Assembly: GCF_004010195.1 (NCBI RefSeq) | Contig: NC_057719.1 | Coordinates: forward strand, 32,432,988-32,494,005 | Length of the DNA stretch: 61,018 bases | DNA from: Chiloscyllium plagiosum | Taxonomy: Eukaryota | Direction: 5' to 3' | Part shown: piece by piece, positions 1 through 61,018 of the stretch | Numbering within the stretch: the stretch's first letter is position 1 | How the letters are laid out: each line of letters starts with the position of its first letter | Notes under the pieces: generated by a model | What the model saw: only the letters and a program-made list of their open reading frames with translations | The model's database searches: none | Told to the model about the DNA's origin: nothing | Position numbers and translations under genes: made by a program

Positions 1-193
1 CACTCCGACCTATCACCCTCACCTTGACCTCCTTCCACCTATCGCATTTCCAACGCCCCTCCCCCAAGTCCCTCCTCCCTACCTTTTGTCTTAGCTTGCT
101 CGACACACTTTCCTCATTCCTGAAGAAGGGCTCATGCCCGAAACACGATTCTCCTGCCTGACCTGCTGCGCTTTTCCAGCAACATATTTTCAG
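1..193 (+). mobile_element. 3' end (pLTR) of a Penelope-like element, family A, with hammerhead motif; cut by window start
   Basis: Pyrimidine-rich tract, then CTGAAGA-A-GGGC-tcat-GCCC-GAAA (120-143), then ctgacctgctgcgcttttccagc. The same sequence ends the RT/GIY-YIG element at 38870-38986. Confidence 0.75.
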
Positions 194-194
194 T

Positions 195-990
195 GCCACA
201 AGATCTGGACAACATTCAACTGATACATGGCAAACAACTTTGAATTCAATTCAATTTAATTGTTACGTGTACTGAGGCACAGTGAAAGCTTTGTCTTGCG
301 AGCATTACAGGCAGGTCACATAGTTAAGTGGCAGAGATAAGTAAATAATAGGTAAACAGCGCCAAAAACAAAATCACAGGTATGGTATTAAATTTAAAGA
401 GTGTAGAATGATTTTAGGAAATAGGAAACTTAGATCTGCCTGCAGGAACTCGCAAGGAGTGGACCATATCCATGCCATCCTGCAAATGCCAGCAACAATC
501 ACCTCAAAACAGGAAACATCTAACTCCATTGCTTGATATTCCAGAGGATTATAATCATTGACCCTACCATCACACTGAACACCCCCCCCACCAGTTACCA
601 CATAATCAATATTATAGGAGTTGGCATTGATTGGAAATCTAACTGGATTTGTCATATAAACACTGTGGCTACAAGAACAGATTAGACAATGGGAAGCCTG
701 CAGCAATAAGACGTCTGCTTGCTCCCCCAAAATAATTTTTACTATTTTCTACAATTAACAAGTCAGGAATGTGATGGAACGCTCTCCACTTGCCCTGATA
801 AGTGCAGCTCTAACGATACTCAACATACAGGCACATCAAAGCAGCCCGCTTGATTAATACCTCATCTATCACATTCAACATTCACTGCCTCCACCATCAA
901 TGCACAGTACCGGTAGTATATGCCATCTACAAGATGCATTGTCGTAATTTAACAAGGTTCCTTCAACAGCACCTTTCAAATCATGACCTG
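195..990 (+). mobile_element. Old CR1/L2-group LINE, RT C-terminal fragment, interrupted at about 240-483
   Basis: Decayed translations QDLDNIQ..TWQ, VRNVMERSPLA and NIHCLHHQCTV..YAIYKMHC. Related pieces at 32740-34560, 49830-50290 and 55245-55500. Confidence 0.65.
240..483 (-). mobile_element. Short non-autonomous LINE-derived insertion (Rex/Babar-like 3' tail)
   Basis: Splits the LINE above. Has a (ttgaa)n tail on the minus strand and a 5' end caggatggc; organisation resembles 33092-33823. Confidence 0.4.
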
Positions 991-1379
991 CATTTCTTTT
1001 AGTCACTGAACCAATCAATAAGGTTACTCCGCAATGCCTAGTTGGACCCTGAAACATTTTATTTACATAATAATGATAGGGTGACTGATCTCTCTGTTGT
1101 CCCAAGTAGTCTGTATTCTTCTTCAAGTGCCACACTCAGAGTATTTCCACAGTACGATGCCATAATCTATTGAAATGATTAAAAAGGCAATGGAGGCAGT
1201 AATCAAATGTGGACAAATACAGTTACACTAATCTGCTGACCGTCTGAACTAAATGAGTAATAATTAACCTGAAAGAATTTATTTCCTAAATGCTTGTTTT
1301 GTATCCAAGTTGAAGCTATAATGCTGTGAATAAAAATGTTCAAAATGGTTTGAAAATGGAAGCAGAGTGAGGTGAGGAT

Positions 1380-1538
1380 AATGTTGCTGGAAAAGCACAG
1401 CAGGTCAGGCAGCCTGATGAAGGGCTCCTGCCTGAAATGTCGATTCTGCTGCTGCTTGGATGCTGCCTGACCTGCTGTGCTTTTCCAGCAACATACTCTC
1501 GACTCTGATCTCTAGCATCTGCAGACCTCACTTTCTCT
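1380..1538 (+). mobile_element. Mini PLE derivative, family A: inverted arm + hammerhead + arm + tail, 12-bp TSD
   Basis: TSD tgaggtgaggat at 1368-1379 and 1539-1550. Perfect 33-bp inverted repeat 1381-1413/1462-1494. CTGATGA at 1414-1420, GAAATGTC at 1434-1441. Confidence 0.85.
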
Positions 1539-2493
1539 TGAGGTGAGGATTATGGCAAAGAGATGGTTCTCTCTCTTTCAAAGCTTAAAGCTACAATCGT
1601 GGATGCATAATTTTTTGGTTCAAATACAGCAAAAAGTATCACATCCACTGTTACAATACTTATGGAAAATACCCCTGGGCCCTGGGAAATGAAAAAATTG
1701 AACCAAAGCTGCTATCTCCCTGCAATGTCATTTCAGCTTAACATTTCTGTTGAAGATTGCACATCTTTGGTTAAAAGCTGAGGGAGATTGAAAGAGTTGA
1801 CAGGAAGCTTCACTGTGAGATCCATTTAATCAACTCAAACATAACAGTACATCAGTATGCCTCAGACATACACAGCATCACACATTCCTTTCATTGGAAG
1901 AGAATCAATTGCACAGGTTGAGCTTAAAATAGAAAGAATATGTAATCATCTCTGAAAGTGGAATTTATATCAAACAGTAATCTTTCAAGTGACAAAAATT
2001 GGCTGAGATGAATCATGTGATATCACATCATGAATATGCTACTTCAGTATCAAATGGCTTTTTTTCTGGTTTTCCAATACAGATGAGAAAAAAGAACAGT
2101 TTTAAAGTCAACTATTTGGTCAGAGAGTTTAAATATAATTCACAATATTCTTGAATGAAGTAACACATCTGAAATCTGACAAGGTATCAGAATGCCAAAA
2201 AATATTACTGTTGGTCTGAAAGAATTATCTGGGACAATATTTTTAAAGCCAGTCTTATTTCTAGTCATTCAAGTTGAATTGTGAACTCTATCCTGGAGAG
2301 GCAAATTTGAAACTATTCAAACTAGATTTTAAAATTCTTGGCTGAACATTTGATTTTTTTTGAAATGTCATCGGCATTTTTTTTGCCAGCAGATACACCC
2401 ACCTTAAGGACTGACATTTTCAGCTGTCTGCTTTTCTAGGTTAGGTAAGGTTAATCTGTATCATACTCAGGCATATCAATAATATCCAAAATA

Positions 2494-2572
2494 ATGGTGG
2501 CTCAATGGGTGGTGGCTCATGGGTGGCATGGTGGCTCAGTGGTGAGCACTGTTGCCTCACAGCACCAGGTCC
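2494..2572 (+). mobile_element. HE1-type SINE 5' head fragment with reiterated ggtggctca motif
   Basis: gggtggcatggtggctcagtggtgagcactgttgcctcacagcaccagg matches the other HE1 heads; tggtggctca occurs three times. Confidence 0.75.
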
Positions 2573-3319
2573 CAATATCTAATTGACATATATTTGGTAA
2601 TCTCATTGAATTACAACTAGACAACAGCCAGAGATATCAAAGAACTTGATCAATCAGCATCATTGACTGCTGTGAGTACAAATCTGGAGATAGGCATTGG
2701 CCAGCCAGAAGACAGAGTTATTTTCTTTCTAATTAAAATCTAAACTCTTTCAAATTAGAAAACCTGCTACTTTTTTTTAACAAATTGTCTGAAGTCCCAA
2801 ATTAAAAGAAACAGCAGTCAAATGCTCACAATATCTACAAAACTCTTCTAAAAAAAGCCTACAATAACAGTTTGTATTTCTGAAAAGGCTTACTTGTGTC
2901 CAAAGTTTAGCTTGTTTTGGCATTTTCTTTCTCCAGTTGATTCTGAACTTAAAAGGAAGCATACATGATGTCAATAATTCTTATTTGGTATGAACACCAT
3001 CAACAGATTAGAGCTTGCAACCATAAGCCCTGCATTTCTTGACCTTCAAGGCTATATTTCTTAACACAGCTCTGTTAAAGGGACCAAGGTCAGTGAAGGA
3101 GCAACAGCAATGAAAATAATGAAAAACAGATAGAAAAATGGAAAAAAAAGAAGAAAATTAAATAAAACCCACACTCCACTTTTGGAAAAAAAAAATCAAA
3201 GACCTTCAAAGGGAAATGGAAGGCTTACAGTTAATTATGAAATATGTATCCACTCAAATGATATTTTTCTGGAATTACAACTTGTCAAATAATTTGCAGG
3301 TTTTATTTTGTTCATACAC

Positions 3320-3614
3320 AGGATGAGGATGTCACTGGCTAGGCCAATATTTATTACCCATCCACAATTGCCCAGTGTGTGAGCAGATGAAGATGGCAGT
3401 TTATCCCCCTACAGAACATTAGTAAGCCAGATGGATTTTTTCAACAATCGATAATGGATTCATGATCATCATTAGACTCTTAATTCCAGTTTTCTTTTAT
3501 TGAATTCACATTCCACCATCTGTAATGGTGGGATTCAAACCTGGGTCTGCAGAATATTATCTGGATTTCTGGATTAATAGTCCAGTGATAATATCATTAG
3601 GTTCATTGCCTTCC
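3320..3614 (-). mobile_element. DeuSINE/SacSINE-like tRNA-derived SINE
   Basis: Minus-strand B-box-like ggtttgaatccc, core aaaatccatctggcttactaatgttc and tail gggcaattgtggatgggtaataaatattggcctagccagtgac. Homologous to 45675-46235 and 51555-51920. Confidence 0.7.
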
Positions 3615-3962
3615 CTTTTACAAATCGAGGTTTGAATGATCCCATGGAGTGACCTCTGAAATTCTTGCTTGCTATTGGCCAGGAGGAGCTTTGCAATCTG
3701 GGCTTTCCATGGATGACCAAAAAGATCCAGAAAAGTTCTGGAAGGTACTTGAAGATGAGTTCAAAGCAAAAATTAAGTTCAGGATGAACAAACTCCAACT
3801 CATCTTATACAAACCCCAACCCCAAGAGTTTATTAAGCAGTTTGGTGGAAGAAAGGGAAGGACTGTAACTTTCCAAATGAGGAATTTTCAAATAAATTCA
3901 TCAAATTAGTAATCACCTCTCCACAATTAAACCCTGTAGGAAGACTCTTCTGGATGAGAAAA

Positions 3963-4421
3963 GGGGCAGCACAGTGGCTCAGTGGTTAACACTACTGCCT
4001 CACAACACCAAGGACCCAGGTTCAATTCCAGCCTTGGGTGACTGTCTGTATGGAGTTTGCACATTCTCCCCGTGTCTGCATGGGTTTCCTCTGAGTACTC
4101 TGGTTTCCTCCAGGTAAAAACAATGACTGCAGATGCTGGAAACCAGATTCTGGATTAGTGGTGCTGGAAGAACACAGCAGTTCAGGCAGCATTCGAGAAG
4201 CAGTAAAATCGCGCTGCGGGCAAAAGCCCCACAATCCAAGGATGTGCCGGTTAGCTGAATCAGCCAAGCTAAATTGCCCATAGTGTTCAGGGATGTGTAG
4301 GTTAGGTACATTAGTTAGGGAAAATGTAGAGTAATAGGGTAGGGGAATAGGTCTGGTTGGATTTGTGGATTTGTTGGGCCGAAGGGCCTGGTTCCACACT
4401 GTAGGGATTATATTCTATTCT
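3963..4421 (+). mobile_element. Full-length HE1-type SINE with nested PLE fragment
   Basis: A box gtggctcagtgg, B box ggttcaattcc, body tgcacattctccccgtgtctgc, CR1-like tail gggccgaagggcctg and (ttcta)n. Confidence 0.9.
4111..4229 (-). mobile_element. Family A-like PLE pLTR fragment inside the HE1 SINE, truncated in hammerhead stem II
   Basis: Minus strand reads gggcttttgcccg...tgctgcctgaactgctgtgttcttccagcacc...ccagcatctgcagtc. It interrupts ggtttcctcc|cacaatccaa. Confidence 0.75.
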
Positions 4422-5499
4422 TAAAAGTGATCATACCACTGGCATAATACTTTTGATGGATACAAGAGTGATGTCTTGTGGCAGATCACAACAATTAAGT
4501 GCTTTATGTGTAGCCAACATGATGGCCAAGTCAGTAAAGAGCACTGTACAAACAAAGCCGTGAACACATCCTGCTTGTTACACTTACTCAACAGCGGTCC
4601 AGGTTTTATTTGCATTTGTAATATTTGTGATATTTGTGAAGTCTATTACACGCATGTAGAAGTAATCTGATTCTAAAGGCCAAGCCAGACACCAGAACAA
4701 AATACAGGTGACTGACAAACTGTATAACACCATAACACTAACAGCAAGAAGAGTGTTAAGGCGGTATACAAATGAAGTTCAACATTAAGTAAGAAATAGA
4801 GAAATTTTACAAGAAAACCAAGTTAATTTCACACCATGTCAGTAATGTACAGCAATAAGAAGCTTTTACGACTCCTAAAGTTACATCCTGAAAGACAGAA
4901 TGACATCTCTTAAAAGATAAAACTGACACAGGGATCCAGTGCTAAAATATTACTCCATATCCTTAAAAGATATGTATCTTAGCAAGTGATGGTCCATGAT
5001 ACAATCTGTGAGAGACTATCGCACATCATCAATTCTGTGCATTGGCAAAGTCACACTGCAGTGCAAGTACACTTCCTGAATCTTCTACCTGGTAGATGCC
5101 AATGGTCTAGCAATGTCAGGGCTACCAGTATGTGTAAATCTCAGTACAGTCATAATTCATGAGATTCAAAGCACACTCACTGTAGTAGAACAGACCACAT
5201 ATGACACACTTGAATCAGTCAAGACCTTAAAAAGCAGTACCACTTTGATGTAGTCAAAAACTTAAAGGATGACACAATATTTCATCTCAAGGATGATGTT
5301 ATGGGGAAAAGGCAGGAAAATAGAGTTGAGGATTATCAGACTAGCCTTGATCTCATTCAGATTTGATGGGCTGAATGGCCTGATTCTGCTCCTTCGTCTT
5401 GTGCTTTTACAAGGAAATAATTCCTATATTTGTAAAACCAAGACGCACATACTCCCTTTCGATACTGCTTTGTATTTCAAGTCATGAGCTATTGGAGCT

Positions 5500-6470
5500 A
5501 ATTCCTCATGAACTCATGGCTAATGATATTTACAAGGCAAGGTAAGATTTTTAATGGTATTTTCCAGATGGCATGAAAATGAGTGAAAGAGCAAAGTGTG
5601 TGGAGGACCTGAAAGTATGCAGAGGAATAGAGATAGATTAAGTGAGTGGGCAAGGGTCTGCAAATGGAATACAATGTTGATAAATGTGAGGTCATCCATT
5701 TTGGTCAAAATAACAGCAAAATGGACTATTATTTAAATGGTGCAAACATGAGCATGTAGCTGTGCAGAGGGACCTGCGTATCCTTGTGCATGAATCACAA
5801 AAAGTTGGTTTGCAGGTGCAGCAGGTATTTCAGAAGGCAAATGAATGTTGCCTTTATTGCTAGAGGGATGGAATTTAAAAATAGGGAAATTATGCTGCAA
5901 CTGTATAGTGAGGCCATACCTGGAGTACTTTGTACAGTTTTGGTCTCCTTACTTGAGAAAGGGTGTATTGGCACTGGAGGGTGTGAAGAACGGGTTCCCT
6001 ATGTTGATTCCAGATTTGAGAGGGTTAGCGTATGAGGAGAGACTGAGTAGACTGGGGCAATACTCATTGGAATTTAGAAAAATGAAGAGGAATCTTATAG
6101 AAACTGATAAAATTATGAAGGAATAGATAAGATAGAAGCAGGGAGGTTGTTACCACTGGCTGGTGAAACTAGAACTAGAAGGCATAGCCTCAAAATAAGG
6201 GGGAGTAGAATTAGGACTTAGTTGAGGAGGAACTTCTTCACCCAAAGTGTTGTGAATCTATGGAATTCCCTGCTCAGTGAAGCAGTTGAGGCAACCTTGT
6301 TGAATGTTTTTAAGGCAAAAATAGATGTTTTTGAATAGTAAAGGAATTAAGGGTTATAGTGAGTGGGCACGTAAGTGGAGCTAAGTCTATAAAAAGATCA
6401 GCCATGATCTTATTGAATGGCAGACGAGGCTGGATGAGATAGATGGCCTACTCATGCTCCTAGTTCTTAT
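5500..6470 (+). mobile_element. CR1 LINE, 5'-truncated (RT C-terminus + 3' UTR)
   Basis: WQMEYNVDKCEVIHFG, VRPYLEYFVQFWSPYLRK and YEERLSRLGQYSLEFRK; 3' UTR gatcagccatgatcttattgaatgg. Confidence 0.92.
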
Positions 6471-8225
6471 ATCATTGCCATTGGAGTTTGGGTTCCTATG
6501 GGGCATAGCTCGAGGAAAGTAGCTGGACCACAATGATGTAGTTGGAGGATAAAAGTCACGCAGTCTTGTTCCTACAGAGGCTCATCCAGATTTGCTTTCA
6601 CAACCTGTAATGTACATTAAAACATAAGTTGAGAAGATAGATTTCAGTTAGTTCACCACTATCCTGAGAGGAATAAAGAAAAGTTTAAGACAGAAACAGC
6701 ATGTGCAACTGCTTCCAGCATATGACCCTAGGCTTTGCTGATGTACAAGTTGTGGATTTGTAGTCTAAGTTATAACTAATGGGAACATGGCCTTTTGCGA
6801 CTTTGAGGATGAAGGAGAAAAACATTCCATACCTCAGCCAAGAAGACAAGACAATCTGGACCATTTATTTTCCCCTACACTATCAACACAGCTCTGTAGT
6901 TAGCTGACAAATGATGCATTCACAGTGGGAAAAGACAACAATTTTAGCTTGTCTGGTCTCCAAGATTAAGCAAACTTTTCACATCAAGACCGCCTAACTA
7001 GAGCCCCAATGGAAAATTGACTAAACTTACAAGGTGAGTGCAAGTGATAGTCTAGTGGGACGGAGTTTTCAATCATCTGGATAGGAGGCAGCTGCTCCAC
7101 CACCTGTTTCAGTGGGTCATTTGACAGAATTAAAATACTGTACTGTTCAGGGCTGTGTTAATATTAAATATAATGTTCTAGGCAACATTTTACACCATTT
7201 TTCAAATTAAAACTGGCTTCTCCAATATCGCAATCTTTTCATTTAAAATTAGTAACACTACAACGTTAAAATTAAAATTTGATGAAATAATATTTAATTC
7301 CATAACTTAACTACTCTTCCTCTTAATAAAACTGATCAAATTATCCAAATAATGCAAGGTATAAGGAGGTAGGTCACCCTTGGTGTTGCTCAGTGATGGG
7401 TCAAAACTTAGTGCACAATTTCTGATGGTTATCATAAAGAAGACTGAATGTAACAATGTTTCACCTATGACATAGAAGCTTGTTTAATGAAGCAATTGTC
7501 TGGATATAGCTTTTACAAAGTAGGCAAGATGCCATTACATAAACCCACCCAACCCCTGCTGCTGGTGAAAATGTCATGCCAATCTTTGCTAATTTAGAAG
7601 TCACGTGGGTGCTGACATTGGTGGTCCATCTGCCATTTTGGATTCATTAATTTACAAGGAATGGAACTTGTTAACAACTCAATTGTTCATGATTTTTCAC
7701 TGTTTGCTGCATCATTTGGACATCAGTTGTAAAGATGTTTGTGGGTCTTTTATATAATGCATAAGAGCAATAGAAAAAGCCTGTCATCAGGATTGTGGTT
7801 TGAAAGTACAAACAGGTTCTGATGGGGAAGATGCTTTCTAGTAGCATTTTTTACATCTTTTCTTCACTTCAATGTTTATAAGAGTAAGGGACCTTTAAAA
7901 TTCTTAGGAAGACCGACTTTCAGTTGGTAGTATTATTCTTCTGTCACATAATGTCCTGGCTAACAGTGTCAATGGGCTGCAAAGTTTCCCCTGGAGCCAC
8001 AGTTTATCAGAACCAACTAGTTATACATTCACAGCAAGATTTGGTTCATATTCCACTATGAATGTAACTTCAATAAAAAGACAACACTATTACTTTATAG
8101 TAACTCAAAGGCATAAGGACTGTCTATGTTGTGGTATCTATAATCAGGCAAGCAAATCATAAAAATGGCCCTGAATAACAACTGCAAGGATGGAAGGGAA
8201 GCAAAGAGAAACATTTATGATGGAA

Positions 8226-8690
8226 GTAAGACCATCAGATGTAGGAACAGAAATAGGCCATTTAGCCCATCGAGTCAGATCCACCTTTCAGTGAGATGGT
8301 GACTGATCTGTTAATGGTAAACTTAACTGTCCTGCTCTTTCCCCATAACCCTTACTGATCTATTTTATTCTTGAATATGCTTAACAACTACATCTCTACA
8401 GCTCTATGCAGTAAAGAGCTCCACAGATTTACTAGCCTCTCAAAGAAAAAAAGTCCTCATCTCTTTCTTAAGTGGCTGACCCCCTAATCTGAGACTATGC
8501 CCATCTTCCAAAAATGTAAACAGCCTCTCTGCATCCACCCTACCAAGTGCCCTTAAGAACTGCATATATTTCAATAAGTTGCCTCTCATTCTTCTAAACT
8601 CAAATGAGTTCAGGCCCAAACTTCTCAACCTCTCCTCATAAGAAAATCTCTCCATACCCAGGAACATCCTAGTGAACCTTAAGTGTCTTT
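8226..8690 (-). mobile_element. CR1 LINE 3' fragment
   Basis: ORF 8440-8715 contains RFTRMFLGMERFSYEERLRSLGLNSFEFRRMRG. Confidence 0.88.
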
Positions 8691-8871
8691 TGGATTTATA
8701 ATTGCCTTCATTCATCCCAGATAGCCATTAATTGCCCATTCAATACTTAAATGGACATTCTCATATGTTGGAGGTAGTGGGAGTAGTCACCTCAGGCTCT
8801 ATGTTTCCCCTAATTACCCTAAATCCTGGTGAATATGTTGCAACAAAATTGGGTTTAAAGACATTAAAAAA

Positions 8872-9208
8872 AACAAAATAAAATAACTGCAAATGCTGGA
8901 AATCAGAAACAAAAACAAAAATTGCGGGAAAAACTCATGATGTGAAGGAGCTGGTGTTGGACTGGGGTGGACAAAGTTAAAAATCACACAACACCAGGTT
9001 ATAGTCCAACAGGTTTATTTGGAAGCACTAGCTTTTGGAGATTGCTCCTTTATCAGGTAGCTGATGAAGGAGCGGCGCTCTGAAAGCTAGTGCTTCCAAA
9101 CAACCTATTGGACTACAACCTGGTGTTGTGTGATTTTTACCTCTGGAAAATCTCAGAAAGTCTGGCAGCATCTGTGGAGACAAAGTAGAGTTAACATTTT
9201 GGTCCACT
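8872..9208 (-). mobile_element. Family D PLE pLTR fragment hosting the family B hairpin insertion
   Basis: actgcaaatgctggaaatcag...ggaaaaactc [insert] ...gtctggcagcatctgtggagacaaagtagagttaac; homologous to 22795-22927 and 26960-27095. Confidence 0.7.
8935..9140. mobile_element. Palindromic double-hammerhead mini-element, family B, copy 1
   Basis: About 80-bp inverted arms 8978-9056/9061-9139 around a gtag loop, plus a 43-nt unpaired tail. CTGATGA-A-GGAGC-ggc-GCTCT-GAAA-GCTA at 9061-9089, with a degenerate mirror copy on the minus strand. Confidence 0.85.
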
Positions 9209-9837
9209 GATTGGTCAATTTAAATGTACCAATCGCACAACAAGAATTGACATTGGTTCTTTATTTGAAACTAAAAATATAAACATAGTGAACTGGATGT
9301 ACAGTATTTCTAATCCTGCTGCTTGCAGACTGACTAGAAGTCATAGACTAATTAAGGGTACATTCACCTCATATCTCGAAATCTCCCTTTTTTCCAAAGA
9401 TTTACCTTTAAAGAATCAACTATTTCTGTGACAGCAAAGCAAAAAAAAATTAAGTCTGAGTGAACTATTAAGCAAAAACTAAACATTTACAAGTATCTGA
9501 AACATCAGTGGTTTGCTTGTCTGTCTAGACTTAGCCATTGTGATCTTTGCAGGAGGCTGCTGTACAATTTCAGAATGTTAGCTAAGGTTGCTTTGTTTGT
9601 GTTCTCTTTTAGACTGTGTTCTGTTTGCAATAGTGTTACTCGGTGTTTCTGATTGTGGTATAGATCTGAGTTAGCATGTTTTGTGCATTACTGTGAATAG
9701 GTATTCAGAGACTTGGGGATGTCTGTGCTGAAGGTGGTCTGACCATTTTAGGGTCTTGACAAATTGGAGGTGACTGTGCTCAATATGGAGTTACACAATA
9801 AAGCATATGAAGGTTATAGTTCTTATTTTCTTCCTCC

Positions 9838-9863
9838 ATATATATATATATATATATATATAT
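9838..9863. repeat. (TA)n microsatellite
   Basis: Direct reading. Confidence 0.95.
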
Positions 9864-9984
9864 CCAAAAAATATTTTCTTTATAGAAAATATAGTTATCT
9901 TTCCTTCTTATACATTATTGTTTTAAAACTATTTTATAATCATAGCATCATTATATTCAACAAAATTGTTGGTCTGACATGAAA

Positions 9985-10455
9985 ACATAAGAAAAGAAGC
10001 AGAAGTAGGCTATCTCACCCGTTGTCATTCAATAAGATCATGGCTGATCCTGTCATGGATTCAGCTCTACTTACCTGCCCACTCACCATGACCATTAATT
10101 CCTTTATTGTTCAAAAATCTATCTATCTTTACCTTAAAAACATTCAATGAGGTCGCCTCAACTGCTTCACTGGGCAGGGAATTCCACAGATTCACAACTC
10201 TTTGGATGAAGAAGTTCCTCCTCAACTCAGTCTTAAATCTGCTACCCCTTATTTTGAGGCTATGTCCCCACGTTCTACTTTCACCTGCCAGTGGTATCCA
10301 CCTCCCTGCTTCTATCTTACTTATTCCCTTCATAATTTTGTGTCTTTCTACAAGATTACCCTTCAATTCTTCTAAATTCCAATGAGTATAGTCCCAGTCC
10401 ACTCAATTTTTCCTCATAAGCCAACCCTCTCAACTCTGGAATCAAATTAATGAAT
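9985..10455 (-). mobile_element. CR1 LINE 3' fragment
   Basis: ORF 10067-10402 contains SRTWGHSLKIRGSRFKTELRRNFFIQRVVNLWNSLP; same subfamily as 5500-6470. Confidence 0.92.
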
Positions 10456-10631
10456 ATTCAATGTTATTACTACTCTTTCCTGTTATACTTGCAGTATGGC
10501 TCCAAACCGAAGTAAGATTCTGCATACACTCCCCTATCCTATGCTATTCTCGTCTCAATGTGGAGAAAAGCAACAATTCACAGAAAAACTAGCAGAAAGA
10601 TCAAGGCCAAAGGACAAGTTGCAAATAAATA

Positions 10632-10843
10632 GTCATGATTTTAAGGTGCCAGCGTTGGACTGGGGTGGATAAAGTTAAAAAAATACACAACACCAGGTTA
10701 TAGTCCAACGGGTTTATTTGGAAGTACTAGCTTTCGGAGTGCCGCTCCATCATCACAACCACCTGTTGAAGGAGCAATGCTGCAAAACTAGTGCTCCCAA
10801 ATAAACCTGTTGGACTATAATCTGGTGTTGTGTGATTTTTAAC
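10632..10843. mobile_element. Palindromic double-hammerhead mini-element, family B, copy 2, 10-bp TSD
   Basis: TSD caaataaata at 10622-10631 and 10844-10853; arms and tail as in copy 1. Confidence 0.88.
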
Positions 10844-11674
10844 CAAATAAATATTGTGGTGGTCATTACATAAAATGAAAGAAAGCATGTCCAGCTTGGG
10901 AGAAACAGTATTTTAACTGTAATCTAAATTATTTTGCAAGTTAGTATTTAACTGGGAAGAAGACAAATAAGTCTATCAAGCTTCTGGAGACAATTACCAC
11001 AGTGACATTGTAGTGAGGATTTTACGTAATCAAGTGTGACTACTAGACAGATGTCAGATGAAAATCTGGATGATTTAATCAAGCCTTAGAGCAGGTTGGA
11101 AACTTCAAATCTCAAGGAGAAAAAAATGGCTTGTAATAAAGGCAATGTAGACAGTGGAACAAGAGCTGCTGTGCCAGATAGACACTAATACTTCGAATAA
11201 CATTGAGTTTCAAGGCTTTTTATAGAAGTATGTCAGATGGCGATCTAAAAGTGAAACCACCTGAAGGAAAAATTGGGATTCCGGGATTGGTTGATGCTCA
11301 CCTTGAGAGGACAAATTAAACTGAGGGCCCAATACTACGGCAAGGCAGAAAGTTCCAAGTATTAGGCACAAAGATAAAGCCACTCATTTCAGCAAAAACT
11401 GGTCAAGAGCTTGGACTGGAAAAGCTAAAATGTTTCAGACTACAGTTGCAGTGTTTTGCGGGTCACATTGACTGATGAATAGACAAACAAACAGCTTGAG
11501 ACAGAAAGAGTTCAATTGCAGGAACACAAATAAAATTTGATTCCTAAATAAAGAAAAAAGAAAATCTTGCCTTGTCAAACACAGCAATGAAAAGAAAATG
11601 GTGTCTAACGCCACAGTGTAAAGCAGCTAAGAAGGTGTTCAACCAGAACCAAAGAGTACATCAATCCAACTGGC

Positions 11675-11760
11675 AGAAGTGGGTGGGATGCTCTTCGGAG
11701 GATCAGTATGGAGTTGATGGGCCGAATGGCCTGACTCCACATTGTAGAGGTTCTATGTTC
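11675..11760 (+). mobile_element. HE1/CR1 shared 3' tail fragment
   Basis: ctcttcggaggatcagtatggagttgatgggccgaatggcctg...ttctatgttc. Confidence 0.7.
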
Positions 11761-12055
11761 CTCCAAGATGCTTTGTGGGACTGTTTGGTTTGTGCCCTCC
11801 AACATGAAGCCATCCAACGGAAGCGACTAACAAAGGATGACTTGGATTTCAAGACGGCTTTTGAAATCACTACCTCAGTGGAGTTGGCTGCCAGTGAAGC
11901 CATGCCTGGGTACATAAAGTAGTGGAAGCGTGGCAGAGTGTGGTGCCAACCATAGAGTGTCGCCGATGTGGTGTCAGTGGCCACAAGGAGTCAGCGTGTG
12001 AGACTCAGGAAGCCCAGTCCTGCAGGTGTAAGTGAGTGCACCACTTTGCCTGAAA
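11758..12055 (+). pseudogene. gag: Gypsy gag C-terminal remnant with CCHC zinc knuckles
   Basis: LQDALWDCLVCALQHEAIQRKRLTKDDLDFKTAFEI; CRRCGVSGHKESAC (CX2CX4HX4C) near 11956-11997 and a second broken knuckle. Confidence 0.8.
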
Positions 12056-12097
12056 TCATTGGGTACATCCCAAACAAGTCTTGGCTGAGAGCAGTGC

Positions 12098-12278
12098 TTG
12101 GGTGAATGGGGGTGGGGATGAAGGTGATAGGTCAGAGAGGAGGGTGGAGTGGATAGGTGGAAAGGAAGATAGGCAGGTAGGACAAGTCATGGGGACAGTG
12201 CTGAGCTGGAAGTTTGGAACTGGGGTGAAGTGGGGGAAGGGGAAATGAGGAAACTCTACAAGGAGCAGCCAACTGCTC
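12098..12278 (-). mobile_element. PLE 3'-region fragment between 18-bp direct repeats
   Basis: cttggctgagagcagtgc at 12080-12097 and 12279-12296; the minus strand has gacctatcacc in a pyrimidine tract, as at 1-60. Confidence 0.55.
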
Positions 12279-12728
12279 CTTGGCTGAGAGCAGTGCAAGA
12301 TAGTGGAAGAATGGTTTTCTGTTGACTTAGAGTGGCTTGTTTGGTTTAAGAGGTGTTGAAATAAATCACAATTGAGAAAAATAGTAGCTCTGGGTAACAG
12401 GATTAAGATAGCATGCAAAAGCTTCTTTGTAAACACACACCTGCTGTTGTTTATACAGAGACAGCTGGATAAAGACACCCTTGAGTATGCTGATCAAAGA
12501 ATTCTATAGCTAGCTGATCTAAAGTCTGAGATTCATCACAAGTACATTCACCTAAGATTTCCAGATTATCATTCTTACAGATTTTGAATATACATAAATA
12601 TATGTATATATTTTAAAATACAATAGGCAATAATTTTGGAATAACTTTGGACAGACTGCCTTAGACAGTCAGGAAGAGTACTCACACAGCTAGCTGTGAG
12701 GTTGAATTACAGGTGCAGAAGTCAGCAG

Positions 12729-12958
12729 TTTTTGAAATAAAAGAGGTGTGTATGTAGTTGTGGGTGTGTGCTGCCCCTTTAAGTGAGTGGGTCAGGTGAC
12801 CTGGAAGGCTGAGCGTTGGGCAGTGTAGATCCAAGAGTGTGGCTGTAAAGACATGTAACAATAAACTGTTCCCAGTTCAAGTTTCTACAGATTTACCTTA
12901 TGGTCTTTTTATAATTAGACTCAAACACGTCATGTCACCTGTCATTTCCAGACAAGGA
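12729..12958 (+). repeat. Partial copy of the Gypsy 3' LTR (direct repeat of 17174-17416)
   Basis: About 230 bp of close similarity, including the aataaactgttcccagttcaagtttctacag polyadenylation region. Confidence 0.9.
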
Positions 12959-12963
12959 TGCAT

Positions 12964-13279
12964 TGTGAAAGCCCCAAGGACCGAAATAAGAGTGTCTGAT
13001 AAACATCAGGTCCATAAGGCTACCTGTCACTGACCAACCAGTCACATGATTAATTTGATTGGGTGAGGATGTAATTAATTAATAATATAAGTGGCCTGTA
13101 ATTGCTAAAGGTGGGCTATTAATAAATGTATAAAAAAATGTATGTTTTTCAGTTGTTCAGCAAAGAAGCTTCTACACCTTCACAGGTTTCTTCCCACTGC
13201 TGTAACTTTAATAAACTCCCTGATGTTGGAAGGGAACCATGGGCGTTGAGCGATTTATTTCATCATTCCACCCCAACAT
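12964..13279 (+). mobile_element. Possible solo LTR
   Basis: TGT...ACA ends, tataaaa near 13129 and aataaa near 13210; no TSD found. Confidence 0.35.
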
Positions 13280-13399
13280 AAGACAAGAGGAGTCAACAAA
13301 AAATAATACTGAAAACAAGCCATAAGGTCAGTGCTGCCAGCCAAGAGGTAGACTGGGAGTCAGCTGGGTCTGCAAGAGGCCCAGAGTCAGCAGAGTTTC

Positions 13400-16300
13400 T
13401 GTTACACATTCCATTTGTATGGGGTGAAGCTGATCGTTCTTCCCAAATTAGTGGGGAAGACAGTAAACGTGGAAGTGGATATGGTCACAGCAGTTTCTCT
13501 GATTCCAGAATCAATCTACAGGGAGAGGTTTAAAGGCACTGCAATTGAAACTGGACAAGGTTACACTATGGGCATACATGGAACAAGTGGTGCCACTGAA
13601 AGGCTGGAGGATCAGTGTGAGAAACAAAACTCACTCACAAATCAGCCTGAGACAAAGCCTTGGAAACAAGAACAATTTATTTCGACCTTGCAAGTACCGG
13701 ACGCCTCTGCAATCAAGCAAAAATGCGCGCATAACAAAGCATGTAAACTTTCTTTGTTCAGTTTGCAAGTTGCTGAATCAGGCCTCCCTTTTCTCATTGG
13801 TCTAATCTCATTCTATCATAAGCCGGTTACCTCACTTGTTTTTCCCTAATTTTCCTTATCTGACTACCCTGCTGTCCTTGTCCTTGTCTGTTACAGCCTG
13901 TCTGTTATTTTATCCAGTTCCCCTTATCATACTATAAGCTTAATGTGAAATGCCACTACTGCTTATCTTGTGGTCAGCTACAACACTTTAAATGTTATTT
14001 CTTAGTTTAAAACTATTTCTTAAACAAAAACCTCTATATTTGTTAAAATCTTAGTCTTAAGTATGCTGCAAGAATCCCGCGACCGTTTGTGTGATGTTCC
14101 CCTTCCCCACAACACCCCCTCACCCATCTGCAAAAACAACATCTCTAATCACCACCACCTGCAGAAACTACATTTCTAATCTCCCACATCAGTGTGCAGA
14201 ATTAACACTTGACATAGTAAGAGGCAAATACCTTTCATCATCCAGAGACTCCTGGTTACAGAAAATAAAGTTGAACTACATGTGGTTAATGGGCTGGCAG
14301 ACTCAGGCATGAGTTTGCCAGAGCTCCTAAAGATGTCTTCAAGGAAACCCCAGGGAAATGAAAGGAGTCAAAACTAAACTGCAGCTGAAGCCAGAGACTT
14401 AATTGAGGTTTTATACAGTCCAGTATGCCACCTGTGGAGTGAGGTGGAACTGAAATGGCTGGAGAACTTGGGACCAGTATCATCAGTGAATAGGCCCCTC
14501 CCATCATTCTGGTCTTACAAACAGATGGTGCAGTCAGGATTGTGGTGACTAAGGTCACAGTCAACTCAGTCCTGAGTGCAGATCAATACCCACTTCCACT
14601 CATTGAGGATCTGTTCAGTTGACTGGCTGGGGGAAAGAAATTCTCAAAAATGGATCTGTTGCAGGCCTACCTACAGAAGGGGTTCATGAAGAAGTTCAAG
14701 CTGATGCTGACGATAGTGACCCATAGGAGGCTGTATGGTTATGAGGGGTTTCGTTTGGCATCGTGTCAGTGCCAGTTCTATTCCAGAGGGCCATGGACCA
14801 AATTGTGAAGGAGTTGCCAGGCGTCTAGTGTTATGTGGACAATATTTTGATTACTGAATCCTCTGAAGAGAAGCATTTGAGAAACCCAGAAGAAACCCTA
14901 AAAAGATTGCAGAAGCCTAGTAGCCTACAGGTTAAAAGGGAGAAATGTAAGGTTTTTTTGGGACTGTATTGAGTACCTGGGTCATGTAATCAAAGGTGAG
15001 GGATTACACAAGGCACCCAAGAAGATGGAGGCTATCATGAAATCTTCTGGATCAGAGAATATGTCTCAACTGAGATCGTTCTTGAGCCTTGTGAATTATT
15101 ATGGCAAGTTCATATCGATCTGGCAACTGTGCTGAAAGCCCTGCATTAGTGGCTGAGCAAAAGGCAGCAGTGAAAATGGATCTAGGAATGTGAGGAGGCT
15201 CACCAGGTGAAGCAAGCCCTTAAAGGTTGGAAAGGTTGACTCCTTTTCACCTGCAGCTGCCACTGCACTTGGTGTGTGAGGCCTCGTCCTATGCAGTTGG
15301 GGCTGCACTGTCACACATCCTGCTGAATGGAGAGGAAAGGCCCATTGTTTTCACATCCAGGTCACTAATAAAGATGGAGGAGAAATATGCCCAAGTGGAA
15401 AGGGAAGGATTGAACATTGGGTTAGTATTAAGAAGTTCACCCAGTTCCTTTAGGGCAGGCGCTTTGTGCTGCTGACCAACCACAGACCTTTAAGCTTCAT
15501 TTTTGACCATATATGGGGATGCCATCGATAGTGACAGTACACATGCAGATATTGACACTGGATCTGTCGGCAATCTTCAGGAAATCTGTTAGTAACAGGC
15601 AGAGAAGCACAGCTGTACAGATGCCCTGTGAAGGTTGTCACCACCAGGGGACACAGTTGTTCCTGAAAATTATATACTTTTCCCAGAAAGACAAGGTACG
15701 GCAGTGTTAGTGATAGTGAGGCAGGTGCGCAGCACTACTCAGTTTTGAGCCAAATGATGGACTTGGTCCTGAGAGGAAGGATTTGTCATAGAAACTGCCC
15801 AGAATTACACCCTTACCTATCCAGGATGTGGGAGCTGTCTGTATCAGATGGGTGTATCATGGGGAGAGTGAGAGTTGTTATCCCTTCCCCGTTAAGAGGA
15901 AAGGTGCTGGAACAAATGCGCCAAGGGCAGCCTGGCATAGTGCAAGTGAAGGAAATAGCCAGGGACTACTCTTGATGGCTGAATGGGGACTTTCAGGTTG
16001 AGGAGAAAATGGGATCATGACAATCCTGTCCATTAGTAAGGAAGGTGCTGCCATTATCACCCCTTCACCCATGGGAATGGCCTCAATCACCATGGCAGTA
16101 GATTCATGTCGATTTCACAGGACCAGTAGAGGGAGAGATGGTACTAGTGGTCATGGATGCCCACTCCAAGTGGCCCAAGGTGGCAGTATCAGCAGAAGCA
16201 ACAATACACTGACTGGATGAAATACTTACCAGGTTCAGGAACCCTGAAAAAGTTGTGAGCAACAATGGTCCACAGTTTATGGGCATAAGATTTTGATTAT

Positions 16301-16760
16301 TATCTGGATAATCACAGAATCTCACATTGGCTCCATACCACTCTGCAACAAATGGCCTGGTGGAGAGATTTGTATAAACCTTGAAGCAGGCCTTAAAGGC
16401 CTAACAAGGGGAGGGGTTGCTGAACAGTTACTCAAGTCCCTCAGAATGTACAGGAAAATGCCACACAACAATGACCCAGTGGTCGCCTGTTTCCCTAATG
16501 TTCAGCTGCCAGCTGAGAACCATGTATGACGTACGTGGCCAGAAGAGAGCAGACAGGTGGGCAGATCACCAGAAGGGCAGGAACCTCAAAGTCTAAGATA
16601 TTCCAAAAAGCAGAGACTATATTGGCCAGAAATTATACATCTCGGGAAAAATGGATCCCAGTGCTGGTGGTGGCTCAAACAGGATCATTGTCATATACAT
16701 CAGAGACCAGGGATGAACTGGGCTGGAGGGGACAGGTGAACTGGCTAGTCACCACACCTC
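13400..16760 (+). pseudogene. pol: Gypsy pol remnant (protease-RT-RNase H-integrase) with many stops and frameshifts
   Basis: Protease VEVDMVTAVSLIPE; RT DQYPLPLIEDLF and YVDN (14832-14843, degenerate YXDD); RNase H CEASSYAVGAALSH..EERPIVFTSRSL; integrase IHVDFTGP, MDAHSKWP, SNNGPQF, APYHSATNGLVERF. Confidence 0.92.
13616..14188 (-). mobile_element. Solo LTR (573 bp) inserted in the Gypsy protease region
   Basis: Ends TGTGAGA...TCCCACA; 4-bp TSD tcag at 13612-13615 and 14189-14192; minus-strand AATAAA at 13676-13681. Protease-like sequence resumes afterwards (LTLDIVRGKY..WLQKIKLN). Confidence 0.75.
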
Positions 16761-17046
16761 ACCAATGGGGGGGAGGTCCCTCAAAACACCAGATTGTCCA
16801 GATGGAACCAGGGGCGTCGACTGAGTCATGTGTCCAAGGAGGAGACAACAGCTATGTCACAGGGTAACAACAGCCAGAGAGGGATCTATCTGCTGAACAG
16901 CCGGAACTTCCAGACGTCCAGTTTAGTGCACCAGGAAATGTTCCTGAGGCAAGGAGACGGTCTTCTAGAAACCACCAGCCCCCTGACACAGTGATTATGT
17001 CAATGTAGACTACAGAAGCAATGGCTTGCATAAGAAGGAAGGGGGG

Positions 17047-17420
17047 TGTGGGGGTGGGGTTTGGGGGGGATGGTTGTTCTCCCATGTTTTCCATTCTTCT
17101 ATAAATATTCCTGACACACGGTTATGGTGCTGTATAATATTTAAAATTGTGTATATATGCTCATTAATAGGGGTTTTTGAAATAAAGGAGGGACAGGTGT
17201 GTATGTAGTTGTGGGTGTGTGCTGCCCCTTTAAGAGAGTGGGTCAGGTGACCTGGAAGACTGAGCTTTGGGCAGTGCAGGTCCAAGAGTGTGGCTGTAAA
17301 GACAAGTAACAATAAACTGTTCCCAGTTCAAGTTTCTACAGATTTACCTTATGGTCTTTTTATAATGTATAATTAGACCCAAACATGTCACATTATCTGT
17401 CATTTCCAGACCAGGAACAC
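17047..17420 (+). repeat. Gypsy 3' LTR (ends at 17390 or 17420)
   Basis: Starts TGTG immediately after the polypurine tract; AATAAA at 17311; candidate CACA ends at 17390 and 17420. Confidence 0.7.
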
Positions 17421-20400
17421 AGCAAGTAATTTACCACAAACTTCTAATATTAGTCTGTCTTTCTTTCCCAGGTTACAATTCCGGTGGCTTTACTAATGTG
17501 ACAAATTCACTCATTCTCCTTTATTGTTTAAAATAGTGTCTTTAAATCAATATATTAAAGTGATTTTACACAAAATTATGGGCTGAATTAACTGTGCCAA
17601 TGGCTACTGGATTCACTGCATTGATTTTCCAGATCAGAGGGACATTGATGTTGCTGTAATGTTCATTTGCTGGTTAGGATTTCTGTCATAATCTTTAATC
17701 ATTTTCAGAATGGGATCATTAGTTGGACGTCCAGCATGATTTTCACTGCCAAGATAGCATAGGTATTAACAACACAAAACATACTGAGGGATCTGCAGGG
17801 TGAGACAACACCTAAAGAAAATAGGAACTTGAGTGTTGTAATACTCAGCAGAGATGTAAGCCTGCTGAAGGCTGGATTAAAGGGAAATGGATAAGATGCC
17901 TCACCATTTCCTTTATCTGAAACCTCTCTTGCTATTTGGGTAAGGTAGAAAAGGAAAAGGCAGCTGCTAGCACCATTAGCACAAACGCTGGCCCGTTTTT
18001 GTTACACCATCCTTTTCTTCCATCATCCTTTCCACCCTCATTGCCTGCAGTGATTCTAACTGACATTCTGTTGAAACAGAACCTGACTCCATCTGATATC
18101 CACACAGGTGCATGTTTTCCAGAAGAGTTTAATGGATAGGAATTATAAGTAAGAAACCTAATTGGTTTTCTCACTCTTGATCTGCATGGCATAATATCAC
18201 ACGTTCTCCTGGGTGGGAGATAACATTTTTCAGGTAGCACATAACAACTTGCCAAAATGGTCGAAATAAGAGGACAGGTTGTAATTAATAATCAGCTAGC
18301 AGGCTGCAGATGGAAACAGATGCCCTGACAGCTCCAGGTCACTGAAATATTGGAAAGTTGCTGGCTTCTTGAACAGAAAAACACAGGTCCATGGGGGAAG
18401 TGAGACTGGTAGGCTGGAGTGGTAAGTGTCCTAGGTGTATCATGCATTCAATTTTAATCCCATAAGACAAAGTTTCTTCCAGTTCCTCTTTGACTCAACA
18501 AATAGCTGAGACTGGCTGGACCATGAGCAGTGCAATTCCGAAACAGCACTGATATTCAATTTAAATTCAATTAAATATTTAAATCTGCTTTGCGGATATT
18601 CATCTAGGCTGCCTGTTCGGAAAACCCCAACACAATGGAACTGGCCATCGTGAAATTGGGACTGCCGTGACTGGTTAGTCTACATTATTTTTACAATGTT
18701 AGCATTCCATTTTCATTGGGTGAGAGAATGTGCAAACCATAACTGTATTTTTACAAGATAAATTGTTGGCTGTAGGAGTTAAGAGCATCTACAGAGGGGG
18801 TTTTGCTGAGTGATGAATTAGAGGAGGTTACAAGTTTATAGGGAGAGTGCAAACAAATGGTATAAATTTTAGATTTCTGGCTCTTTGCTGAAGTAATGGA
18901 GCTGTGAGCTTTTGTGGTTCTATTAAACATTTATATAGGAAACCCTTCAGGACATTGTTAACAAAGCCATGGATTCACATGTCCCAGTTTTTACAGAGAT
19001 AGATATGGGAGCAGCATTCGGACAAACTATCAACAGGAGACAAAGCTATTATTCTGGACACAATTATTAAAAGTGAATATGTTAGCTAATACTGCAGTTG
19101 TTGATTTCAGTCATTCTAATATCTGTGTTCGTGAGTTTAGTCACAAGTGAACAATGAATGATTCTGAGAAGCTCCAGACCCTGAAACATAGAGAAAGAGA
19201 GAGCGCTTGATTAAGTGGTTCAGTTCCACTGAGAAGTTCTGTAGATTAAAGAGGTAGAAACCATAGATGTTTTGGGAGAATAGTAAAATGAGAAAATGAC
19301 AGCTGGAAATCATAATGCAATGCAATTAATGGGATTGGTAAACATGCTCAAAAGTTAATGATTGAACAATGCAAACATAAAAGAGTTCATCCATTTTAAT
19401 TAATCAAGTTCAACAATCAATTATTAATTATGATTATTGATTAGCAAGTCTTAATAATTTCAGTATCTCATCCAATTATTATACAACAATGGTGATGTGC
19501 TGTTACTTTTGTGATAGCAAACACATTAAATCAGCACAGGCAGTGACTATCAAGAACAGTTACCATCCTAATTTGTGGTGATTAATACAGATTACTCTTC
19601 ACCTTGGCTGGTATTTTAGACACAATAACCTGCAACTTACACCTGCACCATCACTCCTTGCATGCCAAACAATAGTGCATCAAATCCCTGAGTCTCCAGA
19701 TGCTGATGCGGAACTCTCATCCAAAATAGATTAAAACAGGCGACTCAGGAATTTGATGCAAAATTGTTCGGCATGATTTGCAGAATAATACCACAGAGTA
19801 CATAGAACAGGTTTGTAAACTTTATCAAGATAAAGGTGGGGAAAGGCAATTTGGTGGTGATCTGTAGGGATAGCATTCCATTTGGAACATGGTGGCATTA
19901 TAATGTGCACAAATATCATGAGAAAAACATTCTGTATTTTGAGATTTCTTAGCCGGTAGAATGTGAACTATTCCCTGTAGGAATAGTTGGATATTTTGAT
20001 AGATTTTGTTTCTTAATTACAGTATGTCATTAAATATTCCAAATTATAATGAGGACTGTTAAATACAATGTAAAGAAGAATTCTTATAAATTAACTTTAA
20101 TTTGCATTTTGTACAATGTATGGTTATTAATCTAATTAATACCCATTTAAAATGACAGAATGGAATTTAGAAGTGCATTCTACCTGAGATTTTAAAATAC
20201 ATTTAATTTTCCAATTTCACACTCTATTTAGACAGAACACTGAACACATTAATTAGAGCTCTGGCTAACATTTCAGAAGCAATTCATTCTTTGTTAATTT
20301 GCCATATGGTGAGGCTCATTAATCGCAAACAAACTAAATAAGACAACATGCGACTCTGAGCTTGTTGCAAAGGCAATATTTGCTGGAATTGGAGATCTCG

Positions 20401-20649
20401 GCCACAAAGTTGGACAGAGCCTAAAAATAGCTGGGTGGGTCAGAATGCACCCGTTGATTCCTAAATCAATGATTGCGGCATGAAGTCAGCACTTAGTGCA
20501 CTGTTGATGGCTACATGCCTGACTGAGAGGAACAGAATCGTGAGAGGTTAGCACAAACTCCAGCTAGCTTGAACTGCTTAAAATGCTCTTGGAAGAGATT
20601 TGTATCATGACTAGAGCAGGTGCAGTAAGTGAATTAAAAAAAGAGATTT

Positions 20650-21710
20650 TTGGCATGGAGAACACTCTATAGCACAACATGACAGAGAATGGTTCCAAAG
20701 TTGTTCAGATTTACTTAGATACTTTGGTGTAGAAAGTGTTAAGAAGAGCTATTGTTGATTTACAAGTGGTTTGGAATCCCTCTAGAGAACTTTGTAAAGA
20801 TAAGAGGACTGAATAGTCATAGTGTTAACTGCCAGAATTCAGGTTTGTGTGACCTGGACGCAGAAGGTTCAGTGATTTCACCGAAGTGCCAAATATCAGT
20901 GAATGCAACTTCAATTACTGCATCCCACCAACTCTACCATTATTCTCAATGTGCCAAAAACCACTCATTCAGTCACCAACAGTCAGAACTATTTCTAATA
21001 TCCATAGCTTCACCTTTTCCTTACTCACTACAGCAAGACTCATATCCACATCTCACATTTCCCACACACAGTCAGATATTCAAAGCATGGCACCAGCATC
21101 ATCCAATTAGTTTTCACCATGGCCTCTAACACAAATCACTCACTCCTGTTGGAGAAGTGATGCCTTACCAGATACAGCAGGAGCTAACTGATGAAGGATA
21201 GGCTTAGCTGCATGTCCTCTATCCTAATAAAGGAGGCAGTGCTGATTGTCACTGACTGACCTTGACTAAGGCTACAATGAGCAGCAGGGATGACAGCATT
21301 CTTCAATATAATTGCCTTATAGTCACTTCCTCCTCATTTACAAACTACCGGTGATATGAGCGCACATCTCAGCACAATCCTTGTGCCTTGTGCCTTTTTC
21401 CTTCCAGATGCCTATGTAGCCAGGCACTGATGGAAGAGCTAGAGGTGAAGGGGCAGGAAGACAGTGATGAAGAAGAAGCATCAACACTCAAATACTGACA
21501 CTGTATCTACTTTAGAGGATAGTTTAGAATTGCATGTAGTAAGACATTGGTGAGCAGCAGTCAGGATAGGGAACAAGTTAATGCAAGTGCCAGCCTATCT
21601 GAGGATAAAGTCACACATAAATTCCACTGTTGAAGGCTCAGATAAGAACTTTGATGGGACAGCCTATGGAAGAAATTTGATGGGGCAGCCTATGGAAGAA
21701 ATTTGATGGG
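20650..21710 (+). mobile_element. Probable PIF/Harbinger remnant (Myb/SANT-like gene)
   Basis: Very decayed similarity to P(R/K)FSD..L..LV..V and TWTQ..K.F.D motifs at 20690-20880; by-eye call only. Confidence 0.35.
21644..21710. repeat. 26-bp tandem repeat, about 2.6 copies
   Basis: Unit aagaaatttgatggggcagcctatgg. Confidence 0.9.
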
Positions 21711-22056
21711 TATTGTGAAAATCCACTTCATGGTTTATATGTTTTAGAGTATAACCTCTAGGTCAGAGATGAAAGTGTTAACTGTAAGTGAAATAGACAA
21801 AACCTGGCTAAGAACCTTGATGCAATAGTAAATCAAACAAACTTAAAATTTAAACAATTTCTGTTTCTCTAACAATTAGGTGAGAATTGCTGGTAACTAA
21901 AACTGAAACAATGAGCAACCCAATTCTGGGCCTCTGGGTACAGCCAGGGTGTAAAACTTCATTTGAAATTTCTCTATTAAAAAACAATTTCCCATTAAGA
22001 ATTCCCTGATCTATTGTGAACATACCAATTTCATTAAAATATAAACAAAGATCAGT

Positions 22057-22312
22057 TGGATACTGGCGATCTGGAACAGAATAGAAAGTGCTTGAGAAAC
22101 TCAGGAGGTCTGGTAGCCCATAGAAAGACAAATAAAGCAACATACTGAGTTCCATGACCCTTCATCTGAGGAGCAGGAGAATTGATGTTTCAAGCATAAG
22201 CCCTTTATCAGAACAGGGTCACTGGATTTGAAGGGGTAACTCTGTTTTTCCCTCGAGAGATAATACCAGACCTGCTGAATTTCTACAGCATCTTCTGTTT
22301 TTGTTTCCAACT
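22057..22312. mobile_element. Composite of decayed PLE pLTRs (D-like minus arm, family A minus hammerhead, D-like plus arm)
   Basis: Three degenerate hammerhead cores between about 22135 and 22240; the outer arms are loosely inverted. Confidence 0.55.
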
Positions 22313-22794
22313 TTATTTGAAAGAGCCATTGCCTCAGTAAGTGTGATGGGGGTGAGACGTGATGAGGGATTTGCTACAGAAAATAAGCAAAACAAATGAA
22401 CAAGTATTTTCAGCTTTGGAGAAAAGGAAGCTTTGTTCAAGAAGTGTATTGCCAAAATGTAGTGATTGCAATGAGCTCAGCTGGGTAGGTCACAAAGAAG
22501 ATGAGTTCGCTGGTTGAGGCTGTTAATCTGGTCCAACAGGCAGTCCTGGCTGACAGGTAAGACACGGAGTGACAGACCTCCTGTTCACTCTGAGAGCTGG
22601 CTCTGAGTGTCAAGTACTATGGACATGTAAATAAAGTGTCATTTGGTGACAGGATACTGGCTTCAGTGGAATTATTTCACCAACATTATTCAAGGTTCAT
22701 CTCTGGCTTTAAAGTAAGATTCAAAAACAAATTGCAGTTTTTTCTTATTAATGTAACAAACATTAGAAGTAGAAATAAACACAGCTATTAATAA

Positions 22795-22927
22795 AAACCA
22801 AAAGAACTCCAGATGCTGTAAAACAGAAACAAAAACAGTAATTGCTGGAAAAGATCAGCAGATCTGACAGCATCTGTGGAGAGAAATTACAGTTAATGTT
22901 ATGGCTCTGGTGGCCCTTCCATAGAAC
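22795..22927 (-). mobile_element. Solo PLE pLTR, family D, 14-bp TSD
   Basis: TSD acagctattaataa at 22781-22794 and 22926-22939; the 5' end begins at the degenerate hammerhead stem I (gttct). Confidence 0.8.
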
Positions 22928-23367
22928 AGCTATTAATAATATTGGTATTATCAAGAAAATATAAGTCAGAGCAGTAGGTGGAGCTGAGAGGATGTAGAAT
23001 ATTTTGGAAAGAAAGGACTATTAAATTGGGCAGGTTTATCACCTTATCAATAAGGGTTGGCATAATTACTTAAAGTAACAGAAGGTGCTATGGCATAACT
23101 GTTACAAGTAAAAGTGAATAAAAATAGCAACGTCTACAGCAGAATCGTGGGAGGTGCTGCAGAAGAGTGAAATATACAATGAAAAAGCATGAAACCCTTA
23201 GGGTAAAATGTAAGAGCAACAAGCCCAGAGAAATATGGATGTTTAGAAGTGTTTAGGACTGGTTAAGGAGAAGGGGAGAGACAGATAATAAGTTCAAAGT
23301 TTGGGAGAAGATTTGTAGCTCGGGTGCTCGTGTTGTGGTTCTGTTCGCCGAGCTGGGAATTTGTGTT

Positions 23368-23407
23368 GCAGACGTTTCGTCCCCTGTCTAGGTGACATCC
23401 TCAGTGC
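23368..23407 (-). ncRNA. Minimal type I hammerhead ribozyme, family C, core intact
   Basis: GCA-CUGAGGA-U-GUCACCU-agac-AGGGGAC-GAAA-CGUC-UGC: stem I GCA/UGC, stem II with one mismatch, palindromic ACGU in place of stem III. Confidence 0.8.
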
Positions 23408-24266
23408 TTGGGACCCTCCTGTGAAGCGCTTCTGTGATGTTTTCTCCACCATTTATAGTGACTTGTACCTGCCACTTCCAGTTGTCAGTTCCAGCTGTCC
23501 GCTACAGTGGCCGGTATATTGGGTCCAGGTCGATGTGCTTATTGATTGAATCTGTGGATGAGTGCCATGCCTCTAGGAATTCCCTGGCTGTTCTCTGTTT
23601 GGCTTTTGTACACCAGAACTGCAAAAAGAGGAAGAAGAACACCTATATAATGTATTCGCCAAAAATGGATACCCCCGCAATTTCATCAACAGATGCCTAA
23701 GGGAAAGACAACGGAATGAGGACATGCCACAACCCAAAGGACTAGCCACACTACCATACATCAAAAACATTTCCGAACTGACAGCCAGACTACTGCGACC
23801 GCTAGGACTCATAACAGCACACAAACCAACAACCACTCTCAGACAATAACTCACCAGGAGGAAGAACCCGATACCCAACATGAGCAAAACCAATGTAGCG
23901 TACAAATTCCCATGCAAGGATGCACAAAACACTACATAGGACAAACAGGAAGACAGCTAACGGTCCGCATCCATGAACACCAACTAGCCACGAAACGACA
24001 TGACCAGCTATCCTTAGTAGCCACACACTCAGATGACAAGCAACATGAGTTCGACTGGGACAACACTACTACTTTAGGACAAGCCAAACAGAGAACAGCC
24101 AGGGAATTCCTAGATTCCACAGATTCAATCAATAAGCACATCGACCTGGACCCAATATACCGGCCACTGCAGCAGACAGCTGGAACTGACAATCGGAAGC
24201 GGCAGGTACAAATCACTATAAATGGCGGAGGAAACATCACAGAAGCGCTTCACAGGAGGCTCCCAA

Positions 24267-24306
24267 GCACTGAGGATGTCACCTAGACAGGGGACGCAAC
24301 GTCTGC
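24267..24306 (+). ncRNA. Hammerhead ribozyme, family C, with core mutation GAAA to GCAA
   Basis: Identical to the 23368-23407 motif except at position 24297. Confidence 0.7.
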
Positions 24307-26959
24307 AACACAAATTCCCAGCTCGGCGAACAGAACCACAACAATAGATAATAAGTGCAAAGGAAGTAGGACAATGGAGGAGCATGGAAAGTGCAGCAGG
24401 GAGCTCAAGAAAGCAATTAGGAGAGGAAAGCCGGGGCATGAAAAAGTGCTGTTGGGCAAGATTAGGGAAAATCCCAAGACATCCTACAAATATTTCAAGG
24501 GGACAAGAATAACTAAGGTAAGAGTAGGGCCATTAGGGACCAACAGGACAATCATTGCATAAAGCTGGAGGACATTGATAGTGTGTTAAGTGAATACTTC
24601 ACATCTGTCTTTACTCGGGGAAGTAGATGCAAGTACAGTATTTGAGAAGGTGGATTGTGAAGTCCTTGAGCAGTTTGACATAGGGAGTGAGGAAGTACTG
24701 GATTTTTTGGTGGATTTGAAAGTAGACAAATCCTCAGGCTTGGATAAGGTGTATCCTAGGGTGCTGGGGAGGAAATAACAGGGATGCTGATTCCAGATTT
24801 TTAAATTGTTTCTTGCCTCAGGAGTGGTGCCAAAGGACTGAAGGAGAGCAAATGTGGATCCATTTTACAAAAAGGGTGGTAGAGATAGATTCGGAAACTG
24901 TAGACCAGAGAGTCTCGGATCAGTGGTAGGGAAACTATTGGAAAAAATAGTGAAGAAGAAAATTAATCTTCATATACAGAGGTAAATTTTAATCAGGGAT
25001 CATCAGCTTGGCTTTGACAGAGAGAGGATATGCCTAACAAATTTGATTAAATTTGTTTAAGCAGCTGGCCAAGTGTGTAGATGAGGGTATGGCGGTTCAT
25101 GTAGTTTATATGGTCTTCAGCAGAGCCATTGACAAATCTCACATAGGAAACTGAGAAAGAAAGTAAAAGCTATGGGATACTGAATAATTTGGCAAATTGG
25201 ATCCAAATTTGGCTCGGCGGTGGGAGTCAGAGGGTGGTAGTAGAAAGCTATTTGTGTGACTGGAGACCAATATCCAGTAGCGTTCCACAGGGACAAATGC
25301 TGGGTCCTTTAATATTTGTGATATTCATAATGAGAATATGGGGTGAGTGATAAGTAAATTTGCGCATGACACACAGATTTTCCGGGTGGTTGACAGTGAG
25401 GAGGAAGGCCTCAGGTTCAGGAGGTCTCGGTGAGTTAGTCAAATGGGCAGATCAGTGTCAAAAGGAATTTAGCTCCGATAAATGTTGGATGATGTAGTTT
25501 GAAAGAAGCAACAAGACAAGGATGTACTCAATGAATGGCAGGTCACTAGGAAGCTCAGAGGAACATAAAGTGCATGTCCACAGACCCTTGAAAGTGGCAG
25601 AACAGGTTAACTAGGAGGGCTAGTCAAGATGGCATGCTGAATGCTTGCCTTATCAGTCGAGGTTTGGATCATAAGAGCGGGGAGGTTATGTGGGAGCTGT
25701 AAGTAACTTGCTTAGGCCACAGCTGGAGTACTGAGAGCAGTTCTGGTTACCACACTATTGGGAGGATGTGAGTGCACTGGAGAGAGTGCAGAGGAGATTC
25801 ACCAGGATGTTGCCTGGGATGGAGCATTTCAGCTATGAAGAGAGGCTAATTAGGCTCATGTTGTTTTCTTTGGAGCAGAGAAGGTTGAGGTAGGAACTGA
25901 GAGACGTATAGGATCATGACAGGCATGGACAGTGTGAATAGAAAGTAAATGCTCCCCTTAGCCAAAGGGTCGATAGCAAGGGGAACATAATTTTAAAGTG
26001 AAAGGCAAGAGGCTTAGAGGGGATTTGGGGAAAAAAGTTTTTCACCCAAAGGGTGGTGGGGGTTGTGAAATGAACTGCCTGGAAAGATAGTTGTTGCAGG
26101 AAACCCCACAACCTTTGAAGTATTTGGATGAACACTGAAAGTGTCATAACATTCAAGGCTATAGCCCCATAGCTGGAAACTGGGACTAGTGTAAGTTGTA
26201 GCATATCTTTGGCAGTACAGACTTAATGGGCCAAAGTGCCTCTTTTATAGTGTATGATTCTTTGATCATATCTGGGAACTATGATGCTTTAGCAATTTGA
26301 AATTACTATTGAAACCAGATTTTCTCATAACACTCACAGTCTGCATCTGGCGCGTTTGCCTTAAATTCAAATTGGCGTGGATATAAGTGACCCTCGACAG
26401 CCTTTCATTCCGGCTACTGTATTTGGGCCATTTGTATTTTCTCACCATCTCTTGAGGAAGCAGTCAATTTAGAATGGTTTTCGATATTTTGCAGTCTTAA
26501 ATCTTTTGGAAAATACAGAATCATAGAATGGTTCCAGCAGACATTAATTTCATCGAGTCCACGCTAAATCTGTCTCTCAAGGGCTATTAGGGATGGGGAA
26601 GTAAATGTAATCTGGTCAGTGATACCCACATGTTGGAAAGAAACAAAAAATAGAAATGAATTAAATTTAACTAGTTTCAATTCCTCACTCTTGCAGACAC
26701 GCAAATCTTTACTTTCAGAAGTTTATCCAATTTCCATTTGAAGACAACAATTACATCTGACTTTGTCACTCCTGCAAGCACAAAGATCAGAACGACTTGC
26801 TGCATTAAAAAAAAAGCTTCTCCTTCACATCATCTTTGTTTTCTATCATCAATCAGCTAACAACTATAATTCTCATCGTCCACAATAGACTCATTAAACC
26901 ACATGGTTCAGGACAACACTAGAATCTTGGGGCATCCAGAAGATCAACTTGCCCAACAA

Positions 26960-27095
26960 GTTCTGAAGGAGAGTCATTGGACCCTAAATGTTAACTCTGC
27001 TTTCCCTCCACAGATGCTGCTAGACTTGCTGGGTTTTTCCAATAATTTCTGTTTTGGTTTCTGATTTCCAACATTTTCAGTTCTTTGGGTTGTTT
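26960..27095 (+). mobile_element. Solo PLE pLTR, family D, degenerate hammerhead at 5' end
   Basis: gtt-ctgaagg-agagtc-attg-gaccc-taaa-tgtt-aac, then tccacagatgctgctagacttgctg. Confidence 0.7.
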
Positions 27096-28194
27096 TTTGC
27101 CAAGTGTGAGCTATGGTTGCAGCTCAAATTTTACAGGCAAAATTGACATTCTGTAATTTGAGCACGAGATTGTAACTGCAGCAACTGGAATTCACACCTT
27201 GTACTTCCATAGTAATTTCATCTGCAGATTTTTATCATTTGGGCCAATGTATGATGCAGGAAATCAGGGGAGGAATTTCATTGGATCTTTATTCCGATTT
27301 GCAGCTGAAATCATTGACTGAATGTAAAATTGGCTGCATCCTGCATCAGCTAAAGAACACAAGCAAATCACAGGAAACAATATTTGTTAGTGCAAAGGTC
27401 AAGTGCTGTGAGGGTCAAATGTATTGTGCACATGTGCTGAGAACTGACAATATTGGATGGATGGGGCACAAGACTCAAGGTTTTATTTGTGACTCTTAAC
27501 TGACTCCAGGGAAAATAGAATCCACAAAGTAACTTGATAATAAATCAAACAATATCTGAACACACAACTGTTGCAGTTTTACAAATAATCCATTGTAAAG
27601 AAAGGAATACATGTGTGGTTCAGTAGAAGAATGAACCGTTCAGATTTACAAATCCTTATTTATTGATTGATTTAAAATCCATTTGCGGTTTAGAATTTTC
27701 TAATAGGGTTTAAATGACAAAACTTTCCAATCCTTTATGTGCTTGTCAGTGCTGTGTTTTAAAAGAAACTGCAGCCTCTTGTGTTATGGTGGCCTTAGTT
27801 ATAATCTAGGGTCTTGCTGAGAACATACTCAGTTTATTACTTGTCACTTCTATGCCATTATAACAGATTACTGAAGTGTAAAGTGTTTTGGGCCTGAGGG
27901 CAGATTACAAATTTAGAATAGATCATACTCTGTCATTTTGTGATCTGTCCTTTGAAGAAAAGCATAACAGAGTTCAGCAATATTTTTTATATTGCATTTA
28001 TTTCTTTAATGTGGAGTACTGCTATACAAATTTTATTGATGGACCTTTAGATAAAAGTGACTGCCTCCGATAACCCATATGGCAAAGAAACAAAAAGTTT
28101 GTATTGTTCTTGTTCCTATTGGAAGTATATAATATTTTTGTTGTTTTTTGCTCCTATTTTGTTTTTGCCACTGTGATCATAATAAAGTACATTA

Positions 28195-29640
28195 CATCAT
28201 TTATGACAGAGAAGGAGGCCAATCGGCCCATTGACTTTATGTCAGCTCCTTCCCAGCAGCCCCATTCCACTGGTCCCTATCGCCATACAAGTTTATTTCC
28301 TTCAAGAATTTCTTGTCTGAAATCATTTGATTGTTTTAACATCTACCACCTTCGTGCGAAGAGGGGTTCTGGATCATTACCACTTCCGATGTAAAACATC
28401 CTTCCTCACGTTTCATCTGCATAATTTATCCAAAATCTTAAATCTTTACATCCTAGTCCTTTTACTAAGCTAATGTGAAGAGTTTTCTCTTGTCTATCTT
28501 GCCTAAACCTTTTATTGTCATATACATCTCCATGAAATCTCCTTTAATTCAAGGAGATTAATTTCAGTCTTCCCATCCTAACCTTGTAGTTAAGCCACCC
28601 AACCCTGTCGTACCCACCCCACCCCACCCCACCCCTCCTCCATGTCTGGAACCATTCTGATAAATCTCCTTTTCCCCCTTTCAAGTATCTTCACATTTTT
28701 CTTGAAGTGAAGTGAACAGAACCAGATGCAGTGTTCGAGTTGGGACTTAAACATTTGAGTACACCTAGGATCACTACAGCTTTACATGGTTTTGTAAATA
28801 ATGCTTCTATTTCTGAAGCCCAAGATTGCATGCATTTTGTTAACCACATTCTCAATATGTCCTGTCACCTTCAAAGATCTGTACAAATGAACTTCTGGGT
28901 CTCTCTGTTCCTCCTTAGAACTGTGCCATTAAGTCTATGTTGCCCTTCCCTATTCCTTCAGTTCAAAAGAATCACCTCACACTTGTCTGTATTAAATTTA
29001 ATTTGCCCCTTGTCTGCCCATTCCTCTTATCTGTTTATGTCTTTTGCAGGCAATTCATTTTGGCTTTATTATTTGTTAACGCTCCAAGCTATGTATCATC
29101 GACAAATTTTGAAATATCATTTATTCCGAGATTGAAGTTATATAACACACAGGTCATGATCCTAGCACTAGGGAATAACATTGAATACCAAACTCAAGTA
29201 TGAAAACAACATCTATTATGACCTATTTTCTGTTCTTAAGCTTTTTTAAAAGCCCAATTGGACTCTGAACCTTGTATTCTATATGACTCAAATTTTGTTA
29301 ACATGCCTTTTATGCTTTTATAAAAATCTGTACAGTCAGCATCCAACACTTAACCTTGACCAAAATTCTCTCAGAATACCTCAAGTTGCATAATCTTACC
29401 TTTACTGCTTCTCAACCCCAATCAAATGGACTCCTCTTGTCCCTTCATGAGAATACTCTCTTCCCAATATTAAAATATCTTTCTTAAATATTGTTACCTC
29501 CTGATCTCAGTTTTTCCCTTTTTTCCCTTTTCTGAAAATATTATATCATTTTATATTCAGTGCTTAGTCCTCACCATTTTAAACTTTGTGTCCACATATC
29601 TACTACATTCCACTCCCACATGGTTAATTGTATTTTAGCA
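28195..29640 (-). mobile_element. Old CR1 LINE fragments
   Basis: Minus-strand W.D.GQIKFNTDKCEVI, PNSNTASGSVH region and CR1 tail aatgggccgattggcctcc. Confidence 0.75.
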
Positions 29641-29645
29641 TATCA

Positions 29646-29774
29646 TTCCTGATTAAGGGCTTATGCCCGAAACATTGACTCTACTGCTCCTCGGATGCTG
29701 TTTGATCTGCTGTGGTTTTCCAGTGCCACACTTTTTGACTCTTATCTCCAGCATCTGCAGTCCTTACTTTCTCC
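29646..29774 (+). mobile_element. Solo PLE pLTR, family A, starting at the hammerhead, 13-bp TSD with one mismatch
   Basis: TSD ttttagcatatca (29633-29645) and ttttagcttatca (29775-29787); ttc-CTGATTA-A-GGGC-ttat-GCCC-GAAA-catt. Confidence 0.82.
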
Positions 29775-29853
29775 TTTTAGCTTATCAAGTTTATTCATCA
29801 TATTATGCATGTATATACTATATAAAATATACATTGTATTTGTGTGTTTGTAT

Positions 29854-31030
29854 TAGACAATAGACAATAGACAATAGGTGCAGGAGTAGGCCATTCAGCC
29901 CTTCGAGCCTGCACCGCCATTCAATATAATCATGGCTGATCATTCCTAATCAGTATCCTCTTCCTGCCTTATCTCCATAACCCTTGATTCGACTATCTTT
30001 GAGAGCTCTATCCAACTCCTTCTTAAATGAATCCAGAGAGTGGGCCTCCACTGCCCTCTGGGGCAGAGCATTCCACACAGCCACCACTCTCTGGGTGAAG
30101 AAGTTTCTCCTGAGCTCTGTCCTAAATGCTCTACCCCGTATTTTTAAGCTGTGGCCTCAGGTTCGGCACTCACCCATCAGTGGAAACATGTTTCCTGCTG
30201 CCAGAGTGTCCAATCCTTTAATAATCTTATATGCCTCAATCAGATCCCCTCTCAGTCTTCGAAACCCAAGGGTATACAANNNNNNNNNNNNNNNNNNNNN
30301 NNNNNNNNNNNNNNNNNNNNNNNNNNNNNNNNNNNNNNNNNNNNNNNNNNNNNNNTTACATAAATTGATTCTATTGAGGTAGTAGTCTGCCTTCCTGTTC
30401 TTGCTACCAAAGTGGATAACCATACATTTATCCACATTAGACTGCATCTGCCATGCATCTGCCCACTCACTTAACTTGTCCAGGTCACCCTGTAATCTCT
30501 TAACATCCTCATCACTTTTCACCCTGCCACCCAGCTTTGTTTCATCAGCAAATTTGCTAATGTTATTGCTGATACCGTCTTCTATATCATTAACATATAT
30601 TGTTAAAAAGCTCTGGCCCCAGTACGGATCCCTGCGGTACCCCATTGGTCACTGCCTGCCATTCCGAAATGGAGTTGTTTATCACTACCCTTTGTTTCCT
30701 ATTAGCCAATCAATTTTCAATCCAATCTAGTACTTTGCCCCCAATACCATGCACCCTAATTTTACTCACTAACCTCCTGTGTGGGACTTTATCAAAAGCT
30801 TTCTGAAAGTCCAGGTACACTACATCTACTGGATTTCCCTCGTCCAACTTCATAGTTACATCCTCAAAAGATTCAAGAAGATTAGTCAAGCATGATTTCC
30901 CCTTCCTAAATCCATGCTGACTCTGTCCTATCCTGTTACTACTATCCAGATGTGCAGTAATTTCATCCTTTATAATAGACTCCAGCATCTTTCCCACCAC
31001 TGAGGTCAGACTAACTGGTCTATAATTTCA
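29854..31030 (-). mobile_element. Relatively young CR1 LINE RT region and 3' UTR, spanning an assembly gap
   Basis: QHGFRKGKSCLTNLL, VDVVYLDFQKAFDKVPH, SKFADETKLGG; (tagacaa)n tail at 29854-29876. Confidence 0.95.
30280..30355. other. Assembly gap (76 N)
   Basis: Run of N. Confidence 1.
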
Positions 31031-31099
31031 TGATCCTTCTTAGTCTGCCTCTAACGTATGTGGTACTACTTTCCTCTCTAACGCTGTCCAATGTATCAC

Positions 31100-31265
31100 T
31101 TTATGCATCTTATTCTTCTTTTTTGCTTCTATATGCTGATGTCCACCTCCTGCCAATTTGTATTAGACTCCCAACCATGCAAGTTAAGCTCCTGACAAAG
31201 ACATTAGTCTGAATCCTATTGAGATGCAACCTATCCCTTTTTAGTAGCCTCCTTCTGTAAAGAAC
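31100..31265 (-). mobile_element. CR1 ORF1 (SGNH esterase) C-terminal fragment
   Basis: RLLKRDRLHLNRIQTNVFVRSLT resembles the RDGLHLN..GT motif. Confidence 0.55.
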
Positions 31266-31695
31266 TAATTCTATTGTAGCGTGTTTCAAATTAACAAATA
31301 GACAACAGCATTTTTCTGAATCACTCCTTACCAAGTGTAAATGTACCTTGTTTAAATTTAAACAAAGCTCGGCAGTTAATTGCCAATCATCATTCAACTG
31401 TTGCAACCTTTGTGGCACCACCTCTACTAATTGAATGCCATTTGCTAACAAAACAAATTATCTTATCATGAAGCATAAAATGTTGCTCCCCCTATTCATT
31501 GGCATTCTTTCTAAAATCCCGATGAGTGCAAGATGATAAGTTCGGAAAAATGTGTCTTTTTTAGCAATAATCATGTCCTGTACTGCCAAATGATTATTCG
31601 GGGTTTGTACAGTTAGGTGATGATTTTGAAGTATGGAGGGAGTGGAATGGTAGATATTGGAGATTTTTGTCTTGATTGTCAGGTTTCTGCACAAA

Positions 31696-31777
31696 TCACT
31701 TGCTCCCAGTCATGGGGTCTCCCATGGACCAGAGCATGACAAAGAAAATGATCAGAGGCATCACAAAGTAGGACAAG
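31696..31777 (-). CDS. Candidate terminal coding exon of an unidentified host membrane-protein gene: (x)LSYFVMPLIIFFVMLWSMGDPMTGSK*
   Basis: Strong acceptor ttctcttcccttttctttcag, phase 2, 26 codons including a 16-residue hydrophobic stretch, then TGA; lies in non-repetitive DNA. Confidence 0.4.
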
Positions 31778-33091
31778 CTGAAAGAAAAGGGAAGAGAACT
31801 AGAATTTTAAGTATGGGTGTCACATTCAGTTATTATCTTCACAGAACAATTCTCCTCCCTCATACTTAGCATGGAATAATGTGTCAGATGTGTCAGGTTC
31901 ACTAAAGAGTTCCTCAAAGAAATCAGTCACCTGTTGCAGACAAAGCTGCAGCTTTAGGACAGTTTGAGAACAGCATTACCAGTGCCAGTGATGGGGACTT
32001 TGGTTATAAAACTTTATATATCCAGGAGCTGAGCCACAGGCTGAAACACTTCAGTATAAGCAGCATAATGTGGCCTGTCTACTTCACTGAAAACAGCAAG
32101 GACTCTGGTGGGCTGGCAGCAGTGAAAGGAGAAACGACAGCATGTTTCAGTCCCACAGAGGCATTTTCCCTCCCTGGGGTGGGTCTTAGCAATATTTTAG
32201 AGGACAGGTTGTTGGACTGCTGCAAAACCCGGCAAGTCTTGTTAAAGCGCTGGTGTCCTCGGCAATGATGGATGCAGTCTAAGCCTGCAAGCTGTCTGTG
32301 TAACATACAGAGATTGGGTGGCTGGCATCTGAGTTGCAGTGAAAGCTCAGCCAACAGTTTTCAGATGCATCATCACAGCTGATTCCAAAAGTGCCCTCAT
32401 GAGTTAGCCATTTCCTAGCGTTTGGAAAGATGGGCCCCCAGATCTATGCAAACTCCTGTGCCAAGTTAATGCCAGCCTTGACCTTGTCTGCAGGCTTTTC
32501 AACAGGACTGTCAATGCATTACTTTAGTCTTCAGTAGCAGAACTCGTTTGCATCTTTACCCACCAGTGAACTGGCATGCATGTTATCTTTGACCCCAACC
32601 CTAGCTGCATCTCGCTGGTTCCTTTTGTCTCACAACATGCAGATAACATTCTAAGTTATCTTGAAAAGTACAAACTTCTGTAAAATTTGAAATTTGGCAT
32701 GTGGACTATCTTCCTGTGTGCCAAGGGTGTCTCTAACCAATGGTGAGCTTCCCTGTGATTCCCATTGGCTCCTGTTTTACGAAAGCTCCTTGATGCCATA
32801 CTCAGTCATGTTCCACCTTGATGTCAAGGGCAGTCATTTTTGCATCATTTCTGGGGTTTAGTTCATTTCATCCAGGTTTGGACAAGGCCGTACTGAGGCC
32901 AGAAGCTGAGTCACCCTGGTGGAACCCAAACTCTGTCAGTGAGCAGGACATTCCTTTACATGTGCTGCTTAATGATTGTTGATAACCACTTCCATCACAT
33001 TGCTGATGATTGAGAGTAGACTGACAGGGTGGTAATTGACAGAGATTTGTCCTGATTTTTACACACAAAATACCTGGGCAATTTTCCACTC

Positions 33092-33823
33092 TGATTTATT
33101 TATTATCACACATATTGAGTTACAAAACATAATGAGGCGTGTTGTATTGTTGCCATTCTCCAGCATCATCTTAAAACACTGAAAAATGAACCAAACACAG
33201 AATATAAAAGACAGAAGAATAAAGAAACACAGAAAAAGTGTTTAACTTTACATTCCTTCTTGTTAAGTGCTCCGTCGTGGTATTAGCCACTCTTTAGTGC
33301 CATCTCACCTCCATGGATGTCCTCGCCACTATTGAGTCCTTGCTGGACTTTGCCAATGAAAATGCCATTGATACCACAGGTACTGCAGGTACCGCACCGA
33401 CCCAAACCTGACTCTGCCCCTGCCACGCATCTGCTCCTGGCCCACATCAACAATACAGCCGCTACTGTTGCCACAGGGTCTCGTACTGGGCCCAAACTCA
33501 TCCCCACCGCAGCAGCCATGATCAGGCCCTGGAACTGCCTCACCTATGCAGAAGCCTTTGGGAACCCAAACACCGCTCCGAAACACCACCATGAGTCCAT
33601 CCAGGGCCCACTCGGCAACTGCAACATGTCTGGCCTGGGCCTACTTACCACTGCCAATGCTGTTGTCATGACTGAGCTCTTCAATAAGAGACACGTAAAG
33701 CAAAAGAGGGAAAAAGAAAGAAACAAAGAGAAGAGAGGAAAAAAAATAAAGAAATGAAATGAAAAGAAGAGCAGATGGGGAGCGGACCAGTCCTGGAGAA
33801 GCCCTACTCCACCGCCATGTTAC
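33092..33823 (-). mobile_element. Non-autonomous LINE-derived element (aacatggcgg 5' end, aataaat tail)
   Basis: Interrupts the older LINE between ttttccact and gctaggtaaatg; GC-rich low-complexity interior. Confidence 0.5.
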
Positions 33824-33961
33824 CAAAGCACTGCTAGGTAAATGTTAGTGTTGAAACTATATGGCTAGATCTGGAGACAAGTTTTCAGTACAATTGCCAG
33901 AATGTTGTCAGGGTTCGTAACTTTTGTAGTATCCGTGTCTTCAGTGGTATATTGATATTAC

Positions 33962-34352
33962 GTAGAATCCCAGCAACTCCACACCGACTCTCCGAAGAGG
34001 AACCCACCCAGACTCATTCCCTTAATTCTCTACATTTCCCCTGACTAATGCACCTAACACTATGAGCAATTTAGCATGACCAATCTACCTAACCTGCGCA
34101 TCTTTGGATTGTGGGAGGAAACCGGAGCACCCAGAGGAAACCACGCAGACACGAATGCACCTAACACTATAGACAATTTAGCATGGCCAATTCACCTGAC
34201 CTGCACATTTTTGGATTGTGGGAGGAAACCCACACAGACACGGGGAGAATGAACAAATTCCACACAGACAGTCACCCGAGGCTGGAATCAAACCCAGGTC
34301 CCTGGTGCTGTGAGGCTGCAGTGCTAACCTCTGAGCCACTGTGTCGCCCACT
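33962..34352 (-). mobile_element. HE1-type SINE with internal tandem duplication
   Basis: aatgcacctaacactat...cagacacg occurs twice (about 34047-34153 and 34154-34242). Confidence 0.88.
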
Positions 34353-34607
34353 GCCGTATCACATGGAGTGAATCAAATTGGCTGAAAGCTGGTATGTGTG
34401 ATGCTAGGGACCACTGGAGAAGGTCAGGATGGATCATTCACTCGACATTTCTGGCTAACAAATTGTTGCAATGCTTCAGCCTTATGTTTTGCATTAATAT
34501 TCTAGGTTCTCCTATCAAGGATGTGGACATTTGTGGAGCCTCCTCCTGTTAGTTGTCAATGTCAGTAACTAGCACTGTGAGTGTAAAAATGGAGCACATT
34601 GTACCTT

Positions 34608-34693
34608 GGAGAAAGTGAGGACTGCAGATGCTGGAGATCAGAGCTGAAAAATGTGTTGCCGGAAAAGCGCAGCAGGTGAGGCAGCATCCAAGG
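34608..34693 (-). mobile_element. Family A pLTR tail fragment without hammerhead
   Basis: ggagaaagtgaggactgcagatgctggagatcagag...gcagcatccaagg. Confidence 0.8.
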
Positions 34694-34736
34694 TCCTCTG
34701 CACAAGCAATTCTTTCTCGTTTACTATTACCTGACA

Positions 34737-35050
34737 GTTAGATTAGATTACATTACAGCATGGAAACAGGCCCTTCGGCCGAACAAGTCCACACCGACCC
34801 GCCGAAGCGTAACCCACCCATACCCCTACATTTATCCCTTACCTAACACTATGGACAATTTAGCATGGCCAATTCACCTGACCTGCACATCTTTGGACTG
34901 TGGGAGGAAACCGGAGCACCCGGAGGAAACCCACGCAGACACGGGGAGAACGTGCAAACTCCACACAGTCAGTCGCCTGAGGCGGGAATTGAACCCGGGT
35001 CTCTGGCGCTGTGAGGCAGCAGTGCTAACCACTGTGCCGCTGTGCTGCCC
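34737..35050 (-). mobile_element. Full-length young HE1-type SINE
   Basis: A and B boxes on the minus strand, (taatc)n tail; near-identical to 43941-44244. Confidence 0.95.
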
Positions 35051-36779
35051 AGTTCAAAGATCTGAAAGAAGAATGCACAAAACTAAAGTTGCTTAAAGAA
35101 ATGGCAAGAAAAACAAGAGCTGTGTCTGCTTCTCCATGGGCACAACGACATCAAGGCATGCCTCATATTTTCCAATTGAATCCAGCCGTTAGAACATAGC
35201 CCTCGATGTTTCGCTGATCTGTGGAACCAATCTGAAGTCCATCGAGCCTACACTATTCCATTTGCATCCATATGCCCATCTTGTTAAGGCAGCACCTTTC
35301 CTTTCAAGAGAAAAGCAAGTGTGTATGAGAATGAATGATCTGGTTGTCATGGTTGAATAACTGACAGGTTGCACATGCAGTATAATGTAGGTGTGAGACT
35401 TTTAGCAATGATAAATAGATGAGGTTGAGCTATGAATACTCGGAATGAATTGAAATAGAGAGATTATTGATAGGTGAACATGAAGGTTATTGTGATGTTT
35501 CTCATGTGTTCATGCAGTACTTCTGGCTAAAAAAATTAATTGTGAATGATTCAGCCCTATCCTTTGCATTGCTATTCTAGGCTTTCCCATCATTGAGGAT
35601 GTTTCTTGGCATAATGGGTCAGGCAGTAGGCCTGTAGTGCCACTGTGATTACGTCTAGAAGCACAATATGGATAAAGTTCACTTCTCTTCCTTTTCACCT
35701 CCTATACTAACATCTTCAGTACAACGTCTGACAACCTTGATGCTTCCTACTTTTAAATGGTGCCATTCTTCACAAGATCTTGGAGACCCCTACTCATGCA
35801 CGCAGACCCTCAACTGTGCATTTATCATGAGCTGCATGCTAAAAGCATTTAAATAAGCAATTAATACGGAATTTGTGTGCTGATGGCATCAGAAGTAACA
35901 GAAGACATTAAAGTGCAGCTCAATCCCACTGCTTGCTTTGGGGTTGTCCAAATGTTGTCTCCAATGTATTTCAATAGATTCCAAAGTTTATTCCACTTTT
36001 ACACAACTGGCATAGGATAAGAGGTTTAAATGTTGAGCATTGAATCTTAATAGGAAAAGGTGTCATCGCAGGCATCACTTCAAGATAAATGCTCCAATTT
36101 TAAGCCAATGTTTTTGGAGCTATCTGATGCAGCTATTACACCCCTGCTTGGGATATGGTGACTGGACCATCGTGCTTTTCCTTTCTGAATAAGGCAGTCT
36201 CCATTCATCTGCTCAAAAATCCTCACCTGCTTCTTGCCTATGATTTTGAAGCTTGAGGAGGCCATGCAGTGTCTGGTAAACAGCAGCCCCCGTGTCCCAA
36301 TTGAACCCACAAAATCATTCAATTAAATACATTCCAAAGCAATACAATATGATTGACAGAATGCACGTAGAGCATATGTGGGCAAAAATAGGAAAAAAAG
36401 TTCTCATTTCAAGTTTCCAGAATGACTAACAAGTGAGCAGTGGATGTTTAGGAATCTGAAGATGTGATAGGAATGCAGATCCGTACCATTTTATATATTT
36501 TTCAGAATAGGTGCCTCTATATAAAAGAAATGCTATTTACTTCAATTGGCCACAGATGTCCTTTGGACTGTCACTACTAAAACTCAAAATTGTAACTAAA
36601 ATTGCTCCTCTCAATAATTTTACTAAAATATTAATGCAAGTAAAAAAAAAAAGCAAATCCATCTTGTCATTGTGCTGACTGCTATTATTGGCAGAAGAAA
36701 TTTTCCCTCCCCATGTTCTTAATAGCCCTTTGTGTTATACAAAAAACCTTAGTGCTGCAGTACGGTTCACTAATTTGTA

Positions 36780-38986
36780 CAAACGATCAGTCCTCAGCAA
36801 AGGCCTTACCTTTGTCGCCCTCCGTCCACACATCAATGAATTCATTACGCGTTGTGACGTAGAACACTTCTTCCACTGCCTCCACCTCCAAACTTACTTT
36901 TTCAATCAGGACTCCTGCTTCACTCACCTCCAACACACTCCATCCACCTGGACACCCTGTGCTGGCCTATTACCCACCCTCGACCTCTTCATTTCCAACT
37001 GCCGAAGAAACATTAACCGCCTCAACTTGTCTAACCCCCTCCCCCACTCCAACCTCTCACCCTCACAACGCACAGCCCTATACTCCACCTGCTCCAATCC
37101 CAACCTCAACATCAAGCCAGTAGATAAAGGAGGTGCAGTGGTAGTTTGGCACACTGACCTCTACATCGCTGAAGCCAGACGCCAACTCGAAGACACCTCC
37201 TCCTACTGCCCCCTTGACCATGACCCCACCCCCATCACCAAACCATCATCTCCTAGACCATACACAACCTCATCACCTCAGGACACCTCTCCCACCCACA
37301 GCTTCCAACCTCATAGTCCGGGAACTCTGCACTGCCCAATTCAACCTCCTTTCCAAGATCCAAGCCTGACCACCCCAGCCGAACCATTGTCTCAGCCTGC
37401 TCCTGCCCCACCGAACACATCTCCGCCTACCTCGACATTGTCCTATCCCTCCATTTCCATGAACTCCCCACATACGTTCGAGACACCACCCACACCCTCC
37501 ACCTCCTCCAAGATTTCTGTTTCCCCGGCCCCCAACACCTCATCTTCACCATGGACATCCAATCCCTCGACACCTCCATCTGCCATGAACAGGGCTTCCA
37601 AGCCTTCCGTTTCTTCCTCTCCCGATGTCCTCAACAGTACCCTTCTGCTGAACTGGTCCTCACCCTTAACAATTTCTCCCTTGAATCCTCCCACTTCCTC
37701 CAGATCAAAGGAGTAGTCATGGGCACACGTATGGGCCCCAGCTATGCCTGTCTCTTTGTCGGCTACGTAGAACAGTCCATCATCCGTAGTTACCCAGGTA
37801 CCACTCCCCACCTCTTCCTCTGCTACATTGATGACTGCGTCGGTGCCAAATCGTACTCCCGCGAGAAGGTCGAGCAGTTCATCAACTTCACCAACACATT
37901 CCACACTGACCTTCAAATCACCTGGACCATCTCTGACACCTCCCTCCCCTTCCTGGACCTCTCCATCTCCATCAATGACGACCGACTTGACACTGACATT
38001 TTTTACAAACCCACCGACTCCCGCAGCTACCTGGATTACACCCCTTCCCACCCTACCTCCTGCAAAAATGTCATCCCATATTCCCAATTCCTCCGCCTTC
38101 GCCGTATCTGCTCCCAGGAGGACCAGTTCCACCAAGGAACACACCAGATGGCCTCCTTCTTTAGAGACCGCAATTTCCCTTCCCACGTGGTTAAAGATGC
38201 CCTCCAACACATATCATCCACATCCTGCACCTCTGCCCTCAAACCCCACCCCTCCAACCATAACAAGGACAGAAACCCCCTGGTCCTCACCTTCCAACCT
38301 ACCAAACTTCGCATAAACCGCATCATCACTGACATTTCCGCCACCTCCAAAAATACCCCACCACCAGGGATATATTTCCCTCCCCACACCTTTCCGCTTT
38401 CCACAAAGACCGTTCCCTCCGTGACTACCTGGTCAGGTCCACATCCCCAAAAAGCCACCCTCCCCTCCTGGCATCTTCCTTTGCCACCGCAGGAATTGCA
38501 AAACCTGTGCCCACACCTCCTCCCTCAGTGCCATCCAAGGGCCCAAAGGAACTTCCACATCTATCAAAGTTTCACCTGCACATCCACCAATGTCATTTAT
38601 TGTATCCATTGCTCCCGATGCGGTCTCCTTTACATTGGGGAGACTGGACGCCTACCCACAGAGTGCTTTAGGGAACATCTCTGGAACACCCTCACCAATC
38701 AACTGCACCGCCCAGTGGCCCAACATTTCAACTCCCCCTCCCACTCTGCTGAGGACATGCAGGTCCTGGGCCCCCACCTCCATCCACCTATTGCACTCTT
38801 GGCTACCTTCTCCCCAGGTCCAACCCCCCTCCCATTTAACTCTCCACCCCAGAGGCTCCCTCCCTTCATTCCTGATGAAGAGCTTTTCCCCGAAACAACG
38901 ATTTTCCTGCTTCTCGGATGCTGCCTGACCGGCTGTGCTTTTCCAGCACCACTCTGATCTCCAGCATTTGCAGTCCTCACTTTTGC
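36780..38986 (+). mobile_element. Penelope-like element (Neptune-type), long RT-GIY-YIG ORF with frameshifts, 3' pLTR family A
   Basis: SVLSKGLTF, IKPVDKGGAVVV, KGVVMGTRMGPSYACLF, YIDD (37824-37835), LPFLDL, CHRRNCKTC zinc-finger-like linker (about 38471-38513), NVIYCIHCSRCGLLYIGETGR; CTGATGA at 38872 and GAAA at 38892. Confidence 0.95.
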
Positions 38987-39175
38987 GTATATTATTTTAA
39001 AGTCTAGCTGGAGCTGTCCATTTGTTCCCTAAAGATAATAATTACATTTAGCAATGTTTAATCATCTAACTTATACCACAAGCTCAGTCAATTGGATCCT
39101 AATAATGATAACACCCCTCATTTTGTTCATGCTTATCAAAGTACGTGAGGTTTTTGTGTAATTCCTTGCTTGGAA

Positions 39176-39469
39176 TTAGATTAGATTACTTACAGTGTGG
39201 AAATAGGCCCTTCGGCCCAACAAGTTCACACCGACCCACCCCCCTACATTTACCCCTTCACCTAACACTACGGGCAATTTAGCACGGCCAATTCACCTAA
39301 CCTGCACATTTTTGGACTGCGGGAAGAAACTGGAGCACCTGGAGAAAACCCATGCACTCACTGGGAGAATGTGCAAACCCCACACAATCAGTCGCCTGAG
39401 GTGGGAATTGAACCCAGGTCTCTGGCGCTGTGAGGCAGCAGTGCTAACCACTGTGCCACCGTGCCACCC
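39176..39469 (-). mobile_element. HE1-type SINE
   Basis: Homologous to 34737-35050 with a small deletion. Confidence 0.93.
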
Positions 39470-39825
39470 ACTAATTCTGAGGGCAATCCATAATTAACAC
39501 CAAGTATTGTGCATAGAGGCATAAAAACTATCAAGCCACGATAGAGTTTATGTTTCCTGGGCAAATATAACCCTCCTGGCATAAATGGTTGGTTTCAAAA
39601 ATCTATTATTAATATTCATCCCACTTGGGGCATAGTATTTATTCTGAACATGTAAAACTAATGCCCGTAATTATAAGCCCTACCTGGTTATAAGGTAAGT
39701 TGGGAAATATCAATTTGGCTCATCAAATCATTAAGATCGTAAGAGGAAGGAAAGATTGAGAGAGATCAGGAGTTCTAAAGTCTTGAGGACTTGGCAACAA
39801 AATCAGTCAAGTCAGAAACTGTACT

Positions 39826-41440
39826 GGGTGGAATTTTCCAGCTTCTAGAGCAACATAAACAATGCAAATTAAGTTGGAGAAATGTAGCAAGAAGGAAAAA
39901 TACAGTCAGAGTCTCAATATCAAGAAAATAATTCCAGCATTTTCCTTTAAACTTCAAGCAGCAACTTTACAATCTTAAGCAATAACCATGTTATTATCAT
40001 GCATCTTGAACTCTCATCATTTCTGTCACTTCCAATTCTCCTCTTCTTCCTCAAGAAATTAGATGGCACTGTTTCTCCAACATGGAAGTCAGAGCAGTTA
40101 ACAAGCAACTGCAGTTCCTTACAATACTTTACTGGGTCTTCAGCTTACCTTTGTCTTCACCTCAATGTCCCTGCATGATTAATGGACACACCGTCCTCCT
40201 TCACCCTTCAACCATGCAAGTCAGCAACAGTGAACCACTAGCCTCACTGCATCATCATGAATATTCTTGGTCTAACTCACACACCAATTCAACCCCTCAG
40301 GATTTTACTTTAGAGATCAGGAATACTTATAACTTGCCAGACACAAAGGGACATATGCATCAAAAAAGAATGCAACTTATGGCTCTTATCTTCATTTCTT
40401 ACTGATTATTCACTTTATGCTTACTTGAAGACTGCCAAACTTTGTAGCATGCATTGCTTTTTTTTAAATTGCAGAGAATGAGGAATGCAACCTGACGTGG
40501 TTGGGAGCACTGAATAGTCAACAGGGTGGATATGTCACTGCTTAGCACTGTGCTATGATGCCAATACTACACATATAACATGTGTCAGCAGCTTATACAG
40601 CAAGCACACGAAATGTATTTCAACCAAATGGCAATGTCTGAAAGTCAAAGGGGACAGCCTTTTGTGGAGTCCAGAGGGACTGTGCTCAATCAGGATACCA
40701 CCAGCCAGTGAAGGAGCTTGTCTGGTTCTAGTTCAACAGGTTGGCCACAGTCAGTTCAGAGTTTGATCTTCCTAGAGTTTGGGTCATTTCTTTTTCAGAA
40801 GGGAGTTAGTAGTCATCTTGGATTGGCAGCAGCCCCGGCTGTTATTCTGGAGCAGGATTCCTAATCCCTCAGTTCTACAAAATTAAACAAAATCTCACGT
40901 GCTGGTCTCCTGCTTGGCTGGTTGCCTGCTGAGACAATGAAGTGTATGTATAGTAAATGCTGTGGCCAGTAGTATCCTAAAATGGTAATCAGAGTGCTGC
41001 TTCCATTATTAGACTCTTAGTTTACTAACTAGCAGAAACTTGCTTCGAGTGCAAACTTCTGGAATAATATGCTCTGAAATGTAATTCTGGCTTTGTGGTG
41101 ATTCTATCAGTTGGCAGAGATAGCATCAGCAAATATACTGACAGGCAATACTTAACCCAACAATCTTCCATTTGCCAGAAGGGGCTGAGAGTATAATATT
41201 CTTCCCTTATTGATTCTGGATCCGTTTGTTTCTACTTGTTTGCCTCTTCCAGGAGATTGTTTGGTTGAAATTGAAAGAGGTGGAGCAAGTGTTTGTGTTG
41301 CCTCCCCCGGCTGAGAATCCTTTCCCACTTAAAATTAGCAGATGGAGAGTAAGGAGGTATTTATTTGGCATGATTTACCCCAGAATTTTAAGGGTGCCAG
41401 CAATCTATTTCCTGCAGTGGAGCCGATGAAAATTGACCCC
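39826..41440. mobile_element. Possible old DNA transposon (Harbinger-like terminal inverted repeats)
   Basis: Left gggtggaattttc and right gaaaattgacccc form an imperfect TIR; the interior is not recognisable. Confidence 0.3.
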
Positions 41441-42009
41441 ACTGTATGTTGAAATGTTTTAACCAAATCCTAACTAGAATCTATCCATATCACAACATTA
41501 CAATTGTTGTGGTTTAAAAACAAAAGCTCTCTCACCACCTCACCAATTATTTTAGGAAAACCCGTCACTGAAACAGTTATTAATAGAAATGTTTTCTTTT
41601 CCTAGTCTGACTTTGCGTTTTGAGAAGGAGGGATTAGATATCTCTTTCAGAGAAAAGTCAGACCAATTAACTATAATAACAAGGAATGTGAATGTGAATG
41701 TTCCTCTGCCCCCAATACAGGTATTATGTAGCAAGCCCCTGTACTAGCTGGGGGATTTAGGGATTGGGTGTACTAAGCAGTAAGAGATTTGAAAGGCTGA
41801 TTGCTGTGCAATCTACTGTTCAAAACATTAACTTGCACTTGTCAATATAGTTGCTATTGTAACAGTTATAGTGCTTCAATGTATAAATCATGCCTGGACT
41901 GAGACAATATAACCAGAAAGGAGTTTTTCTTCCAAATGGCGTTCTGGAAATTCTACTGCATTGAAACAATATAGCACACAAAGTGTTAACCTGGAATACT
42001 GTTGAGAAA

Positions 42010-42210
42010 AGAATGTTTTATCAAAGCTTTTGTTTTACACTCATCAGGACAATTCACAAGACTACTAATTCAGTGGAAAACCGACATTAATAGTGCATTA
42101 GAGAGTGTTGATTGATTGGCAAATAGACTCTGATTTGTAGATAAGTTGTCAAGCACTAAATAATGAGGTTTGACAGTTAAATTTTAAACAGTTAATTGTA
42201 AATCACCAGT
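42010..42210 (-). mobile_element. Old PLE 3' end, family E, degenerate hammerhead
   Basis: Minus strand gtc-CTGATGA-gtgtaaaac-aaaa-gctt at 42020-42050; homologous to 48915-49300. Confidence 0.55.
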
Positions 42211-42479
42211 GTGGTCCTCATGCCAGTACTGTTCCAAATCTTATTTTCCTGCCCATCAGTGGCCACAGGAGGCCTTTTGTAATTATCCCAACCTCATTTA
42301 AATTGCTGCGATGTGATGAGCTAAACAGAATGGGCAGGGAGAGTGTACAGACAAGTACACATTGCCAGAAATTGGATAGCTGTGTCTGCCCTCTTTGTAA
42401 GTGTTGATGAAGTGTTTCGTGATCAGTCCTGCAGCAGAGTGGACAGAGGCAGTGAATCTGGGACAGGAAAATCATTGAC

Positions 42480-43260
42480 CTGCCTTACGTGCCCCAGAGG
42501 AGATACCCCTGCTATCTCTTCCCCAGAAGGGAATATTTCTTACTTATGTTTTGGGTATCTTCATTCATCTGTGACTCTGCTGCTCCTTTAACAAGGTTAT
42601 GCTGTCCTTGGTTTTTCTTCAGAGAGATCATAAAAGCAATGATTCAGAAAGTTCTAGGTTTGAAGGGTTTTAGGGCCAGTTTGATTATAGCTAGCAGACA
42701 ATGCCTCAGGTAAAAAGGCTTTCAAGTTTAAAAAAAACACTTGGACAATGAAAGGGGAGTGGCCAGTTCTCCCAGCTCAGCTTTTCTTTGGTTTGGCTTG
42801 GTTTAGGTTTTAGCAGTCTGGCTGTTCCTTGAAAGCAGTCAGTCAGTTTTGAGGCTGCATGTCCAAGGGATAACTACCTGGAAGAAGGTGTTCCATGCTG
42901 AATCCCTCTGCCATCTCTCTCTCTCTCTCTGTGTCTCCTGTAAGACCCTATGTTTGATTTTACCTTTTTTTTTGTCAAGGGGTGTTGATGAGGTTTGTTG
43001 CAAGTATTTGGAACAGCAAAATTAAGTTGGGATAATCTGTTGGGTTTTCAGAGAGGTTAAGTTATTCTACATTCTGTTCTCTTTTGTTCGTTTTGTTTGG
43101 TAATTTTGTAAATAAATTCTGTTTTGTTTAAAACTAAGTGGTTTGACCAGCTACATCACTCCTGAAACATCTACCTTACACCTGCTTAAAACAACGAACA
43201 ACGTTAGGGTCTGGGCTACTTTCTTGAAATGTTTTGAGGGGGGTCTGGCCTTGTTCATAA
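42480..43260 (+). mobile_element. Probable solo LTR (Gypsy-type)
   Basis: LTR-like composition, (ct)n tract, AATAAA near 43111, end ggggggtctggccttgttcataa; left boundary uncertain. Confidence 0.45.
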
Positions 43261-43404
43261 TCCTTCCAATAGCTGCTGGTCTGTCTTCATCTGGTAGAAA
43301 GTTCCCAGTGGGCATCCTCACTCAGGGTCTGATTTATGTCAATGGGAAAGGATCAGGCAGCATTGAAACAGGCTGGAGGCAATGCAACATCACAAACGAA
43401 TATG

Positions 43405-43720
43405 TGAACATATGATCAAGTGTAGGCCATTCAGCCCTTCGAGTCTGCTCCATCATTCAACAAAATTATGGCTGATCCAATTTTAATCTGAATGCCGCAT
43501 CTATGTGTGCCCCTGATAATCAATCTCCTCTTGATAATAGAGAATCAATCTGCCACAGACTTAAAAATCTTGAATGATTCTGCATCCACTGCCTTTTGAG
43601 GAGGGGAATTCCATATAGCCACAACTCTCCGAGAGAAAAAAAATGTTCCTCGTCTCTGTCTCAATTGGACGACCTCTTCTTTTTAAACCATGATACCCTA
43701 GGTCATTCCTTTCAGGCTAT
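43405..43720 (-). mobile_element. CR1 3' UTR fragment
   Basis: gtaggccattcagcccttcgagtctgctcc...atggctgatc, as at 29885. Confidence 0.8.
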
Positions 43721-43940
43721 CAGCTTGAATGAATCTCACCCTCATTGTTCTTTCAAAGGGACTAAAATTATCAGGTGCAAGCAAAGGAGACTGTGCCTCA
43801 TCTCTCTGTATTTCTAACAAAAATAATGCATTTTGCCACGAACTTTCATCGATTAATAGCATTCTCACTAAAAAGTCAGAAGCTTCCAGGTTTCAATCCT
43901 TCCTCTAGGATTTAACCACACAGCCTAAGTTAGCAAATTA

Positions 43941-44244
43941 GGTGGCACGGTTGTTAGCACTGCTGCCTCACAGCGCCAGAGACCCGGATTCAATTCCCAC
44001 CTCAGGCGACTGACTGTGTGGAGTTTGTACGTTCTCCCCGTATCTGCGTGGGTTTCCTCCGGGTGCTCCGGTTTCCTCCCACAGTCCAAAGATGTGCAGG
44101 TCAGGTGAATTGGCCATGCTAAATTGCCCGTAGTGTTAGGTAAGGGGTAAATGTAGGGGTATGGGTGGGTTGCGCTTCGGCGGGTCGGTGTGGACTTGTT
44201 GGGCCGAAGGGCCTGTTTCCACACTGTAATGTAATCTAATCTAA
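43941..44244 (+). mobile_element. Young HE1-type SINE
   Basis: B box ggattcaattcc, conserved body, tail gggccgaagggcctgtttccacactg(taatc)n. Confidence 0.95.
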
Positions 44245-44691
44245 GTGTTGCATTGTCAGAAAAGATGTAGAAACTTGTAATACAAAGGCATCCTACCTAT
44301 GATGTCTTTTGGAGAAACATATGGTATCATTGACAACCACATCTCTTTCGTTAGTAACTGTCTCAGTCACCAGCTTGAATCATTGTCATGAAATATTATA
44401 TGGATAAACAGACATATGTTACCAGACATGTTGAGTACTTCAACATTTTCTGTCTTCTTATTGAATTATTCAGAGATAGAGGCTCTATTGGTACAATGGT
44501 AGTGTTCTGCCTCTAGGCCAAAAGATTTGGATTCAAGTCCTACCCTGGACCTCAGTCAAATGTATAGCAAGTTTTTTTTTAAATCCTCAATATCATTGTC
44601 ACAGCAGTGGGATCTGAAAGGATTGCCAGAAATTATTGAAGCCCCATTGTTGCCAATAGCTAACAGGGGGTAAACCAGAGCCAGGCCCTTA

Positions 44692-44885
44692 GTTGGCATG
44701 GTGGCTCAGTGGTTAGCACTGCTGCCTCACAGTGGCAGGGACACAGGTTAGATTCCAGCCTCAGGCAATTGTGCAAACTCCACAAAGGAGGTGGGGGGAG
44801 GGTGTCGAGGCGGGATGTGCTTTGAAAGGTTGGTATGGACTCAATGTGCCAAATAGCCTGCTTCAACACTCTCATGATTCTGTAC
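44692..44885 (+). mobile_element. HE1-type SINE with internal deletion
   Basis: Intact head ggtggctcagtggttagcactgctgcctcacag joined to a degenerate tail. Confidence 0.8.
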
Positions 44886-45674
44886 TACAGACTATTTTTC
44901 ACTTTTATAAAATATAGATTGCTGTTCATTCATCTCATTGCTGTTATGCACAAAATAAAGCACTCCGGAAACTTGGAGGAAGTGGGAAGGGAGGAGAATT
45001 GCATGATAACTCCACAGTTCGTGTAGAAAAAGAGCAGAATTCCTTCAGTTCTTTGATGTCTTATTTCAACACCCATTCATAAACAAACATTTGATGTCAA
45101 GGTGGACACTTAGGGGGTCAATTAGACAGCCCCTGAAAATTGACTCAGGGTTTGCAATGGGAGATTACCTACTTCCATTCATTGTGATGCAGGCAGTATG
45201 CCAAAGTTGAGCTATCTCTAATTATTCACTGGTTACATATTATAATCATGGTAATGTACTGCTGAGAGGCTACCCATCTCAGCAGATATGAGACTGTTAA
45301 CCATGGTCAGCTTACCAACACTGTCACTCCACCTAGATTGCTAAACAAGTGGAAAACCCAGATTTCCAAGCTAAAGTCATCTACTTCTGATTTGTATCGC
45401 CTGGCCTGAGAATTGTGCCAATGCAATGCAGTGGGCATCAATGAAGTAACTAAAGTGCTCTCACCAAAACCCACACCACTTCTCCTCATTAATTTTCAAC
45501 TGAAGACTGCCTACCTTTCTGAAAGTTGAATAGCATTCCAAATGAATGAAGCAGGGGTCAGAGCCAAGAAACTAAAGGGCAGAAAGACAAAATCTCATCT
45601 CACAGATTTATTCAGCCAACACTTCCTTCCACATAATCAGTTTCTCAAGATCTTTCTTGCCTCATTTGCAAGGG

Positions 45675-46235
45675 TGCAGATCGATGGCCTAGAGGTATAG
45701 TCACGGGATGAATAATGTTCTGGGGCTTGAGTTCAAAGCAAAGTAAAAGGTAAAATTTGAATAAGCCTGGAATTTGAAGCCTAATGATAACTAGCCAATC
45801 ATTGTCATAAAAAGACCCATCAGATTTGCTAATGTTCTTTAGGGAAGGAACTGTTGTCCTTATGTGGTCTAGCCTTCAAGTAATTCCAGACCCACAGTAA
45901 TGTGGTTGGCTCTTAGCTCACGTCTGTAAGTCTGTGGAATTCATTGCCACAGGAAGTAGTTATTAACAAAACATTGAATGTATTCAAGGGGCGGCTAGAT
46001 ATAGCACTTTGGGCGAATGGGATCAAAGGTTATGGGGATGAAGCAGGATTAGGCTATTGAGTTGGATGATCAGCCATGATTGTGACGAATGGCAGAGCCG
46101 GCTCAAAGTCCCAAATGGCCTCCTCCAGCTCCTATCTTCAATGTTTCTATGTTTCTATAACCTAGCAAGCCATTCAATTCAGAGGCAACTAGGGATGGGC
46201 AAATAATGTTATGTCCATATTCCAGGAATGAATAA
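45675..46235 (+). mobile_element. DeuSINE-like SINE interrupted by a CR1 3' end (about 45925-46158)
   Basis: acccatcagatttgctaatgttctttagggaagg...ccagacccacagtaatgtggttg [CR1 with (ctatgttt) tail] ...ggcaactagggatgggcaaataatg. Confidence 0.78.
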
Positions 46236-46239
46236 AGAA

Positions 46240-46805
46240 TAAGTTTAGAGGGACAAAAGATATCTGCACTTGGAGAGACATGGATTAACTAGAGATAACC
46301 AGCATGGATTTATTAAGAGGAGGTTGTATTTGACAAATTTGATCATTTCTTTTTTGAGGGGGTAACAATGAGTATTGATGAGGGTACTGCTTTTGTGTGG
46401 TATAAATGGACTTTAGCAAGGATTTGATAAGATTAAGTAAGCAACAACTATGAAATCCGAGGCAAAGTTGGAAGTTGGACCCACAATTGACTGAGAGAAA
46501 GAAAGCAGAGGGTGGTGGTAGAGGGATGTTTCTGTGACTGGGAGTCTGTTTCTATGGGGTCCAAAAGGCTTGGTGTTGGAGCTCATGCTGTTTATCATCA
46601 TTGGTGATTTGGATGAAATGTAAGGGATATGATCAAGAAATTTTCAAATGACACAAAAATTGTTTGAGTGGTAAGTAACGAGGAGGATAGCTGTCAACGA
46701 CAGGAGGATATGAATGGACTGGTCATGTGGGTAGCTCAATGAAAGTGGAATTCTATCTGGAAAATTGTGAGGTAATACACGTAAGGGGGACTAACAAGAC
46801 AATGG
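46240..46805 (+). mobile_element. CR1 RT fragment
   Basis: LERHGLTRDNQHGFIKRRLYLTNL, MDFSKDL and KFSNDTKI. Confidence 0.85.
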
Positions 46806-48576
46806 ATTTCTTCTCACTAACCTCACTACCCAACCTGGCCTTGTTATGGCCACCTTTCTCAAGAACTGCTCTAACAGTTGACCCCAATGGTTAAAATCCC
46901 ATGGTTACATGACGAAAATATGAGCATGGTATTAATCCCTCAGGATTAATTTTGACCTTTAAGTTTCACAGCCCAGGAATGCAAGTCTGGAGCACAGTGC
47001 CACATAGCAAGAGGAAACCGACTCAGTTGATGTCAAGAAATGTTTCAGTGCGTGTGCACAACATTCAGTAAAGGATTGGCGCAATTTGCATTCTGGAAAC
47101 AGATTTCAGAATAGTGGCTAACCTCGTGAGGAAGTAGTGCAATATATAAGCAGCAGTAATTTAAAAGGTCAGCTCTTGTATTGAAACACAAAGCAAGCAC
47201 CACTCTGCTGTGCAGAAATGGTCACTAAGTGCAATCGAGCCTGATATAATCTGAGAACATGCATGCTTGTTGAAATGATGCCTTGTCCATGGCTCCAGGC
47301 CAACATTGCATTGAAAGATTCGTATTCATAGGTAGGGGTTAATTAAAGGTAACCCATGTGAGATGAAACAAATTACATGAAGAATTTCAAATATCCTTCC
47401 CATACCTGAATGGATCTCTGAAAAATTACTGATTGCTGGGCACCCCATTCGAAGTTGTGAATGGTCAGTGCATTGCCAAGATGCTGTTTACAGCATTAAA
47501 CTCAGACCTCCATGTAGCATATCATTTATGGCACTTTCCTATTCGCCAAATCAAAATTTAAACCTGAGGTATGTTTGCATTTAGGAACAAGAACTATGCT
47601 TTCTGTTTAATTGCAAATCACAAGATATCAACTTGAATAAAATGCATGCTGATGCGTAGAAGTCAGAGATAGAAAAACATTTCAGTAATTAATGTTTCAA
47701 ACTGGCTAACCCCAATGTAGCCTTACAGCATTAAGCTTTTTGCTATTCTTCATTTCAGCTAAAACATTCTTTCGCAGAGCTGTCAGTTTGCTCTTCTGCA
47801 GTTTCTCTGATGATATTATTCTTTTTGACACTCACAGGTTATTTATGGACATTGGAAGTGACAGCATCAAGGGTCAAAATCAAAGAACCTGAACGATATT
47901 CTGTTGGCTTCATTGCATTAAAAATGTCAACATAAAAAAAATTCTAGTCTATTTATCCAATTAATGACTGAAGATAACACGCAGTTTTCAAACTAAACAT
48001 TACAAAAAAGCGTCAAAGTAATTTTAGCATACTTTATAAATGACTAAACATCAGTTTTAATATTGCATAGCATGCATTTACTGTATCTATCTACTCAGGA
48101 TGTATTAAATGTAAAATGCAGTTTTATGATTTAACACAATGCATTCAGTGACAGGATCCAACTTACTATATTGGTGCTGATGCAAGTGGCTAGTATCTTA
48201 ATATGCCCAAACGTTTGTCCTCAGTTATAAATATGATTTAGAAGAGCAAGAATATTTTTGACATAAAATAAAAACAGAAGTTGCTGGAAAAGGTGATACC
48301 ATCCTTTAGTGATTGAAAGGGGAGCAGACAGGTTAACATATTGGCTCTTCAACCAAAATCAGAATTAGTATAAATACCTCTCAGAGGAATGAACTCAATT
48401 GTGATGGGGAATAAGAAAAAGACAAGAACATGTTAATTTACAAGAATTGCCGACTTCTATGATGTCAGGGATGTAATTAATTGCTTTCATTGCCTTCAAA
48501 CGTCAGAGATAGAAAAGGCTGTTTAGCACAATATTGTCTCAGTTCTCTTATAACTCTTGTTTACTCCTCCATTGCT

Positions 48577-48820
48577 TCGGGTTTGAGCTATCGGGAGAGG
48601 CTGAGTAGGTTGGAGCTATTCTCCCTGGAGCATCAGAGGCTCAAGTGTGCCTTTGTAGAGGTTTATAAAATCATGAGGGATATGGATACAGTAAATAGAC
48701 GAAGTCTTTTCCCCGGGGTGGGTGTGTCCAGAACTAGAGGCATATGTTTAAGGTGAAAGGGGACAGATTTTAAAAAAAAGGGACCTAAGTGACAGGTGTG
48801 TGTGTGTGTGTGTGAGTGTG
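48577..48820 (+). mobile_element. CR1/HER1 fragment ending in (TG)n
   Basis: GLSYRERLSRLELFSLEHQRLK..EVYKIMR. Confidence 0.88.
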
Positions 48821-48914
48821 AGATAAGCTGCCATAGGAAGTGAAAGACTGATTTACAGGTATTTTTCCCCAAACAATGTCTATTTGTTAAGGTATAGATA
48901 AAAGGACAAATTAG

Positions 48915-49300
48915 TGTTATTGTATTTCATTCATCAGGGCTATTTGCATTAAAACCACTTGCAGGTGGAAGTCACTGCAAGGTTAAAGTATTGAATTGAC
49001 AGCAAAGTCCTGATTGGTTGGCAAATGGATTCTAATTTAGAGAGATATTGTCATGGAGAATGTATCAGTCAATAAGGATTGACAGTTAACTGCAAGGTTT
49101 TTTGAAAATAATTTAAGCCAGAGAGGTTGACTCTTTGGTCAGGGTGTTGCCATAAGAACTGAATCACCATTGTCTGTCACCTTTTATTAAAATTGAAGTA
49201 GGTATAATGCATATGCATGTTCTTTCTGTTTGTAAAGAAGAAAACCCAGTGTATTAATGTATGTGGCTTCCAGTACACACAAGTGCTCTACACTGCAAAC
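48915..49300 (-). mobile_element. Old PLE 3' end, family E (GIY-YIG C-terminus, UTR, degenerate hammerhead)
   Basis: Minus strand encodes HLCVLEATYINTLG..LYKQKEH; ccCTGATGAa near 48930-48938. Confidence 0.6.
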
Positions 49301-49829
49301 TTGACAGGATCTGGCTGGAGTGGAGTCAGTGGTTGGTTACCAAAAACTTGATTCCCAATCCAGCTGGAATAGATATTTAGACCTGAATTTCTCTGGTGCA
49401 CATTGTGGTGCTCTAGGTTGGAATTTTTCTGACAGAAAACTCAAGAAGTAGAAGAAGAAACAACAATAGTGAGATGCATAACAAATTGTGGAACAAAGTT
49501 AAGAGGAACAGCAAGTAGTTGGGAGCAGGAAAAATGACTGAGGCAGACAAATTTGTGAATAAAGCTGTGTTAGATGGATGTAACAGGGGATAAGTTCACT
49601 AAGAAAGACAACTCTGTTTCTTTGTTAATGAGGGAAGTATTGCAGTTATGGAAGAATAAAGGGTATTGGGTGTGCAATTAAACAAATTACTGAAAAGATG
49701 TAATGAAAACGACTAGTTAAATATTGGCCATAACCTCAAGTGGGCTAAACGTCTGGTGAAGAAGTGACATTTAGTTTTACAAAGTCCTAGTTGCATCCTG
49801 TTTTGCTAGTGAACCTTGATGCCACATTG

Positions 49830-50290
49830 AAATTATGCCTTCAAGTCATGAATGGTTACTTTCACCTCACCTTTTGAGTTCAGTTCTTTTGCCCATATTT
49901 AGACCTGAGCTGTATTGAAGTGAGTGGCTCTGGCAGAACTCCAAAAGGGCATCAGTGAGCAGGTTATTGCTGAGTAATTGCCCCTTGAAAAGCACTGTTG
50001 ACAATACATTGCATCAGTTTGCTGATGATTGAGAGTAGATTGATGGGACGATAATTGGTCAGGTTGGATTCGACTTGCTTCTTGAGTACTGGACAAACCT
50101 GGATAATTTTTCACATTTGCAGATAAATGCCAGTGGTATAGCTATAATGGAACAGCGTAGCTATGGATACAAATAATCCTGTAGCACAATCTTCAGTACT
50201 ATTGCCAGAATGTTATCAGGGCCCAGTGTCTCTGCAGTATCATGTAGCATCAGCACTTTTTTGACATCAGATGGCAATAAATAACTGAAG
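49830..50290 (-). mobile_element. Old CR1/L2-group LINE RT fragment
   Basis: Homologous to 32800-33090 and 33830-33950. Confidence 0.7.
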
Positions 50291-51554
50291 GTTAGCATAT
50301 CTCTGGTGTGGATATATTGGTTTCTATGAATGATTCAATCTACATTTGTTTGTTATTTCTGGTGGCTTAATTTAAAATAAGTTACTTTATTTTGGAGGGG
50401 AGAACTGTTGTATCGAACTGTTTAATGTTTAATTTTGCTTGCTATTAGCTATTCTCTGTGGCTGTTAGTGAAGTTTGAGTGTGGTTAAGGAGAAAAAAGA
50501 AGCTGAACTGAATGTGTAAGATATTTTAAAAGCATTGCATAAAACCAGTGGCATATCTCTGAAGGATAAACTACAGCAAAAGGGTCTGGCAGCAGCAGTG
50601 CTGCAGAGTCCAATTCTGTAGGCATTTATGCAGCATACAAGTGACACAACAGGCTAGATTTTATAGGGAGTGTGATTGTATTGCTCATCCCAGTAGAAAT
50701 ATTCATTGTGAACCAACCAGCTTTAAAACTACCTGCACAGCAGCTGGCAATAACCTGGTCAGCATGAGATTTCTGCCCCTCAGCAGAAGGAATTCCTCCT
50801 TTCACATCTGCCCAACAAATCAGCAGCTCCTGTAGTCACAGAATCACAAGGATATACTAGTGGGTGCTGCCAGAAAGCAGTCCATCAAAGAGGAGACTAC
50901 AGACACTAGACTAATGCAGCTGTGGGGATTTTGGACAAGAGAAACTGAGCACCCTGTAGTGGGGTGAGACGGGCTGTCAGTTTTTGGGGATCTGGGATTT
51001 GGGAAGCTCAATGTGGGGGCTACCATCAATCACAATAGGGCAGGTATTTTTAAAGTGATTCAGTTCACGATCAATGTTTCTACTGATGTTTGATACGCAC
51101 AAGGCACCTCCCCAAGTAGGAAGCCCCCCCCCCCACCTCAAAACCTCTCACCTTTTCACCAGAATTAGTGAAAAAGGTGCCTGCCTACTTTCATTGGTCT
51201 TCCCTGCCAATTATATAATGATGGCAGAGGCTGAATTTGACCCATAAATGCCCCTTACGTGGGCAGTTCAAGGTTTCATGATGTCTAAGGGTGGACAGAC
51301 TATTGGATAACATTAGACCCAATCTACCTCCTGGAATCCCCAGCCTTAGCCTACATTCAATATTGATAAAACACCCTGTCCATCGTAGGTAGCCTTTGAG
51401 CCCCCGGCACCAGCTTTTCCTCAATCACATTTGAAGCCCTGATCTCTATTGGAAGCCCTCAACCCCAATTCCACTGATGCCTCAATTGTATCCAAAGTCC
51501 CCTTCCTAATGACTGCTGAGATTCCATCTCATGGCACCCGGTCACCAAAGGCCA

Positions 51555-51920
51555 GGTCTGGCACAGTGATACTGTCACTGGGGTAGCAATCCAAAGGGTC
51601 AGGCTAACAGTTTGAGGATATATATTCACATCACACCATGGTAAAATTTTAATTCACTAAAAATCTAGAAATAAAAACTAATCTATTGGCAATGATATAC
51701 ACACTGCCGATTGTCATAAAAACCCATCTCAATCACAAAGTAAGGAAATCTGATGCTGTTACCCAATCTGGCCTCTACGTGACTTCAAGTCCACAGCAAC
51801 ATGAAACATTCCCATTCCTCTCTCCCAAAATGGCTCCAGCAAATCATTTGGTTCAAGGATAATTAGGGATGGGAAAAATTGCCAGCCTTGCAGGTGATAC
51901 ACATACATCCCGTGTAAGAA
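51555..51920 (+). mobile_element. DeuSINE-like SINE
   Basis: gattgtcataaaaacccatct..., caatctggcctctacgtgacttcaagtccacagcaac and aattagggatggg. Confidence 0.7.
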
Positions 51921-53744
51921 TCCTGTTCCTCCTCAGGCTGCACAGGGAGTGAACCTAATAAGGTATTGGATAAGAATACTCCTAAAAGCACTGTACAAGG
52001 TTTTTTCCTATTCTTCCCTTGTCAATCTCCTTTACACAAGAGAAAAGTGAGAACTCAGTGAAACAAATAAAAAGAAATCACTAATTGATGATATTCAATT
52101 GATGAAGCAGTTTCTGATACCCAACCAATTGATGAATATGCTGTTGTATCCCTTTCCTGTAGCGATAAAATAAATCACATCAACTGGGAGTTGATGAAAC
52201 CAAGTCGATGGTGATTTAAACAAAGTTTGATTGAAGCAACCTTTTATATTAGAACAGCAGCTTTACTTGCTGCATTGGGTGATTAAAGATGATTTCCAAA
52301 CAGTTACTGCAATTACTGATGAATTCATCATTTGAAATTTAACTTGTTTACAGTTGGCTTTCATTTATATTGCAAGGCTGTTTGGGATTAATAAGTTTTA
52401 CAGTATTTTATTACATTCATTCAATCATATAATATAAATTATTTTGGGTCAAATAATCTATAATGACTTATTGCAACACTCTGTAAAAAATTGCTCAGAA
52501 ATCTACTTAGGATTCACCTTACAGAAGAAAATATATCACACAGCTCTAACGATCTGTTTTAGCATAATCATTCATACAAGCTGTTGGCAGTGAGTCCATC
52601 TTTAACCAAGGATAATTTTTACATCCTTGTAAGCATCTGGAAATGTTACAATGCACCAGCAATGTAATAATCAGAACTTGCAAATAGGTTTCCTTAAACC
52701 TTTCAATAATATGTGACCTTACTCTACAATTCTACATCCTGGGTATCATTGTAATTTTGGACAAGTGTTTATGGAATGAATAATTGGGAGCTGTTTTATT
52801 TTGGAAGCTAAAGAATGGAAATGTTATTTATTATTGCCATCCAGTATCTACCATCCGTCAGACATTGGAGCTAAAATCCCATCCACATGAGCAATTCAGT
52901 CAAATCACATGCTTTAGGAAAATGTACAGGCAACATGCTGCCAACAAGTTATTACACTTGAACATTATTCTGTCATCCTCCCCAGATATATTGCAGGAAC
53001 AAAAATGAAGGAACAGAATTTGATTCTGATTGTTAATCATTCGATGACAATTTCTAATCGTTCCAATCTGTTATCGAGGATTCATCCCAGGGCACTTATC
53101 TACCAGGATGAAATAAGTTATTCCAACCTTGAATTGCTTTCTGATTAGGTCATTTTTGGATTAGTCAGTATAGTTTGTGGTTTGCTGCTTTCAACAGGGC
53201 AGTTCTATATTGGAGAGGGTGAACTAGGGAATAAAAAAGAAGAGTTAAGGGACAGAAACTCTCTAAAATGAACTATCAGCTTCAGCATTTTACTTATTAT
53301 TTGGACAATGATTCATTGGGGACAGCATGAAACAGGAAATCAGGGCAAAACATTTGTTCCATTCCTAAGTTTTGGAACTTCAGGTCATTGGGAATTAACA
53401 GAACTTCTACAAATACCTTAAAAAGAATTGAAAAGTTAAATACCAAACATCCTCATCAAAACTGAGTTTTAGGCATACTGACTTTGTGTAATTAAAGTAC
53501 ATATTTTATCAGGAATTATTGGTCAAATATAAATTCAAATACGTTGATGGAAATTAGGTAGTGAGGAACCCCTAGCTATTTGTTCAATTAATTTGCCATT
53601 TTTCCATGCAATATATTTCTTTAACATCCCCATTTTTGATTAGATCTATCTATTCCAGCAGAATATACTATTTCTAAGCAGTAAATTGTTACATTTTGTT
53701 TTAATCCTCCTTTTATCATTCTTCTTACAAGAGGTAATTGCATC

Positions 53745-54160
53745 TTACAGCATGGAAACAGACCCTTCAGTACAACCAGTCCATGCCGAACATAATCTCA
53801 AATTAAAATGGGCCACCTGCGTGCTCCTGGCCCATATCCTTCCAAATCTTTCCGATTTGTGTACATATCCAAATCTCCTTTAAACGCTGTAATTGTACCG
53901 ACTTCCATCATTTCCTCTGGACATTCGTTTCACACGCGTGAAATATCCTCTGTGTGAAAATTTTGCATCTCATATCTTTTTTAACTCTCTCTCCCTTTCA
54001 CCTTAAATGTGTGCCGCCTAGTCTTGAAATCCTCCATCTTAGGAAGGCACCAACTACCATTAACTCTATCTATACCCTTTGTTATTTTATAAACTTCTAT
54101 TAGGTTGCCTCTCAACCTCCTATGCTCCAGTGGAAAAAGATCCCAGCCTATCCAGCCTTT
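53745..54160 (-). mobile_element. CR1/HER1 3' fragment
   Basis: acagcatggaaacagacccttc tail; minus-strand KERLDRLG..LEHRRLRGNLIEVYKI. Confidence 0.88.
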
Positions 54161-54168
54161 CTTTATGT

Positions 54169-54369
54169 ATCACACAACACCGGGTTATAGTCCAGCAGGT
54201 TTGTTTGGAAGCACTAACTTTCAGAGCGCTGCTTCTTCATCAGGTGCTTGTGTGAAGGAGCAGCATTCTGAAAGCTAGTGCTTTCAAATAAACCTCCTTG
54301 GACTATAATCTGGTGTTGTGTGATTTTTAACTTTGTCCACCCCAGTCCAACACCAGCATCTCCAAATCA
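54169..54369. mobile_element. Palindromic hammerhead mini-element, family B, copy 3, 13-bp TSD
   Basis: TSD ttctttatgtatc at 54159-54171 and 54370-54382; tail on the right. Confidence 0.88.
54209..54249 (-). ncRNA. Minimal type I hammerhead ribozyme, family B, with 6-bp stem I
   Basis: AAGCAC-CUGAUGA-A-GAAGC-agc-GCUCU-GAAA-GUUA-GUGCUU. Confidence 0.72.
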
Positions 54370-55244
54370 TTCTTTATGTATCTTATTCTAGTCAATTGGT
54401 GGCATCAGTCTTCTGAACCTTTAAAAATAGCATTGGCCCATGTTATTTAGAGAATTATTTTTGATCAAAGGTATAACTTTGAAAGGATCTGAGTTACGAA
54501 CAGATGTGCTCTTATCAAAATAAATCCTTTTTAAAGTGTGGATCTTGTATCAAATGTAGAGCACTTGAGGAGCCTCACTGAATGTTTGTGAGTCTTGCTT
54601 TCAACCACCCTTAGCAACCCAGCAGACACTAAAGACAGTGGAGACTACAAATGTTGAGGATGACTGCAGATAACTGCAAGTGATCTCAATATCAATGGTT
54701 GCAACTGTTAATGGACCTACTTCAGCAGTAACACTTAGTAAGGATATTAAGAGACCTTTTAGCTGTTCCATTTTGAAAAGAAGTAACTAACACATGGGTC
54801 ACAAGCGATACATGAGCAAGAAAAAGCAAGACCTGACAATATTTTTTTGGATTCTTTTTATCACTGCAAGTAACTATTGAATTCTAAGAAAAGTACAATG
54901 AATATGCATTGAGATGAATGATGTGCATTCAATTAAAATGTTTACAGAAAAGTAAAATATTTGATCTAACATTTAAGCATGATTCAGAGAAGGAAATTTA
55001 TATAACACTGTCTGGGACAGCAGCAAAGAAAGCCTTGTGTATCAAAAAACATTCAAATTGTAGTTGTAAGTTGCTTTTTAATTACGTTATAATTTAGTTA
55101 GTCCATTCCTCATAAAACAAAAGACAGATAACACATACCTTCCTGTTAAGTATAAAGAAAAGCAGATCATAAACATTCTGGGGGGTCACTGTGAACCAGA
55201 AATGTAACTGGACCAGTCATATATAAACATTGTGATTATAAGAA

Positions 55245-55500
55245 CAGATTAGAGGCTGGGATTTGTGCAATAAGAAATTCAACTCCTGACTCCCCAAAAC
55301 CTGTTCACCATCAAAAAACCAAATTCTGGAATGCATCGGAATACTTTCCACTTTCCCAGATGAATGCAGTTTTAGAACATTGAAGAAACGTGACACAATC
55401 TAGGGTTGAGCAACCTGCCCAATCAGTGGCATATACAGCTTCCTAAGTATTCACTACCTTCACCATCGATGCAAATTGGCAATAGTGTGTACTAGACACA
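55245..55500 (+). mobile_element. Old CR1/L2-group LINE fragment
   Basis: Homologous to 670-930. Confidence 0.6.
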
Positions 55501-55502
55501 AT

Positions 55503-56220
55503 TGTTACAATCCCTGTAAAGATTGATAACCATTTAAGAGGAAATGGTTATCATGATGTCAGTGGAAAGAAAACCAATGAATTAGATTTCATTTTTTAAA
55601 GCTTGCATTGTAATAAATCAGTGCAAACCAATATAATTCAAACATCAATTAACAAACAAATAATACCTCCTCTCAAAAAAGGAAATTTCACTTGAAGTAG
55701 TCAACGCAAAGATACATATCACGTAATTACAAGTATTCATATTACATCCCACACAAATGTGGTAACAGTGTGATCTTACAGTCTTTCCAACTAAGTCTCC
55801 GATATATGGATCTTTCAGTTCCCACTCAATGGTTCAGTCCTTGAGTTACTTTCATCAGTAGGTGGATTTCATCTGAAGTTTCCAGATTTAGTTGACATTG
55901 ATAATGCACTCTTCTGTGATCTCTCTTTCTTTCTCTCTCTCTGTCTCTCAGATCTGGCTAGTAGTGATGGCAGAGCGTTTCAGATTTCTTTTCCAAGCAA
56001 CCAACTAATCCACTCGGTGCATGGCCGGGTCGTCTAATTCAAATGCTCTGCTTGATCACAGGCTGCTTTATTAAGAGCCTTTTGAGTTGTAAATGTCTTC
56101 TCACTGCCAAACAACAAATTGGGTATTCATAAAAAGTTTGCACAGTTCTACGAGCCAATAACCTGCAAGTTTTAGGATAATGGAGATGAAATTAAAACAG
56201 AGACCTCAAAAGGTCACGAA
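55503..56220. mobile_element. Possible solo LTR
   Basis: Starts tgttaca, contains a (ct)n tract and is abutted by CR1 on the right; no TSD seen. Confidence 0.3.
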
Positions 56221-56221
56221 T

Positions 56222-56790
56222 TAATTGAGACATATAAGATGATCAAAGGGTTAGATAGGTTGGATAGTGAGACCCTTTTTCCTTGGATGGAGATGAGTAG
56301 CACAAGGGGACATAGCTTTACATTGAGAGGTGATAGATATAGGACAGATGTCTGAGGTAGTTTCTTTACTCAGAGAGTAGTATGAGCATAGAACGTATTG
56401 CCTGCAACATTAGTAGACTTGCCAACTTCAAGGGCGTTTAAATGGTCATTGGATAGGCATATTGATGAGAATGGAATAGTGTAGTTTAGATGGGCTTCAG
56501 ATTGGGTCTACAGGTTGGCGCAATATCGAGGGCCGAAGGGCCTGTACTGCGCTGTAATGTTCTACGTTCTATGAATCTGTGGAATTCTTTATCCCAGAGT
56601 GTGGTAGCTGCTGGAACATTGAGTAAATTCAAGGTGGAGATAGACAGATCTTTCATTATTAGTGGGTTCAAAGGTTATGGAGAGCATGCAACAAAGTAGT
56701 ATTGAAGCTAAGGTAAGATCAACAATGATTGTATCAAATGGCAGAGCAGGTTCAGAGGATTGAATTGTTGAGCTCTTATGTAACATATCA
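56222..56790 (+). mobile_element. Two abutting CR1 3' ends
   Basis: LIETYKMIKGLDR...RSSFFTQRVV with tail gggccgaagggcctg(ttcta), then a second NLWNSLSQ..KFKVEIDR with its 3' UTR. Confidence 0.9.
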
Positions 56791-59690
56791 TTATGGTTCA
56801 AGCTTTCTATTTATTTAAGAAATGGCAATATCCCAATAGATTCTTTCCTCAGCTCCCTCTTCTCCAGAGAACAGAATCTCAAACTCTTCATATAATTTCA
56901 AATACTCTGTCTCCAAAACCACCTCCTTACTACTTTACTCTGTTTTAACTACCTACACTGATTTACTGAATTAATGCAATGAAATTTGAGGTGATGTTTC
57001 ACTTTTTAAAATTACTTTTCTAATTGTTAAACTTCTGCCAGATGAATACTGCTCCTTTCCTTTAACAGAATTGGACAATACAGAACTGAAAGTCCTGGCC
57101 CATATTTCAATCACTAGAATCATTGTCAACCACATCCAGGAAATAGTTTTCCAGTGGCAGGAGCTCAGGCTACCTCTCTGCCGTAGATAATTGGGTTGAC
57201 CTAAAAGGAATTCATGTTGCCTTGAGTTCAGCCGTTGTCCCTTGTCAGCTGTCACCTAACAGCAGATACACCTTTCAATAGTTTCTTCCATCTGGCAACT
57301 GTATTTTCTTTCTGAGAGGGCCTTTACTTTTGACTTTTTCTTGATGGCTGATGTTCCTGAGAGATTTTAGTCAACTTGATAGGTTGGGAATGATTAAATG
57401 TTCACTGTGTAGAATATCATCCTCAGTGACAGCAAACCAGTTACAGTTGCCAGTAGTCTGCTTTGAACCTGTGCTGCTGAGTGGAACTCCAGACACAATG
57501 ACCATTTTTACACATCTAAAACATCTCCCCAGGAGTACTCCTGATCTCCTGTTGAAATTGTGACAGATCATGAAAACTCTCAGTGAAGGCAAGTATCTGT
57601 AAACTGAGCTCATAAATCAAGTCTATTCCACATATCCATAGGCCCTGTAGGAATTTATGAATTATATTCATGTCTTCTGAACTCTTATCTAGTTCATTCA
57701 AAATTATTCAAAAAACTCGCATAACTAATCTTAAAATAGATTGTTCACATTTACAAAGACAGACAATGTTATTTAACTTCTGGTACAAGCACACTGCAGT
57801 TTGTTATTAACGTGAACCATAGTTAAAGATGATGAAACACATCAACCCTTCCTCAACATCAAACTTATATTAATCAGTTTAGAAACTATCCATCTCATTC
57901 TCAGGTTGTCCTATTGGCTACGATGGACATCTTCTGTGAGAGATGTTAGATAATAAACGGAATCAGAAAGACAGAATGGGTAAAGCTGACCAATTTTGGT
58001 GGCACAACGCCAGATTAACCTCAGATCATTGCCAAGTGTCTAGGGCAGCCAAATAAAATAAGTGTTAGGTCCTTCCATATGCTGATGAGAAACCTCTGTT
58101 GGAATTTTCCCATTCCAAATCAGACAGGGTTGGCAAACATAACGCCAGCCAAGTGGTGCAGCCAGAAGGCCCTTTTTCTATTTCCACCAGACAGACAGGC
58201 AGCAGGCCTGATACTGTCCTATCTTCTAGCCATCATTGGGGAATGTATTTGTGTTCTCCTTCTTGGAAAGTTTTCTGAATTTCTTTATCGGTGTTTAGCA
58301 GCTGTTGAGTTTCTACATATTGCGTGGAAGTGGAAGACATTAAGTAATTTTGTTGAACACCTTTGATTGCTATTAAGTTCAGAAATATTCTGAGGTCAGA
58401 TTGATTTTTGCAGGATTGATGGCTCTTGAATGCAGCTTTTACAAAGAACTTCACTAATATGTTCATAAATTGGAAAAGGGTTGGGATGGATAGTTGGCTT
58501 CCCTGGACACTAGGCAAATATCTGAGGCTAATCTGGCATAGTGATGCACAATTGGCCAGTTTTACCCACAATTCCTTCTGGATTTATTTATCACCTAACT
58601 TTTACGGAAGATGTTCATTGTAGCAAAGAGGGTGATCTGAGAATGATATTGATAATTTCTCAACTGACTGATCTTAGATTGGTGTTGGGGGGAGGTGACA
58701 TTGTGGAAACGTGGATGATGAATATAGTGAGGGGCTTGAAGGGAAAAACCTTTAAATCTTAACACAATATTACAATGTTCTAAGGACATTTTAGCCATGC
58801 TTTGAGGTCTTCTGGAAGGAATTGGACGTTTAACTTGCCTGCTCCAGAATCAGTCTGCCTCCAACCTCAGTTCTGACTAATTGGATAACAGACCAGCCTT
58901 TGGGTCAATTAAGTCTCTAGTCAATTAAGCTGCATTCCCTGGCAGCATGGTGACACAGATGGATGGGAACGTGATTCAGATTCAGTCTCAATTTTCATCT
59001 CCCGGAGGAAAGCTTCAGCTCTAAGCTTTCTGTTCCAAAATGATGAACTAGATGAACTACAATCTCTAAAGTGGTTCAGGTGTATGCCCCTTTCCTCAAA
59101 GGTTTTCTGGGTGTTTTTTGTGACATAAAAATGTGATTTCTTTTTTTTTTGAACGGAGCCAGAAGGAGTTGAAATGATTCTTTTGGCTTTATGGCAGAGG
59201 ACTGATGGTGCCTTGTGATCCAACCCAATTCCATTTTCCTTTCCACCTTTAACAGCATTGCAGTTGTGGGGTCAACTGGTTCAAAAATGACCAATGACCA
59301 ATGAGCAAACTACTTCTGGAACCCAGACACCCATCCAGAAGCAGCTCACTCAAATTATTGCAATGGTCCAGGTACAGATAAGCCTCATGTTTCTGGACAC
59401 TGTCTGCACAGTAATGGTTTCACATCTGACAATAAGCTGTACCCCTTTTCTATCCCAATATGTTCTAGTCTCTCCTCTTCTAACATCCAAAGACCACTTT
59501 AAATATGACATTTGTCTTGATAGACAACATTTCATAAAACAATCTTTACTTAGATTCTGTATTCAATTTTTCCAAGCTCTTCCATTGGTGCTTCCAAGTC
59601 ACCTGACCAATGTTTAGTGCTATTTAGGCAGAGGAGAGTAGTCAACTGTAAGAATCCATTTTGTTACATATCCATGGCACATGTATCTAT

Positions 59691-59898
59691 TTTAAATATC
59701 ACACAAAACCAGGTTATAGTCCAACAGATTTAGTTGAAAGCATTAGCTTTCGGAACGCTGTTCCTTCATCAAGTGGTTGTAGGAGCAACGCACCAAGTGC
59801 TAGTGCTTCCAGGTAAACCTATTGGACCATAATCTGCTGTTGTGTGATTTTTAACTTTGTACACCCCAGTCCAACACTGGCACTTCCAAATCATGACT
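59691..59898. mobile_element. Palindromic hammerhead mini-element, family B, copy 4, 9-bp TSD
   Basis: TSD tgtatctat at 59682-59690 and 59899-59907; arms and tail as in the other copies. Confidence 0.85.
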
Positions 59899-60444
59899 TG
59901 TATCTATGTAATGGTTTTGCAATGACATCCTCAGCACATTCTCAAGTTGTGAATCTAAACTAAATTTAGAATACGGGAGAGAGAAAGGCTTCTGTACATT
60001 TTCACCTTCATTACCATAGATATCCGTTTTAATATTTTTACACTCAGTATATTATCTCTGAACTGGTAACTATTCTCATCTTATCTGCAATAGAATAGGA
60101 TGAGATTCTGCTGAGATTGTAGTGACAAAGCCATTTCACAAGACCATTCAGAGATTATGTCCACAGACAACTTTAATTTCCTGGGCTGTGTGACAGCACA
60201 ACAGCATTGATTGTAATTATATCACAATTGGAGGGGCGAGAAGATATGGTAGTGATTATGCTTCTGTGTAGTCTCCTGAAAATGAGAGACCAGTACAGTC
60301 ATATATTTGCTTATTTCTTTTTGTGTGAGCAATGTTCCAATTTGTTTTGTTAGCTTTCTGAAACATTCAGAAGTGATGTGCATTTATAACAGAAAGTATA
60401 CCAGAAATCTGCCTCTGGGCAGACACACACAGACAACTGCGTCT

Positions 60445-61018
60445 TAGAGTCATAGAGCCATAGAGATGTACAGCAGGGAAACAGACCATTCGGTCCAACC
60501 TGTCCATGCCGAACACAAATCCCAACCCAATCTAGTCCCACCTGCCAGCACGCGGCCCATTTCCCTCCAAACCCTTCCTATTAATATATCCATTCAAATG
60601 CCTCTTAAATGTTGCAATTGTACCAGCCCCCACCACATCCTCTGGCAGCTCATTCCATACACGTACCACCCTCTCGTGAAAAAGTTGCCCCTTAGGTCTC
60701 TTTTATATCTTGCCCCTCTCACCCTAAACCTATGCCCTCTAGTTCTGGACTCCCCGACCCCAGGGAAAAGACTTTGTCTATTTATCCTATCCATGCCCCT
60801 CATAATTTTATAAACCTCTATGAGGTCACTCCTCAGCCGCCGACGCTCCAGGAAAAACAGCCCCAGCCTGTTCAGCCTCTCCCTGTAGCTCAGATCCTCC
60901 AACCCTGGCAACATCCTTGGAAATCTTTTCTGAACCCTTTCAAGTTTCACTACATCTTTCCGATAGGAAGGAGACCAGAATTGCACGCAATATTCCAACA
61001 GTGGCCTAACCAATGTCC
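60445..61018 (-). mobile_element. CR1/HER1 LINE 3' end, running off the window
   Basis: ORF 60594-61013 VRPLLEYCVQFWSPSYRKDVVKLERVQKRF; (ctatgact)-like tail at 60445-60468. Confidence 0.95.

Follow-up and report, generated by a model that had tools for sequence, protein, structure and literature searches.

Mini-insertions of Penelope-like elements in Chiloscyllium plagiosum share a 5' end near the hammerhead core, probably where transcription of the element begins

The window is a stretch of 61,018 nt of Chiloscyllium plagiosum DNA (GCF_004010195.1, NC_057719.1, positions 32,432,988-32,494,005, forward strand), with copies of four families (A to D) of Penelope-like elements (PLEs). Element positions are numbered with the C of the hammerhead core CUGAnGA as +1. 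The copies are as follows.

1-193, + strand: family A long copy running past the core (120) into the 3' UTR, clipped by the window start
1381-1412, - strand: family A inverted arm, element +50 to +81
1413-1538, + strand: family A sense arm, element -1 to +125
4112-4229, - strand: family A (A3) copy with its 5' end in stem II, hosted by a SINE-like repeat
8937-9145, no strand assigned: family B hairpin, arms +121 to -7 and +1 to +86, inside a family D copy (8875-9210)
10635-10843, no strand assigned: family B hairpin, right arm from -8/-9 (10755), left arm to +2
22058-22307, no strand assigned: family D hairpin whose junction holds a family A piece (22163-22211, +49 to +1)
22790-22927, - strand: family D direct copy with a 14-nt target duplication
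23293-24344, no strand assigned: long insertion of family C (Poseidon-like), arranged head to head, with one core at 23404 (-) and another at 24270 (+)
24217-24223, + strand: C1 TATAAAT box (-53), assigned from sequence; predicted start 30 nt downstream at 24247 (-23)
26959-27097, + strand: family D direct copy
29646-29774, + strand: family A direct mini-copy, -3 to +126, with a 13-nt duplication (29633-29645, 29775-29787)
34608-34693, - strand: family A copy truncated at +41, an exception to clustering at the core
37918-38986, + strand: long copy of family A (A3) that keeps broken RT-thumb/GIY-YIG pieces, the 3' UTR and a core at 38872
54169-54370, no strand assigned: family B hairpin, left arm to -9 (one mismatch), right arm from +5
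59692-59894, no strand assigned: family B hairpin, left arm to -8, right arm from about +8

Upstream of the pLTR, the long A, B, C and D1 copies keep remains of the C-terminal GIY-YIG domain (YIGET or YIGQT); a Pfam search returned no match for the broken coding piece of the window. The pLTR carries a minimal hammerhead (core, helix II, GAAA and a helix I of 2-4 base pairs) in 12 of 13 subfamily references, and Rfam gave no match. The CX2-5CxxC linker preceding the endonuclease, the mark of the Neptune clade in the available text of PMC8557442, was found in A1, A3, D1 and D2; it was not found for B, which we leave unplaced, and is absent ahead of the motif in C. Family C is read as Poseidon-like. 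The insertions have the traits of EN+ PLEs, with a 30-40 nt tail on one end, an inverted 5' copy and a target duplication.

A preliminary description of the window had 5' ends and inversion points clustering at the hammerhead core, and this observation is confirmed. The direct A copy at 29646 starts after its duplication at -3 (-6 counting three shared letters), the A3 copy ends at +9, and the two direct D copies start at about -3 (inside the duplication) and at -4 (26959), all much as described. The four B hairpins do invert near the core, each with a different junction sequence; one arm ends at -7, -8/-9, -9 and -8 respectively and its partner at +1 to +8, the -7 and -9 ends being placed by eye or local alignment; for the four, exact matching gave 4, 9, 3 and 8 nt. 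The A hairpin at 1381-1538, with a 16-nt duplication on either side (1368-1383, 1539-1554), had been said to invert exactly at the core. That is so for the sense arm, at -1/+1 (1413/1414), but since the inverted arm covers +50 to +81 just one side lies there. The exceptions already allowed for (1-193, 34608-34693 and 37918-38986) stand. The clustering had been extended across families, and this is true of A, B and D but not of C, a family that had gone unmentioned, where 2 ends fall in 245 nt at -10 to -1 (3 of 29 sampled insertions have ends at -10 to +10).

We sampled the genome in 160 evenly spaced 10-kb stretches (1.6 Mb), and scored 370 arms of families A, B and D at identity of at least 85%. 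Detection bias from subfamily-specific upstream sequence is real and small: nine arms were reassigned as longer copies of other subfamilies and taken out of the end counts, and false rescue was 1 in 450. For D3 and D4 there was no long reference, and many of the older D arms give short alignments. The sample holds 398 Penelope-like insertions in 1.54 Mb, which extrapolates to about 0.9 million genome-wide.

The 5' ends of the A, B and D arms pile up at -10 to -1, where there are 126 in 1443 nt at risk, or 8.7% per nt (CI 7.3-10.4), some 20 times as many as in the flanks. The rate is 1.5% per nt at +1 to +10, 0.9% at +11 to +24 and 0.6% at +25 to +32, which contains the cut site, and 0.2-0.6% elsewhere between -120 and +60. 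The upstream edge is sharp, with a tail downstream, and young arms alone give the same result (63 in 702 at -10 to -1). No peak comparable to that at -10 to -1 was found at the cleavage site or stem II in these arms. About half of the A, B and D copies stop at the peak, compared with some 2% of C1 copies at -23. Family B ends lie further upstream than those of A and D: 13 of 27 have at least 6 templated nt, compared with 24 of 111 (Fisher p 0.008), and three of the seven direct B copies mapped by their duplication start at -8/-9. Family A has a second tier of ends at -6 to -8 (19/88), and another mode is seen for B at -4 (10/34), in part a subfamily absent from the references.

Constant-rate truncation is ruled out by the profile. 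Length alone and master copies are both refuted because the junctions are mostly unique, with target duplications on the flanks. The claim that the templates were not simple 3' cleavage products is upheld, as the 5' ends lie upstream of the cut; given the rate in the cut window, cleavage-product templates are minor at most. That rate, and the occurrence of units singly or head to head, also led us to reject non-LTR retrozymes with head-to-tail units or cleavage-set ends.

It had been proposed that the folded hammerhead halts reverse transcriptase (RT) or triggers template switching. The mild rise in rate across the ribozyme from +32 to +1 could be taken in its favor, as could the 12 A and B ends at +29 to +32 compared with 5 at +33 to +36. 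Yet the peak is on the 5' side, where RT is already through the entire fold, whereas a stop would be expected at the 3' foot (+20/+32), where there is no peak, and the rise is itself expected from homology-driven loss at hairpin junctions. Moreover B ends lie 5-6 nt beyond its 3-bp helix I, the region -60 to -5 folds weakly (0 to -9.9 kcal/mol), and the stop is absent at the ribozyme of family C. In vitro, the products of purified anole PLE protein grow longer with the template's 5' end whether the ribozyme is active or not (available text of PMC11167929). We therefore regard a hammerhead stop as improbable.

A TATA or TATA-like box is present 30-32 nt upstream of the stop in all 13 subfamily references (in family A it is TATCT, not TATAAA). 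The stop shifts with the box, from about -4 in A and D to -8/-9 in B and -23 in C1. The position 30 nt from the box is -3 to -5 in A, -5/-6 in D, -8/-10 in B, and -17, -18, -20 or -23 in C, where it is in every case the G of GCTTC. In long copies box matches are concentrated at -30 to -39 in A (59 matches in 82 copies) and D (37/38), at -35 to -44 in B (14/18) and at -45 to -54 in C (36/59), with few elsewhere in 130 nt. The box is missing from short copies. Among 11,549 C1 copies genome-wide there are 115 ends at -23, 19 at -13 and 16 at -3 (helix I), single positions being sampled and the -23 pattern also covering a second C1 variant. With homology-driven and deletion classes removed these become 48, 11 and 14 (p ≤ 2e-4), and 18 of 20 C1 contexts inspected are true ends. 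The C1 end rate is 2.2% at the predicted position and 0.36%, equal to background, at the helix I boundary. By eye, two hairpin arms of C3 and C5 end 30 nt from their own box.

Given that the box lies 30-32 nt upstream of the stop and that the stop moves with it, the ribozyme is probably a bystander of the pile-up. Of the options offered in the preliminary description, whose interpretation is thus partly supported, a mark of transcript start is the one that fits. The fixed end is likely to be where the element's transcript starts, and the mini-insertions are likely complete copies of the first 95-135 nt of the RNA rather than ribozyme truncations. The TATCT box of A, the second tier of ends in A and second mode in B, and the small share of C1 copies that stop at -23 weigh against this reading.

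Trimming of longer RNAs by a 5'-3' nuclease to the foot of a fold or protein footprint, with RT running off there, would also fit, because the predicted starts fall at the helix I foot in A and D and at that of a conserved hairpin in all four C references (in C1 also a 10-nt palindrome). The anole ribozyme needs protein in order to fold (PMC11167929, available text). Nor is a cap G specific. An extra G at the end is above genome frequency at A -4 and C -23 but no higher than at control positions: 27 G to 19 A at A -4, minus two recurrent junctions, against 15 to 11 at a +15 control consisting mostly of partner arms ending at -4/-5 (p 1.0), and in C 25 of 42 at -23 and also 9 of 16 at -3. Few instances occur among duplication-mapped direct copies. 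Single-cell polyA reads of a related organism for an A copy and a C copy show no position at which many molecules start or stop, but most of them derive from passive copies and speak neither for nor against trimming. However, the B stop at -8/-9 is not at a helix foot, helix I of C is at background, and it would take coincidence to place a box at one constant distance in four families whose 3' UTRs are unrelated. Trimming is therefore unlikely, if the best placed of the alternatives. A splice acceptor at helix I was rejected because the short copies have no upstream exon in common.

The 3' ends lie at about +90 and +125 (A), +84 and +121 (B), +97 and +132 (D) and +75 and +113 (C), and in 98 of 105 hairpins a short 3' end is paired with a long one. 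The stop is reached by the long arm in 28, the short in 23, both in 23 and neither in 31, and target duplications were found for 39 of the 47 young hairpins. The 108 hairpins have 103 distinct junction types. Junctions are thus largely unique, and the earlier view that units arose repeatedly and independently is sustained. Re-amplification of a SINE-like population from a few short masters might be suspected from the three types that recur, one C junction repeated in 5 of 20 contexts, the two trinucleotide classes to which roughly half of the first 100 matches at A -4 belong, and D3 and D4, for which the sample holds no long copy. But the repeats fall at 2-4 nt homologies, two copies sharing a C junction differ in architecture (three were compared), the tail may be on either arm, and mini-copies bear diagnostic letters of the long subfamilies. 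We consider this source quite improbable; SINEs with short masters and their own promoter were rejected on the number of junction types and the missing box. Self-priming, by cDNA fold-back or on an antisense template as in the available text of PMC3846280, would make the stop a by-product. Hairpin arms are indeed more alike than random family members (median identity 0.915 versus 0.846, n=68) and palindromic junctions are common. Against this, 23 of the 105 hairpins have both arms at the stop, some of them loopless or with filler letters, the outer ends agree with two priming sites, and direct copies with the same 5' end are left unexplained, making self-priming very improbable indeed.

We think it probable, then, that RT starts internally on the RNA, some 90 and 125 nt beyond the core, and runs off the RNA 5' end, and that two cDNAs join head to head. 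The box would act as promoter, transcripts of A, D and B beginning 4-9 nt before the core. RT would prime inside the RNA at two sites, as described in the literature; the 3' ends match this and would place the sites here near +90 and +125. Because these sites also adjoin the RNA 5' end, RT would run off after about 100-130 nt; that end could lie in the 5' pLTR where the element is full, or in the 3' pLTR where a truncated copy has kept the box. Judging from the junctions, one cDNA joined to the target would give a direct mini-copy, and two, one per site and target strand, could anneal by short homology into a head-to-head hairpin. Retroviral minus-strand strong-stop DNA likewise arises by internal priming near the RNA 5' end and run-off, but here the primer would be nicked target DNA and the short product integrates. 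In L1 twin priming two primers give an inversion, whereas here both arms duplicate the same stretch.

Several described systems are related; the comparisons concern the available text of each source. With PAc (Poseidon of Anolis; Frangieh et al. 2024, PMC11167929) the families share priming at two internal sites some 110-130 nt beyond the hammerhead with the tail between, extension of both strands, and no RNA ends at the cut site. In vitro, PAc protein primes internally, 111-118 nt inside an ORF whose start is at stem II, and extends both target strands; the template's 5' end sets product length and the ribozyme is dispensable. That text gives no genomic 5'-end distribution, start site, or account of mini-copies or hairpins. 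Descriptions of tails, inverted 5' copies and partial tandems in PLEs (Craig et al. 2021, PMC8557442; Arkhipova et al. 2013, PMC3846280; Schostak et al. 2008, PMC2377424) share the head-to-head inverted pLTR, one-ended tail, target duplications and a promoter inside the pLTR, but speak of variable truncation and attribute palindromes to antisense self-priming. TATA and Inr are noted in rotifer pLTRs (PMC3846280). The D. virilis PLE start falls in the pLTR, but 121 nt upstream of helix I with an intron between, from an internal TATA-less promoter (PMC2377424). Helix I of D1 shows a pyrimidine run and AG, and D. virilis has an intron end there. Non-LTR retrozymes (bioRxiv 10.64898/2026.07.22.740005) are likewise non-coding, pLTR-related, hammerhead-bearing and dispersed as many monomers, but form head-to-tail tandems and circles. 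Another hammerhead system resembles ours in its short helix I, bulged long helix II and palindromic helix III, a U3-A8 variant (here family D1), mostly single motifs read as truncated PLEs, and some opposite-strand pairs; there cleavage and circular templates were proposed, whereas here the 5' ends are found 30-57 nt upstream of the cut. We found no 5'-end pile-up or start-site run-off in PLEs in the freely available main texts of the literature.

How PLE copies are completed, their inverted ends and the role of the hammerhead are called open questions in the available text of PMC11167929, and that of PMC2377424 sees no obvious way to regenerate the pLTR. We tentatively raise the possibility that PLEs have a strong-stop step, in which a pLTR promoter starts the RNA at the hammerhead foot, cap-proximal priming gives a 95-135 nt cDNA, and the ribozyme is a dimer-dependent switch. 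If so, what becomes of the cDNA (joining target, twin or other template) would account for mini-copies and hairpins, and perhaps for the partial tandems by which the pLTR is regenerated. The ribozyme, located at the mRNA's capped tip, would remove the cap by cutting, and would not be a genome-processing scissor. The mini-units should be annotated neither as SINEs nor as random truncations. With about 0.9 million insertions, and about half of those of A, B and D at one predictable nucleotide, start predictions can be made at the level of the base for 13 subfamilies. If the stop is the RNA start, the genome would hold a recorded map of how PLEs start and duplicate.

The genome containing the window measures 3.56 Gb, and the SINE-like repeats in the window are by appearance presumably those of a shark. 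Positions within the Penelope-like element (PLE) families A to D are numbered with the C of CUGAnGA, the hammerhead core, as +1. Assuming the customary hammerhead numbering for the cut site, cleavage is predicted after +28 (A), +29 (B), +30/31 (D) and +34 (C). The motif used has the form given in PMC4209133, and the U3-A8 core that replaces C3-G8 in subfamily D1 (genomic stretches L045 and L159) and in some B copies matches the Schistosoma variant of that paper. GIY-YIG remains are present in long copies. The CX4CxxC linker of Neptune is found in A and D; it was absent at the expected place in C, and looking for it in long copies gave no Neptune placement for B. Past +127 in family A (L041:3480-3900, L003:1506-2000, L137:7333) a pyrimidine run and TAG directly after the long 3' end resemble a splice acceptor, with a likely ORF start ~45 nt beyond. 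Upstream fragments of A3 and C standing alone, with no ribozyme, lie at window 12101-12216 and 23776-23833.

The preliminary description placed 5' ends and inversions at the hammerhead core, with coordinates accurate to within 1-3 nt. At 1414 this is true of the sense arm (one of the two oppositely oriented pieces of a hairpin) but not of the other, and in each of the B hairpins said to invert at the core one arm extends to -7 to -9, past the 3-pair helix I. Chance was assessed on 160 evenly spaced 10-kb stretches (61,543 N included), using 13 references built from long copies, each with 200 nt of upstream sequence; loci from genome searches served solely for references and duplication mapping. 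Mapping gave 579 arms, nine being reassigned as longer copies of other subfamilies, and those with a 3' end at or beyond +60 and at least 85% identity were retained (370 A/B/D, 31 C). The 5'-end pile-up is real. For A/B/D arms the end rate at -10 to -1 is 8.7% per nt at risk (A 79/977, B 22/297, D 25/169), or 7.9% when all 488 arms are counted. Downstream it is 1.5% at +1 to +10, 0.9% at +11 to +24, 0.6% at +25 to +32 and 0.4-0.5% at +33 to +60. Upstream it is 0.2-0.6% at -11 to -120, and 0.85% at -121 to -190, where the references are weaker. The furthest end falls inside -10 to +10 in 83/176 A, 24/55 B, 24/54 D and 3/29 C insertions.

It had been suggested that the folded ribozyme stops the reverse transcriptase (RT). 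Such a halt is expected at the 3' foot of the fold, but the peak sits on the opposite, 5' side. All four families carry, in their long copies, a TATA or TATA-like box at a constant position. The box in long A copies (-33 to -36) reads TTATCT, which we take to be a reversed GATA site, and D2 has TATCT at -44 plus CATAAAA at -35. TATA boxes commonly direct transcription to begin 30 nt downstream, and at that spacing the putative starts would fall at -3 to -5 (A), -5/-6 (D), -8/-10 (B) and -17 to -23 (C). In line with this, the B ends are displaced upstream relative to those of A and D; at least six templated nt upstream are present in 13/27 B against 24/111 A+D arms (p 0.008, arms with zero templated nt excluded).

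Family C discriminates best between box and ribozyme. C1 ends were counted genome-wide with patterns barring the three reference letters before the tested position. Among 11,549 C1 copies, 115 end at -23, 19 at -13 and 16 at -3 (2.2%, 0.37% and 0.36%). Twenty contexts, picked by prefix rather than randomly, comprised 18 true ends and two deletions. Two classes among the first 100 matches at -23 (37 and 21) are explicable by homology alone; the remaining 42 correspond after scaling to 48, which is above the 14 and 11 of the controls pruned in the same manner. Since the excess persists, the C stop (the recurrent 5' end) lies 20 nt upstream of its ribozyme, not at it. Trimming of a longer RNA down to the fold foot is a real rival, because stop and fold foot coincide in A, D and C.

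An additional G would be expected from a cap. Ends at A -4 and C -23 are preceded by G more often than its genomic frequency predicts, yet neither site rose above the control positions, where the enrichment is equal, probably because partner arms are purine-rich. Single-cell polyA reads of a related organism, mostly from passive copies, gave no pile of molecule ends on an A or a C copy. Reads on C (window 23290-23600, raw RNA read run X21) are skewed ~8:1 toward one strand, which hints at sense transcription in that organism; A reads have no such bias.

The junctions speak for independent insertions: the 108 head-to-head pairs have 103 junction types, and duplications of 8-23 nt flank 39/47 young pairs. 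Recurrent junctions do occur, also genome-wide, but at 2-4 nt homologies; two C copies with an identical junction differ in architecture. In 98/105 A/B/D pairs one arm has a short 3' end (~+84 to +97) and its partner a long one (+121 to +132), corresponding to the two priming sites reported in PMC11167929. One further pair has two long ends and six have two short ends, some of these being an artefact of the D2 reference ending at +105. The arm reaching the stop is the long one in 28 of the 105, the short in 23, both in 23 and neither in 31. Nested and mosaic insertions were also seen:
Window 22058-22307, family D hairpin with a family A piece (+49 to +1) in its junction, from inter-family template switching or subsequent insertion.
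Window 8875-9210, B hairpin nested within a D copy.
L147:7774-7900, C copy interrupted precisely in its hammerhead core by an inserted A copy.
L306 (G000:C1:2245330-2245605), C insertion running from an inverted pLTR through -23 to +4 and an inverted ORF piece to a second pLTR, read as several template switches.

The elements themselves were already known, as were their ribozymes, tails and inverted ends; a search of the literature, main texts only, found no published account of the 5'-end distribution or of a start-site reading. New in this analysis are the end-rate measurements, the test in family C and the cap control with its negative outcome. The pile-up, its place relative to box and ribozyme, the unique junctions, the paired 3' ends and the duplications are all visible in the sequence. 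PMC11167929 describes PLE RT as priming internally at two sites, with both strands extended, and as extending to the 5' end of its template; PMC2377424 locates the promoter in the pLTR. We consider it fairly probable that, taken as a whole, the box would act as promoter, the stop would correspond to the capped transcript start and two cDNAs would anneal. Family C takes the stop route rarely compared with A, B and D.

Follow-up and report, generated by a model that had tools for sequence, protein, structure and literature searches.

Published units of endonuclease-containing (EN+) Penelope-like elements (PLEs) such as Pen2a_Av show their end repeats (pLTRs) in head-to-head inverted orientation, one arm being shorter by a one-sided tail of 30-40 bp, together with target-site duplications (TSDs) of about 9-13 bp and with TATA and initiator-like motifs within the pLTR (PMC3846280, PMC8557442). 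How the tandem and inverted structures of PLEs form is called undefined in PMC8557442. The minimal hammerheads of metazoan PLEs combine a core with an extra base before stem II, a palindromic stem III and a short stem I, and the published set contains motif pairs on opposite strands 100-700 bp apart as well as many single motifs from truncated PLEs (PMC4209133). For the PLE Poseidon of Anolis carolinensis (PAc), in vitro work demonstrated that both strands are cut and extended from an uncleaved RNA template, that two internal start sites of reverse transcription flank the tail and that ribozyme cleavage is dispensable (PMC11167929). Animal non-LTR retrozymes are non-coding, carry a type I hammerhead and are related to pLTRs (10.64898/2026.07.22.740005). 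The inverted pLTR, the tail, the TSD and minimal hammerheads are already published features (PMC3846280, PMC8557442, PMC4209133).

The family analysed here, from the shark Chiloscyllium plagiosum, resembles the EN+ units in layout, tail, TSD and pLTR motifs, the metazoan hammerheads in the core, the extra base before stem II and the palindromic stem III, with a stem I that is likewise short, and the retrozymes in being non-coding with a pLTR-related type I hammerhead. Unlike Pen2a_Av-type units, most two-armed shark insertions consist of the pLTR on both sides with no ORF and exist in tens of thousands of copies, and a strict pairing of one tailed with one short arm was counted in the shark family. 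In PAc, a member of the Poseidon clade, the ORF begins within the hammerhead, whereas the shark family has a CX4CxxC linker and an ATG at the tail end; inverted products are not described in the accessible part of PMC11167929. In contrast to retrozymes, which are head-to-tail tandems by definition (10.64898/2026.07.22.740005), the four copies and 62 sampled pairs described below are head-to-head. Sharks are not named in the accessible part of PMC4209133, the alignments of which may hold shark motifs; the shark copies studied here are decayed. In the open-access literature searched, we found no paper on shark Penelope elements with a hammerhead and inverted layout, and the titles and abstract openings mention no cap run-off stubs, pLTR poly(A) site or arms from two templates. 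The accessible parts of PMC5753468 and PMC8969392 added nothing on hairpins.

The stretch of DNA analysed, the window, comprises 61,018 nucleotides (contig NC_057719.1, positions 32,432,988 to 32,494,005) and contains four head-to-head hairpins of ~205 bp each, with a ~38-nt tail on one arm only, mutually 78-87% alike along their length in alignment. All four, each with two inverted arms and a one-sided tail, lie where a first-pass annotation had reported them. Copy 1 (8936-9144) is composed of a tailed arm (8936-9063, sense strand minus), the unpaired tail of which (8936-8975, minus) ends at the position of the parent ORF's ATG, and of a short arm (9061-9144, plus). Numbering the element on the ribozyme (sense) strand with hammerhead C3 as 0, copy 2 (10632-10843) pairs a tailed arm (10634-10755, minus) with a short arm starting at -9 (10754-10843, plus), copy 3 (54169-54370) a short arm starting at -9 (54169-54252, minus) with a tailed arm (54253-54370, plus), and copy 4 (59691-59898) a short arm (59692-59785, minus) with a tailed arm (59778-59895, plus). 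The AT-rich TSDs proposed earlier are present, measuring 10 bp in copy 2 (10622-10631 and 10844-10853), 13 bp in copy 3 (54159-54171 and 54370-54382) and 9 bp in copy 4 (59682-59690 and 59899-59907; perfect, or 12 bp with one mismatch), and copy 1 has a degenerate one of 11 bp with one mismatch (8927-8937 on the plus strand and 9145-9155). The proposal that either strand would yield a long hairpin burying the ribozyme is supported by the inverted-arm alignment and by the folding energy of copy 1 (-120.2 kcal/mol, z = -15.6), which was equalled by 0 of 200 shuffles.

Copy 1 is nested in another dispersed repeat (8856-8934 and 9145-9200) with related pieces at 22776-22927 and 26960-27098, and contigs of run X4 contain other copies of this host repeat without the hairpin insertion. 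The window holds further repeats: two inverted copies of a ~430-bp repeat (5995-6422 and 10023-10454), 84-88% alike and 3.6 kb apart, and copies at 3957-4424, 34052-35051, 39175-39471 and 43925-44248 of what we take to be a tRNA-like, SINE-type repeat, one pair being 95% alike over 305 nt.

Under the definitions of PMC8557442, the hairpins are the pLTR (end repeat) of a Neptune/Nematis-type PLE. Following a longer copy in locus L013 upstream revealed a 3' UTR and a decayed ORF that encodes reverse transcriptase (RT), CX4CxxC linker and GIY-YIG, and in longer copies generally the same arm continues into the 3' UTR and then into an ORF with RT and GIY-YIG motifs. Against Pfam, the parent ORF matches RVT_1 at E = 6e-6 and GIY-YIG at E = 0.007, neither score reaching the curated cut-off. 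RVT_1 occurs in many of its homologs and GIY-YIG in some; among the named homologs, shark proteins match best, followed by turtle ones. The parent copies are decayed, with open frames of up to 480 aa in a single ORF encoding RT and then GIY-YIG, and no intact ORF was found among those examined. Two seemingly better long open frames (745 and 1,996 aa) turned out to be runs of N, and a guessed upstream motif with three matches was a junction product instead of parent sequence. In the parent translations we read a CCHH motif, with two Cys inside GIY-YIG, and a DKG motif, following the definitions in PMC8557442, and the CX4CxxC linker between RT and EN in loci L207, L209 and L212 fits the CX2-5CxxC of Neptune/Nematis. 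A partial tandem pLTR lies upstream of the ORF in 11 of the 30 loci holding its 5' part, the tail being located directly upstream and ending at the ATG, which makes the tailed arm the predicted 5' UTR. In long copies, too, a tailed and a short end stand head-to-head, and either arm may be the longer one. BLAST of the DNA behind the tail ends of 138 stubs detected no common sequence; the link to the ORF came from full-length copies. The full-length copies in L356, L365 and L377 run past the predicted start into upstream 3'-UTR sequence, meaning that their template was longer than one unit.

The first-pass annotation had read the hairpins as PLE products, had seen no coding parent in the window and had suggested looking for a linked RT/GIY-YIG ORF; this ORF, although decayed, is present elsewhere in the same genome, and the only protein match within the window belongs to another PLE family of 24-25% identity. 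The insertions are short, non-coding and numerous and have long inverted repeats, as a MITE of a DNA transposon would, but their TSDs vary in length, the tail is one-sided, the ends are asymmetric, and the arms are directly continuous with an RT and GIY-YIG ORF. We regard the MITE explanation as refuted by this parent. The other PLE family in the window (36679-38960, plus) is a decayed RT and GIY-YIG ORF ending in its own hammerhead, which differs in stem II and in the stem III palindrome, with short pieces at about 114-191, 1384-1560, 4112-4210, 29643-29793 and 34608-34693. In a third PLE-like insertion (23331-24343), inverted arms of 228 nt that are 96% alike enclose a 188-aa frame, which contains a GIY-YIG-like motif and has no Pfam match.

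Searching the shark's own genome (3.56 Gb) returned many copies at 85-91% identity, and a 25-mer located near the short end occurs 37,229 times without mismatch. Sixteen insertion records in 68 fixed-coordinate stretches (653,480 bases), six of them short pairs, one being doubtful, correspond to about 87,000 insertions genome-wide (50,000-141,000). To the fixed stretches, the architecture sample adds the window, a single neighbouring stretch and 30 + 59 loci of contig C1 picked with the 25-mer; it yielded 125 records, namely 62 pairs and 63 single arms, some of which were probably left unpaired by the script. Consisting mostly of exact 25-mer picks from one stretch of contig C1, this sample favours well-kept copies, and its arm ends, taken from BLAST, are uncertain by a few bases. 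Arms end 3' at about +85 (short) and about +122 (tailed), and the 62 pairs comprise 53 tailed with short, three short with short, one tailed with tailed and five unclassified. TSDs flank 41 of the 61 pairs away from locus edges, 28 of them being 12-13 bp long, with 69% A+T and a length range of 8-22 bp (mode 12-13), against 12 of 300 in a control with mismatched ends. Rare two-tailed insertions occur at L002:1460-1710, L023:1457-1802, which holds a further nested arm, and L254:2942-3196. At L233:3258-3572 two adjacent hairpins share the same junction and a 22-bp flanking repeat, probably owing to local duplication.

Since the centres vary from copy to copy and the sizes grade into multi-kb copies with the same two ends, the hairpins look made anew at each insertion, and the distinct family of hairpin retroelements proposed by the first-pass annotation is not supported. 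A non-autonomous hairpin element that is transcribed whole and mobilised by the PLE protein would be in line with sizes concentrated near 200-225 bp, with both arms starting at -15 or later in 51 of 62 pairs and with a few recurrent junctions. Apart from possible rare cases, we consider it very unlikely, as the junction sequences mostly differ among the 62 pairs, those that recur are found in either orientation with respect to the tail, several subfamilies yield the same shape, sizes grade up to kilobases, and the four window copies show no A-to-G editing scars or skew.

The hammerhead core is real at the family level, with conserved core, stem II and palindromic stem III, 58 of 116 arms being core-intact; stem I has three clear pairs, up to five of six with one mismatch. 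The suggestion of hammerheads on both strands stands for the family and falls for the window copies, in which none of the eight arms is complete in our reading. Only the plus arm of copy 1 (9061-9089) has an intact minimal core with stem II and palindromic stem III, with a predicted cut after 9089, but it lacks the 5' strand of stem I. Each of the remaining seven arms is altered in the core or a stem or begins within the core, making working ribozymes in these copies a weak idea. A strict minimal-hammerhead descriptor, the check proposed at first pass, matched the window twice, at 9061 and at 1414, the latter in another family, compared to one match in 40 resampled windows. An Rfam scan gave no hammerhead match and only three weak miRNA matches far below cut-offs.

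The arms do not meet at the hammerhead motif, as had been described, but just 5' of it, about -10 to +4 from C3. Among 182 arm 5' ends, 71 lie at -10 to +1 (modes -9 and -8), 12 at -15 to -11, six at -40 to -16 and 36 further upstream, 30 at +2 to +23, nine near the predicted ribozyme cut at +24 to +33 and 18 further in, so that the ends pile up 8-9 nt before the hammerhead and not at its cut. This bears on an explanation in which the ribozyme sets the size, a cleaved RNA or a hammerhead dimer of two RNAs defining where the arms stop and join. Junctions within about 10 nt of the core agree with it, as do the dimeric action proposed for minimal hammerheads (PMC4209133) and the mixed arms described below, which suggest two RNAs. 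With just 9 of 182 arms ending around the cut and 71 ending upstream of or at the core, and with cleavage being unneeded in vitro (PMC11167929), we judge ribozyme sizing to be very unlikely; dimer pairing of uncut RNAs could nevertheless add to the model we prefer.

The pile-up suggests a candidate transcription start 8 nt before C3. Of 112 long copies, selected by a motif containing the TATA, 106 carry TATAAAT at a distance of 30-32 nt upstream of the A at -8. This A sits in an initiator-like context, and TATA, initiator and cap-G are candidate readings based on general consensus patterns. Reverse transcriptases can copy the cap as an extra base. In 10,824 matches to one subfamily motif, the base before the A at -8 is the parental C in 9,008, G in 1,055 and A or T in 761. 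The ratio of G to A at this place was 60:12 versus 32:25 and 56:44 at neighbouring control places (hand counts among the first 100 matches listed for each), a G excess with a pooled p = 5e-5 that concerns only about 1,055 of the 10,824 matches of this one motif. All of 30 G loci are junctions without parent sequence upstream, whereas changed long copies account for 20 of 28 T and 2 of 5 A loci. Being rich in G, the end of the other arm is able to supply one, which the neighbouring-place controls address only partly; the excess G at the edge is as a cap would leave it and is a candidate trace of this kind. The RNA library, being poly(A)-primed, shows no transcription start sites.

A poly(A) signal is present in 138 of 163 arms (AATAAA in 57, ATTAAA in 81), this being the commonest variant site, and is followed by a GU-rich stretch. 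In run X8, sense reads end in long A-tails at two positions (+55/+58), which follow the signal by 12-15 nt, with 403 and 515 reads on a parent copy and 747 and 499 on copy 1, where the DNA is not A-rich; in copy 1, with AATAAA at 9014-9019 (minus), the places match 9002 and 8999. The reads come from one run sampled at about 2%, are mostly 82-95% alike and in both sets pool many copies, arguing for family-level use of the signal rather than expression of these loci or an active element. Unique DNA around copies 1 and 2 has almost no RNA reads in the ~2% of run X8 sampled, and run X9 gave 0 reads. The poly(A) site lies between the ribozyme and both arm ends.

Whether the two arms come from one or two RNAs can be approached through variant sites. 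The arms agree in most pairs, 44 of 51 at the A/T variant and 48 of 54 at a 2-nt indel, as one RNA or a fold-back would also give. They differ in 7 of 51 pairs at the A/T variant (1.6% expected, p = 1.5e-5) and in 6 of 54 at the indel, a control run being changed in 2 of 118 arms, and several mixed-arm pairs differ at more than one site. Two of the seven A/T mismatches are on a rare haplotype and may be point mutations, which explain some mixed arms, and later gene conversion is a possible source; the mixed arms suggest two different RNAs in a minority of events.

The same data bear on a fold-back, in which one cDNA self-primes and copies itself into the second arm, as proposed for palindromic junctions in rotifer PLEs (PMC3846280). 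The agreement at variant sites is far above that of random pairs (about 0.5 expected), private changes are shared slightly more often (0.24 versus 0.09 per pair), and many junctions resemble small hairpin loops. Set against this are arms differing at variant sites above background and long copies in which either arm is the longer. In addition, of the 53 tailed and short pairs, 22 have a short arm extending 5' beyond the tailed one by at least 6 nt, in 18 the tailed arm extends further and in 13 neither does; in those 22 pairs each arm holds sequence absent from the other, so that neither can be a copy of the other and a fold-back is excluded for them. As a general explanation we regard it as very unlikely.

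We favour a model, to which we assign a probability of roughly 70%, according to which the hairpins are doubly truncated head-to-head pLTR insertions. Each would probably arise afresh, with both ends of the cut DNA priming reverse transcription on capped RNA that continues to the 5' end of this template. In each hairpin, the first ~100-130 nt of the mRNA are thus likely to be present as two separate copies joined back to back. The parent contains, in this order, TATA, candidate start (-8), hammerhead (0 to +28), poly(A) signal, the ends of the short arm (about +85) and of the tail (about +122), and ATG. The endonuclease would cut with a 12-13-nt stagger, one DNA end would prime at +122 and the other at +85, both cDNAs would stop at or near the cap, and the ends would be trimmed and joined, the two arms probably stemming from two different RNAs in a minority of events. 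With the poly(A) site (+55/+58) preceding both priming sites, an ordinary mRNA would present these at its 5' end alone, which would account for the abundance of stubs; for long copies, read-through or ribozyme-circularised RNA would be required. By analogy, the anole in vitro work (PMC11167929), with its two internal starts flanking the tail, both strands and an uncleaved RNA template, fits the first steps of this model.

A more far-reaching joint reading, which we put forward tentatively and hold to be somewhat short of an even chance, compares the pLTR to a retroviral U3-R-U5 with TATA, cap site, ribozyme, poly(A) site and two priming sites, of which the second coincides with the start codon. 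Up to two RNAs would be bound by a dimeric protein, which would prime both sides of the 12-13-nt staggered cut; from capped linear mRNA nothing but 5'-UTR stubs could arise, and coding copies would depend on read-through or on circles made by the ribozyme.

As a summary, the hairpin family represents a large fossil record of PLE insertion, which predicts two priming sites, cap run-off and sometimes two templates. Such hairpins would be mistaken for MITEs or miRNA precursors in genome annotation. With the poly(A) signal being used at the family level, insertions may shorten host transcripts. If the joint reading is true, cap-to-AUG cDNA pairs would number in the tens of thousands in this genome, and the poly(A) signal that each pair carries on both strands could end host transcripts.
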